From assembly GCA_028826165.1 (NCBI GenBank), contig JAPDFW010000060.1, positions 310,001 through 374,000 on the forward strand: DNA of 64,000 nt, written 5' to 3'. Position numbers and translations under genes: made by a program. The stretch comes from Anaeramoeba ignava BMAN. Taxonomy: Eukaryota; Protista; Anaeramoebae. Positions 1-64,000 of this stretch are shown piece by piece; position 1 is the stretch's first letter, and each line of letters opens with the position of its first letter. The notes under the pieces are model-generated. The model searched no databases. It was not told where the DNA came from and worked only from the letters and a program-made list of their open reading frames with translations.

Positions 1-3000
1 TAATTTTCGGAAAAAGAAAGAAAATCAAACTCAAAATCAAAATCCAAAAAATATAGAAAAGATAAAGCAAGTTAATCATCAAAATATTCATGAATCAAAT
101 CAAATCAATCTTGTAAAGAATGATTTTGAATTAGCAAATTCAGAAAAAACACAAAGTTCAGATTTGGAAATCATTGATAATGAAATAGATGATGATTATG
201 ATAATTTTAATAATAGAAATCAAAACCAAAACCAAAACCAAAATCAAAATCAAAATCAAGAATTTAATATTGAAAATGATGAAAATATTGAAAATGATTT
301 TTTACAACAAATCTCAGAATCAATTCAATCCAAAAAGGCATGGTGTAAAATTACAGTTTCCCAAACAAGTAAAATAAATATGAAATTCCCGTCAATTGCA
401 ATTGATCCTGAAAAAGGAGCATGCATGAAAATAAAAGGAAAATTAAATCAAATTCATATTGAATGGAATGAATTAGGATCAAGATTTTGTCTTTCAGGTT
501 TAATTTTAATTTCAATTTCAAAATAATTTTAATTTAATTTCAAAATAATTTTAATTTCAAAATAATTTTAAATCAAAAAAGATTCTTTGGAAATAGATGC
601 TAAAATACAAAGTCCTATTAATTGGATGGATGAACATAATTGGATTTTTACACTTTCATTTTTGAAACCTTCATTCTTTTATTTAGCAAGACACCAAAAT
701 CTGTTTCAATCATTAATATGGCTTTGGACTGCACCTGTTGCAAGATCAACTAAATTCCAAAAACATATGCAAGAAATGATGAATCAATCATGTTTTTTTG
801 TTCCTACTAAATTTCACTTTATTGTTAATTGTTCTGATTATAATTTCTCTCTTTGTACAAATGATTTTAATATTATTGAAGGAACTGAAAAACAATCCCA
901 AAATAATCTTCTTGTTTTTTCTGGTCATCGATTTTTAGCAAATATTTATCTTGGAGGTGTTGAATTTGATCCAAAAACTAATGAAACAAAATTTGATTTA
1001 AATTTTGAAAATTTAACAATCGCATTTTTTCCATCAGAATCAAGTCAAATTTGGAAAAGAAAAAGGGAATCTGATAAAGAAAAATGTTTTCTTTCAAATT
1101 CACAAAATAAAGTGAATAATGAAAATCGAAATGAAAATCAAAATCAAAATGAAAATCAAAATCAAAATCAAAATCAAAATGAAAATGAAAATGAAAATGA
1201 AAATGATGATTTTAATATTAATGAAAATATTAATGATAATGAAAATAAAATGTGCAAAATTAAATCAAAAAATGAAAAATTATTTACCAAATCACTTAAA
1301 ATATCAGCTATTTATCAAGTAAATACTTATTATGATCCAAAATTTGTAGATGTTTTTCTAATTAATGTTGAATTTTTGAATACAAGAAGTGGACTTCAAG
1401 GATATTTAATTACACAATATTTTAATTTTATTTTCAATTATTTTGGAGGGAATTCTCAAGATAAAACAACAACTCAATTTAATAATGAAGCATTCCATCG
1501 AATTAGGAATTCTCAAAATTTAGTCGATTCAGTTTTTTCATATAATCATCATCATAAAAATCAAAATCAAAATCAAAATCAAATACAGAAAAGAAATATA
1601 TTTGAAGTTTCAATTAAATGTTTCTTCAAAAAATTTGTTGGATATTTGCCCTTAAATCTTTATTCCTCGCAAAAGAATATCAGAGTCAAAATACAAGAAG
1701 TTTCTCTTGATTTCTTTTCAGGATTTGCAACAAGCTGTCTAATTGTTTCAACAACACCAATTATTTTCCATTTTCCTAAAACAAATCATTTATTACAAAG
1801 CTTTGCAAACCAAAAAATTGAAAAGAAAAAAGAAGCAAATTGTATTCGAATTGATTCATTGAATTTTCTTATGGAATCTGATTTTTATCGCTTACCTAAT
1901 ATGATTGATATAATTCCTATCGATAGAATACTTAGTCTTAACTTTGGGAATATTGATGGGATTTGTCAAATAGAAGATCTTGTTAATCTTTCAACTGCAT
2001 CTAGTTTTTTTCTTTTCCATTATTGGAATTCTTCAGATGCATCTATTGTTTTTGATCGCAGCAAAATTGTCAAATTACTACAAACAATTAACACGCTTGA
2101 AATGAATATTTCTCGAGTTTCATTAAATATTAATACTCCTGAAGGCATAATAACTTTGAATATCAATGAAAACTTATCTTTATTCTCTCATTGTCTATAT
2201 ACTTACACATACAAAAACAAAATGCAAATTCAAATCCCAAAATTTCAATTAAAATTTTTCATTCCTTTTCATAAAATCTCAGAAAATTTTGAATTTTCTC
2301 ATTTAAGTAAAGTGTCTCATTCCCATTTTCAGAATCAAAAAATAGATAATTTGAACGATTCAAATAAAACAGTTCGACAATCAAGGAATTCAAACAGTTT
2401 TATAAGTCAAAATATCAATGAAAAATCAAAATCAAAATCAAAATCAAAATCAAAATCAAAACCAAAATCAAATTCAGAATCAAAATTAAATTCAAAATCA
2501 AAATCAAAATCAAAATTAAAATCAAAATCAAAAACGATATCCAAATCAAAAATCATTTCAACATCAAATATTGATGAAAAATCAACTTATTCAGATTCTT
2601 CTAAATATCATTATCTTCAAGTAGGATATTTTGAAACTTCTTTTAATATTGAAATATTCGATAGAAGTGATTTAACTGAACAAGAAATTAAGTATCAATG
2701 GGAATTATTAAATCTCCAAAAAAAGCTTGTTGCTTCTTCATCAATAAAATACAAATTTAGTAAATTTTTGCAACGAGAACAACAAAAACGAGAAAATTCG
2801 ATTGTAAAACGTAAAACATCTAGTATCAATATAAAAGAAGAAGATTTGAATCAAGATTTGAATAAAGATTTGAATCAAGATTTGAATAAAGAAGAATCAA
2901 TCGAACAAAATACTAATATTTCTGGAAATGAAAATGAAAATGAAAATGGAAATGAAAATAATGAAAATGGATGGGATGTTTTTGATAATACTAAAAATAA

Positions 3001-6000
3001 CGAAAATTTAAATGAAAATGAACAAAAAGAAAGCATTATTGAAGATGCATTTCATGAATTATCTTCACTTTATCAACAAAGTGGGAATAATAATGAACTT
3101 AGTCTTTCTGATTCAGAATTTTATTCAGTTCTTTCCAAAGATCAAAATTTGGATGAAAATCAAAATAATAATAATAATAATAATTTTGATAATGATAATG
3201 ATGATAATAATAATAATAATTTAAATTATGGAAAATCACTTGAAAAACAAACAAGTCTGTCAGATTCTGATTTCGTTTCATTTTCTGATGAAGATTTAAA
3301 TAGCCAAATTGAATATGGAGATCTAAATCAATACAAAATGAACAAACTTAGCAATAAAATAAAAAAACATAGGATTTTTTATAAAAATATTGATAAATAT
3401 GAATATGAGAATGAAGATGAAAATGAAGATCATGATGAATATGAAGATGTTGATGTTGATGATTTTGATGAAATGAGAAAATATTACGAAGGATTTGAAT
3501 ATTTTGATGATTCAACAAGTGGAAGAATACGAACATGTGCTCCAATATTAACATATGCCAAATATTTGTCATCATATCAAAAACAAAAATCATATCAAGA
3601 ATTTTTGGAATATTTCTTTATTCTCCCCAAAAAGAAAAGATTTTTTTTTATAATGGAAAATCAAGATGAAAATGAAAATGAAGATGAAAATCAAGATGAA
3701 GATGAAAATGAAAAATTCAAATACGGAGATAACTCATTCTATTTATCCAAAACATTAGACTTCTTTTCTCAAATCTCCAAGATTCAAAATGAAACGATCA
3801 AATATCAAAATTCTCAAAAAAGAGGTTCAAATGAAAAATTCCTGAAAACATTATCACTTCTAAATCATTTTTCATCCAAATCAAATATTTTCAAAGATGA
3901 TCTTCAAAATATCATTTCTGGAAATTCAAATTTATTTATGCAAAGAAGCACAATATTTATGGAGATACCAGAAAGAACGAAACTGAAAATAACACCAAAA
4001 GTTATTAAGATTCTTGAAAGCACTTTTGATGATTTATTTGATGAAACAGATTTTGAACTTATGGTTGATTCAGTCACGAAAAGGAATCAAATAAATTTTT
4101 ACGAACCACCATCAAGAGTATCTTTGACAAGAATTCTTCAAGTCAATGAATTACTCTTTTCGCATAAACAATATAAACTCCAAGCAAATGAATTTTGTGT
4201 GACTTTTTTAACAGGTACTTTTCTACCTAATCGAGAAGATTTGGAATTTTTGATGGATTCTAATGATGTTATAAAAACCAAATTTGTTCTTAAAAATTTG
4301 GATGTAAATATGAATGAATTTTCCAAACAATTCGTTTTCAAATTTCGAGGTTTTTCCAATATAAACAATATGTTTCTTGATGGATATTCAAATTTTGGAA
4401 TGAAGGACGTTCAAAATAGAAAGGAAAAACAAAAACCTCCAAATTTTTCTCAAGATTTATTTTCTCGATTTAAAAAGGAAGAAATTTCAATTTTAAAGGA
4501 ATTTACTTTGAATATTGAAGAAATGGTTCTTTTTGTTGCTGATGTTTTTGATGAAACAATGAATTCTCCATTAAAATCAAAATGCATTCCAATGAATCTA
4601 GCATCGCCAACAGTCATTTCAGAAAATCGAAAGAATTATCCATTAATTTTAACTTTGGATGTTGGAAAATTGGAGATTATTGGGAAGATTATCCCGAAAT
4701 TAGGTTATTGGATCGGAAATAACGAAAACCGGTTAAAAAATAATCCACTTAAAATTGATTTAAACCAATTTTTCTTGGATGTCAATCTGTCATCTATTAA
4801 TCCGATTTGTTCTGAAGTTTCTCCCATATATTTGTTTGCAAATTTCGAAAATTGGTTCTTGTGTTTTGAGAAATTTTCCCAATCATTTCGAGAATGGAAT
4901 AAAAACAGGAAATATTTCGAGAATTTTGCGAAATGGTTTTCTTCTGGAAACACTGTGCAAGAACAAGATCGAGAAGAGTATCAAGATCCAAATGATGAAG
5001 ATATTATCAATAATTTGCAAATCACAAATTGTTATGAAAAATTATATCAAGCACCTCAAAACGAAATTGAGGTTATGTACGAAGAATTTTTGAAACAGTC
5101 TTTTGACATGGATAAATATCCAAAACCCGAGAAAGCAGATCCAATACCAATGCAAAATAGACTAGCAGTTGATTTAAGAAGAATCACATTTATTATTTTG
5201 GATCAAGACCAAAAAAGGCGTGATGGAGTTTTTGATGTTCATTCAATTAAAGTGACGATAGAAATGGATCAACTTATAAACCAAAACAAAATATTATGTC
5301 AAGTTGGAACTTTCCAGTTTGAAATTCTTCCTGAAATTTTATGGTTTGTTGAAAATTTGGATCATTCTCATTATGCATCAATTACTTTAGCAAGAATCCA
5401 AAAAGTTATTAAAATTTTTGAACCCCAAATGAAAAAATCAAGAAGCAAAAATTCATTTAGCAGGAATCAATTCCAAGATAAAAAAGAAAAAACAAAGAAA
5501 TCACCAGATTCAAAGAAGAGGAAAAATACAAACCGACCATTTCAAGAAAATTATGAACATTTCAGCCAATTCTTGGATAAAACAAGAAGGGAAGATTATC
5601 AACAACACCTAAGAACTCAATCAACACCAATCCAAGACATCACAAACAACATCAATATTCAGACTGCAAATTCTTTTTTTGACAAGTTAAAAAATGCAGA
5701 TGATCAAGAAGATGAAAACGCAGAGTCTTCTGATCTTGAGCTTGAGATTGATAATGAGGATCCGAAAAATCAAACAAGAAACAATTTAAAATCAAAATTA
5801 AAATTAAAATTAAAATCAGCACAACCGAAACCCAAGACAACCACAAGCGTTACATTTTTGGTTCGTTCTTTTTCATTGAGAACTCTTATTGAGAACAAAA
5901 GCTCGTTGTTTGTTAAGTTTGATGATCTTTTCATGAATCTATATCACTATCAAATCCCAAAATATTTAGAGATGAGAAAACAAGACGATGAAAAACAACT

Positions 6001-9000
6001 TATATTTTCAGTCATTTTAAAGGCATCTAAAACACGAGCTTTGCTCGATAGCGTAGATAAATTTTCACAATTCAAATTATTTGATGGAACATGGAAAAAA
6101 ACGCAATTGAACGTAATTCACTATTTGTATTTCCGTCCCAATTCAAACTCCAATAAAGAGCATTCTTCATTCAATCAAAATGGTCGGGGAATTAGTGCTT
6201 ATTTGAACATATCTGATACGGAAACATTTTTCCCAATATTTTCGGGATCTTCAAAAACCGAAACACCGTTTAGTACTCTTTTTGATATTTTCAATTCTTT
6301 TGCATATATTCAAAAAGAAATATCAATTCATTCAAAAAAAGGAACAAATTCAGAAAAAACAACAAAGATTTCAAGCAGCTTAAAATTCGACTCGCAAACT
6401 CACGAAGAAACATCAAGAACAAAGCAAAATATCAATATGGAAAATATTTACAAAAAGCCCTCAATAGAATCTCAACCTCAATCAACTGCTGCGAGAAATC
6501 TTTCATCTTTGGAATGCAAATTTTCAATGAGTTTTCATAATTTGAAGTTTAAATTTGAAATTTTACCATCAAAAATTCTTCAATATCATCTCCATAGTTC
6601 AACAGTGTTAGTGGATTACAATGCAAATAGTATTCGAGCAAATTACATGATCTCATCACATAATATCCAATTTTCTGACCTAACAAACACAAGTGAATTA
6701 CCGTTTTCTTCGTTTCAACTACCAAGATTATTTCTTGATCTTGGGTATGAATTCCAACATCAAGAAAGCTATTCGAGATTAAGTCATTCGGAACAAAGCG
6801 AGATGAGAAATATATACAATAGCAATCCATCACTGTTAAAAATCAGTTCGACAGTGCACCAAAATTTGAAGGTTGTTCTTTCAATGGAAAGAATTGAAAA
6901 TATTATCCAGCCAGATTCGATCCAGCAATTAATCATGTTTCAAAGATGGATCCAGCAAGAATTCAAGTCGATTATTGACCAATACTTCTCAAATCAAGCA
7001 CAAAACGAAACCGAAACGCCAAATGTTGAGTCGGTTTCCCAATTCACAGGAGTAACAACATCACAATCTTCCACAATGAACCAATCGACTTTATCCAACA
7101 AGCTTTTGATATGGGCTACAGTTTATTTTGGGGGATTGATGATCACTCTTCATGGCAAAAATATCGATCTTATTTACGATTCGGGATTCATTTCCTTTGT
7201 GTTTTATAACAATCTGAATTCGTTATCAATACAAGATGAGAATCAACGCAAATTTTTCTGGAAATTTAATATCTATGATTCTGGATTTGGAATTTTCAAC
7301 AGAACAAAAGACCAAAATTCCAAAAATGCAAAAAAACCCAAGTTCCGTTACATCAAAGAAAATATCGATGATTTCGATAATTCAAAGGTGATCTTCCAAT
7401 TCGAAATGAAAAACTTTTCTGAGCTGCAAAAAAACTCATTAAAAATTCAATTCAACTCGATTTACGCGACTTTATGTCCTTCTTTTATGAGCAATTTCTT
7501 GGAAATATTTAATGAAATGAAAAGAGTGATTTCGAGACATGAAAATCATTTCTCATTTTCTGAGCGAAACAAGCAAGTTTTCCAGCATTTGATTGAAAAA
7601 TATGAAATCAAAGAGCATCTTCAGATGGGACTCATAGAAGGTGAGAAACTCCTTTCTGAGCATTTGTTCATTTGCAAAGTGAAGGATATCCGAATTTTCC
7701 TTCCTTTTAAAGTGTCAACTTTCTCAAAAGACCCAAATAACAACAATTACAAAATACCGAAAAGCCACAAAAAAGCCAGAAGAGAATCGCAGAAAAACAC
7801 AGAATATCTCACTGCTCTCGTGATCAGTTTGGGGTTGTTTCGGTTAATTGGGAGAGTCAGGAAAATTAGCGATGAAAAAAACCAAACGGATTATTATCAA
7901 CTTTTTTCTGAATGGGCAAATGAAACAATTTCAATCACATTTAATGATCCAAAGGAATGGTGGAAAAACTTGAATGAAATATATCCACAGGCAAATCTGT
8001 TTAGCCAAAAAAATATGAAGGGAAATGTTCTTTTTGTATTCTCCAAGAATTTCCACAATGTGTTCTGTTTCAATTCATGCATAATTGATGGAATCCAATT
8101 CCAATTTTTCCCGTCAATTGGCAAAAATTTGGTTTCATTTGAGAAAAATTGGATCAATAATTTAAGTAAAAAGAATCATTCATCAGTGAAAATTTTGGAT
8201 GATATTGATGAGAACCAAATGAAATATGAAACCCAAGAAAATATTATTAAATTATCCAAATCTGAAGCAAAAGAACTTCAGAATTCGCTTCGTTTCCAAA
8301 ATTCACAATTTGTTTTTGAAATCAAATTTGCCATTTCTGGAGCGTCTATTACTGTTTTTCCTGAAAATCATGGCACTTCCTTTCGTGGAATTTCTTCAAA
8401 AAAACCACAAAATTTATTTGAGATTCCAAAACATAAAAGAACAAAGAAAAAAGGAAATCAATTTGAATTCAACTCGATAATTTCCAAGAAAATCAATACT
8501 TTGCAAAGAGAAAATCGAAATCCAATCGCAAAAGAATCGCAAACAATTTACTTACCAAGTTTGAATACTGAAATTTATTTCAAGAAAATGAACAAAGTAA
8601 ATGAATCCAAAGTTTTGGTTTCAATTCCAACTCAGCCATCAATAATCGAAATTTCTAGTCAAGTTTCTGCGTTTATTATACAGGTTTTGGATGATGTTTT
8701 TCCCTATATTTCTCAAAAATATTCTCTGCAAAAAGAAGTAAGAAAAAAGCAAACTGTTTCTGCAAATGATAATATCAACAAAGTATTTGAAGTGCAAAAA
8801 ACAAAATCCAAAATGAACTTCATTTTCAAATCCGGTGCTCTTTCTATTTCCTTTTCTGCAAACCCTTTTGCTGATATTGTATTTAGAACTGATGTAGGAC
8901 CTATTTATTTCATTACGAATTTGGATTTTAATGGAAATGAAAATGTTATCAGTATTTTAGGTCAAATTTCAAGTATTCAGTCAAGAATTTCCAATTCTTT

Positions 9001-11482
9001 TTCAACAATTGAATGTTTTAGTGTTCATCTTCAAAAAACCCAAATGTGTTATAATTTTTATAAAAATCTAATTCAAAATGAAACACCTTCACCAAATTCG
9101 CAAAAAAAGAACAACAAATCTTCTTCTTTAATTGAATTTGGGTTGTTGAATTTGAATTTTAATTTGCGAAATTTGGAACAATATTTTAAGTTTAGAGAAA
9201 TTTGGATTGCACCATTTTATTCTTTTAAGAGGAAGTTAGATATTTATTCGAAGAAGAAAGTTCATCATTTCTCATCTAAATTTAAAAATAATTTGAAACC
9301 AGATTCAAAATCAAATTTAAAACAAAATTTAAAACAAAATTTAAAACAAAATTTAAAACAAAATTTAAAACAAAATTTAAAACAAAATTTAAAACAAAAT
9401 TCAAAACAAAATTTAAAACAAAATTTAAAACAAAATTTAAAACAAAATTTGAATGAAATTGAAAATGAATTTGAAAATGAAATTGAAAATGAAATTGAAA
9501 ATCAAATTGAAAATGAAAATCAAATTGAAAATCAAATTGAAAATGAAATTGAAAATGAAAATGAAATTGAAAATGAAAATAAAAATCAAAATAAAATTGA
9601 AAATCAAATTGAAAATAAAAATCAAATTGAAAATCAAATTGAAAATGAAATTGAAAATGAAAATGAAAATGAAATTGAAAATGAAAATCAAATTGAAAAT
9701 GAAAATCAAATTGAAAATAAAAATCAAATTGAAAATGAAAATGAAAATCAAATTGGAAATGAAAATGAAAATCAAATTGAAAATCAAATTGAAAATCAAA
9801 ATAAAATTGAAAATGAAAATGAAAATGAAAATGAAAATCAAATTGAAAATGAAAATGAAAATGAAAATGAAAATGAAAATAAAATTGAAAATAAAATTGA
9901 AAATGAAAATGAAAATGAAAATGAAATTGAAATTGAACTTACAAAAGATCAGTTTAGTGATGATTCTTCTTTTATGTCTTTTGAAAATAATGAAAATATT
10001 GTAAGTGATGATGATAATGAATCTACATCTTCATCAGAAAGTAATGAATCAAATGATGAAATTAAACAAGAATCCACTTTCCTTCATTCTATTATTTTGA
10101 AAGAAGTTGGAATTAATGGAGAACTCGGACAATCTGTTGGTAAAATAAAGGGAAAAATAGGAAGTATTAATTTAATAAGTAGGAAAATATTTGAATCAAC
10201 AAGTTTCAATGAATTATCTATTGGGATGATCAAATTGATTTTTGAAGGAAGATTGGAAGGAGTTATTGGAATTGGACACATTATATTAAAATTATCCAAA
10301 AATTATTTGGTTAATGAACAAATATGTCCTTTAAGAAAAATGGAATTTGGAATTGCAAAGATAATATCTGATCTCCAATTCAATTTGGAGAAGATTTTAA
10401 GAGTCAGAATTGAAAAAGTTTATTCTTGCATTGCAGATGTAATTGAGAACAAAGAACAAACAAGTTCTCATATCCAAAGTTTAGTTTCTTCTTTAAAAAC
10501 GCATTTCCAAGTCTCAAGTGATTTTGCACCTTCGCTTTTGAGAATTTTGGGTTTGATTTCAGACTTGGTTGAAAAAACACGCAATTCAATGGCAAATTCA
10601 GAAATTCGAAAGAATTTCCATTCTCAAATTCGAGGGAATGTGTCGCAGATTTTTGATGAAGTAAATCAAAAAGATCAAGATTTGCAAAAGAAACTCACGC
10701 AAAAAGAAGAAAATGAAGAAAATGAAGAAGAAAAAGCAAAAAATATTGCGATTGGATCACTAACATTTATTGGAGGCAATCTGAATATTGATTTATTTAG
10801 CGGATTCAGAATGCCTCAATGGGGAAACTTATTTTTTCAAACATACGCACTAAATTTCACACAAAATGTGAATGAAGAACAAAAAGAAATTCGAAGAGTT
10901 TTAACAATCAAAACAGGAATTGTTCATTTACGCAAAATTTCGGAAAAGAAACTGATTCATGACGCAGATAACACTTCAGATTCCAATGAATCATCGATAC
11001 TCGCATTCCCAGAAACTTCATTGGAAATGTTCACACAACAAGCAGAAATGAGTCCAATTGTTTTTTATTATTTCATCTCAAATTTTGCCGGGCCAATTCA
11101 AACAACTTTGAATGTTGGTTTATATCGATTTTTAACGGAATTGAAAGAGACATTCGCATCAAGAATAAGGGATTTTTATGAACGAAGTAGCAAAAGAGAA
11201 GTTATTTATGATCCTGATTTCAATTTCCAAATTGATCCACTTTCTGAATCAAATGAAAAGAAAGAAAAAGATTTCAAAGAAACAAGAGTTTTTCATTCTT
11301 TAAAATATTATTTTAATCCTCAATTAAGTGTTTTAGGAAGAGCTACTCCAAAAGTAGAAACTGTTTTAGGTCTTCTTGGAATTAATGATCAACATATGAT
11401 TCCTTCGTTAACTCATCGTTTTATAACTGATTATGTTGAAAAAGTTCAAGAATTGATTTTCTTAATTATGAAAAAAATATAA
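1..11482 (+). CDS. BLTP1: Bridge-like lipid transfer protein, BLTP1/KIAA1109/Tweek/Csf1-like; 5' end lies outside the window; exons <1-497 and 582-11482
   Basis: Open frame from base 2. A GT..AG intron at 498-581 joins ORF 164-526 to the 3631-aa ORF in frame (CLS-D-SLEIDAK). The N-terminal segment (SPINWMDEHNWIFTL...LFQSLIWLW...FFVP..FHF...LCTNDFNII) and the C-terminus (FNPQLSVLGRATPKVETVLGLLGI...IP...HRFITDYVEKV) resemble BLTP1/Csf1 conserved regions as I recall them. Contains long Asn/Glu/Gln low-complexity inserts. Confidence 0.75.
9310..9935 (+). repeat. Coding tandem repeats (AAACAAAATTTA)n = KQNL and (GAAAAT/CAAATT)n = ENEI/ENQI inside the BLTP1-like gene
   Basis: Directly visible 12-nt and 6-nt periodic repeats, in frame. 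Confidence 0.9.
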
Positions 11483-11608
11483 GAAGAAAAATCAAAATCA
11501 AAATCAAAATCAAAATCAAAATCAATTTAATTTTTTATTCTTTCAATTCAATTCAATTATTTTAATTTTGATTTTTTGAAAATTAAAAAAAAAAAAAAAT
11601 TTTGAAAA

Positions 11609-14600
11609 TTAAAATAATTTCTTCAATGAATCTTTAAGTAAATCTTTTGGTGTTGTTCCATTTTCAAATTTTTCATTTTCAATCCACCATATTCCTTCAA
11701 TTTTCAAATTAAAATTAGCAGTTGTTTTTTTCAATAATTCAATCATTTCTTTTGTAGTTGATTGATTTCGACAAAGAAAATGTAATGGAGAAAACTAAAA
11801 AATCAAAAATTACAAATTTAATTAGTTTTTTATAAAATACTTTGAATTAAATTTTACTCCCTTTTTGATTCCAAAAAAAATAAATAATTAATTAATTAAT
11901 TAATTAAATTTGAATATTTTCTTTCTTTTTACTTTCTAAAAAATTAAAATTTATTTTAAAAATTTTATTTAAAATTTCATTTAATTTATATTGATTTGAT
12001 TAAATTAAATCAATATAAATTAAATCAAATTAAATTCAAAAATTTACTTTCTAATTTATTCATTTTAAATGATTAAGAAAAAAATTTAAATTATATAAAT
12101 TTAAATATAAATTAATAATTTACTTTCTATTAAATAAAATTTTCATCATAAAAATACTTAAACTCTTGTTTTCTTTTTCTTTTTCTTTTCGTTTTTTTTT
12201 TTTTAAAATTATTATATACATCCTATTAAATTTGGAATTTAATAATCAAAAAAATTTATTGCTTTTTCTTTATTAAATTAATTTACATTCTTTTAATTTT
12301 TAAATTTTATTAATCCTTTTTTTTTTTTGATTTTTTGATTGATTAAATAATTAATATTTTTAAATACAATCTATTGAATAAAAATTTTTTTTTGGTTTTT
12401 TTTAATTATAATTGTGTAAATGATTTTTAATTTATTACCCATTGGTGATTGAAATCAACTCCTTTAGAAATTAAAACTAGAATCATATCTATTTTTAATT
12501 TATCATTCTTGAATAAATAATGAAGAGGAGACCACTAGAAAAAAAAAAGGATTGATGTTTTTTCTTGAATAAATTGATTTTGTTTCTTTTTTTTTTTTTA
12601 TTCAAAAAATTTTACTAACTTTTTATTTTATTAAATTATTTTCGAAAATAAAAATATAAAATATTTAAAAATAATTCCTTTTTTTACTTCCTATACAATT
12701 ATGATTTTATTAATATTATTAATTGATTTAAATTTTGAAAAAAAAAAATAAATTTACAAGCTGGATAATGTTGAAAATTTAATATTTTTATTATTTTTAT
12801 TATTTTTCCAAATTTACTTCCTAATTTTTTGATTTAAGATGATTTAATTTTCTAAAATAAAATAATTACATTCTTTATTATAATTGTAAATTTGAGAATT
12901 TTTTTAAAAAAAAAAAAAAGATGATTGATTGATTGATTGATTGGTTTACTTTCTGTTTTAAATGGATTGACTAATTAATGAAAAAAGAAATGAAAAAAAA
13001 AAAAGTTTGAAATTTACCAACTATTGTTGATAGATCATTTTAATAACAATTAATTATTATTTATAAACATGAAATATTCATTGATTATATTCTTAATTTT
13101 AGGTATTTTACTTTCTATTGAATAAAAAATGAATGTTATAATAATTATTTTGATTTTGAATGAATAAATTTATTGATTTTTTTTTTCTTATAAAAATAGA
13201 TTACATATGAAATATGAAAATCACCACCTTTTTTGAGTATTAATTTAATCATATTTGCTGTGATTGATTGATTTCTACATAAATCATGCAAAGGAGTATA
13301 CTTTTTTTTTATGTAAAACAAAATTTTTGTTTTTTTTTTAATTTTTGAAATTATAAAATGGTTTTTCTGTTTTTATTTATTTATACATCCTAAAAAAAAA
13401 TTTGGATTAATGTATTTTCAAAAATTAACTAATAAAAGATTTGTCTTTTTTTTACATACTAATTTAATTTATATTTTGTTAAAATCAATTGGAAATGATC
13501 TTTTTTAAATTTTATTCAACAAAAAAATCCATTTTTTTTACATACTGTTAAAAAAGAAGTTTTATAAATTTGATGTTTTCTTCTTCTTTTTTATAAATTA
13601 ATTTTATTTGAGATTTTTACATTCTATTTCAATATAAAAGAAACAAAAAGTTAATTTCCAAAATAATTTATAAACATTAAACAAAAAACTATTTTATAAA
13701 TATTTACTTTCTTTTTTAATACAAAAAATAAAATAAAGAATTGAATAATAATTTTGGAAATTTATTTATACATCCTATTTTGAATAAATATAAATATAAA
13801 TATAAAATGTTTTTGGAATTGAATTCAGTTTTTTTTTTTACATTCTGTTTTGCAAAATTTTTTTAAAAAAAATATTGTTTTTATTCATGAATCTTTTTTT
13901 TGTTAAATTATTTACTTTCTAAATTTTTTTTTCAAAATGAAAAAATGATTTTTATTAGATATATTGTTTCTATTTTCTTTCTTATTGATAATTGTAATGG
14001 TTTTTAAAAGTTTGATTTTAATTTGTGTTTGTTTGAAATGGATGCAAAAATAATTGATATTTTTTTTTTCAATTTTGGTTTATGATAATTTACATTCTAT
14101 TTTAATTCAAACAAGAAATGTATTCATTTCAGAAAATAAATTGTTAGAAAAAAATAATATAAAGTAATGTACCCACTATATTCAGAATTAAATTTATTTT
14201 TTTTGTATTTAAAATATTAAAAATAAATTTTTTGTTTTGATTATTTAGTTTATATTTTACGCGCTATTATTTATTAAGAATATATTGATTTAATTTTTTT
14301 TAAAAAAAAACAATCAGAAACTAAATGAGAAATGAAATTTACTCTCTAGAAAATTACAAAAGAAATGAATAAAATTTAAGGATAAATTGGATATAAGAAA
14401 ATAGGGAACGAAAAAATTTTAATTTTTGAGAAAATAATTACTCGCTAATTATTAATATTGAAATATCATTTGAGAAAAAAAAGTTGTTCAAAAAAAATAA
14501 AAGAATGAAAAACTTACACCACTTAAATTAAAATTAGCTCCTTTAAGAGCAAATAATTTGAGCATATCAAAAGTAATTCTTTCATTTCTACATAAGTAAT

Positions 14601-17600
14601 GAACTGCAGACCACTTTTGAGAATAGATTTAAATGTAAAAAAAAGAGAACGTTTGTTTATCATTAAAATATTTTTATGTTGAAGAAAAAAACTAAAATTA
14701 AAAAGTACTTTCTAGGAATTGTTTTTTTTTTTGAATAAATGAGAAAGAAATATGAATCAAGTTGGATTTATTTTTATATTTTTTTTTTTACATACTATTT
14801 TCAAAAACAAAAAGTAACAAAGATCAATAAATTTATTTCAAGCAAAAAAATGCAATGTTTGTTCATTTTTTTTTTACATTCTAATGAATAATATTTAGAA
14901 ATAATTTTATCATTCCAACTTCAAATTTAAATAATTTACATTTTGAATGTTTAAATTAATTCCGAAATCGATCAGTAATTTAATAATTTCGAAATTAATT
15001 GATTTATTTAGGCAAAAATAATGAAGTGGTGTTTCCTTTTTTAAAAGAAAAAAACATATATATTTGAATATTGAAAAAAATTACTCTAAATTTTAGGAAA
15101 AAAAAATTACTCCCTAAAACAAAATCAATTATTTATTTTTTAGAAATTTGATTTATAAATTATAAATTATAAATTTTTTACTTGCTTTTCCATTTCAAAA
15201 ATGAAAAATAAAAATCATTTGATTTGATTTTTTTTTAATTATTACTTTCTATTTTTTGTGTTTTTTGTTATTGTTTAAAAATATTTGGAAAGTGAATATT
15301 AAATAAATAAATACATCTTGTTTAGTTAATTGGGATTTTTTTTTTAATAATTTTTTCAAAATATCGAAATCAATTGTTTTTTGATTTGCAAAAAAATGAA
15401 GGACAGTTGGCTAATTAAGAAAAATGAAAGATGAGAATGTAAAGTTTTTTATAAAAACAAAAAAGTTGATTAAATTATTTACATATTTTGATTTTTTGGC
15501 TTCTTTTTTTAACAATTGGATATTCGTCTTTTGTGTTTCTATTAAATTTTCTATTGGAATAAATCAATAAATAATCGGAAAATTTTGAAATGATTTTTCT
15601 TTTTTGATGATTTACTTTTCCTTAATGTAAATTCCTTCTGAATTTCTATTTGTTTTGATTGTTTTTTTTTTAATTGATTAATTAATAAAAAATATTTTGG
15701 ATTAAAATGAATTGAAAAAAATTTTACCTTTTTTATCGAAACCCAAAACTTCTAAAGCTTGAATTCCTTTATTGTAAATTTCTTTATCCTCTGAAAAATT
15801 GAGCATTACTGAATTTATTATGTCAGATCCAAGATTGCCTTCAATTTGTTTTTTGTTTGCTTTTTTTTTTTGAGGGAAAATGTAATAATTTTTTGAATTT
15901 GAACTTGAATTTGAATTTAATTATTTACCTTTTTCTTTTCCAATATTAATAATAATTGAGAAAGATTGGAGTTGAAGAATTTTATTATTTGGAAACTGGA
16001 TCATTGTTGAGAAAATTAAATTAATTCCATTTAAATTTGGAAGATCAAATGAAATTGCTTTTTTTTTTTTTTGGATCATTTGAGAAAAAAAAGAACAAAT
16101 TTAAATTAAATTAAATTAAATTAAATTTTAAAAATGTATTTTCCAAATTACTCTTTTTTATATCAGTTAATTTTCTTAAAGCAAAACAACAAGCTTGTTG
16201 AATAAATTCATCTGATTTAAAATCCTTCATACTTTGGAAAATGAAAGAAATATCCATATCCATTAATTTCTTTTTTTTATCTATTTTTGTTTTAAATAGC
16301 AAATGAATTTTGGATTTGATTTTGGATTAAATTTTGAAATTTACTTTTGTCATTCTCTTCAATCGATTGATAAAGTTTTTTAAAGTAAATAGTTGCTTTC
16401 TTTTTTAATAAAGAATTTTGTTGTTCTTCTTTTTTTTCGGGAAATATATCCAGTTTATTTTGGTATTTATTTCGATGAGGTAAACTGTAAAAATTTTGTG
16501 CCAATTGGTTGTTTTGTTGAACAATTTTTTGATTAGTCTTTTTGTGTTTGAAAAATGAAAGAATTAATTTTCAAATCAAAATCAAAATCAAAAAGAAAAA
16601 GAAAATTTATTATTACCATTGTAGAATAGTCAAATTTGCTATTTTTATTTTGTTTGATAGGAATAACATCTTTTATTATTTTCGGTTTTTCTTTTTCATT
16701 TTTTTGATCTGATTCTTTTTCATTTTTTTGATCTGATTCTTTTGTTGAATCTGAATCTGAATCTGAATCTGAATCTGAATCTGATGTTGAATCTGAATCT
16801 GATGTTGAATCTGATGTTGATGTTGATGTTGAATCTGAATCTGATGTTGATGTTGAATCTGAATCTGAATCTGAATCTGAATCTGATGTTGATTTTGATT
16901 CTAAATATGTATCTGATTCTGTTTCTTTTTCTAATTCAGATTTAGATTTAGATTCTGATTCTGATTTAGATTTAAATTTTGAATTTAGATTTTGATTTAA
17001 GTTTTGATTTAATTTTGATTTTGATGATTTTGATTTGGATTTAGATTCTGATTTTGGTTTTGATCTTGAATCTAAATATGAATTTGAATCCAATTCTAAT
17101 TCTGTTTCTGTTTCTTTTCCAGATTTAGATTCTGATTTTGATTTTGATTTTGAATTTGATTTTGATTTTGATTTTGATTTTGATTTTGATTTTGATTTTG
17201 ATTCTAATTCTGATTTTGATTTTGGCTCTAAATTTGAATTTGAATATATTTCTACTTCTGATTCTGATTCTTTTGTTGATTCTGATTCTTTTGTTGATTC
17301 TGATTCTTTTGTTGATTCTGATTTTCTTTTGTTGATTCTAATTTTTTTGATTCTGATTCTTTTGTTGATTCTGATTTTGGATTTTGATTCTGATTCTTTT
17401 GTTGATTCTAATTCTTTTGTTGATTCTGATTTTGATTCTTTTGTTGATTCTGATTTTGATTTTGATTTTGATTTTGATTCTTTTGTTGATTCTAATTCTG
17501 ATTTTGATTCTGATTTTGATTCTAATTCTGATTCTGATTCTGATTTTGATTTTGATTCTTTTGTTGATTCTAATTCTGATTTTGATTTTGATTTTGATTC

Positions 17601-20040
17601 TTTTGTTGATTCTAATTCTGATTTTGATTTTGATTTGGATTTGGATTTGGATTTTGATTTTGATTTTGATTCTGATTCTGGCTCTGATTTTGATTCTTTT
17701 GTTGATTCTGATTTTGATTTAGATTTTGATTCTGATTCTTTTGTTGATTCTGATTCTTTTGTTGATTCTGATTTTGATTTTGATTTAGATTTAGATTTTG
17801 ATTCTTTTGTTGATTCTGAATCTGATTTAGATTTTGAGTTTAAATTTGCATTTAATTTTAATTCTGATTCTGATTCTGATTCTGATTCTGATTTTGATTT
17901 AGATTTAGATTTTGATTTTGATTTTGATTTAGATTTTGATTTTAATTGTGATTCTGATTCTGATTCTGATTCTGATTTGATTAATGAAGTTAGATTTGAT
18001 CTTAGTTCAGATTTTGGATCTAAATATGTTTTTAATTTTGATTTTAATTTTGATTTTAATTTTGATTTTTGTTTGGGTTTTATTTTGGATTGTTTTGAAT
18101 CTAGATATGAATCTTTTTTAATTTCTTTTTCTTTTTCTTTTGTTTTGGTTTTTTGAATTTTTCTTAATTTTGATTTTAGTTTTGATCTTGATCTTGGTTT
18201 CGGTTTTGATTGTAATTTTGGTTTTAATTTTGGTTGGGATTTTGATCTTGATTTTAATTCTGGTTTTAATTCTGGTTTTGATTTTAGTTTTGGTTTTGAT
18301 TTTGATCTTCCTTCTGATTTTAATTTTGATTTTGGTTGTTTTGATTTTAATTCTGATTTTTTTCTTGATTTTAATTCTGATTTTTTTTTTGATTTTGATT
18401 TTGGTTTTGGTTTTGGTTTTAATTTTGATTTTAATTTTGATTTTAATTTTGTTTTTGATTTTAATTTTGATTTTAATTTTGATTTTAATTTTGATTTTGT
18501 TTTTGATTTTGTTTTTGATTCTGATTTTAATTTAGATTCTGGTTTTGCTTTTGATTCTTTATCTAATTCTGATTGATTTATTTGTAATTTCTCGTTAAAA
18601 GGATTATCTTTAGCTTGTTCAATGTTCAATTGATTTGGAATTTGATTTGGAATTTGATTTGGAATTTGATTTGGAATTTGATTTGGAATTTGATTTGGAA
18701 TTTGATTCATAAATTGATTTGGAATTTGATTTGGAATTTGATTTTGGATTTGATTCATAAATTGATTTGGGATTTGATTCATAAATTGGTTCATAAATTG
18801 ATTCATGAATTGATTCTCTAAGTAATTTTAATTTTAATTTTAATTTTAATTTTAATTTTAATTTTATAAATGAATTTTATAAATGAATTTGAATTTTATA
18901 AATGAATTTTGATTTTGATTTTAATTTTAATTCTGAAAATTATTTACTTTGATTTTTCATATTATTTAAGTTTTCAATAAATTCATCCAATGAACATCTT
19001 TCTTTTGGAATTTTATTCCATCCCTTTTTAATTACTTCTGTTAATTGCTTTGGGAAATCATCTGGAAATTCGGGTCTTTCATCATTCATCAATTGCCTAA
19101 CAATCACCATTGGATTTTCATTTTCAAAAACTTTTTTCATTGAAAAAATTTCAAATAAAATGATCGATAAACTGAAAATATCACAAGAAATATCATAAGC
19201 ATTTCCTTGATTCAAAAGTTCTGGAGCTGAATAACCAAATGAAAATGAAACTGTTGTATTTTTCATTGTATGTTGTAAAAGTCTTGAAATTCCAAAATCA
19301 GTAATTTTAGGTTGATTATATGAAATCAAAATGTTTTCAGGTTTTAAATCACGATGAATAATTAAATTTTTATGAAGATAATTAATTCCCGAAACAATTT
19401 GTAATGAGAATTCAATTTTCTCATCATATGTTAAACTTGGGATTTTTTGTGATAAATTTCCTTGTTCTGCATATTCCATTAAAATTCCCAAAGTATTATC
19501 AAATTCGACCATTCCATAAACTCGAATAATATTTGGATGATTTAATTGAACAGCTAAAGTAAGTTCATTTTGAAATTGTTGTTTTAATTTTGGATCGTTT
19601 TGTATTCTCAATTTCTTCAGAACAACCTCATTAATTCCCCATTTTGCTTTATAAATATCAGCTGATCCACCATAAGCAAAAGGTTGGTTTTCAATATTAA
19701 GTTGAGATAAAGGAATAATTGGAGCATTTGGAATATTTGGATTATTTTGAATATTTCCATTATTTTGAATATTTTCATTATTTCCATTATTTCCATTATT
19801 TCCATTATTTTCATTATTTTGAACTGGCAAATTTTTTTGCATTTCTTCAATAACTTCTAATAAACCCCGATTTTGAATAACTTTGAAATTTTCTAAAGTT
19901 GTTCTGCAAAATGGACATTCTTCCATGTTTTTTAAACAATGTTCACAAATTGAATGTCCTGATTCACATACAATCATTGGTTTTCTTTGTTCTGAATAAT
20001 CTTCAAAACAAATTGGACAAGAATATGCTTTTAATTCCAT
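11609..20040 (-). CDS. Gene A: RING-HC + TKL-like protein kinase + low-complexity linker + ARM-like repeats + 6 ankyrin repeats with microexon-encoded loops
   Basis: Exons: 20040-18948 ([13 protein letters not shown]...CPFC RING; [16 protein letters not shown] kinase), 18817-16617 (S/K/E low complexity), 16537-16345, 16280-16152, 16057-15929, 15859-15728 (ARM-like: [64 protein letters not shown]), 15645-15616, 15550-15483. Ankyrin exons: 15410-15315 (PTVLHFFA), 15035-14940 (ETPLHYFC), 14613-14518 (WSAVHYLC), 13300-13205 (YTPLHDLC), 12534-12439 (WSPLHYLF), 11794-11609 (FSPLHFLC...stop). All introns are GT-AG and the phases join without stops. Confidence 0.85.
11858..15248 (-). other. Gene A single-codon (3-nt) microexon arrays, 34 microexons in 5 arrays
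   Basis: Plus-strand motif (T)AC-NNN-CT = minus-strand AG|NNN|GT. In transcript order, by lowest coordinate: K15246 Q15182 G15111; N14878 Y14792 K14709; R14442 R14343 R14261 W14173 N14094 K13916 N13842 D13772 K13708 N13621 Y13542 Y13456 D13387; K13112 L13018 K12950 N12870 E12818 L12758 E12688 L12616; I12368 N12287 D12220 K12124 K12048 K11933 G11858. Confidence 0.85.
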
Positions 20041-20119
20041 TTGTTTAAAAATAAAATTATAAAGGAAAAAAAAATGAAAAAAAAAAAGGAAAAAGAAAAA
20101 AAAAAAGGAAAAAATGAAA

Positions 20120-21640
20120 AAGTTCCCAAAATTATTTCTTAATTAATTTTATTGTAAAATAATAAATAAATTATAATTAAAAATTAAGTAAAAAAATAAA
20201 TAAAATATTTTAATCATTTTATTTATTTATTTTTAATAATAATAATTTAATATTAATAATAAATCCTTTTTTAAAATTATTTCTTAATTAATTTTATTGC
20301 AAAATAATAAATAAATTATAATTAAAAATTAAAAAAAAATAAAATTTTATTTTCAAATTTATTTATTTATTTTTAATAATAATAATTTAATATTAATAAT
20401 AAATTCTTTTTTAAAATTATTTCTTAATTAATTTTATTGCAAAATAATAAATAAATTATAATTAAAAATTAAATAAAAATAAATAAAATATTTTAATCAA
20501 TTTATTTAATTATTTTTAATAATAATAATTTAATATTAATAATAAATTCTTTTTAAATTTATTTTTGATTAATTTTATTGCAAAATAATAAATTAATTAT
20601 AATTAAAAATTAAGTAAAATTTTATTCAATTTTTGTTTCAAATTTATTTAATTATTTTTAATAATAATAATTTAATATTAATAATAAATACTTTTTAAAA
20701 TTATTTCTTAATTAATTTTATTGTAAAATAATAAATAAATTATAATTAAAAATTAAATAAAAATAAATAAAAAAATTTAATAAATAAAATATTTTAATCT
20801 TTTTAAAATTATTTCTTAATTAATTTTATTGCAAAATAATAAATTAATTATAATAAAAATTAAGTAAAAATTTTATCTAATTTTTGTTTCAAAATTTAAT
20901 TATTTTTAATAATAATTTAATAATAAATACTTTTTAAAATTACTTAAAAAAATAATAAATAAATTATAATTAAAAATTAAATAAAAAAATAAATAAAATA
21001 TTTTAATCAATTTATTTCATTATTTTTAATAATAATAATTTAATATTAATAATAAATTCTTTTTAAAATTATTTCTTAATTAAATTTATTGCAAAATATT
21101 AAATAAATTATAATTAAAAATTAAGTAAAATTTTAATAAATTTTGTTTCAAATTTATTTCATTATTTTTAATAATAATAATTTAATAATAATAATAAATT
21201 CTTTTTAAAATTATTTCTTAATTAAATTTATTGCAAAATAATAAATTAATTATAATCAAAAATTAAATAAAAAAATAAATAAAATATTTTAATCAATTTA
21301 TTTAATTATTTTTAATAATAATAATTTAATATTAATAATAAATTCTTTTTTAAAATTATTTCTTAATTAATTTTATTACAAAATAATAAATAAATTATAA
21401 TTAAAAATTAAATAAAAATTTTATCTAATTTTTGTTTCAAATTTATTTAATTATTTTTAATAATAATAATTTAATATTAATAATAAATTCTTTTTAAAAT
21501 CATTTCTTAATTAATTTTATTGCAAAATAATAAATAAATTATTATTAAAAATTAAATAAAATTTTATTCAATTTTTGTTTCAAATTTATTTCTTTATTTT
21601 TAATAATAATAATTTAATATTAATAATAAATTCTTTTTTA
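20120..21640. repeat. AT-rich ~115-125 bp tandem satellite upstream of gene A
   Basis: About 12 degenerate copies of TTTTAAAATTATTTCTTAATTAATTTTATTGCAAAATAATAAATAAATTATAATTAAAAATTAA...AATAATAATAATTTAATATTAATAATAAATTC. Confidence 0.9.
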
Positions 21641-21739
21641 AAATTCAGAAATAATTCAATCCAAAAATTAAGTAAAATAATTTTGTGTTTTTGAATTTCG
21701 AAATTTTTTTATTCTTTTTTGAATTTGAAGAAAAAGAAA

Positions 21740-21965
21740 AAGAATTGAATTTGAATTTCAAATTGAATTAGTTTGAATTAATTTGAATTTGAATTTGAAT
21801 TTGAATTTGAATTTGAATTTGAATTAGAATTGAATTTGAATTAGTTTGAATTTGAATTTGAATTTGAATTTGAGTTTGATTTGATTTTGAAATTGAATTT
21901 GATTTGATTTGAATTTGATTTGAATTTGAATTTGAATTTGATTTTGATTTTGAATTTGATTTATA
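21740..21965. repeat. (TTTGAA/TTTGAT)n microsatellite downstream of gene B
   Basis: Directly visible hexamer repeat. Confidence 0.85.
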
Positions 21966-22045
21966 TTTTCAATCCAAAATTCAAAAGAAAAAAAATAATC
22001 AAATTGTAATGTGTCAAAAAAAATGAAAAATCATTTGTTTTGTTT

Positions 22046-25000
22046 TTAAATCAGTTTTTGAAGATGATTAGGAAGAAAATCTTTTGGTGTTGTACCATAA
22101 GAACTTTTTATAGAAAAATCAGCATTGGTTCCTTTCAATAATTTAATCATTTCTTCTGATAATAATGGATTTTGACAAAGATAATGCAATACAGTTGCCT
22201 AAAAAACAAATATTTTTTTAAGATTTTTTTTAAGATTATTTTTTTGGATTAAATTTACTCCCTATTTAATTTTTAAATGATATATTTAATTCATTTGTTA
22301 TTTGGAAATAAATTTTATCTTATTATTTACAGGCTAATTAATTGAATTTAATAATAAAAAGTAAATCAAAATTTAATTTTTTAAATCAATTTACTTGCTA
22401 TTTAATCAATTATCCATTTTTTTATTTGGAAATCAAAAATGAATTTAATTAATTTGTTCTAAAAAAAAAGAATTAAATAAATTTATCATTTACTCCCTTT
22501 TATTTTTGGAAAAATTTTCAAATTAAAATGTTTGGAATCATTTAAAAAAAATTTTAAATAAATTTTTTACTTGCTATTAAGGAATTATTTTAAGAAGAAA
22601 AAAAGAAAAATTTAAAAATATCAAATTATTTTTGCATTTATTTACTTCCTATTTATTAAATTTTAATTTAAAGTTAGAATTTAGTTAAAATTTGAATTTA
22701 TTTTTATTTAGGAAATATTATTTATTTACATCCTATTTAGAATTTAAATTTAAAATTTAGAATTTAAATGAAAATTAAACTTGAATTTTAAAAAATTTTT
22801 TTTTTGATTAATATAAGATTTATTTACAATCTATTTAATAATTTTCAATCCAAATAAAAAATTTTAATAATTATCAAAGAAAAAAATTAAATAGATTTTT
22901 ACAATTTGTAAATTGAAATTTGATCCACCTTTAATCAAAATATCAATCATTTCTGTTGTAATTAGGTTGCTCAAGGATAGAAAATGAAGTGGAGAGTACT
23001 AAAAAAAATAGGAAGAAAATTAGTTAAATTATTGATTTTGATTTTGATTTTGAATTCATTTACTCCCTAAATTTTTTATTAAATTAAATTAAATTAAATT
23101 AAATTAATTTTATTTTATTACTCTCTGTTTATTCAATTAAAATATTATTTTTATTTTTAAATAATTGTTCAAAATTAAAAAATAATTTAAAATTTACAAA
23201 CTATTTTATTTAAAATTTAAGTAAGAAAAATATTTTATCATTAATTTTTATTAATTTGATTTACATACTAATTTTATTTCAATTTAATTTTTAATCTCAA
23301 AAAATATTTTTTTTGTTAAATTTTAATTAAAAATTTAAATGATTACTGCCTGATTATTTATAAAGAAAAAATATTTATATTAATTATTAAATCAAAAAAA
23401 AAGATTATTTACATCCTAAATTCATTAATAAAATTTAAGTTTAGTTGAATTTTTCTTTTAAACATTTCTAATTTTACTCCCTATTTGTTAAAATATTCCA
23501 TTAAATAAAAGGAAATCATTTCAAAAAAATTTTTTATCATTTCTAATTTACTTTCTGTTTCATAAAAATTAATAAGAAAAATGTTTATGATTAATTTCAA
23601 ATTTATTTTTGTTTTTATCTATTAATTATTTTACAATCTATTTATTATTATTTTTTTCAAAAAAAAAAAAGCAAAATTGAAAATTGAAAAAGAATTTAAT
23701 AACAAAAATATAAAAAAATCTTAAGATGAATAATTTACTTTCTATTTGATTTACATAAAAATTAAATCAAAAATTAATCTAATTTTAAAAAATTTATTAT
23801 AAATTTTTACCCATTGAATATGAAAATTAGCTCCATTATTAATTAATAATTCAACAATCTCTTTTGTAATTGAAGGATTATTACATAAATCATGCAAAGG
23901 TGTATGCTTTTTTATATGTAAAATAACAATAATAAAATCATTTTAATATTGAATAATTTAAAAAAAAAAATATTTTTCTATCGTTTTATTTTACATCCTT
24001 TTGTTTGTTTATTTTTTGGAATAATTAATTAATTCAAAATTTTTATCAATAAAAAAATGATTGATTTTATATTTTTTTTACAAACTAATTTTAAATTTTA
24101 TTATTTTTTTATAGGGAAATTATAATCAATTTAATAAGTAATTTTTGATTTTTTTTTTTGAATTATTTACATGCTATTTTATAAACACAAAAAAAATCAT
24201 TTCAAAAACAAATTAATAATTAAAATAAAAGAAGAAAGAATAAATTTAAATGATTTACATTCTATTTTTATTATTTTTATTATTTTTATTTAAAAAATAA
24301 ACACAATTTATTTGATAATAATAATAATTATTATTATTTTTACAGCCTATTTTTTTTTGGATTGGAAAATAAAAAGGATTAAAATTCTGAAAAAATATTT
24401 ACTTGCTAATATATTTAATTATATTTTAATATTATTAGAGAAAAAAAATATGTTTTTCCCTTTTTAAATAGTTTACTTGCTAAAATTATTTTGTTTTTCA
24501 ATGATATGTTTATTATTTCTCAAAAAAATTTAAGAGATAAAAATTTACTCCACTTAAATTCCAATTAACTCCACGTTGAACTAATGCATAAATCATTTCA
24601 AATGTAATTGATGGGTTTCTACACAAGTAATGAATAGGAGACATCTTTTAGAAATGTATGAGAAATGTTAAATTAATAAATATTATTGAAAAATTATGTG
24701 AATCTTAAGAAAAAAAGAAGAAGAAGAAAATGAATTACTTGCTAAAAATGAGTTTTGAGAAAAAGAAATTCAAATTCAATTCTTTTTGGATTTAAAAATA
24801 GTTAAATTTTTACAAACTATTTCCCATATAAAAAAAAGGGAATGAAAACAAAAATTAATTTTTTTTATCTTGAAATGATATTTTTTTACAGTCTATTTGG
24901 GAAATAATTTTGAAAAATTTTATCAAAAACTTGATTTCAAAAGAAAAGTTTAAATTAAATATTTATTTATTTACATTTTGAGAATTAAAACTATATCCTT

Positions 25001-28000
25001 TTTCCCTGAAGAATTCAATAATCTCTGTTGTTATTGATGGATTTTTAAAAAGATAATGCATTGGTGTATCCTTTTTTTTGTTTTATTTTAAATTTAGTTT
25101 CGATTTTTATTTTTATTATTATGATATTTTTTTACTTCCTTTTTTTTTTAAGAATTTTTTTTAAGATTTTAAGGAGCAAAAAAAAAACAAATTTTATTTT
25201 TACATCCTTTTTTTTTGGAATTCCAGAAAATAATAAATAAATTTTGTTAATTCAAATTAATAAGATTACTTTCTATTCAATTATTCATAAATAAAATTAA
25301 AAATGAAATTAAAAATAAAATTAAAAATAAATTTACTTCTTTAGAATAAAAATCGGTTCTATAATGTGCCACTAATTTAATGATTTCCAAATTTATTGAT
25401 GGATTTTGGCATAAATAATGTAATGGTGTTAACTTTGATTTTTTGATTAATTTAATTGAAAAGAATTTGGGATAAATAATTTAATTTTCATTTTATTATT
25501 TTTTTACTTCCTATTTCAATCATTTTAAAAATGAATAAATTTTTGATTCAATTCAATTTAGAAATCCTTTGTTATTTTTACATCCTTTTTATTTCAATTT
25601 TAAATAATTTTAATTTTTTAAATAATTTTTTTTTATGTGGTTTATTTTTTACTTCCTAAAATTTTCAATTTCGTTTTAAAAAAACAAAAAAAATGAATAT
25701 TTTTATAATCAATAACAAAAAAATCAAATTCAAAATTTACTCCTTTTAAATTAAAATTAGCTCTATAATCAAACATTAATATTATTATCCTCAAATTAAT
25801 TGATTCATTTTGGCATAAATAATGAATTGGTGTATTCTTTTTAAATATTTGAAGAAGAAGAAAAACAAAATTAATTTTAATTTTAAAATTAAAATATGAA
25901 TTACTTTCTAAAAAATAATATAAATTAATTCAAATAAATTTAAATAAATATTTTAGATAAAAGTGTTTTTTGTACAGCTGCGGTTTTTTGGAATATAGTC
26001 TACAAAATAAAAAGAAAGATTAAAATAAGTTGAAATTTTTAGATTAGATCAAAGATTTGTTTTTTGATTTAGAATTACTTTCTAGATTTTTATAATTTTA
26101 ATATTTTTTTTTTAAAAAAAGGAATTAAAATTTAATAAGAAAAAAATGTTTTGTTTTAGATATTTGAATAAAATAATTTATACATCTCGTTTAGTGACTT
26201 CTGATTTTTTTTTCAAAAAAATTTGTAAAATTCCAAAATCAATTTCTTCGTTCTTTTTTGCATAGAAATGAAATAAAGATTCCTAAATTTTTTAATCAGA
26301 AAAAAAACAAACATTTTTGAAATGTTGATTAAATGAATTTTCTTCTCAATTGTTTTTTTTTAAAATTTTATTTGGAAGAAAAAAAGTTTACCTGTGACCA
26401 AACATTGAAAAACTATTTTAAAACAAAATAAAAATAAATAAATTAATAAATAAATGAATAAATAAATGAATAAAATAAATAAATAAATAAATGAATGAAT
26501 TCTTGTTAAAAATATGTGATTTACATATTTTTTTTTATTAAATTCTTCTTGTAATGCTTTTAATTTTTTTTGATCTAGTTTTTCTACATGACCTAATAAA
26601 AATAATTTCATAATTTTTCAAATTAAAATTTTTTCTTTTTGATTTTGGAAAAATGAAACAATATTTTTACTTTTCTTTAAATTAAAGTTTCGAGTAATAT
26701 CTATTTTGTTTTTCAAATAATTAGATTAAAATAAAAGAAAGGAAAATTAATTAATGAATTATTAAAATGAAAAAAGGAAAAAGATTGGATTATCTATTTT
26801 GTTTTGTTTTGTTTTGTTTTTTATTGAAAAATATAAATTTACAATTTTGACCAAATTCTAAACGTGTTAAAGCTTCAGTTCCTGTATAAAAAATCTTATT
26901 ATCTTCTGGAAAATTAGCCATTGTTGAAAATATTGTATCATCTCCAGAATATTGTTTAATTTGGCTTCGATTTACTTTGGTTTTTGATTAATTAATTTTT
27001 TTGATTAATTAATTTTTTTGATTGATTAATTTTTTTGATTAATTAATTTTTTTGATTGATTAAAATGAAATTTACGACTTGATTTTCCCATTTGAAAAAG
27101 AATTAGTAAAGATTGAAGTTGAAGAAATTTTTTGAATGGAAAATTATTCATTGCTTTGATAATTAAATCAAATCCATTAAAATCTGGAAAATTAAATGAA
27201 ATTCCTTTTTTTTTTTGGAAAGAAAAATTAATAGAGTTTTGAAAATTAAAATTAATTTAACAATTTTTACTTGTTTCTGCTTCAGTGAATTTTCTTAGAG
27301 CCATACAACAACTTTCTTGAATAAATTCATCTATTGGAAAGGCATTCATAGATTGAAAAATAAAATTAATATCAATTTCTTCTAATTTTTCTGAGGTATC
27401 TTTTTATTAAAAAATGGAATAAATTGGATTAATTCATTTTACACATTTTTTCATTTGATTTAAACAATATGAATAAATATTTACTTTGATCATGTTTGCG
27501 AATTGAATCTCGAAGTTTTTGGAAATAGGGTTTAAGTTCTTTTAATGCATTTTTTTTTGCTTCTTCAGATTTTTTTTTTTCTTTTTGGATTTCCAAAGTT
27601 CGTACTTTTGCTATTACTTCATCAAGTATTTTTTGTGCAGTCTAATTGTTTTGTATTATTTTTTTTTTGTTGAAATGGAAATGATTGAAAATTTAATCTT
27701 TTTTTTTTTTATATTTCTTAAATATCAATGTTTTACCTTCAAATCAACTTCTGATTCTGATTCTGATTCTGGTTCTGATTCTGATTCTGATTCTGATTCT
27801 GATTCTGGTTTAATTTCATTTGATTTGTTTTGTTTTGAATCTTGTTCATTTGAAGGATTTGATCTGTTTTGGTTTTGGTTTTGGTTTTGATTCTGATTCT
27901 GGTTCTGGTAGGATTAATTTTGTTTCGATTTCATTCATCTCCTTTTTAACGATATTGTCTATATAATTGATTTGTTCATTTGAATTTTGTTCATTTGAAT

Positions 28001-29660
28001 TTTGTTCATTTGAATCTTGTTCATTTGAATTTTGTTGATTAGAATGGATTTGATCTGTATTGATTGGTTTTGGTTTTGGTTTTGGTCCTGGGTTTGGTTT
28101 TGGTTTTGGTTTTGGTTTTGGTTTTGGTTTTGGCTCTATTGTTGAATCTTGGTCATCAATGTGAAATGAATAACGGTGATTTTTATTGGAATCGTGTGTG
28201 TTTGAATTTTTGAATTGTTGTTTCATTGTTATTTAATTTATCATTTGAAGGTCTTGGTCTTGGTCCTGGTTTTGGTCTTGATCTTGGTCTTGGTCTAATT
28301 GCTGTATTTGTTCTTGATCTTTGCTGATTGGAACTCTGTTCAAATCTCTTTAAAATTGATTGAAAAGAATTTCTTGTTCTTGGTATTCTTGGTTTTTTTC
28401 TACTAAGATCATCTTTATTTTTTGGATTCATTGGATGATTGGGTGATATTATTGGTTTTTTTTCTTCTTCAATTATTAGTTCTACTTCTATTTTTGTTGA
28501 ATTTTATTTTAATTTTTGTTGAATTTTATTTTAATTTTTGTTGAATTTGATTTTAATTTTTGTTGAATTTTATTTTAATTTTTGTTGGATTTTATTTTAA
28601 TTTTTGTTGAATTTGATTTTAATTTTTGTTGAATTTTATTTTAATTTTTGAAATTACCTCCATTTTTCATCATATTCAAACATTTAGTAAATTCATTTAA
28701 TGAACATCTTTCTTCTGGATTTGGACTCCATCCTTTTTTGATTAATTCACTTAATTTTTTTGGGAAATTAATGGGAAATTCAGGTCTTTCTCCTTGCATT
28801 ACTTTTACTGGAATAGCCATCCCATTTTCATTTTCAAAAGGTTGTTTCTTTGAGAAAATTTCATATAAAATCATTGATAAACTGTAAATATCGCAAGATC
28901 TATCATATTTGTTTCCTGATTCAAGCATTTCTGGAGCAGAATAACGGAATGAAACTATAACTGAAGTAACTTGCAAAGTGTGTTCTCTTACTTTTGAAAT
29001 TCCAAAATCAGTAATTTTTGGTTTATTATTTGAAATCAAAATATTTTCAGGTTTTAAATCACGATGAATAATTAAATTTGAATGTAAAACTTCAATTCCT
29101 TTAATAATTTGTAAAGAATATTCAATTTGTTCTTCAAATGTTAAATTTGGAATTTTTTGAGATAAATCTCCTTGTTCTGCATATTCCATTACAATTCCCA
29201 AAACATTATTCATTTTAGTTTTCCCATGGATTTTGATAATATAAGGATTATTTTTTAATTTCATTCCTAATTTAATTTCGTTTTCAAATTGTTGATTTCT
29301 TTTTTCATCATTTAGAAATATTAATCTTTTGATAACAACATCTTTTTCTTTCCATTTTGCTTTGAAAATTTGAGCAGTTCCTCCTTTAGCAAATGGTTCT
29401 AATTCAACTTCCAATTCTGATAAAGGAATAATTGGAATAATTGGCTCATTTGAATTTTTTTGAATTGATTTAATAAATGCTAATAAAGATTCGTTCATAA
29501 TTGGTTTAAAATTTTTGAATGAACTTTTACAAAAAATACAATGATCCGTTTTTGTTACGCAAAAAGAACAAATATTATGTCCTTCTTTGCAAATAACCAT
29601 TGGTTTTCTTTCATTTGAATAATTTTCAAAACAAATTGGACAAATTTCTGGTTCTTCCAT
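22046..29660 (-). CDS. Gene B: RING-HC + TKL-like kinase + Pro/Lys-rich linker + ARM-like repeats + 8 ankyrin repeats with microexon-encoded loops; two apparent +1 frameshifts in the linker exon
   Basis: Exons: 29660-28658, 28487-27737 (frame breaks near 28210 and 27870), 27641-27485, 27399-27271, 27204-27076, 26974-26843, 26700-26671, 26592-26525, 26412-26392. Ankyrin exons: 26282-26184, 25836-25741 (NTPIHYLC), 25432-25337 (LTPLHYLC), 25070-24975 (DTPMHYLF), 24644-24549 (MSPIHYLC), 23906-23811 (HTPLHDLC), 22998-22903 (YSPLHFLS), 22198-22046 (ATVLHYLC...stop). The exon pattern is colinear with gene A. Confidence 0.8.
22259..26081 (-). other. Gene B single-codon microexon arrays, 36 three-nt microexons in 7 arrays (plus a possible 24-nt exon)
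   Basis: Transcript order: K26079 [possible 25976-25999 TIFQKTAA] K25905; E25653 D25582 E25508; K25270 D25204 E25136; T24890 F24814 Q24739; Q24477 Q24403 A24344 N24259 H24171 F24082 D23995; K23739 I23635 K23552 G23478 D23413 A23347 Y23265 F23198 R23122 G23064; I22828 D22730 E22646 Q22571 G22494 Q22395 P22331 G22259. Confidence 0.85.
28490..28655. repeat. 22-bp tandem repeat (AATTTTTGTTGAATTTTATTTT) filling the first intron of gene B
   Basis: About 7 direct copies are visible. Confidence 0.85.
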
Positions 29661-29812
29661 TTTTTAAAAAAATAATAAAATGAATCAAAAAAAAAAATGA
29701 AAAAATTGTTTGTTTTTTTTTATTCTCTTTTTCTTGTTAAATTCCAAAAAAAAAAAATTCTTTTTCGTTTTTCTCCTTTTTTTTTTCTCCTTTTTTTTAA
29801 TTTAATTTAAAA

Positions 29813-32800
29813 TTATTTTTGTTTTGTTTGGATTGTTTCCATAAATTTTTCCAATTTAGTTGTTAATTGTCGAACATTTCTTTCATAAGCCAAAAGTAAA
29901 AACATATTCAATCCAGTTATTAATCCACTTCCAGTCTAAAAAATTTAGATTAAAAAATTTAGATTAAAAAAATTTAGATTAAAAAAATTTAAATTAAAAA
30001 AATTTAGATTAAAAAAATTTAAATTAAAAAATTTCAATTTAAAAATTTAGATCAAAAAAATTTAGATTAAAAAATTTAAATTAAAAAATTTAAATTAAAA
30101 AATTTAGATTAAAAAATTTAGATTAAATAATTTAAATTAAAAAATTTAAATTAAAAAATTTAGATTAAAAAAATTTAAATTAAAAAAATTTAGATTAAAA
30201 AATTTAGATTAAATAATTTAGATTAAAAAATTTAGATTAAAAAAATTTAAATTAAATAATTTAAATTTAAAAAATTTAGATTAAATAATTTAAATTAAAA
30301 AATTTAGATTAAAAAATTTAGATTAAAAAATTTCAAACCTTAATTCCATCTAATCTTTTTAATAAAGCAACAGTTCCTAATCTAACAACTTCAGAAGAAT
30401 GAAATAAATTCACAGCTAATGGATATAAACCACCTTTAGCTTCTGGAAAATAAGAAAGAAACTAAGTAAAATAATAAAATTTTTCAGTTAAAATTTTTCA
30501 ATTAAATCAAAATTTGGGAAAATATTTTTTTTTTTGCTTTTTTTTACTTCCATGCATTCTTCTTCAGTAGTAATGTTTTTAATAAATGATTCATAAATAT
30601 TAAATAATTCATTTCCATCTAAATCTCTTCTAATAATTAATCTTCTTATTAATCTTTGAACATCAATACTTTTTATAATTAATAATTCTTTTCTTATTTC
30701 TTGATCAGATAAATATGTTTTATGCATTTCTGTTTCTCTCCATTGTTGAATTCTTTTGAAATTTGCTTTCATTTCTGATAGTCTTGATGTTGCATCATTA
30801 AATTCTTCTTCTTCAAGTGCCATTTTAACAATATGAGTTGTATATTCTTGGAATGATCCTCGAATATATTGTTCGGATGAATTTTCGAGTGAAGTTAAGC
30901 ACTTTTTTAATTTTAATATAAAAATTATTTTAATTTCAAAATGAATTTTAATTTTAATTTTAATTTTAATTTTAATTTTAATTTTAATTTTAATTTTTTT
31001 AATTTTTAATTTTAATTTTAATTTTAATTTCAAAATGAATTTTAATTTTAATTTTTAATTTTGATTTTAATTTTAAAATGAATTTTAATTTTAATTTTAA
31101 TTTTAATTTTAATTTTAATTTTAATTTTAATTTTAATTTTAATTTTAATTTTAATTTTAATTTTGATTTTAATTTTAATTTTAATTTTAATTTTAATTTT
31201 AATTTTAATTTTAATTTTAATTTTAATTTTAATTTTAATTTTAATTTTAATTTTAATTTTAATTTTAATTTTAATTTTAATTTTGATTTTAATTTTAATT
31301 TTAATTTTGATTTTAATTTTAATTTTAATTTTAATTTTGATTTTAATTTTAATTTTGATTTTTAATTTTGATTTTAATTTCAAAATGAATTTTAATTTTA
31401 ATTTTAAAATGAATTTTAATTTTAATTTTAAAATGAATTTTAATTTTAAAATGAATTTTAATTTCTACTTTTTCAATAAATTGTTTGTCATAAGCTTGAT
31501 GCTCTGAATTTTCAAACTCTTCAACTAAATTAGGATTAATCGTAATTGTTCCTGTATTAATATCACACAAAATATCCCACCACGCTTGTTTTGAGGCAAA
31601 TAACTGATTAGTAACACCAATAACATATCCAGGACTAAATTTTATGTGATAATTTTTTAAAAAGATAAATATATAAATATATAAAAATTCAAGTTCCATT
31701 TTTTCAATTCGAATATAAATACATATCGATAAATTCATCAATAGTTTTCAAATCAGCATATGGATAAATCCTTCTTATCAATCCTCTCAAGGGAGGACAA
31801 ACCATTAAAATTGAAGCCAATACATAGCCGCAAACATCTCCAGCTTTCATTTTATGACCAATAAAAATAATCTTCTTGTTAGTTAATAATCCATTCAAAA
31901 TATGCATTGAATTATGTTGAAATTTTTTCAAAACATTAATCAATGAAACTTCTCCCACTTCATCTTCCAAAAGCGTTAATGGAATGTGAATCGGGATTTT
32001 TTCTGATTGAAACTCAAGATTCGTGACAAATTCATTGTGTGAAACATTCAAAATCCTTTTCAAAAGTTTTTGTTGCTCTGTCCATAATGGACATTCAGTT
32101 AAATCAACAGCATTAACTGCATTAAATAATTCAATCGCAATTTTTCTTGCATCATCTGGAAAATCCAGCGTTTTTTCAACAGCCAAAACCAAAGCAGACT
32201 GCGGTTTCATCCAAAACAAAGAATATATATTTTTTTGTGAAAAAAAATTTCGGAAATATTTTCTTTTTAGTTAAATATAAAGTTTGGAAAGTGAAATAAT
32301 AAAGTTGATCTGTAAACCTTAAACACAGGAGAGAATTGGAGTCGTGAGCATATCGCCATCGAGTTGATTCTTGTTCCTCTTCTTGCTGTGGGATCCTTTT
32401 TCGATTTGCATACGTTTGTGCAATATAAAAATGGTTTCCTTTTTTTTTCGTGTTCTTGCTTTAATTTTTTTTCTTCTTCCAGTTTTTTTTCTTGTTTTAA
32501 TTGTTCCAATCTTTCGTTTTCAATTTCCTGTTGGGTTTTCATTATTCCTTGTGTTTCAATAAATTTGGTTAGCAATTCTTTGAAAAGTTTTTCGTCATCT
32601 TCTTTTCCATCAAAAAATTTAAATCCAATGGTATTTAGATTTTTATCATAAATACAAGAAAATAATTCTCCTAAAGGTGTTGGATTTAATTCTTCATGAA
32701 AAGATCTTTTTTAAATTTAATTTTTTAATTTTTTAATTTTAATTTTAAATTTCAAAATGAATTTTAATTTTAATTTTAATTTTAAATTTCAATTTTAATT

Positions 32801-34577
32801 TTAATTTTAATTTTAAATTTCAAAATGAATTTTAATTTTAATTTTAATTTCAATTTTAATTTTAATTTTGATTTTGAAATGAATTTTAATTTTAATTTTA
32901 ATTTTAATTTTAATTTTAATTTTAATTTTAATTTTAATTTTAATTTTAATTTTAATTTTAATTTTAATTTTAATTTTAATTTTAATTTTAATTTTAATTT
33001 TGATTTTAATTTTAAATTTTAATTTTATTTTAAATTTTAATTTTAAATTTTAATTTTAATTTTAATTTTAATTTTAATTTTAATTTTAATTTTAATTTTA
33101 ATTTTGAATTTTAATTTTAATTTTAATTTTGAATTTTAATTTTAATTTTAATTTTAATTTTAATTTTAATAAATACATATCATAAACAAAAGAATCTTGA
33201 GCTGGATTGGAAAAATCACCACATTTTTCTGCAGAATAAATTTTAATTTTTTCATCTTGAAAAATAATACAATTTGCAGAATCTCCAAGAATTTTCCATC
33301 CTTCGTCACTTTCTACTTCTGAAATACTAATGGTGGTCTTATTTGTTGCAAAAAATGTATAAATTTTAATTTTAATTTTAATTTTAATTTTAATTTTAAT
33401 TTTAATTTTAAATTTTATTTTTAATTTTTTTCCATAATTTTCATTTTGATTTTTAATTTTGAAATTTTAATTTTAAAATTTTAATTAATTTTAATTTTTA
33501 ATTTTAATTTTAATTTTAATTTTAATTTTAATTTTAATTTTAATTTTAATTTTAATTTTAATTTTAATTTTAATTTTAATTATAATATTAATTTTATTTT
33601 TAATTTTAATTTTAATTTTTATTTTAATTTTAATTTTAAATTTTAATTTTAAAATGAATTTTAATTTTTTAATTTTAATTTTAATTTTAATTTTAATTTT
33701 TAATTTTAATTTTAATTTTAAATTTTAATTTTAATTTTAATTTTAATTTTAATTTTAATTTTAATTTTTAATTTTAATTTTAATTTTAATTTTAAATTTT
33801 AATTTTAATTTTTAATTTTAATTTTAATTTTAATTTTAATTTTAATTTTAATTTTTAATTTTAATTTTAATTTTAATTTTAATTTTAATTTTTAATTTTA
33901 ATTTTAATTTTAATTTTAATTTTAATTTTAATTTTAATTTTAATTTTGATTTTAATTTTAATTTTAATTTTAATTTTAATTTTAATTTTAATTTTAATTT
34001 TAATTTTAATTTTAATTTTAATTTTAATTTTTAATTTTAAAATTGATTTTAATTTTAAATTTTAATTTTAATTTTAAATTTTAAATTTTAAATTTAATTT
34101 TAATTTTAATTTTATATAAATAAATAAATTAGAAATCAATATTTACTGATCATTTTTATTTTGATTATTATTTTCGTTGTTTTTATCTTTATTAAATTGA
34201 TCTGAATTTTCATCATCATCAATATTTTCAAATATTGTAACTTCACCCTCTCTATTAAGAAAGAAAGTAGTTGAATCATCATTTCTATCATGCATTCCAT
34301 CAGGAATCATCCATTCTTCAAGATTACTGATATTGTTTTAAATCAATTCATTTTTTATTTTTCATTTTCATTTTCATTTTCATTTTCATTTTTCATTTTT
34401 ATTTTTGCTTTTTTTAATTTTTATATTTTTTATTTAATTTGTTTTTTTTTACCTTTCGTTTGTGCCACATTCTTTTGGATATTGAAATCTTATTGTTGGT
34501 CCTGTTAATGCATCAAATTCTGCATAAAGGACATATTCAATATTTTTTGGTTTTTTTGTTTTGTTTTCTTTATTCAT
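29813..34577 (-). CDS. AFI1: Afi1/MesA-like DENN-family protein (Afi1 N-terminal domain + SPA domain), multi-exon
   Basis: The first exons give IEYVLYAEFDALTGPTIRFQYP and GMIPDGMHDRNDDSTTFFL (Afi1 N-terminal pattern). Later exons give ILNGLLTNKKIIFIGH..AGDVCGYVLAS...LRGLIRRIYPYADLKTIDEF and PGYVIGVTNQLFASKQAWWDILCDINTG (SPA domain pattern). The last exon 29935-29813 ends in TAA. Internal exon boundaries were only partly resolved. Confidence 0.75.
29936..34110. repeat. Microsatellite-filled introns of the Afi1-like gene: (AAAATTTAGATTA)n at 29936-30336 and (TTTTAA)n at ~30930-31460, ~32720-33170, ~33360-34110
   Basis: Directly visible. These produce the spurious IKIK/NFNF/ILIL ORFs. Confidence 0.9.
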
Positions 34578-34609
34578 TAAAAAAAAAATGAAAAAAATGA
34601 AAAAAATGA

Positions 34610-35755
34610 AAAAGTTTTTAAAATTATTTCTTAATTAATTTTATTGTAAAATAATAAATAAATTATTATCAAAAATTAAATAAAATTTTTATCCAATTTT
34701 TGTTTCAAATTTATTTCTTTATTTTTAATAATTATAATTTAATATTAATAATAAATTCTTTTTAAAATTATTTTTAATTAATTTTATTACAAAATGATAA
34801 ATAAATTATTATTAAAAATTAAGTAAAATAATAAATAAAATATTTTAATTAATTTATTTCTTTTTAATAATTATAATTTAATATTAATAATAAATTCTTT
34901 TTAAATCATTTCTTATTTAAATTTATTGTAAAATAATAAATTAATTATTATTAAAATTAAGTAAAATAATAAATAAATTATTTTAATTAATTTATTTCTT
35001 TTTAATAATAATAATTTAATATTAATAATAAATTCTTTTTAAATCATTTCTTATTTAAATTTATTGTAAAATGATAAATTAATTATAATTAAAAATTAAA
35101 TAAAATAATAAATAAAATATTTTAATTAATTTATTTCTTTATTTTTAATAATAATTTAATATTAATAATAAATTCTTTTTAAATCATTTATTATTTAAAT
35201 TTATTGTAAAAATAATAAATTAATTATAATTAAAAATTAAGTAAAAATATTTATCTAATTTTTGTTTCAAATTTATTTCATTATTTTTAATAATAATAAT
35301 TTAATATTAATAATAAATTCTTTTTAAATCATTTCTTATTTAAATTTATTGTAAAATAATAAATTAATTATAATTAAAAATTAAATAAAATAATAAATAA
35401 AATATTTTAATTAATTTTATTTTCTTTATTTTTAATAATTTTAATTTAATATTAATAATAAATTCTTTTTAAATCATTTCTTATTTAATTTTATTGCAAA
35501 ATAATTAATTAATTATAATTAAAAATTAAATAAAATAATAAATAAAATATTTTAATTAATTTTATTTCTTTATTTTTAATAATTTTAATTTAATATTAAT
35601 AATAAATTCTTTTTAAATTATTTTTAAAAATTATAAAATTTTATTATTAAAAATTAAATAAAATATTTATCTAATTTTTGTTTCAAATTTATTTCATTAT
35701 TTTAAATAATAATAATTTAATATTAATAATAAATTCTTTTTTAAAATTATTTTTT
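34610..35755. repeat. AT-rich ~120 bp satellite array
   Basis: Same unit as 20120-21640. Confidence 0.9.
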
Positions 35756-35867
35756 TGAGTGAAGTATTTATTGAGAAAAGAAGAATTAAAAAGAAGAAAA
35801 AGTAAGAATGAGAATGAAAATGAAATTTTGAAAAAAAAAAGAGCTAAATTTTAATTTCCTAAATACT

Positions 35868-38687
35868 TCACTGATCATCTTTCAAAACTGAATAATCCAT
35901 TGAAATTTCTCCTTCTTTATTCTTTTTTTTCTTTTTTTTCCTTATCAAAACAATCATCAAAATAATTCCAACAATAACAACAACTGGAATAACTGTTGAA
36001 CAAACAATTATAACTGTTTTTGAATTTGAAGATTGTGAAGAAGTTAGTTGATTTCCAATTTGAATTGAAGAAATATCACCACATATTTGATTTGAATCAC
36101 AAGCTGAAACATTAATTTGATAAATTTGATTTGAATATTGTGCTGTAAAATTTTGAGAAGTTAAATTTGTATCAAAACTTCCATTATCATTTTCTGAAAT
36201 TGCTTGATAAGTAAAATTATAATAAGAAGGATTAATTGGATTATTTGGTTTATCCCAATAACATGAAATAGAATAAATGTTGGAAATTGAACATTGAAGA
36301 TTTAAAACAGGTCCAAATTTTCCTGATGTAATTTGAATTGAAGAAATATTACCACACATTTCATTTGAATCACAAGCTGAAACATTAATTTGATAAATTT
36401 GATTTGAATATTGTGCTGTAAAATTTTGAGAAGTTGAATTTGTATCAAAATTTCCATTATCATTTTTTGAAATTGCTTGATAAGTAAAATTATAATAAGA
36501 AGGATTAATTGGATCATTTGGTTTATCCCAATAACATGAAATAGAATAAATGCTGGAAATTGAACATTGAAGATTTAAAACAGGTCCAAATTTTCCTGAT
36601 GTGATTTGAATTGAAGAAATATCACCACATATTTCATTTGAATCACAAGCTGAAACATTAATTTGATAAATTTGATTTGAATATTGTGCTGTAAAATTTT
36701 GAGAAGTTGAATTTGTATCAAAATTTCCATTATCATTTTCTGAAATTGCTTGATAAGTAAAATTATAATAAGAAGGATTAATTGGATCATTTGGTTTATC
36801 CCAATAACATGAAATATCAAATGAATTGGAAATTAAACATTGAAGATTTAAAACAGGTCCAAATTTTGTGAAAATTGTTGTTGAAACAATTTCTCCTTGA
36901 TAGATTCCTAAACATTCATCTGTTTCACATCCACATATTGAAATTGAATAATTTGATAATGAATCTAATTCAGTTAATTCATATGAAGTTGATGAATTAG
37001 AAATTGAAGCATTCTTAGTTTCATTTGAATCTTGTTTTTGATAAAAAAGAAGATAATGATCTAATTTTGGAATAAAATTGATTACAGGAACATTAGGTGG
37101 ATTCCATAAAACCATCACTGATGTTGTTGTTATTGATTCAACTGTAAAATTCTTAACTGAATCAATTCTTGTTGTTAAAGAACATGAACCTGAACCTTCT
37201 CCACAAATTTGAGATGATGAATTACAAATTCTTATTTGAATATTATAATAGACATTTCCTGTAATATTAGGATAAATTGATGAATTGAAAATTTGAAAGA
37301 AAATATTATCAATAAGAATTGGAGATTGAATTGTTTCCCATTGTTCATTATTGATATAATTATAATTGATTTGATATTCAATATCAGAAGTTATTGGAAG
37401 AATTTCATTCCAATAACAATCAAATGAAGAAAATAAAGAACTACAATTCAAAATATTAACTTGATCATAAACAAATTCATAAATATAAACACCTCCCACA
37501 CTATCAAATCCATCATAAGTTAAAAGAGGAGAACCAACTGCAGAAATATCTCCTGAAATTGATACTGCTTTACCAAACTCTCCTTTGTCAGCCGGATTTT
37601 GTGGAAACCATTGTCTTTCTTGATTCCATCCACTTCCATTATTTTGAAACAAATATGCAGTTCCATCAGAATCTCCAACAATTAGATTATTTTGAGAAAT
37701 TGAAACACTGAATCCAAAACAACATTTACCTGATGCATTATTTGGAATAATAGTTTGATTATTCCAAATAGAACCATTGTAATGAAAAACATATGCTTTC
37801 CCTTGATTATAACCATCTCCAGAAACACCCATAACAAAAGTTGTTGCATCTTCAGAAATTGATACAGTACCTCCCCAATCACCATACTCTTGCAATCCAT
37901 TTACAGTAAAACTCTCTTCTTCATTCCAATATGTTCCATTTGATTGAAAAATATGAGCTGTTACTTGTTGAGAATTAGATTGTTCAGATTTAATTACAAT
38001 AAGAGAAGAATCTTTTGAAATTGATAAACTTTTTCCAAAATGATCATTTGCTTGTCCATTTGTTGCTGTTAAAGTAGGTTTTTCTTGCCAAATTGTTCCA
38101 TCATCATTCCCTTCCCAAACATATACTTTTCCTTGTTTTAAATTTCCATTCACTGATGCATAAGGAGAACCAATCAGAATAACTCTTTCTGAAATAGAAA
38201 CACTATATCCAAAATTATCTTCAGCTTTTCCATCACTTGCAGTTAATTCTTTTGTTTGAATCCATTCATTTCCACTTTTTGTAAATACATAAGCTTTGCC
38301 TTGACCAACATTTACAGAAACAGTTGCTTCAGGAACACCAACAACAATAACAGAAGAATCTTGAGAAATTGAAATACTCCATCCAAATTCATCACTGTTT
38401 TCATTGTTATTATTAGGAAGTTGAGCTGTTTGAATCCAATTATAATTTTGTTTCTCAAATACATAAGCTCTTCCAGGAATATTTATATCATTAACTCGAG
38501 CTCCTATTGCCATAACATTATTGGAAATTGAAATACTGCTTCCAAATGCAATTTCAGTGGCAAGAGGATTTGGATAAATAATTTGTTTTTGATTCCATTG
38601 ATTTCCAACTTTTTTTAACTCATAATTATTGGAAATTTGTTTTGTTAAAAGAAAAATAATCAAAATAATTGTAAATAATTTGATCAT
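35868..38687 (-). CDS. Type I membrane protein: signal peptide, FG-GAP (integrin-alpha-like beta-propeller) repeats, FN3 domains, TM helix, short tail ending in YSVL (paralog 1)
   Basis: Intronless 939-aa ORF. Repeated FGxSVSIS..xxVGxP...GKAYVF motifs, three near-identical ~87-aa FN3-like units (KFGPVLNLQC...SCYWDKP...YQINVSACD), hydrophobic VIIVCSTVIPVVVIVGIILMIVLI followed by a poly-Lys stop-transfer. Confidence 0.9.
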   Translation of the reverse strand: MIKLFTIILIIFLLTKQISNNYELKKVGNQWNQKQIIYPNPLATEIAFGSSISISNNVMAIGARVNDINIPGRAYVFEKQNYNWIQTAQLPNNNNENSDEFGWSISISQDSSVIVVGVPEATVSVNVGQGKAYVFTKSGNEWIQTKELTASDGKAEDNFGYSVSISERVILIGSPYASVNGNLKQGKVYVWEGNDDGTIWQEKPTLTATNGQANDHFGKSLSISKDSSLIVIKSEQSNSQQVTAHIFQSNGTYWNEEESFTVNGLQEYGDWGGTVSISEDATTFVMGVSGDGYNQGKAYVFHYNGSIWNNQTIIPNNASGKCCFGFSVSISQNNLIVGDSDGTAYLFQNNGSGWNQERQWFPQNPADKGEFGKAVSISGDISAVGSPLLTYDGFDSVGGVYIYEFVYDQVNILNCSSLFSSFDCYWNEILPITSDIEYQINYNYINNEQWETIQSPILIDNIFFQIFNSSIYPNITGNVYYNIQIRICNSSSQICGEGSGSCSLTTRIDSVKNFTVESITTTSVMVLWNPPNVPVINFIPKLDHYLLFYQKQDSNETKNASISNSSTSYELTELDSLSNYSISICGCETDECLGIYQGEIVSTTIFTKFGPVLNLQCLISNSFDISCYWDKPNDPINPSYYNFTYQAISENDNGNFDTNSTSQNFTAQYSNQIYQINVSACDSNEICGDISSIQITSGKFGPVLNLQCSISSIYSISCYWDKPNDPINPSYYNFTYQAISKNDNGNFDTNSTSQNFTAQYSNQIYQINVSACDSNEMCGNISSIQITSGKFGPVLNLQCSISNIYSISCYWDKPNNPINPSYYNFTYQAISENDNGSFDTNLTSQNFTAQYSNQIYQINVSACDSNQICGDISSIQIGNQLTSSQSSNSKTVIIVCSTVIPVVVIVGIILMIVLIRKKKKKKNKEGEISMDYSVLKDDQ

Positions 38688-38765
38688 CTTTTTTAAAAAA
38701 AGAAAAAAAAATGAAAAAAAACAATAAAATTTTGTTTTTTGTTTTTTTTAATTAAATTTTCTTTC

Positions 38766-38771
38766 CACGTG
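38766..38771. promoter_or_regulatory. Conserved CACGTG (E-box-like) palindrome about 80 bp upstream of the FG-GAP paralog 1 start; also at 42868-42873 and 55733-55738
   Basis: The GC-rich island TTCCACGTGTGTCC sits in otherwise almost pure A/T sequence at the same position in all three paralogs. Function is inferred. Confidence 0.45.
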
Positions 38772-38829
38772 TGTCCAATTTTATTTTTCCTCTTTTTTTT
38801 TATTCAAATAAAAATTAATAAAAATTAAA

Positions 38830-39845
38830 TTCAATAACTAGATCTTTTTTAAAATTATTTTTTAATTAATTTTATTACAAAATAATAAATAAAATAATAA
38901 ATAAAATATTTTAATTAATTTATTTCATTATTTTTAATAATATTAATTTAATATTAATAATAAATCCTTTTTTGAAATCATTTCTTAATTAAATTTATTG
39001 TAAAATAATAAATTAATTATAATTAAAAATTAAGTAAAATAATAAATAAAATATTTTAATTAATTTATTTCATTATTTTTAATCATAATTAATTTAATAT
39101 TAATAATAAATTCTTTTTAAAATTATTTTTAATTAATTTTATTACAAAATAATAAATAAATTATTATTAAAAATTAAATAAAAATATTTATCTAATTTTT
39201 GTTTCAAATTTATTTCATTATTTTTAATAATAATAATTTAATATTAATAATAAATTCTTTTTAAATCATTTCTTATTTAGATTTATTGTAAAATAATAAA
39301 TTAATTATAATTAAAAATTAAATAAAATATTTATCTAATTTTTGTTTCAAATTTATTTCATTATTTTTAATAATAATAATTTAATATTAATAATAAATTT
39401 CTTTTTAAATCATTTCTTATTTAAATTTATTGTAAAATAATAAATTAATTATAATTAAAAATTAAATAAAATAATAAATAAAATATTTTAATTAATTTTA
39501 TTTCTTTATTTTTAATAATTTTAATTTAATATTAATAATAAATTCTTTTTTAAAATTATTTCTTAATTAATTTTATTGCAAAATAATTAATTAATTATAA
39601 TTAAAAATTAAATAAAATAATAAATAAAATATTTTAATTAATTTTATTTCATTATTTTTAATAATAATTAATTTAATATTAATAATAAATCCTTTTTTGA
39701 AATCATTTCTTAATTAAATTTATTGTAAAATAATAAATAAATTATTATTAAAAATTAAATAAAATATTTTAATTAATTTATTTCATTATTTTTAATAATA
39801 ATAATTTAATATTAATAATAAATTCTTTTTTAAAATTATTTTTTT
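38830..39845. repeat. AT-rich ~120 bp satellite array
   Basis: Same unit as above; separates the tandem FG-GAP paralogs. Confidence 0.9.
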
Positions 39846-39956
39846 GAGTGAAGTATTTATTGAGAAAAGAAGAATTAAAAAGAAGAAAAAGTAAGAATGA
39901 GAATGAAAATGAAATTTTGAAAAAAAAAAGAGCTAAATTTTAATTTCCTAAATACT

Positions 39957-42788
39957 TCACTGATCATCTTTCAAAACTGAATAATCCATTGAAATTTCTC
40001 CTTCTTTATTCTTTTTTTTCTTTTTTTTCCTTATCAAAACAATCATCAAAATAATTCCAACAATAACAACAACTGGAATAACTGTTGAACAAACAATTAT
40101 AACTGTTTTTGAATTTGAAGATTGTGAAGAAGTTAGTTGATTTCCAATTTGAATTGAAGAAATATCACCACATATTTGATTTGAATCACAAGCTGAAACA
40201 TTAATTTGATAAATTTGATTTGAATATTGTGCTGTAAAATTTTGAGAAGTTAAATTTGTATCAAAACTTCCATTATCATTTTCTGAAATTGCTTGATAAG
40301 TAAAATTATAATAAGAAGGATTAATTGAATCATTTGGTTTATCCCAATAACATGAAATATCAAATGAATTGGAAATTAAACATTGAAGATTTAAAACAGG
40401 CCCAAATTTTCCTGATGTGATTTGAATTGAAGAAATATTACCACATATTTCATTTGAATCACAAGCTGAAACATTAATTTGATAAATTTGATTTGAATAT
40501 TGTGCTGTAAAATTTTGAGAAGTTGAATTTGTATCAAAACTTCCATTATCATTTTTTGAAATTGCTTGATAAGTAAAATTATAATAAGAAGGATTAATTG
40601 AATCATTTGGTTTATCCCAATAACATGAAATAGAATAAATGTTAGAAATTGAACATTGAAGATTTAAAACAGGTCCAAATTTTTCTGATGTAATTTGAAT
40701 TGAAGAAATATTACCACATATTTCATTTGAATCACAAGCTGAAACATTAATTTGATAAATTTGATTTGAATATTGTGCTGTGAAATTTTGAGAAGTTAAA
40801 TTTGTATCAAAACTTCCATTATCATTTTCTGAAATTGCTTGATAAGTAAAATTATAATAAGAAGGATTAATTGAATCATTTGGTTTATTCCAATAACATG
40901 AAATATCAAATGAATTGGAAATTAAACATTGAAGATTTAAAACAGGTCCAAATTTTGTGAAAATTGTTGTTGAAACAATTTCTCCTTGATAATTTTTTAA
41001 ACATTCATAAGTTTCACATCCACATATTGAAATTGAATAATTCGATAATGAATCTAATTCAGTTAATTCATATGAAGTTGATGAATTAGAAATTGAAACA
41101 TTTTTAGTTTCATTTGAATCTTGTTTTTGATAAAAAAGAAGATAATGATCTAATTTTGGAATAGAATTTATTATAGGAACATTAGGTGGATTCCATGAAA
41201 TCATCACTGATGTTGTTGTTAATGATTCAACTGTAAAATTCTTAACTGAATCAATTCTTGTTGTTAAAGAACATGAACCTGAACTTTCTCCACAAATTTG
41301 AGATGAGGAATTACAAATTCTTATTTGAATATTATAATAGACATTTCCTGTAATATTAGGATAAATTGATGAATTGAAAATTTGAAAGAAAATATTATCA
41401 ATAAGAATTGGAGATTGAATTGTTTCCCATTGTTCATTATTAATATAATTATAATTGATTTGATATTCAATATCAGAAGTTATTGGAAGAATTTCATTCC
41501 AATAACAATCAAATGAAGAAAATAAAGAACTACAATTCAAAAGATTAACTTGATCATAAACAAATTCATAAATATAAACACCTCCCACACTATCAAATCC
41601 ATCATAATTCAAAAGAGGGGAACCAACTGCAGAAATATCTCCTGAAATTGATACTGCTTCACCAAACCCATCAACTGGATTTTGTGGAAACCATTGTTTT
41701 TCTTGATTCCATCCACTTCCATTATTTTGAAACAAATATGTGGTGTTTCCATTAGAATCTGAACCAGGATCTCCAACAAGTAAATTATTTTGAGAAATTG
41801 AAACACTTAATCCAAAACAACATTTACCTGATGGATTATTTGGAATGATAGTTTGATTATTCCAATTAGAACCATTGTAATGAAAAACATATGCTTTCCC
41901 TTGGAAATTTGAATTTCCAGAAACACCCATAACAAAAGTTGTTGCATCTTCGGAAATTGATACAGCACCTCCACAATCACCATACTCTTCCCTTCCATTT
42001 ACAGTAAAGTTCTCTTCTTCATTCCAATATGTTCCATTTGATTGAAAAATATGAGCTGTGAATTGTTCAGAACTAGATTGTCCAGATTTAATTACAATAA
42101 GAGAAGAATCTTTTGAAATTGATAAACTTTCTCCAAATTGATCATTTGCTTGTCCATTTGTTGCTGTTAAAGTAGGTTTTTCTTGCCAAATTGTTCCATC
42201 ATCATTCCCTTCCCAAACATATACTTTTCCTTGTTCTGAATTTCCATTCACTGTTGCATAAGGAGAACCAATCAGAATAACTCTTTCTGAAATAGAAACA
42301 CTATATCCAAAGCAATCTCCAGCTTGTCCATCACTTGCAGTTAATTCTTTTGTTTGAATCCATTCATTTCCACTTTTTGTAAATACATAAGCTTTGCCTT
42401 GTTTAACATTTCCAGAAACAGTTGCTTCAGGAACACCAACAACAATAACAGAAGAATCTTGAGAAATTGAAATACTGTATCCAAATCTATCATTATTTTC
42501 ATTGTTATTATTAGGAAGTTGAGCTGTTTGAATCCAATTATAATTTTGTTTCTCAAATACATAAGCTCTTCCAGGATGAGAATTGTAAAAATTAGATGGA
42601 GATCCTATTGCCATAATATTATTGGAAATTGAAATACTGTTCCCAAATGTAATTTCAGTGGCTGGATTATTTGGATAAATAATTTGTTTTTGATCCCATT
42701 GATTTCCAACTGTTTTTAACTCATAATTATTGGAAATTTGTTTTGTTAAAAGAAAAATAATCAAAATAATTGCAAATAATTTGATCAT
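39957..42788 (-). CDS. FG-GAP/FN3 type I membrane protein (paralog 2)
   Basis: 943-aa ORF, tandem duplicate of 35868-38687 including the flanks. Confidence 0.9.
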   Translation of the reverse strand: MIKLFAIILIIFLLTKQISNNYELKTVGNQWDQKQIIYPNNPATEITFGNSISISNNIMAIGSPSNFYNSHPGRAYVFEKQNYNWIQTAQLPNNNNENNDRFGYSISISQDSSVIVVGVPEATVSGNVKQGKAYVFTKSGNEWIQTKELTASDGQAGDCFGYSVSISERVILIGSPYATVNGNSEQGKVYVWEGNDDGTIWQEKPTLTATNGQANDQFGESLSISKDSSLIVIKSGQSSSEQFTAHIFQSNGTYWNEEENFTVNGREEYGDCGGAVSISEDATTFVMGVSGNSNFQGKAYVFHYNGSNWNNQTIIPNNPSGKCCFGLSVSISQNNLLVGDPGSDSNGNTTYLFQNNGSGWNQEKQWFPQNPVDGFGEAVSISGDISAVGSPLLNYDGFDSVGGVYIYEFVYDQVNLLNCSSLFSSFDCYWNEILPITSDIEYQINYNYINNEQWETIQSPILIDNIFFQIFNSSIYPNITGNVYYNIQIRICNSSSQICGESSGSCSLTTRIDSVKNFTVESLTTTSVMISWNPPNVPIINSIPKLDHYLLFYQKQDSNETKNVSISNSSTSYELTELDSLSNYSISICGCETYECLKNYQGEIVSTTIFTKFGPVLNLQCLISNSFDISCYWNKPNDSINPSYYNFTYQAISENDNGSFDTNLTSQNFTAQYSNQIYQINVSACDSNEICGNISSIQITSEKFGPVLNLQCSISNIYSISCYWDKPNDSINPSYYNFTYQAISKNDNGSFDTNSTSQNFTAQYSNQIYQINVSACDSNEICGNISSIQITSGKFGPVLNLQCLISNSFDISCYWDKPNDSINPSYYNFTYQAISENDNGSFDTNLTSQNFTAQYSNQIYQINVSACDSNQICGDISSIQIGNQLTSSQSSNSKTVIIVCSTVIPVVVIVGIILMIVLIRKKKKKKNKEGEISMDYSVLKDDQ

Positions 42789-42949
42789 CTTTTTTAAAAA
42801 AAGAAAAAAAATGAAAAAAAAAGAATAAAATTTTGTTTTTTGTTTTTTTTTAATTAAATTTTCTTTCCACGTGTGTCCAATTTTATTTTTCCTCTTTTTT
42901 TTTATTCAAATAAAAATTAATAAAAATTAAATTAAATGATCAACAAAGT

Positions 42950-43345
42950 TTTTTAAAATCATTTCTTAATTAATTTTATTACAAAATAATAAATTAATTA
43001 TAATTAAAAATTAAATTAAATAATAAATAAAATATTTTAATTAATTTATTTCATTATTTTTAATCATAATTAATTTAATATTAATAATAAATTCTTTTTT
43101 AAAATTATTTTTTAATTAATTTTATTACAAAATAATAAATAAATTATTATTAAAAATTAAATAAAATATTTATTCAATTTTTGTTTCAAATTTATTTCTT
43201 TATTTTTAATAATAATAATTTAATATTAATAATAAATTCTTTTTTAAAATTATTTCTTAATTAATTTTATTGTAAAATAATAAATTAATTATTATTACAA
43301 ATTAAGTAAATTAATAAATAAAATATTTTAATTAATTTATTTCTT
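42950..43345. repeat. AT-rich ~120 bp satellite array
   Basis: Same unit. Confidence 0.85.
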
Positions 43346-43532
43346 TTTTTTGATTTGAAAAAAAGGCAAAAAAAAATAAAAGAATTGGGAAAAATAAAAA
43401 AGAAGAAATGATTTGATTTGTTTTTGTTTCGTTTGTTCAAAAACTCAAAGCTGAAAACAGTTTATTTGAGTTTTATCATATAAACTGACAAAAGCAAATC
43501 AGAAAGATTCAATAAAAGAGGAATTAGTTATT

Positions 43533-43721
43533 TCATTTTTTTGGACAAGGACATCCATTAAAATTAAATCGATCTTGTTTTGGGATTTGTTTAACTGGCT
43601 TCCAACCATGCTCACAAAAGAAATCAGACATATATTTACTTGGGCTTCCGTCTTTGTGCGTTTTATATGTGTGAATTACATTATCTCCTCCATAGCATTT
43701 GACTTCTTTCTTTCCAGACAT
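43533..43721 (-). CDS. Small 62-aa Cys/His-containing hypothetical protein
   Basis: ATG-initiated, non-repetitive, higher GC than its flanks, four Cys (C...CEH...CPC). No family recognised. Confidence 0.45.
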   Translation of the reverse strand: MSGKKEVKCYGGDNVIHTYKTHKDGSPSKYMSDFFCEHGWKPVKQIPKQDRFNFNGCPCPKK

Positions 43722-43883
43722 AAAATAAGATCAAAAATAAAATGATTGTTTTAAAAAAATGAAAAAAGAATTTGGAGAAAGGAGTAAATTTTTTTTAGGA
43801 TTGATCAAAAAAGAAAAGGAGAAAAAAAAATTTGAGATTATTTTGGATTAGTTTATTCTTTAATGAATGAGAAAAAAAAACTT

Positions 43884-46800
43884 TTAAAACAATTTTTTGA
43901 GAGAATCTGGAAGTAAATCTTTTGGTGTTGTTCCATCGCGAAACATTGTATCTCCAATTTTCCATTTTCCCTGTATTTTCAAATCGAAATCAGCATTTGT
44001 TCCTTTCAGCAATTTGATCATTTCTTCTGTAACTGATGGATTTCTGCAAAGATAATGTAACGGAGAAAACTAAAAAAAATTTTGGTTTTGAATTAATTTA
44101 TCAAAAAGAAATGATTATTTTTTTGATTAAATTTACAGACTATCGAATTTTGGAAAAAAATAATCAAAAATTTAAATTTTTTTTTTCTTCTTTTTTATTC
44201 ACATTCTAGTTAATTCAATTTAATCCAAATAATCATGGATAAAAGATAAAAAAAATATTCTGTTTTTTCTCTTTCTTTGATCTGTTTTTTTTTTTAGTTT
44301 TACTTGCTATTTGTGATATTGAAAAAAAAGAATTGTATATTAACTTTTTGCATTAAAAAGTGAAAAAATCGAGATTGTTGAGAAATGATTTACAGGCTAT
44401 TGAAAACGAATTCAATAAGAATATTTGGATGGAAAAAAATCAATCAAATTATAAAGAAGTAAAATAATATTTTTAGATTTATAATGAAGAATAGAAATGA
44501 AAACCAAAACTTTGATTTCAATAACAATAATTTTATTTACTTTCTATTAAAAACAAATTTTTTTCGGAATGTTAATTCCAAGAAAAAAGGATAGAAAAAT
44601 GAACAATAAAAAAATTCTAATAGATTTACTGAGACCTAAAAAAAAATTTAAGAATTTCACATTTTATTTGAACAAGAGAAAAAAAAAATTTATTCACAAA
44701 CTAATGAAAAGAAGAAATATTTGCATTTAAAAGAATTTAGAAAAAAAAATTGTATTTACAATCTATTGAACAAAAAATTAAAAAATTGAATCAAATGGCT
44801 TATCAAAATCATGTTGTTTACAAGCTTTTGAGAAGAAAATATATATGAAATCAAAAAAGAAATTTAAAAAAAATGGAATGAAATGATTAAGAAAAAAGCA
44901 TTTTCTTTACGTACTATTTCAAAAGAAAATGGGAAAAGAGATAAAAATGTTATATGAAATTGATTTCACTTTTTCCGAGCAAAAAAATAAATTCAACCCA
45001 ATTCATTCTTTGGTTTCGGCAACTGTCTGTTTTCTAATCAGAAATACTCATTCTATTCGTAGGTTTAGGGAGTTTTTCAAAAAATAAAAAAATTTTCATT
45101 TTCATTTTTTTTCTTCTTTTTGCAATGAATCTACAACCAATCATTTCTCGAATGTTAAAAAAAATTGATGATCTCGATGAGAAAATGCAAAAGAAGTATG
45201 GAACTCCTGTGAAAATAAAAGAAAAAAATACAATTATCTAAAAAAAGCCCAATGAAAATACTTTGGAATTAGGTTTTCATGAAAGAAAATCCTTTAATCC
45301 TAAAAAAAATGTCTAGTTTGCATCTTCCACAATTTAATCAAGTTTATGGAATTGTCAAATCAAGCATCCAACCTTTTTTTCAAAAATCCCAAGAAAAATT
45401 CATTTCAAAAAAGAATGTGTTGTTGATTGTCCTCATTCATCTAAGAAAATATTATATTTTTGAAGATATGGTTAGTTTCTTTGGAATCAGTTTGTCTTCT
45501 CTTCACAAAATCATTCAGGAAAATATGAAAAGAATGGAAAATGCTCTAATTAAATGGCAAATTTATTGTATCTGTAAGATATGTAAGAAAAGAAAAACTT
45601 CTCCAATGTATATTTTTTCGTGAGATTACTTTTCAGGTTAAGAAAGGTCACTCCTTTTTGAAAAGAACTCAAATTAGCCGGGCTAGTTTGTTAACAAAAT
45701 TTCAAGAAGTGATAAAGGAATTTCGCCTAAGGAAAAATGTTGTTGTTCTCAATCTGAGGAAGATCGATCTCACAATTACACAATGTTGGTGTTGAAGATT
45801 CAAAAATTGTTCAATGAAAGAGTGGGGATAGAAATTTGGGTAGTTTATTATCTTATAAAAGACCTAATTTAGAGGTGGAGTTTGAAGTTAATTTCATTCC
45901 CAGACCTAGGACTGAGAAAAAATGGTTTTCAGAGAATGAAGCTAGTAGAGATGCAGGAATCACATTTTTCTCCCCAAATTATGTGGAATTCCATAATCAA
46001 ATTCTTCTCTCTATTACGAATCGGTTACAAGAAATGGAAATTAGAGAAGATAAATTCGCAAGAAAATTAGTGATTCATTTCAAAATCGATCCCTATTCAA
46101 AAAGGAATAACGAAATTGATCAAAACAATAATAAAACAAAGTAGATGGATCAGATCATAAAATGATAATCAAGATAATAAAATATAAGCGTCAGAAAGAC
46201 CAAAACTAGGGGAAATTAAGTATAATAAAGCATTCAAAAAAGATTTAGAAAAGAAATTAAAAAAAAAACGATTTTAACCTTACTAAAAGCACAATGAAAA
46301 AATGCTTCAAAAAACAACAAAATCCCAAAAGAAGAAAATTTTTAAAAAGAAAATAAGGATTATTACAATCTCCTTCAATAAAAAAGAATCCAAAATGAAA
46401 AATTTTCTTTTTTTTTTCTGAATAATAAATTTATTTACAACCTATTTAAGGAAAAATTTCAAGATGAGAAAAATATTATTATCATGAATAAAACAAAGAA
46501 TAATAAATAATATTTATTTGATTTTGGTTTGAGTGAATTAATTTCCAATATTAAAAGTATTGATATTTACAATCTAATTAATAATTCCACATTCCAAAAT
46601 AAGTAATTGACAAATTCATTAAAAATTTCTTTTTTTCGTTTTTTTTTTACTTCTTGGAAATTGAAATTGACTCCTTTATTAATCAAAATCCTAATCATAT
46701 CTATTGTAATTGATGTATTTTGGCATAAAAAATGAAGTGGAGATTGCTAAAAAAATGAAAAGGGAAATTAATTTCGATATTGATTTTGGGAAATTTAAAT

Positions 46801-49800
46801 TTGAATTTACAAACTATTGTTAACGAAAGCATTTTATTTATTTATTAATTTTAGAAAAAGAATTTAAAAATATTTTCAATCTTTGGAAATCAAATTTTCT
46901 ACTCTCTATTTATTTACAAATTATTTTTTTTTGAAACAAAATTCATTTGAATTTAGTGGATCTCGAAACTTTCCAAAATAAATTTACAGACTTATTTTAT
47001 AAAAAAAAAAATATTTCAAACGGATATAAAATTGTTTATATTTCTTTTTCGGATATATGAATTGAATTACTTCCTATTTTAAGTGAAACCAATTTATTTT
47101 GTTTAATAAATAATCTGAAATCAGCATTTTAGTTGAAAATATCTGAAGAGTAGATTAAGAGAAGTATTTTTTCTTCAATTTTTGCCTCCTTCAAATATTG
47201 AAATTCCAAAATAGTAATTTACATCCTATTATAATAAAAAAATAATTTTGAATTTGATTTATATTCCGCACCTTTATATATGTGAATTTCGAATGAGGAA
47301 AAATGATTTGAAAAGAAAAAATTTCATTTTCATTTTTCATTTTCATTTTTTTTCTTCTTTTTGCAATGAATCTACAACTAATAATTTCTTGAATGTTAAA
47401 AAAAATTGATGAACTCGATGAGAAAATGCAAAAGAAGTATGGAACCTCCTGTGAAAATAAAAGAAAAAAAATACAATTATCTAAAAAAAGCCCAATGAAA
47501 ATACTTTGGAATTAGGTTTTCATGAAAGAAAATCCTTTAATCCTAAAAAAAATGTCTAGTTTGCATCTTCCACAATTTAATCAAGTTTATGGAATTGTCA
47601 AATCAAGCATTCAATCTTTTTTTCAAAAATCTCAAGAAAAATTCATTTCAAAAAAGAATGTGTTGTTGATTGTCCTCATTCATCTAAGAAAATATTATAT
47701 TTTTGAAGATATGGTTAGTTTCTTTGGAATCAGTTTGTCTTCTCTTCACAAAATCATTCAGGAAAATATGAAAAGAATGGAAAATGCTCTTTCCAAATGG
47801 CAAATTTATTGGATATCTAAGACACAACAAGAAAATCAAAACAAAACATCAAAATTCCCGATTATTTGGATGAAATTTGTGTTATAGATGCGACCGTTCA
47901 AACATGTCTCAAGCCTAAAAATAATAATGTTCAATCTCTTTATTATTCGGGAAAACATAAATTTCATTGTGTTCAATCCCTGACTATGCATGTCCGCAAT
48001 GGGATATAGATAAGATTTATAATAGAAATTTCAAGCTCTCACCTTGATAAAAGAATTTAGGATTCAAATAACTGATGAAAATTTTGGAAATCAAAACAGA
48101 AAAAAAAAATTCAATCCAAATTATATCAAGTTTCCCAGCAAAATTGTTTGACAAGAAAATGAGCTTGACTTCTGCATGATTAAAAAAAATCATTAATTTG
48201 AATTTTTTTTAGAGAAAAAAAAGCATCAAGAAGAATGAATTTATATATCGCACTCCTCAATTTAGTATCAGTTTATTATATATCCTCCTAAGGTAACACA
48301 ATTCGAGACAAGGATAAAAAATGAGACACAAAAAAAACTCATTTCTCACAATAGTAACGAGTAAGAAAAAATGTCTCAAAAAAGAGCTCAGAAAAGAGTT
48401 AAAAAAATTTTTTGTTATTAATAGAAAAAAATTGAATTTGATCTCCAGAAATAATCCCTTGTAAAAATTGTTTATTTTCAAATATCGCTCATTTATTCAA
48501 GAAGAGTACTTTCTAACAAATATATTTATAAAGACAGGGATATCTTTTGGAAAATTGCTAGAATTTGCCTAAAGAAGATTTAATGAATAAGATCAAATTG
48601 TTTTTTAAACCAATTTTTTTCTTTTTCCATGATTTCCTAATTCTGGTGGTTCAATTTCATATCGTAATCCTATTCATATTTTCTATTTCTATTCTTTTTT
48701 CACAATTTTTTTTCATGAATGATTATTTACATTCTATTTAATAACATTCAAAATTATAATTTCATCAAAATAAATGCTGATAAAAAAATGATTGATTTCA
48801 AGAAATTTCTTCAATAAATTTATTTACCCACTATTAAATAATATTTCGAGGCAAGAAAAATAAAAAAAAGATTATTTTAATAAGATGTGATGAATTCGAA
48901 TTTCACAAAAAAATCCATTTATTTTATTATTCTTCAATAAGATATTTTGAATCTCATCATTTTTTAAGAAATTTCTTTTCTTGAATTTGCTTATTTAATT
49001 CATTTTGGTTTCAATTTCAAATAATTTACTTTCTAATGAAAATTCAAAATTCAAAATCGAAAATCAATTTTTGGTTTTTTTTTGAACAATATTTATGGAA
49101 ATAATCAATATGGATTTATCATTAATTCAAATAAAAGAAAAATTGGCAAATCAATAATATTTTAATAAAATGAGGAAAATTGAATGATTTTTAAGTTTTT
49201 TTTCAATAATATTTTGTTTTTTCTTTGAATTGTTTACAAATTGAATTTGGAAATCAGCTCCATTATCAAGTAATAATTGAATCATTTCTTTTGTGATTGA
49301 ATTATTTCTGCATAAATCATGTGAAGGTGTAAACTTTTTGTTTTTTAGAAATACAAAAAAATTATTTTAACAATTAATAAATTTTAAGAATTTGATTTAA
49401 GTGAAATGAGTGCAAGAAGTTAAAAAAAAGCAATTTCATATTCTCATTTTTATTGTAGCAATTTTCGAAATCAAAATTCCATTTTTCCTTGATTATTTCT
49501 TATTATTAGAAGAAAACTTCCAATAATTGGTATTATGGAAATATTTTTGGAAAAATAACATCTTTTCTATAAATCATATTAATCCAAAATCTTGGGCAAT
49601 TTCTTGAAAAATTTTGAATTATTTATTTTACATTCTAATTATTTAGCAATAAATTAAAATAAATATTTGAATCAAAAAAAAACTTATAGTTGTGATTTTA
49701 AAACGAGGCACATCCGATTAATTTTCTCAAGATGAGTTGTCCAATTTTTTTTGTTTATTTTTTCTATTTTTCTTTTCTTTTTCTCTTTAAGTTTGTTATT

Positions 49801-52800
49801 TGTGAGCTTTTTTACAATAATTTCATTTTAAATTTCTCTATCAATGTTTTCACTTTCTTCGTTGAATTTGGTTTCACATTATCATTTTGATTTCCGTTTG
49901 GTTAATTTTCAAATGCCTGTAAGGAAAATATTAAGGAAATGAATCAAAAAATCTGATCCTTTTTCAATGAATTTGCCTTCTAAATTTAACTTCAACAAAT
50001 TAACTCCCTCCTCTCAAAATCCTGTTGAAAAATCTTTAGAAATTTCTCGATTGAAAAATGAAATCAATAATAAAAACGGTTTAGGTTTGTTTGATGTAAA
50101 TATTCTTTTATTATTTTTTTTTGGATTACAAAAAGTTTTGATTTGAAGAAGGAGGGAAGTTTGAATGATCCTAAAGGATGAAAAAGAAAAAGAAAAAGAA
50201 AAAGAAAAAGAAAGAAGGTTTTTTTATCTTGTTGGAGTATCTGGGTTTGAATTCGTCATACCGCCATATAATCACAACCATAAATAGGTTTTTTTTTAAA
50301 AAATGAATTCTTCGTTTTTTTAAGTTAAATACATACTATTTTTTTTTCATTTGAATTTTTTTTTTACAAAAAGAAATTAGACAAATTCCTAAAAAATAAT
50401 GAAAAAAAAATGAAATGATAGTTTACAGTCTATATTTCAATGATATTTTTTTTGGTAAATAAAAATTAGAATGATTATAATGCTAAGAATAATTTAAATT
50501 TAATAGTTTTGTTTGTTTTTTGTTTCGGGTTTTTACTTTCTGTTGAAAAATTTTGAAAATTAAATTATTGTAAAAATATAATAAAAAAAGAAAATGATTT
50601 GAAAAAATGAATATCATACATCCTATTTTAATCCAAAATAAAAACAGGTGTTTAGTTGATTAAATTCATAAATAATCTTTTTTCTGATTGAAATTTATTC
50701 TTTTACTTTCTATATTTTTTAAAATGAGTTTTTTTGAGAGTTTTAAAAAGGACAGAAAATTTAATCCATTTATTTTTGATATTGAGTTTTACTTTCTAAA
50801 AAATGTGGGAAAAAGTTTAATTTGAATTTTGGTATCAACAAAAAATTTTATAAGGAAATTAGCGAGGCATATAATAAATGGGAAAGGAAATAAATTGAAC
50901 GAAGATGATAAAAATTTGTAGTTTTTGTATTTAATTTGTAATTGATAATTTTTTCAAAAACAAGAAAAAAAATTATTTTCATTATTTACAAACTATGTTA
51001 AGTAAAAAGAAAAAAGAAAAAAGAAAAAATGTTAAATCCGAAAATTTTCTTTTTCAAAATGAATGTTTATTTACAATCTATTTCCGAAAAAATAAAATTT
51101 GGAAGGTTGTTTAATAAATTTTGTTTTGTTTTTGAATTGTTGGAAATCAAGATGTAAAAAAAGAGAAAGACAAAATGAGTTTAAATTTCTCCCATTTCCA
51201 ATGTTTCTTTTCTCTAGAGATTCATGGATAGGTGGATATCTTTTAAGAAAATTCTTTGAGAAGTAAATATTTCTTGCTTCTCATATTATTCCAAAAAAGG
51301 AAATTTGGAAATAATTGCATTTTCTTGAAGAAAATATTCAAAAATGCTTCAAATATGTTTTACATCTTGAACTTCCTTAAAAATATGGAATAAATCAGTA
51401 ATTTAATTTATATTAATATTTTACAGGCTTTTTTTATGATTAAGAAAGCAATAATTTAAATAAATCGCTTTAACAAAAATGGAAAAATAGTGAATTATAT
51501 AAAATTTACTGCCTATTATTGGATTTATGTTCAAAAAAATATTAAAATCATAACAATGTAAGTTTGAAATCATTTTTTTTTTCTTTTGGAAAATCCTACT
51601 CTCTATTATTTATTAATTCATTTATTTAAATAAATTTGAATATTTTGATGTTTTAAAAGAAACAGAGAATAAAAAACAGAATTCATTTCAATGTTTTTTT
51701 CAGTAATTTTATCTGTAAAAAAAATTAAAAATATTCTCAAAAAAAAGGAAAGAAAAAAAAATTTACTCCACTTAAATTAAAATTAGCTCCATTATCAACT
51801 ACTAATTTAATCATATCAAACGTTATGAATTTATTCCTGCATAGATAATGAACTGGTGACCACTTTTTGTTTTGAAAGAGAGAAGAAAATAGCAATAAGA
51901 ATTTTCTGGAATTGTGTTTTTAATATTCAGAAAAATTACATTCTAAAATTTTTTGATTTTTTTTGAAATATTTTATCATATCAATATTTGGAAATGATTT
52001 TTTGTTCGCTCTTAATTTTTTAAAAAAAAAAGCAAATTCATTTTACATACTATTTTAGAGAAAAAAATTAATCATGAAAAAAGAAATTTTTTTTGTTGTT
52101 TTTTTACTTTCTATTTCAGTAATTTAAAATCAGAAAGAAAAATGGAATATAAGCGATATATTTTTTTTGCAATTAATAAAAATTATCTAATTTTAATTTA
52201 TAAGAAATTTTGGAAATGGAATTCATTTTACATCTTGTTTATTCCAATCAATTTGTGATCGAATAAAATGATTAAAAAGATACATATTAATTGGTTCCTT
52301 AGTTGCAAAATAATGCGATAAAGTTGCTTGTTTATCCTTGATTTGTTTAACGTTGAGTTTAAGTGAATAAACAAAAAAACAAAGTTTGGTTTTTGGGAAT
52401 TGTTTGTTGATTGAATGAAAAAATCAAACCATCTTTTTCTAAATTTCCAAAAAAAAAATATTTAATAAAAAATTAGCTTCGAATTTTCTCTTTTTTTCAG
52501 AAGAAAAAAAAATTACAAATTTTGATTGATCAAATTCCTCCTGAAACATTTTTAATTCTTCTTGAAAATCAAGAGTATCTAAGTTCAAATGAGGAAATGG
52601 ATGTGAAATTTGGTTTGTGTGTTTTGATCTTTTTTTTGATTTTTTTTTTGATTTTTTTCTCGATTCTTCAACAAATTTGAAGTATTTGAGTGGAACTCGT
52701 CCTGTTTTTCTATTGAGGATGGCATCACCCCATCCATCTTGATGTTTCGCAGTTATTTTTAGTTTATCTCCTTGTGAAAATGATAATTCTGATGAATCTC

Positions 52801-54076
52801 TTGCTTGAAAGTCATATTGAGCAATTCCAAAAGTATTCTTCAAAAAGATGAGATATTTTTTTTGATATAATTTTAAAAAAAAAAAATATTTTAATCGTGA
52901 TTAGAATCATTGCTTTATATTGAAAAATATTTTAGTTGTAGTTACGGAATGAGAGATATTTAGGTTATTCAAATTAATCGAGGGTAAATTAGCTTGTATG
53001 AAAATAGGTTTTTTGTTGAAATCAAATATTAATTGCGGTTAAAATCAGTTTTTTTTTTGTGTAGAATAAAGAAACAATTTACAATGAAATTTCATCCAAT
53101 TCAAACATTCATGAAATTCTTTTAATGTTCCTCTTTCTTTCGGATTTAAACTCCATGACTTATTGATTAGTTCAGATAATCCTTTTGGAAAATTATTTGG
53201 AAATTCAGGTCTTTTGCCTTGAACCATATTTACGGTAATCATTAAAGGATTCAAATTTCCAAAAGGTTTTTGTTTGGAGAAAATTTCATATAAAATCATT
53301 GATAAACTGAAAATATCACAAGAAGTATCGTAAATATTTTCTTTTGTAAAAAGTTCTGGAGCTGAATAACCAAATGAAACTGTAGCTGAAGTTACTTTCA
53401 TACTATGTTCTCGTACTTTTGAAATTCCAAAATCAGCAATTTTGGGTTTATTATTGATTATCAAAATATTTTCAGGTTTCAAATCACGATGAATAATTGA
53501 ATTTGAATGAAGAATTTTTATTCCTTCAATAATTTGCAAAGAATAATCAATTTGTTCTTCAGAAGTTAAATTTGGAATCTTATTAGTTAAATCTCCTTGA
53601 TTGGCAAATTCCATTACAATTGCAATCATTTTATCCATTTCAGTTTTTCCAAACATTTTAATAATTGAAGGATGCTCAAATTTCATTGCTAATTTAAGTT
53701 CATTTTCAAACCAGTTTGATTTTTGATCATTTACAAACATGATTCTTTTAATAACAACATCTTTTCCTTTCCATTTTCCTTTATAAATTTGAGATGTTCC
53801 TCCTACTGCAAATGGTTTTTGTTCCACTTCTAATTCTGATAATGGAATAAATGGAACTTTTTGTTCTTTTGATTCAATCTTAATTTTTTCAACAATTTGT
53901 AATAAAGAACGATTTAAAATTGGTTTGAATTCTTCAAATGAACTTCTGCAAAAAATACAATGATCAACCGTTTTCACACATAATTCACAAATTGAATGAC
54001 CTTCTTGGCAAATAATAATTGGTTTTCTTTCTTGTGAATAGTTTTCAAAACACATTGGACACACTTCAGGATCCAT
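43884..54076 (-). CDS. Gene C: RING-HC + TKL-like kinase + SH3 + 5 ankyrin repeats with microexon-encoded loops; several introns carry transposon debris
   Basis: Exons: 54076-53083 ([13 protein letters not shown]; [16 protein letters not shown]), 52992-52946, 52837-52517 (SH3: [34 protein letters not shown]...GRVPLKY). Ankyrin exons: 52336-52232, 51862-51767 (WSPVHYLC), 49333-49238 (FTPSHDLC), 46746-46651 (QSPLHFLC), 44069-43884 (FSPLHYLC...stop). Phases are consistent. Confidence 0.8.
45090..46150 (+). mobile_element. Degenerate composite insertion in a gene C intron: 5' part of a PIF/Harbinger-ISL2EU-type transposase followed by the 3' part of a Crypton-like tyrosine recombinase
   Basis: 45090-45570 is near-identical to 47320-47815 ([33 protein letters not shown] of DDE_Tnp_4 type). 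~45630-46144 matches the C-terminal part of ORF 62496-63878 ([17 protein letters not shown] vs [17 protein letters not shown]), with stops and frameshifts. Confidence 0.7.
47320..48100 (+). pseudogene. Disrupted PIF/Harbinger-ISL2EU-type DDE transposase inside a gene C intron
   Basis: HTH segment, then after a frameshift [36 protein letters not shown] (DDE_Tnp_4-like first Asp and YSGK motif), then stops. Confidence 0.75.
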
Positions 54077-54129
54077 TTTAACAACAAAAAAATGAAAAAA
54101 AAAATGAAAAATTTTAAAATAAATCAAAA

Positions 54130-55660
54130 ATAAATTTTTTATTATTTTGCAATAAAATTAATTAAGAAATGATTTAAAAACTTTTTTATTATTAATATTA
54201 AATTATTATTATTAAAAATAAAGAAATAAAATTAATTAAAATATTTTATTTATTATTTAACTTAATTTTTAATAATAATTAATTTAACATTTTGTAATAA
54301 AATTAATTAAGAAATAATTTAAAAAAGAATTTATTATTAATATTAAATTATTATTATTAAAAATAAAGAAATAAATTTGAAACAAAAATTGGATAAAAAT
54401 TTTACTTAATTTTTAATAATAATTAATTTAAATAAATTAATGAAATTAAATAAGAAATAATTTAAAAAAGAATTTATTATTAATATTAAATTAATATTAT
54501 TAAAAATCAAGAAATAAATTTGAAAGAAAAATTGGATAAAAATTTTATTTAATTTTTAATAATAATTCATTTAATATTTTTGTAATAAAATTAATTAAGA
54601 AATAATTTAAAAAGAATTTATTATTAATATTAAATTAATAATATTAAAAATAAAGAAATAAAATTAATTAAAATATTTTATTTATTATTTTACTTAATTT
54701 TTAATAATAATTAATTTATCATTTTGTAATAAAATTAATCAAGAAATGATTTAAAAACTTTTTTTCATTTTTTTTATTTTTTTTTGTTTTTTTTCAAATT
54801 AAAAAAATTAAAGAAAAAATTCAAAAAAAATTCTATAAACAAAAATATAAAAATAAAGAGAAAATATTAATTAAAATGTAAAATAATTTATTTTATATAA
54901 TTTATAAAAGATTTTATTATCTAAATTAATTCAAAATTGATTTAAAAATAAATAAAAATTTAATACAAAAATTAAATTTAATTAATTTTATTTCCAAAAA
55001 ATAAAATAATTTTAAATAATTTTTAAATAATAATATTTAACTAATTTTACAATATAAATTATTTTGGAATAAATTAATAATATAAAACATATTTTTATTA
55101 TTTATTTTCCTTATTAAATAATTAATAAAATAAATTGAATATTTTTAATATAAATTTAATCAAAAATTAATAATAATTAATTTAATATTTTGTAATAAAA
55201 TTAAATAAGAAATAATTTTAAAACTTTTTATTATTAATATTAAATTAAAATTATTAAAAATAAAGAAATAAATTTGAAACAAAAATGAGATAAAAATTTA
55301 ATTTAATTTTTAATTATAATTCATTTAAATAAATTAATGAAATTAATTCTAAGAAATAATTTAAAAAGAATTTATTATTAATATTAAATTATTATTATTA
55401 AAAATAAAAGAAATAAATTAATTAAAATATTTTTATTTATTATTTTATTTAATTTTTAATAATAATTAATTTATTATTTTGCAATAAATTTAATTAAAAA
55501 ATAATTTTAAAAAAGAATTTATTATTAATATTAAATTATTATTATTAAAAATAAAGAAATAAATTAATTAAAATATTTTATTTATTATTTTATTTAATTT
55601 TTAATAATAATTAATTTATTATTTTGTAATAAAATTAATTAAAAAATAATTTCAAAAAGA
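54130..55660. repeat. Inverted-orientation ~120 bp satellite plus a ~400 bp AT-rich block (54760-55170) between the divergent gene C and FG-GAP paralog 3
   Basis: Reverse complement of the 20120-21640 unit. The ~400-bp block recurs at ~59170-59590, ~60075-60420 and partly at ~62130-62230. Confidence 0.85.
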
Positions 55661-55817
55661 TCTAGTTATTGAATTTAATTATTATTAATTTTTATTTGAA
55701 TAAAAAAAAAAGAGGAAAAATAAAATCGGACACACGTGGAAAGAAAATTTAATTAAAAAAACAAAAAACAAAATTTTATTCTTTTTTTTTCATTTTTTTT
55801 TCATTTTTTAAAAAAAG

Positions 55818-58652
55818 ATGATCAAATTATTTGCAATTATTTTGATTATTTTTCTTTTAACAAAACAAATTTCCAATAATTATGAGTTAAAAAAAGTTGG
55901 AAATCAATGGATTCAAAAACAAATTACTTATCCAAATAATCCAACCAATAATATTGCATTTGGCTCAAGTATTTCAATTTCCAATTATGTTATGGCAATA
56001 GGATCTCCAGGTAATAATGGAAATGATTCTCTTCCTGGAAGAGCTTATGTATTTGAGAAACAAAACTATAATTTGATTCAAAAAGCTCAACTTCCTAATA
56101 ATAATAATCAAAATGGTGATTTGTTTGGATTCAGTATTTCAATTTCTCAAGATTCTTCTGTTATTGTTGTTGGTGTTCCTTATGCAAATGTTTCTGGAAA
56201 TGTTAGTCAAGGCAAAGCTTATGTATTTGCAAAAAGTGAAAGTGGATGGATAATAACAAATTTAAATGCAAGTGATGGACAAACTGGAGATAATTTTGGA
56301 TATAGTGTTTCTATTTCGGAAAGAGTTATTCTGATTAGTTCTCCTTTTGCATCAGTGAATGGAAATTCAGAACAAGGAAAAGTATATGTTTGGGAAGGTT
56401 ATCAGGATGGAACTGAATGGCAACAAAAGCTTACTTTAACAGCAACAAATGGACAAGCAAATGATCAATTTGGAAAAAGTTTATCAATTTCAAAAGATTC
56501 TTCTCTTATTGTAATTAAATCTCAACAATCTAGTTCTCAACAAGTAACAGCTCATATTTTTCAATCAAATGGAACATATTGGAATGAAGAAGAGAGTTTT
56601 ACTGTAAATGGAACTCAAGAGTATGATTGGGGAGGTACTGTATCAATTTCTGAAGATGCAACAACTTTTGTTATGGGTGTTACTGGAGATGATTATAATC
56701 AAGGGAAAGCATATGTTTTTCATTATAATGGTTCTAATTGGAATAATCAAACTATCATTCCAAATAATCCATCAGGTAAATGTTGTTTTGGATTCAGTGT
56801 TTCAATTTCTCAAAATAATTTACTTGTTGGAGATCCTGGTTCAGATTCTAATGGAAACACCACATATTTGTTTCAAAATAATGGAAGTGGATGGAATCAA
56901 GAAGAACAATGGTTTCCACAAAATCCAGATGAAGGGTTTGGTCAAGCATTGTCAATTTCAGAAGATATTTTTGCAATTGGATCACCTTATTTGAATTATG
57001 ATGGATTTGATAATGTGGGAGGTGTTTATATTTATGAATTTGTTTATGATCAAGTTAATCTTTTGAATTGTAGTTCTTTATTTTCTTCATTTGATTGTTA
57101 TTGGAATGAAATTCTTCCAATAACTTCTGATATTGAATATCAAATCAATTATAATTATATTAATAATGAACAATGGGAAGCAATTCAATCTCCAATTCTT
57201 ATTGATAATATTTTCTTTCAAATTTTCAATTCATCAATTTATCCTAATATTACAGGAAATGTTGATTATACAATTCAAATAAGAATTTGTAATTCCACAT
57301 CTCAAATTTGTGGAGAAAGTTCAGATCCTTTTTTTTTAACAACAAGAATTGATTCAGTTAAGAATTTTACAGTTGAATCAATAACAACAACATCAGTGAT
57401 GATTTCATGGAATTCACCTAATGTTCCTGTAATCAATTCTATTCCAAAATTAGATCATTATCTTCTTTTTTATCAAAAACAAGATTCAAATGAAACTAAG
57501 AATGTTTCAATTTCTAATTCATCAACTTCATATGAATTAACTGAATTAGATTCATTATCAAATTATTCAATTTCAATATGTGGATGTCAAACAGATGAAT
57601 GTTTAGAAAATTATCAAGGAGAAATTGTTTCAACAACAATTTTCACAAAATTTGGACCTGTTTTAAATCTTCAATGTTCAATTTCCAATTCATTTGATAT
57701 TTCATGTTATTGGAATAAACCAAATGATTCAATTAATCCTTCTTATTATAATTTTACTTATCAAGCAATTTCAGAAAATGATAATGGAAGTTTTGATACA
57801 AATTCAACTTCTCAAAATTTCACAGCACAATATTCAAATCAAATTTATCAAATTAATGTTTCAGCTTGTGATTCAAATGAAATATGTGGTGATATTTCTT
57901 CAATTCAAATCACATCAAGAAAATTTGGACCTGTTTTAAATCTTCAATGTTCAATTTCCAACATTTATTTTGTTTCATGTTATTGGGATAAACCAAATGA
58001 TTCAATTAATCCTTCTTATTATAATTTTACTTATCAAGCAATTTCAGAAAATGATAATGGAAGTTTTGATACAAATTTAACTTCTCAAAATTTCACAGCA
58101 CAATATTCAAATCAAATTTATCAAATTAATGTTTCAGCTTGTTATTCAAGTGAAATATGTGGTAATATATCTTCAATTCAAATCACATCAGGAAAATTTG
58201 GACCTGTTTTAAATCTTCAATGTTCAATTTCCAACATTTATTCTATTTCATGTTATTGGGATAAACCAAATGATTCAATTAATCCTTCTTATTATAATTT
58301 TAGTTATCAAGCAATTTCAGAAAATGATAATGGAAGTTTTGATACAAATTCAACTTCTCAAAATTTCACAGCACAATATTCAAATCAAATATATCAAATT
58401 AATGTTTCAGCTTGTGATTTAAATGAAATATGTGGTGATATATCTTCAATTCAAATTGGAAATCAACTAACTTCTTCACAATCTTCAAATTCAAAAACAG
58501 TTATAATTGTTTGTTCAACAATTATTCCAGTTGTTGTTATTGTTGGAATTATTTTGATGATTGTTTTGATAAGGAAAAAAAAGAAAAAAAAGAATAAAGA
58601 AGGAGAGATTTCAATGGATTATTCAGTTTTGAAAGATGAAGGAGATTCATAA
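55818..58652 (+). CDS. FG-GAP/FN3 type I membrane protein (paralog 3, inverted)
   Basis: 944-aa ORF with the same architecture as paralogs 1 and 2. Confidence 0.9.
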   Translation: MIKLFAIILIIFLLTKQISNNYELKKVGNQWIQKQITYPNNPTNNIAFGSSISISNYVMAIGSPGNNGNDSLPGRAYVFEKQNYNLIQKAQLPNNNNQNGDLFGFSISISQDSSVIVVGVPYANVSGNVSQGKAYVFAKSESGWIITNLNASDGQTGDNFGYSVSISERVILISSPFASVNGNSEQGKVYVWEGYQDGTEWQQKLTLTATNGQANDQFGKSLSISKDSSLIVIKSQQSSSQQVTAHIFQSNGTYWNEEESFTVNGTQEYDWGGTVSISEDATTFVMGVTGDDYNQGKAYVFHYNGSNWNNQTIIPNNPSGKCCFGFSVSISQNNLLVGDPGSDSNGNTTYLFQNNGSGWNQEEQWFPQNPDEGFGQALSISEDIFAIGSPYLNYDGFDNVGGVYIYEFVYDQVNLLNCSSLFSSFDCYWNEILPITSDIEYQINYNYINNEQWEAIQSPILIDNIFFQIFNSSIYPNITGNVDYTIQIRICNSTSQICGESSDPFFLTTRIDSVKNFTVESITTTSVMISWNSPNVPVINSIPKLDHYLLFYQKQDSNETKNVSISNSSTSYELTELDSLSNYSISICGCQTDECLENYQGEIVSTTIFTKFGPVLNLQCSISNSFDISCYWNKPNDSINPSYYNFTYQAISENDNGSFDTNSTSQNFTAQYSNQIYQINVSACDSNEICGDISSIQITSRKFGPVLNLQCSISNIYFVSCYWDKPNDSINPSYYNFTYQAISENDNGSFDTNLTSQNFTAQYSNQIYQINVSACYSSEICGNISSIQITSGKFGPVLNLQCSISNIYSISCYWDKPNDSINPSYYNFSYQAISENDNGSFDTNSTSQNFTAQYSNQIYQINVSACDLNEICGDISSIQIGNQLTSSQSSNSKTVIIVCSTIIPVVVIVGIILMIVLIRKKKKKKNKEGEISMDYSVLKDEGDS

Positions 58653-58709
58653 TCAAATAGACAAACTTGAAACTCTTAATTTAATTCATACTTTTTAATT
58701 CTTCTCTTC

Positions 58710-60420
58710 TCAATAAAATTAATTAAAAAATAATTTTAAAACTTTTTTATTATTAATATTAAATTAAAATTATTAAAAATCATGAAATAAATTTGAAACA
58801 AAAATTAGATAAATATTTTATTTAATTTTTAATAATAATTAATTTATTATTTTGCAATAAAATTAATCAAGAAATAATTTTAAAAAGAATTTATTATTAA
58901 TATTAAATTATTATTATTAAAATTAAAGAAATAAATTAATTAAAATAATTTATTTATTATTTTACTTAATTTTTAATAATAATTCATTTAAATAAATTAA
59001 TGAAATTAATTAAGAAATAATTCAAAAAGAATTTATTATTAATATTAAATTAATATTATTAAAAATAAAGAAATAAAATTAATTAAAATATTCTATTTAT
59101 TATTTTATTTAATTTTTAATAATAATTAATTTATCATTTTGCAATAAAATTAATTAAGAAATGATTTAAAAACTTTTTTTCATTTTTTTTATTTTTTTTT
59201 GTTTTTTTTCAAATTAAAAAAATTAAAAGAAAAAAATTCAAAAAAAATTCTATAAACAAAAATATAAAAAAAAATAAAAAGAAAAATCTTAATTAAAAAG
59301 TAAAATATTTTATTTATATAATTTATAAAAGGTTTTGTTATCTAAATTAATTCAAAAATGATTTAAAAATAAATATAAATTTAATTCAAAAAAAATAAGA
59401 TTTAATTAATTTTATTTCCAAAAATAAAATAATTTTAAATAATTTTTAAATAATAATATTTAACTAATTTTACAATATAAATTATTTCGAAATAAATTAA
59501 TAATATAAAACATATTTTTATTATTTATTTTCCTTATTAAATATTTAATAAAATAAATTGAATATTTTTAATATAAATTTAATCAAAAATTAATTATAAT
59601 TAATTTATTATTTTGCAATAAAATTAATTAAGAAATAATTTTAAAAAGAATTTATTATTAATATTAAATTAATATTATTAAAAATAAAGAAATAAATTAA
59701 TTAAAATATTTTATTTATTATTTTATTTAATTTTTAATAATAATTCATTTAAATAAATTAATGAAATTAATTAAGAAATAATTTAAAAAGAATTTATTAT
59801 TAATATTAAATTAATATTATTAAAAATCAAGAAATAAATTTGAAACAAAAATTGGATAAAAATTTTACTTAATTTTTAATAATAATTAATTTAATATTTT
59901 GTAATAAAATTAAATAAGAAATGATTTAAAAAAGAATTTATTATTAATAATAAATTATTATTATTAAAAATAAAGAAATAAAATTAATTAAAATAATTTA
60001 TTTATTATTTTACTTAATTTTTAATAATAATTAATTTATTATTTTTGCAATAAAATTAATCAAGAAATGATTTAAAAACTTTTTTCATTTTTTTATTTTT
60101 TTTTGTTTTTTTTCAAATTAAAAAAATTAAAAGAAAAAATTCAAAAAAAAATTCTATAAACAAAAATATAAAAAAAAATAAAGAGAAAATATTAATTAAA
60201 ATGTAAAATAATTTATTTATATAATTTATAAAAAGGTTTTATTATCTAAATTAATTCAAAAATGATTTAAAAATAAATAAAAATTTAATTCAAAAAAAAA
60301 TAAATTTTAATTAATTTTATTTCCAAAAAATTAAATAATTTTAAATAATTTTTAAATAATAATATTTAACTAATTTTACAATATAAATTATTTTGGAATA
60401 AATTAATAATATAAATTTAA
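58710..60420. repeat. Satellite array and repeated ~400 bp AT-rich blocks
   Basis: Same units as 54130-55660. Confidence 0.85.
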
Positions 60421-60441
60421 TTTTTCATTTTTATTTTTGAA

Positions 60442-60740
60442 GTGAAAAAGAAAAGGAAAGAAAAAAGTCAAAAACAAAAATATCAAAAAAATGATGGAGT
60501 GATGCAACTAGCTCAAAAATGTGACTCCAATTTCACCCGTTCTAAATCTTTCCAAGATTTTCTAGAAAAAGAATATGGGATGAAGTTATCCTCATATCCC
60601 AAAGTTACTCCCGTAAGATTTGGATCAAGTGCAGCAGAGTTTGTCGCATTGTTTGAAGTTTTACCCAAGATGATTGCTTACTGTAAACAATTTCCCGAAG
60701 ATTCCAAACTCCAAGAGCTGTTAGAGTCCTTTCGTAATTA
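60442..60740 (+). pseudogene. Possible hAT-family transposase fragment
   Basis: FLEKEYGMKLSSYPKVTPVRFGSSAAEFVALFEVLPKM resembles the hAT L..xxxTR(W/F)xS..M..L region. Short, with no other domains. Confidence 0.35.
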
Positions 60741-60978
60741 TCATATCGCGTTTTTTTTGTTTTTTTGTTTTTCACTCTTCTTAATTAGCGTTTTTGAATT
60801 TGATTTTTCTTGATGATTTCCCTGATTGATAATTCTTATTTCAATCTTGAATTTACACATTTTTAATTCAATGAAATTCCAGATTTTCCTTTCCAAAACC
60901 AAAAGAAAAATTATTTTATTTTTTTTATCACTCGAAATAAAATCAACGTATTGAATTGATTTTCTTTTATACCATTCT

Positions 60979-61833
60979 TCAGTAGTCCACTGCTTTTTTT
61001 TTTTGCTGAAAGTTGACACTAAAATCTAAGATTATTACCGATAAGCCAACATTAGTCATAATCTCCTTATAAAAACTTCGAATCGCTTTAACTTTCTGGA
61101 GATGAGGAGTTTTTGAGGTTTCAACTTCACATATAGGACAAGCAAACCATGCCACTTGATTAGTTTTCAAGTTAAAAAATTCTTTAGTAATCGAACAAAA
61201 ATTCCCATATGAAATAAGTATGCTTCCTTGATTGTTGGATTCATCTGGATTTCCTTTGTTTAGCATTCTCCAAATTCTGATCTTAGACATTGAAGTAACG
61301 AATTTTGGATAAATTTTGCTGGAATGAAAATCGAATAGTATCTTATCGTGGTTTTTTCCAGCTATACTTGGTAAACAATCCATTATCACACCTAGGTGAC
61401 TGTGTATAGTTAGATTCTTCAAGCAGTGGAACTTATGCTTTCCTAAATATAAAGATTCTTGGAGTGTAGAATCTTTTGGTCGCAAGTATTGCTGAAAAGT
61501 TGCGTCCATTAAGCCAATTGCTTTGAGAAATTCAGGAAAAAATATTTTTTGTTTGATTTGTTTTCTTTTTGTGATCCAACTAATCTGAGATCGTAATGCA
61601 TTGGTAAGATTGATAAGATATTTCCCAAACAATTTATGAAAAGAACTTTTCGGCATTCCAAACGTTAATGAGAGATCCTCAAAAGTCCAATATCGGTAAA
61701 AATATGTCAAGAAAATTAGCCACAAATCTAAAGGATTAAGAATACGTTTTGGAGATCTTTGTTCAAAGGGTTCAAAAATATTTTGTATCAATTCAAAACT
61801 TTCCGAAAAATCATTTATATTGAATCCAGTCAA
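60979..61833 (-). mobile_element. PIF/Harbinger-ISL2EU-type (DDE_Tnp_4-like) transposase, probably truncated
   Basis: HTH region LWLIFLTYFYRYWTFEDLSLTFGMPKSSFHK, then GLMDATFQQYLRP...YLGKHKFHCLKNLTIH...GKNHDKILF. The downstream DxGY and catalytic Glu motifs are not seen. Confidence 0.7.
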
Positions 61834-62495
61834 CTGTTTGCGAATTTTATCAGATTTCTTGATAAATTCCCAATTAAAACGTATTCCGAATTCATTTGAT
61901 TGATCATAAATAATTTCTGACTGATTTGTCTCTTCGATTTGTCGAATTTCAATTTCAGGATTTTTTTTTAATTCTTTTATTTTATTTTTGTAAGATTGCT
62001 AGAATCTCTTGAATTTGCTTTTCAAAGAAAGAAAAAATTCGGGAGAAATTGATCCAATTTTATTAAAAAATTTTTATTGATCGATTTGGGACAAAAAAAA
62101 ATAAAAGCAAAAATTTTAAAACAATTAAAAAAAAAATTTAAAACAAAAATATAAAAAAAAATAAAGAGAAAATGTTAATTAAAATGTAAAATAATTTATT
62201 TATATAATTTATAAAAAGATTTTATTGTCAAAAAAAAAAGAAATAAATTTGTTATTTTCAATATTTTCTCATTGGGGATTTAGTAAGAAAAAAGAAAATA
62301 AACGTTTTATTTTCAGTTTTGTTGAAAATAAATTTTATTTTCCGAACTGAAAAAAAAGAGAAAATTTGGAAAAAAAAATTTTGTGAGCCAAAAAAGAATT
62401 TGAAATAAAATTGAGAAGAAAATTTGAAAGGTTCCTCAAAAAAAAAATGAAAAAAGAGATTGAAAAAACCAAAGCCAATCCTTTTTCAAATAAAT

Positions 62496-63806
62496 TCAAT
62501 CCTTGTCCTTTTCTTTTTCTTGCTTCTTCTCTGGAGAAATTGTTTTGTCATTCTCTTTTTGATTAATCTGTTTGGAGGAGTTCTTTCCGACTTCATTGTG
62601 ATCAACTTGATCATTGCTTTTTTGATCAAGATCAACTTTAAAATGAACTGAAGGAGTTCCACCAAATTGATCTGGTTGAATATTCATTTCAGGCATTGGA
62701 TTGGAAGGCCACATAAAAAAGTTGATCATAGAGTTTGTAAGGTGTTGAGGGGAAAAGGTAATTCCCCGACTTATATCTGAATCATGATGGGAATGTGGTT
62801 TTGCATCAATCCTTCGACGCAAGATTGAATATACTTCAAACTCTACATCAAGGTTAGGTCTTTTATACGATAATAAGCTACCCAGATTTCTATGTCCACT
62901 TTTCAGTTGAACGATTTGGGAATCCTCCACTCCTGCATCTGATAATTGCGAGATTGATCTCCCTCGAAGGCTATGAAGAACCACATTCTTGCTAATACCA
63001 AACTCTTTCATGACTGCCTGAAAATGTTTTAACAGAGTTCCATGGGTAATGGCTTGATTCCGCAAAAAGTGTTGACCTTTCTTGGCTTTATGGTTAATGG
63101 CCCTAAAGAACCGATTATCAGGAGCATCAGGTAAAATTGATCTTTCGCAATAATAATAATATATAAAGTTGTAGGGGTCCTTCATTTCTGATCCTCCTTG
63201 AAAAAGTTTGGCTCTTTTCGGTTCAAAGTTCGGATTGCTGAATTTTATTTGGTGGTTCTTTTCCTCAATACCAGTGTATTCAAGATATTTCTTTTCATCT
63301 GTTTCTTTCCACTCTAATTGCTTAAGTGTTAATCCTGTTAATTCACCTCCTCGTAAGCATAAATGTTTCCCTAGAAAAAAGAGAGCACCAACTGTAATAT
63401 GTACCGGATTGTCTGTGTCCAAGAGCGTTATCAACCTTGATTCTTCAGCATCATTCATTTGTTCGTGGTGTTTGACATATGATTTAGGGTTGCAACCAAT
63501 TTCTCTGGCTCGATTATCACATACATTCTTCAAGCTTTCAAACTCTGGCTTTTTGAGATCGATTTCTAAATTGTATTTTTTAGACACAAAACGAAAAAGC
63601 ATGGATACATGAGAATAAAATGATTTGAGCTTGTATTCTTGACCATTAAGTTTTCTCAATTGAATAATAAATCTTATCAGTGATTCAATTAAATTTTCCT
63701 TCGAAATCTTCAATTTTTCGTTTTCAATGAACTCGTTCCACTTCTTTTCTATGGAAGAGAGAGCTTTTTGAGTTCCTTTAGGAAGAATTTTAGTTGTTAA
63801 ATCCAT
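62496..63806 (-). mobile_element. Crypton-like tyrosine recombinase, apparently intact
   Basis: Catalytic R-K-HxxR-H-Y set: [31 protein letters not shown]. Likely start MDLTTKILPKGTQK at 63806. Higher GC than the host genes; intronless. Confidence 0.85.
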
Positions 63807-64000
63807 TAAAAAAATGAAATGAAAATAAAAACTCTTTTGGTTTTGTTGAAAAAAAAAATTATTTGATCTTTTGATCAATTGATCTACTTTTTTGTTTTTT
63901 TTTTTTTTGTAAATTTTAATTAAAACAAAAATCCAAAAAAAGGATCAAATGATCAAGTTTCTTCTTTTTATTTCTTTTGTTTTTTGACAATAAAATGGCT

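What the first reader, a model, noticed from the sequence alone, without database searches (positions are those of the whole stretch)
11609..52336. Ankyrin loops spelled one codon per exon: about 105 single-codon microexons in three RING-kinase-ankyrin paralogs, a candidate splicing-based diversification system
Seen in sequence: the apparently non-coding AT-rich stretches between ankyrin exons are chains of short GT-AG introns separated by exactly 3 nt (minus-strand [T/A/C]AG|NNN|GTA..). Counts: 34 in gene A, 36 in gene B, 34 plus one 6-nt in gene C. They occur only at the junctions between ankyrin-repeat exons, all are phase 0, and none is a stop codon despite the extreme AT richness. Established knowledge: this junction is the ankyrin beta-hairpin loop, part of the target-binding surface that is randomised in DARPins. 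Inference: any subset of microexons keeps the frame, so skipping could change loop length and sequence one residue at a time (up to 2^28 inclusion patterns for the 28 long-loop microexons of gene A, fewer distinct peptides because codons repeat). That would be a Dscam-like or VLR-like repertoire for an intracellular sensor coupled to a kinase and an E3 ligase. I do not know of a described system with long runs of consecutive 3-nt exons. Standard gene finders and aligners would miss them.
Basis: partly seen in the sequence, partly recalled or inferred. Interest (0 to 1): 0.97.

Follow-up and report, generated by a model that had tools for sequence, protein, structure and literature searches.

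The report
Single-codon exons build ankyrin binding loops
Three kinase-ankyrin genes of the anaerobic amoeba Anaeramoeba ignava write the loops between their ankyrin repeats one amino acid per exon (105 three-base exons). An RNA-derived protein of a sister gene shows such exons are spliced in, and the same layout was already reported in truffle immune receptors, so this looks like an independent second case, with diversification by exon skipping still unproven here.

Summary
The minus strand has 105 [T/C/A]AG-NNN-GTA sites against 3-18 for other spacings (A 34, B 36, C 35), between 96-nt phase-0 ankyrin exons, none a stop (about 9 expected). The genome is Anaeramoeba ignava; it has roughly 2,000 excess sites of one strict pattern.

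They are real exons at family level. A transcriptome-derived protein of a sister gene contains all 14 + 8 predicted codons in order, paralogues keep the AG/GT, and three-codon junctions restore the 35-residue period of intronless relatives. NCBI models of sister genes omit them.

Skipping as a repertoire is unshown: no RNA run was listed, the one transcript is all-in, and long-loop splice sites are not weaker. Loop diversity is visible between paralogues (4-31 codons).

It is not unprecedented: Tuber melanosporum NACHT-ankyrin receptors have tens of alternatively spliced codon-sized exons (Iotti 2012, seen only through four citing papers). The scan found this layout before on other DNA of this genome; the truffle names were in none of its notes. 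Verdict: new, apparently convergent variant of a known kind.

The parts
18948..20040 (-). Gene A exon 1: RING finger plus Ser/Thr-Tyr-like protein kinase
   Evidence: Pfam zf-RING_5 and RING_UBOX over cut-off, Pkinase E 1.7e-51; ends at a GT donor, phase 1
16617..18817 (-). Gene A exon 2: about 730-residue low-complexity linker (NQ, SK, SE repeats)
   Evidence: open frame with matching phases
15483..16537 (-). Gene A ARM-like exons (six exons; three of 129-132 nt, phase 1)
   Evidence: phases consistent; weak ARM_LRRK2 match below cut-off
11609..15410 (-). Gene A ankyrin region: exons 15410-15315, 15035-14940, 14613-14518, 13300-13205, 12534-12439 and last exon 11794-11609
14709..15248 (-). 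Gene A short arrays: three single-codon exons each (K,Q,G and N,Y,K)
   Evidence: restores the 35-residue period of intronless paralogues
13387..14444 (-). Gene A long array 1: 13 single-codon exons; one double-length intron of 175 nt
12616..13114 (-). Gene A long array 2: 8 single-codon exons
11858..12370 (-). Gene A long array 3: 7 single-codon exons
28658..29660 (-). Gene B exon 1: RING-kinase
27737..28487 (-). Gene B low-complexity exon 2; no single open frame in this assembly (208- and 28-nt duplications relative to the sister copy at G000:C61:388-396 kb)
26392..27641 (-). Gene B ARM-like and linker exons (seven)
22046..26282 (-). Gene B ankyrin region: eight ankyrin exons, 36 single-codon exons in arrays of 2,3,3,3,7,10,8, and one 24-nt exon (25999-25976)
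53083..54076 (-). Gene C exon 1: RING-kinase
52517..52992 (-). Gene C 47-nt linker exon (52992-52946) and SH3 exon (52837-52517)
   Evidence: SH3_1 E 2.7e-13; phases
43884..52336 (-). Gene C ankyrin region: five ankyrin exons, 35 single-codon exons in arrays of 3,12,9,11, one 6-nt exon (44635-44630), several enlarged introns
45050..46350 (.). Insertion in a gene C array intron; part matches the tyrosine-recombinase-like ORF at 62496-63878 (73%); boundaries approximate
47330..48450 (.). Second insertion in a gene C array intron, sharing about 500 bp (95%) with the first; boundaries approximate

Best explanation
The triplets are genuine one-codon exons, removed from their short introns by intron definition and mostly all included, so each gene makes one dominant protein: RING E3 ligase, kinase, linker, ARM or SH3, then ankyrin repeats. 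N-terminal repeats keep a fixed three-residue hairpin; the last three junctions carry long, aromatic-rich loops like antibody CDR or LoopDARPin loops. Because each loop residue sits in its own intron-plus-codon unit at phase 0, the germ line can lengthen, shorten or recode a loop one residue at a time without breaking the frame (unit duplication, splice-site loss, codon change). Diversity is therefore held mainly across paralogues and alleles, with skipping adding minor variants. Shown: the layout, inclusion in one sister transcript, conserved splice sites, loop variation between paralogues. Inferred: inclusion in genes A-C, growth by unit duplication in ankyrin genes, and a role as intracellular non-self sensors.
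For: EukProt transcriptome protein P0055 (A. ignava c20457_g1_i1.p2) has all 14 and all 8 predicted codons of locus L013 in order; its 90% cluster has one member. Gene B versus its C128 paralogue: 34 of 34 sites keep AG and GT at 9.3% divergence. Eleven sister loci: 485 sites on the sense strand, 14 antisense, 0 stops. Three-codon junctions recur (KDG, NYK, KYK) and match the 3-4 residue loops of intronless genes. Long-loop sites score no weaker than short-loop ones (donor 2.64 vs 2.12, acceptor 0.97 vs 0.37); inner codons have 4.0 bits entropy and 18% Y/W/F against 4%. Homologous loops range 4-31 codons; single units are lost by small mutations. Young arrays elsewhere have near-identical introns with different codons. 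The model of P0055 puts the codons in the inter-repeat loops of an ankyrin fold.
Against: No RNA for genes A-C. One assembled contig shows only the majority path and cannot exclude frequent skipping. Strict 3-nt, phase-0 units are also what selection for skipping would give, and the truffle system is reported to be extensively alternatively spliced. In close paralogue pairs the codons change at about the intron rate (6.9% vs 8.8%; 3.0 vs 3.5; 7.3 vs 6.0), so positive selection is not established. Introns within these arrays are no more alike than shuffles.
Confidence: 0.58

Rival explanations
1. Truffle-like splicing repertoire: long-loop codons are skipped often, stochastically or under regulation, so one gene yields many binding-loop variants in a cell or population.
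For: Every unit is frame-neutral. The same layout in Tuber NACHT-ankyrin genes is reported as extensively alternatively spliced. Double-length introns of 144-175 nt exist, so a skip-sized intron is plausible. Long loops look like paratopes.
Against: 22 of 22 included in the only transcript; no second isoform among the proteins found; long-loop splice signals are not weakened; terminal codons and three-codon junctions are conserved. Unit duplication alone explains phase 0.
Confidence: 0.3
2. Non-adaptive intron proliferation: a duplicating intron-plus-codon unit spread in tolerant loops; the exons are kept only because the protein needs its residues, with no role in diversification.
For: Cloned-intron arrays exist in the genome; codon divergence is near the intron rate; copies carry frameshifts and transposon remnants; many intronless ankyrin genes do without the layout.
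Against: In this window the arrays are confined to the binding loop; long loops are enriched in aromatic residues; by hand tally 17 of 18 codon changes in close pairs alter the residue (weak, as third positions abut the donor); apparent convergence with fungal immune receptors.
Confidence: 0.1
3. The triplets are not exons (chance, recursive splice points or assembly artefact), and ankyrin exons join directly as in the NCBI models.
For: NCBI models of sister genes join the 96-nt exons directly.
Against: Transcript-derived P0055 contains them; strong strand-specific enrichment with no stops; direct joining gives 32-residue repeats lacking the hairpin, whereas intronless relatives have 35-36.
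Confidence: 0.02

Closest known systems
[quoted passage not shown] 2012, Fungal Biol 116:261, PMID 22289772; not held, read only as cited in PMC4986451, PMC13449251, PMC9815663, PMC3689799)
   Same: Expanded ankyrin-repeat gene family, tens of 3-bp exons per gene, proposed diversification of the recognition domain.
   Different: A metamonad protist rather than an ascomycete; RING-kinase-ARM/SH3 in place of NACHT; skipping is reported in Tuber but unshown here, where the one transcript is all-in. Whether the truffle exons lie in the same hairpin could not be checked.
Schistosoma micro-exon genes (MEGs; PMC10526429)
   Same: Runs of small, mostly frame-preserving exons giving protein variants.
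   Different: MEG exons are mostly 15 bp (3/6-81 bp) with introns of 0.1-5 kb and encode secreted proteins. Here exons are uniformly 3 nt, introns about 75 nt, confined to loops of a folded intracellular domain.
Plant and animal microexons, including 1-3 nt exons (PMC8831610; cytohesin glycine exon PMC6314551)
   Same: Exons this small are spliced and are routinely missed by annotation.
   Different: Those are isolated exons or small clusters, not runs of 7-31.
Dscam1 and VLR (own knowledge); brown-algal repeat-per-exon LRR/TPR receptors (PMC3341825, PMC11378527, abstracts only)
   Same: Receptor diversity from modular exon or repeat units; here too one repeat per 96-nt phase-0 exon.
   Different: Dscam uses mutually exclusive domain-sized exons and VLR uses somatic DNA assembly; neither feature is seen. 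Units here are single codons included together.
DARPins and LoopDARPins (engineered; PDB 4k5c among fold matches)
   Same: Ankyrin scaffold with variable or extended hairpin loops as binding surface.
   Different: Engineered; here natural, with 35-residue repeats and loops of 4-31 residues.

Membership tests
Ankyrin repeat proteins | Repeat with TPLH-type motif and helix-turn-helix-hairpin fold | tested here: met
   Pfam Ank/Ank_3 hits on single window exons, two of four over cut-off; model of sister protein matches DARPins and tankyrase
RING-kinase fusion | N-terminal RING finger and protein kinase domain in one exon, spliced in frame to the ankyrin part | tested here: met
   (RING over cut-off in A, below in B and C); phases continuous in A and C, broken in B exon 2; sister NCBI model P0009 has the fusion
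Tuber nank-type codon-sized mini-exon system | Tens of 3-bp exons in ankyrin-repeat region of an expanded family | tested here: met
   34-36 per gene; 485 sites in 11 sister loci; 40 kinase matches at E<=1e-60
Tuber nank-type codon-sized mini-exon system | NACHT (NLR) nucleotide-binding domain | tested here: not met
   Pfam scans of the window exons tested and of sister models show RING, kinase, SH3, ARM-like and ankyrin, no NACHT
Tuber nank-type codon-sized mini-exon system | Extensive alternative splicing of the mini-exons | not testable with these tools
   No RNA run listed; one assembled sister transcript is fully inclusive
Schistosoma MEG | Secreted protein made mostly of 6-81 bp exons with long introns | tested here: not met
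   Multidomain protein starting with a RING finger; 3-nt exons, 49-129 nt introns
Dscam-type | Arrays of mutually exclusive domain-coding exons | tested here: not met
   Consecutive units are co-included in P0055
VLR-type | Somatic DNA assembly from flanking cassettes | not testable with these tools
   One assembly only; no incomplete germ-line gene or cassette library seen in the window

The most novel reading that the evidence does not exclude
A single-celled metamonad uses stochastic or regulated skipping of one-codon exons to make a large repertoire of ankyrin binding loops on kinase/E3 sensors, evolved independently of the truffle system: an anticipatory, antibody-like intracellular receptor repertoire in a protist that houses bacterial symbionts.
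Probability: 0.3. Interest if true: 0.87.

Novelty: new variant of a known kind. Interest (0 to 1): 0.66.

Why it matters
It is an extreme gene structure: 14 consecutive 3-nt exons are spliced in a sister transcript and runs up to 31 are predicted, which tests how a spliceosome handles minimal exons. The NCBI A. ignava models inspected lack the very residues likely to bind targets, and about 2,000 sites genome-wide may be affected. The layout appears to have arisen twice, in ankyrin-containing candidate sensors of truffles and of a metamonad, which hints at an evolvability advantage. It makes directly testable whether unicellular eukaryotes diversify recognition proteins by splicing.

Tried and rejected
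Three homologue searches and one profile search found one transcript-derived family member and none for genes A-C; P0055 has no contig on record. Recent duplication inside the window's arrays: not detected. A clear branch-point motif: none. Hypermutation of loop codons: not supported in close pairs. Arrays in A. flamelloides: none in six ankyrin genes, a small sample. Iotti 2012 is not held. No paper joins Anaeramoeba with microexon. The tool's reversed-pattern control is not a fair null in this AT-rich genome; other spacings were used instead.
Full report
Source. The window is G000:C61:310001-374000 of a 42.8-Mb, 147-contig assembly. Sister genes match NCBI proteins of Anaeramoeba ignava on contigs of identical length, so the genome is A. 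ignava BMAN, described as 80.65% A+T with 91.86% A+T introns (PMC11550330).

Observation. On the minus strand [TCA]AG-NNN-GTA occurs 105 times; other spacings from 0 to 15 give 3-18 and the plus strand 6. Counted between ankyrin exons there are 34 sites in gene A, 36 in B and 35 in C, with one 6-nt and one 24-nt exon besides. Most flanking introns are 49-129 nt, median 75.5. No triplet is a stop, against 8.7 expected from intron trimers (P about 1e-4), and G+C by codon position is 0.40, 0.23, 0.05 against 0.13 in introns. Genome-wide, TAG-N3-GTAAA occurs 2,597 times against 645, 361 and 548 for N2, N4 and N6. Eleven sister loci give 485 sense-strand sites, 14 antisense and no stop.

Gene anatomy, exon by exon. 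Each gene opens with a RING-kinase exon. Gene A continues in frame through a low-complexity linker and ARM-like exons to six ankyrin exons. Gene C has a 47-nt exon, an SH3 exon and five ankyrin exons, with two insertions in array introns; one is related to a tyrosine-recombinase-like ORF in the window. Gene B has eight ankyrin exons, but its second exon has no single open frame because of 208- and 28-nt duplications relative to a near-identical copy about 15 kb beyond the window; that copy has its own frameshifts. These may be real lesions or errors of a Nanopore-based assembly.

Are they exons? Four lines say yes. (1) P0055, a EukProt protein from the A. ignava transcriptome, comes from a sister gene at C73:176485-178503 and contains all 14 and all 8 predicted single codons in order between its 96-nt exons. 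(2) Gene B and its C128 paralogue differ at 9.3% of aligned bases yet keep all 34 AG/GT pairs; about 12 base changes would be expected if neutral. (3) Three-codon junctions such as KQG, KDG and NYK restore the 35-residue period of intronless ankyrin genes in the same genome, whose loops at that position are 3-4 residues. (4) The predicted structure of P0055 (mean pLDDT 91.7) is an ankyrin fold with these residues in the inter-repeat loops. NCBI models of sister genes join the 96-nt exons directly and so lose the loops. No transcript of genes A-C was reachable, so for them inclusion is inferred. P0055 is labelled a complete ORF although it starts at an internal Met; that suggests an upstream stop in the assembled contig, for example a retained intron (inference).

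How it works. Exon definition cannot span 3 nt (established knowledge), but 75-nt introns can be defined on their own, and removing them in any order yields the inclusive message (inference). The family has two classes of junction: fixed 2-4 codon hairpins in the N-terminal repeats and three long loops at the C-terminal end, 4-31 codons across paralogues, often with conserved first and last residues. Inner long-loop codons are diverse (4.0 bits) and aromatic-rich (18% against 4%), as in paratopes. Close paralogues differ by codon changes and by loss of single units through small mutations that leave a double-length intron. Elsewhere in the genome young arrays have near-identical introns around different codons, pointing to tandem duplication of an intron-plus-codon unit (host genes not read; earlier scan notes place such arrays in TLDc loops). 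The window's own introns are no more alike than shuffles, so its arrays are old. Unit duplication explains the strict 3-nt, phase-0 pattern without needing skipping.

Skipping. Nothing here shows it. The single transcript is all-in, no second isoform was found, and long-loop splice sites score slightly higher than short-loop ones. Against that, one contig shows only the majority path. Codon divergence in close pairs is about the intron rate, as is that of the ankyrin exons; 17 of 18 codon changes alter the residue (hand tally), which is only suggestive. I put a mainly inclusive, germ-line-diversified system at 0.58 and a splicing repertoire at 0.30.

Known systems. These genes work like that system in layout but are not members: no NACHT, a distant lineage, and skipping untested. 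They are not Schistosoma MEGs, Dscam or VLR. No paper links Anaeramoeba to microexons. Six A. flamelloides ankyrin genes lack arrays, so the trait may be limited to the A. ignava line.

Earlier scan notes. The scan has reported this layout in many other windows of this genome, including the same sister transcript. I re-derived the transcript match and the counts. The words Tuber and nank occurred in none of its findings.

Verdict. Real, large-scale and missed by the annotation inspected; an apparently convergent new variant of a known kind; diversification by skipping remains open. Interest 0.66.

Noticed in passing
G000:C1:409309-413053, 942330-942793, 1058000-1073200 (minus strand): Long single-codon arrays whose introns are near-identical while the codons differ; young arrays grown by unit duplication. 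Host genes not read.
   Followed up: partly
window 587-11482 (+): Intronless 3,631-residue ORF with no Pfam hit; language-model look-alikes are Hobbit/BLTP bridge-like lipid transfer proteins, score 0.90, a lead only.
   Followed up: partly
window 20128-21645, 34616-35741, 38864-39841, 42949-43351, 54138-55687, 58712-60188: A family of about 144-bp, extremely AT-rich tandem arrays between genes; inverted orientation on the two sides of gene C.
   Followed up: no
window 35868-38687, 39957-42788 (-), 55818-58652 (+): Three similar intronless ORFs of about 940 residues with 273-bp internal repeats; the first has FG-GAP and fibronectin type III domains.
   Followed up: no
window 60979-63878 (-): Tyrosine-recombinase-like ORF (62496-63878, Phage_integrase E 3.4e-5, below cut-off) and an unknown ORF; probable transposon, with a remnant inside gene C.
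   Followed up: partly
L001/L002 (G000:C61:388-396 kb, +): Inverted near-identical copy of gene B: identical loop codons at 34 sites, intact exon 2, but frameshifts in ankyrin exons.
   Followed up: yes
L009:3487-5756 (G000:C104, +): A sister gene has 31 consecutive single-codon exons in one junction.
   Followed up: partly
L015-L020 (G000:C42 and C79): Near-identical ankyrin genes spread over tens of kb with multi-kb introns; neighbouring DNA differs by 1-3% while three of eight compared loop codons differ.
   Followed up: partly
window 15728-16280 and 26843-27399 (-): ARM-like repeats are also one repeat per exon (129-132 nt, phase 1), without microexons.
   Followed up: partly

Follow-up and report, generated by a model that had tools for sequence, protein, structure and literature searches.

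The window analysed here, a stretch of 64,000 nucleotides from Anaeramoeba ignava, carries ankyrin-repeat genes (A, B and C) in which the exons encoding the repeats are separated by runs of exons of a single codon. This layout raises the question of what such runs contribute to the protein and whether all of them are used. A sequence-only reading had proposed that the longer runs encode three adjacent variable loops on a conserved scaffold, forming an antibody-like paratope, and that the shorter ones complete an ordinary ankyrin hairpin and are probably constitutive. The window is extremely A+T-rich eukaryotic DNA (GC 8-33% per 2 kb), in agreement with the published figures for A. ignava (genome 80.65% A+T, introns 91.86% A+T; PMC11550330), and use of the standard genetic code is shown by one uninterrupted 3631-codon ORF. 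The Anaeramoeba genome paper (PMC11550330) makes no mention of ankyrin or microexons, and a literature search found no paper combining Anaeramoeba with microexons.

Gene A lies on the minus strand and contains 28 exons of 3 nt between 11858 and 14444, in arrays of 13, 8 and 7 between ankyrin scaffold exons of exactly 96 nt each, phase 0, with two further three-exon arrays upstream. Scaffold exon 1 (15315-15410), a 32-codon open frame flanked by AG and GT, is followed by array 1, which encodes K-Q-G (15111-15248, with exons at 15246-15248, 15182-15184 and 15111-15113). Scaffold exon 2 (14940-15035) is followed by array 2, encoding N-Y-K (14709-14880, with exons at 14878-14880, 14792-14794 and 14709-14711). 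Next come scaffold exon 3 (14518-14613) and array 3, the thirteen 3-nt exons of long loop 1 (13387-14444; upper coordinates 14444, 14345, 14263, 14175, 14096, 13918, 13844, 13774, 13710, 13623, 13544, 13458 and 13389). Scaffold exon 4 (13205-13300), which bears the HDLC motif of the family, precedes array 4, the eight exons of long loop 2 (12616-13114; upper coordinates 13114, 13020, 12952, 12872, 12820, 12760, 12690 and 12618), and scaffold exon 5 (12439-12534) precedes array 5, the seven exons of long loop 3 (11858-12370; upper coordinates 12370, 12289, 12222, 12126, 12050, 11935 and 11860). The terminal exon of 61 codons (11612-11794, stop codon at 11609-11611) carries the last ankyrin repeat and a conserved C-terminal cap, together with a further variable hairpin, the fourth, at about 11657-11704. 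The 32-residue scaffold exons lack the three beta-turn residues (x-x-G) of the repeat, and the three-exon arrays supply exactly these, rebuilding the canonical N-x-x-D/x-x-G/x-T-P-L-H hairpin. The restoration of the hairpin by the short arrays had thus been read correctly.

The microexon units were located by scanning for every AG/NNN/GTR on the minus strand. The motif occurs 117 times on this strand of the window against 14 times on the plus strand, and its occurrences form three clusters, at 11-15 kb, 22-26 kb and 44-52 kb. Between 11838 and 14464 the minus strand has 29 sites and the plus strand none, compared with a chance expectation of 0.8 on average and 5 at most in 500 dinucleotide-preserving shuffles. 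Moreover, stop codons are absent from the 127 units in the window but make up 8.6% of the triplets in the region. Across 372 microexons of the family the consensus is AAATAG/NNN/GTAAA, and introns inside the long arrays have a median length of 71 nt (interquartile range 64-82). As a source of the arrays, tandem duplication of a unit made up of exon and intron was considered; Tandem Repeats Finder detected no period of about 75 nt, and the arrays are therefore not recent unit duplications.

Transcript contigs were examined over window positions 11500-15500, covering gene A, in two RNA runs (X3 and X4) and two DNA runs (X1 and X2). In run X3, all six gene A scaffold exons are matched by contig rec15 (1658 nt, depth 71.6), with pieces at 15315-15410 (exactly scaffold exon 1), 14940-15035, 14518-14613, 13205-13300, 12439-12534 and 11616-11794. 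Between consecutive pieces it holds exactly 9, 9, 39, 24 and 21 letters, counted by number and not by identity, which is three times the predicted 3, 3, 13, 8 and 7 microexons and corresponds to full inclusion; the 39 letters bridge 13300 and 14518, the 24 letters 12534 and 13205, and the 21 letters 11794 and 12439. The genomic DNA skipped at these joints ends in CT..AC, that is, GT..AG on the minus strand. The 21- and 24-letter joints recur in contig rec18 of run X4, which comes from a different sample and study. The joined form is absent from DNA runs X1 and X2, and contig rec2 of X1 is genomic and collinear with the genome; consequently, the joined form represents RNA rather than a processed gene copy. 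Furthermore, a 131-residue ORF (P0006) from the EukProt Trinity transcriptome of A. ignava holds loops of 14 and 8 residues, with the residues that the exon scan predicts for the paralog at locus L013. The predominant mRNA of gene A contains every microexon, whether its array is short or long. The short arrays are thus included, as had been expected of constitutive exons, but the long arrays are included equally in every transcript seen. Equal and complete inclusion, named beforehand as one of the outcomes that would refute the sequence-only reading, is what was found for the dominant isoform, and there is no distinction at the RNA level between constitutive short and variable long arrays.

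The layout of gene A is shared by a family, which was collected by searching the genome with the terminal exon and scaffold exon 4 and then fetching the loci. About 14 A. ignava genes (A, B, C and at least 10 others) have the same C-terminal module: a scaffold exon ending in GANFNLSG or a similar sequence, long loop 1, the HDLC scaffold exon, long loop 2, a scaffold exon, long loop 3 and the terminal exon. Loop 1 comprises 6-13 exons and usually ends in aromatic-aromatic-Asp, loop 2 comprises 5-14 exons and often starts with Lys, and loop 3 comprises 4-8 exons, often with Ile first and Gly last, but 31 in the gene at L014:7388-9656. Junctions upstream of the module have 2-3 microexons, often literally K-D-G. 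The long arrays (4-31 exons) always occupy the same hairpin-tip position at the last three consecutive junctions, as had been noted for genes A, B and C. The count of three variable loops was correct as far as it went, but it missed the fourth hairpin, which varies between 5 and 16 residues across paralogs and lies unsplit inside the terminal exon (11657-11704 in gene A, minus strand). This loop is contiguous yet variable, which shows that a loop can vary without being split into one-codon exons, and it offers a natural control for the microexon-encoded ones.

In the L014 gene (G000:C104, about 964488-966756), the 31 consecutive one-codon exons lie at the last junction, are separated by introns of 55-91 nt and include no stop codon. 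The genome search also returned matches of scaffold exon 4 on contigs C79, C42 and C108 (L022:4795-5158, L023:4889-5236 and L024:4868-5228), which were set aside as isolated, near-identical pieces and not genes. Each consists of two microexons (Y, D) and one HDLC-type scaffold exon running into an intron, and these fragments look like dispersed pseudogene pieces.

Gene B (22259-24479, minus strand) has arrays of 2(+1), 3, 3, 3, 7, 10 and 8 units in the scan, the last three being its long arrays, with scaffold exons at, among others, 23811-23906 and 22903-22998. Gene C (44137-51602, minus strand) has arrays of 3, 12, 8 and 12, the long ones approximate, and the scan adds three doubtful candidates; one of its exons is 6 nt long (GTCTCA, 44630-44635). 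The unit lists reproduce the array sizes and peptides of the sequence-only reading residue for residue, including KQG, NYK, KLKNELEL and INDKKKG in gene A (arrays 3, 3, 13, 8 and 7), QQANHFD, KIKGDAYFRG and IDEQGQPG in gene B, and the gene C arrays with KWNDESRF as loop 2, apart from the exon that proved to be 6 nt. The long introns of gene C hold two copies of a plus-strand ORF, at 45279-45623 (in an intron of about 1.45 kb in the third long array) and at 47522-47887 (about 1.3 kb, second long array); the latter, the copy that was scanned, matches a transposase helix-turn-helix domain (HTH_Tnp_4, E 2.5e-6). An oddly hydrophobic loop 3 suggests that gene C may be decaying.

The microexon residues are missing from the public annotation. 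In the models P0003 (the NCBI entry "ankyrin repeat-containing protein [Anaeramoeba ignava]"), P0004 and P0002, the scaffold exons are joined directly or, in P0002, an intron is read through, and every microexon residue is lost; P0011 is a 69-residue fragment corresponding to the terminal exon of gene C. Every public ankyrin protein model of this family thus lacks its probable recognition loops. Homology searches from P0003, P0006 and P0004 (region 500-672) for transcript-derived proteins with all three loops yielded nothing beyond public genome models and unrelated ankyrin proteins.

Structure models were considered for the database proteins P0006 and P0004:495-672. The AF2 model of P0006 confidently adopts an ankyrin fold (pLDDT 87.9, pTM 0.82). 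Beta-hairpins are modelled for loop 3 and for the loop of the terminal exon, the latter with high confidence; confidence is low for the 14 residues of loop 2 (pLDDT 59-69). Its top Foldseek matches, namely DARPins, tankyrase ARC domains and the LoopDARPin 4k5c, are all ankyrin-repeat proteins, and Pfam detects Ank_3 in P0006 (E 2e-6) and Ank_2 in P0004 (E 3.5e-17). The repeat motif and the stacked solenoid that define ankyrin-repeat proteins are both present, according to Pfam, the AF2 model and the PDB matches. In the ankyrin fold, successive repeats present their hairpin tips next to one another on a single face, and a paratope function of the loops is plausible from the models. Upstream of each of the A, B and C ankyrin blocks there is an ORF with RING and protein-kinase domains (18940-20040 for gene A) together with ARM-like exons, and gene C has an additional SH3 exon. 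These domains suggest a cytosolic protein. Upstream of the first ankyrin exon of gene A, the X3 contig ends after no more than about 780 nt; the RING-kinase ORF probably belongs to the same transcript as the ankyrin exons. No NACHT domain was matched by Pfam in P0004 or in the ORFs of the window.

Across 52 pairs of paralogs, mean identity is 0.62 for the scaffold and 0.23 for the loops, the latter close to the 0.20 of shuffled loops. The long loops thus differ as strongly between paralogs as had been claimed, being near-random on a conserved scaffold. The best explanation, to which we assign a probability of roughly 0.78, is that these genes, which encode an ARM-like plus ankyrin-repeat domain, are a family of germline-encoded ankyrin binders whose extended loops are specific to each paralog and constitutively spliced. 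Each repeat is encoded by one 96-nt exon and the hairpin tip between repeats by a run of one-codon exons, in each of which the AG acceptor and the GTAAA donor are normal. Three of these exons yield the canonical tip, and expansion to 4-31 exons at the last three junctions lengthens three neighbouring hairpins, to which the last exon adds a fourth, unsplit one. The loops would bind targets, and the ankyrin part would most likely serve target recognition, at one end of proteins that act in cytosolic signalling or as ubiquitin ligases. The antibody-like reading accordingly stands with respect to variable loops on a conserved ankyrin scaffold, but the diversity observed is that of the germline, between gene copies, and does not look somatic: contig rec2 of X1 is collinear with the genome, a single transcript form appears in the bulk contigs, and the loops differ between germline paralogs.

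An alternative is that skipping, either stochastic or regulated, removes individual one-codon exons from the long arrays, as proposed for the NANK (NACHT-ankyrin) family of the truffle Tuber melanosporum, which could generate up to 2^28 variants from gene A. All microexons begin and end in phase 0, and the reading frame therefore survives whichever subset is included. The public model P0004:495-672, which amounts to an all-skipped form, is predicted with confidence to retain an ankyrin stack (pLDDT 91.8, with AlphaFold being biased towards this fold), and skipping would therefore be tolerated in silico. Published accounts of the truffle family provide a precedent (PMC4986451, PMC9815663, PMC3689799). 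Against this, only full inclusion appears, to the same extent in short and long arrays: no skipped isoform was seen in the contigs of the two runs or in the Trinity ORF, in assemblies of a kind that drops rare variants. Loop diversity is, moreover, already present in the DNA of the paralogs. We therefore regard such diversification by splicing as unlikely. Its strongest form, in which one-codon exons are chosen independently in each cell or condition, for example on contact with symbionts or prey, would create a combinatorial loop repertoire beyond the view of bulk assembled transcripts; this is likewise improbable, and if true it would make exon choice a protist counterpart of antibody CDR diversification.

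The truffle NANK genes (Iotti et al. 2012, Fungal Biol 116:261, as described in PMC4986451, PMC9815663 and PMC3689799) are nevertheless the closest in layout to the germline-encoded binder family proposed here, as far as these descriptions go. Both are expanded families of ankyrin paralogs with tens of 3-bp exons at variable repeat positions, a feature that the scan places in A. ignava as well, and both have been proposed to encode intracellular recognition proteins. The truffle proteins carry a NACHT NTPase domain, whereas the A. ignava partners are RING-kinase, ARM-like and SH3 domains; alternative splicing is reported for the truffle genes in these accounts, whereas contigs from A. ignava show only full inclusion. 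A. ignava is, in addition, an anaerobic protist unrelated to fungi, and its arrays reach 31 exons at three fixed junctions. The A. ignava layout arose convergently with that of the truffle genes.

A second alternative holds that the arrays are a neutral by-product: hairpin tips tolerate insertions, AG-NNN-GTAAA units arise easily in introns of 92% A+T, and the long arrays would be filler with no role in recognition. Several observations fit this account. In the closely related paralogs L011, L012 and L017, microexons diverge by 3.6-8.3%, about the rate of the introns, and the loops may therefore be unconstrained. One Lys exon of L017 is two substitutions away from an (AAAT)n microsatellite tract in L012. 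Loop identity between paralogs is at the shuffled level, and loop 2 has low model confidence. The K-, D- and N-rich composition of the loops, which resembles that of low-complexity linkers, also weighs against the binder reading. The B subfamily gives a different picture. Gene B has a nearly identical copy, in inverted orientation, at a distance of about 60 kb (L016:5700-9900, G000:C61:391500-395700, against window 22000-26300), and in this comparison none of 99 microexon nucleotides differs (all 33 microexons are identical), against 1.2% of intron positions and 3.7% of scaffold positions, the latter in clustered patches. A third B-like copy, L025, differs from gene B at about 4-5 of 25 loop residues and at 14 of 64 scaffold residues. 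Within this subfamily the loops are no less conserved than the scaffold. Loops that are unalignable between subfamilies and kept within one argue against pure filler. The neutral account is very unlikely, since it sits poorly with the 0 stop codons among 127 units, with long arrays fixed at the same three junctions while the upstream ones stay at 2-3 units, with recurring anchor residues (the aromatic-aromatic-Asp end of loop 1, the frequent Ile start and Gly end of loop 3), with loops of the B subfamily conserved as much as the scaffold or more, and with a Trp content of 4.3% in loops against 1.5% in scaffold.

Enrichment of the loops over the scaffold extends from Trp to Tyr, Arg, Gly, Asp and Lys. 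In the L011, L012 and L017 trio, all 17 pairwise microexon differences (3, 8 and 6 per pair, small counts) are nonsynonymous; positive selection was considered and rejected as a conclusion, the counts being too small and the scaffold pN/pS also ranging from 0.4 to 2.2. Positions 1, 9, 11 and 32 of the scaffold are variable by entropy, as is the outer face of helix 2, a pattern that does not separate the readings. One scaffold exon of the L016 copy carries two single-base deletions, both frameshifts; substitutions in this copy are concentrated where helix 1 ends and around the hairpin base in the last two repeats.

The comparison of close paralogs also shows how the loops change in length, with exons of one codon lost or gained through changes in an AG, in a GT or of 2 nt. 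In L012, the AG acceptor of one Ile exon has been lost, and a Gly exon that is intact in L017 carries a 2-nt deletion. Loop length changes in exact one-codon steps through gain or loss of the splice sites of single microexons. The layout thereby suggests a route to the evolution of binding loops in which a residue is added or removed by one splice-site mutation with no risk of a frameshift. The same scaffold was chosen independently by protein engineers in DARPins and LoopDARPins.

DARPins and LoopDARPins (PDB 4k5c and others) share the fold of the A. ignava proteins, with a Foldseek probability of 1.00, and the microexon-encoded residues correspond to the beta-turn positions that are randomised in DARPins. 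The latter are engineered ankyrin binders, whereas the A. ignava proteins are natural, putative binders encoded exon by codon; a LoopDARPin replaces the beta-turn by one long CDR-like loop, whereas the A. ignava proteins have three to four extended loops. Tandem, symmetric, frame-keeping microexons also occur in Schistosoma MEGs and in animal neural genes, as exons of 6-36 nt or single cassettes of 3-27 nt that are alternatively spliced, in contrast to the runs of 7-31 exons of exactly 3 nt, apparently constitutive, in A. ignava. Such runs of 7-31 consecutive one-codon exons go far beyond exon-definition models of splicing and make A. ignava a natural system in which to study how the spliceosome joins 3-nt exons in series. 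RING E3 ligases of the TRIM5 type likewise form a paralogous family with a RING domain and a C-terminal recognition domain with variable surface loops. Their recognition fold is SPRY rather than ankyrin, and a kinase domain is present in A. ignava; the likeness is an analogy that does not imply an immune role.

Along the window, the RING-kinase-ankyrin genes are interspersed with genes for FG-GAP membrane proteins. The latter are three paralogous intronless genes (35868-38687 and 39957-42788, minus strand, and 55818-58652, plus strand) encoding membrane proteins of about 940 residues with FG-GAP repeats and fibronectin-III or Ig-like modules (FG-GAP_2, E 3e-54). The single 3631-codon ORF at 587-11482 (plus strand) contains long N/Q/E-rich repeats and has no Pfam match. 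Near the other end of the window, a 460-residue ORF (62496-63878, minus strand) shows weak similarity to tyrosine recombinases (Phage_integrase, E 3e-5, short of the Pfam cutoff) and is possibly a Crypton-like element; it adjoins a 284-residue ORF (60979-61833, minus strand) without a Pfam match.
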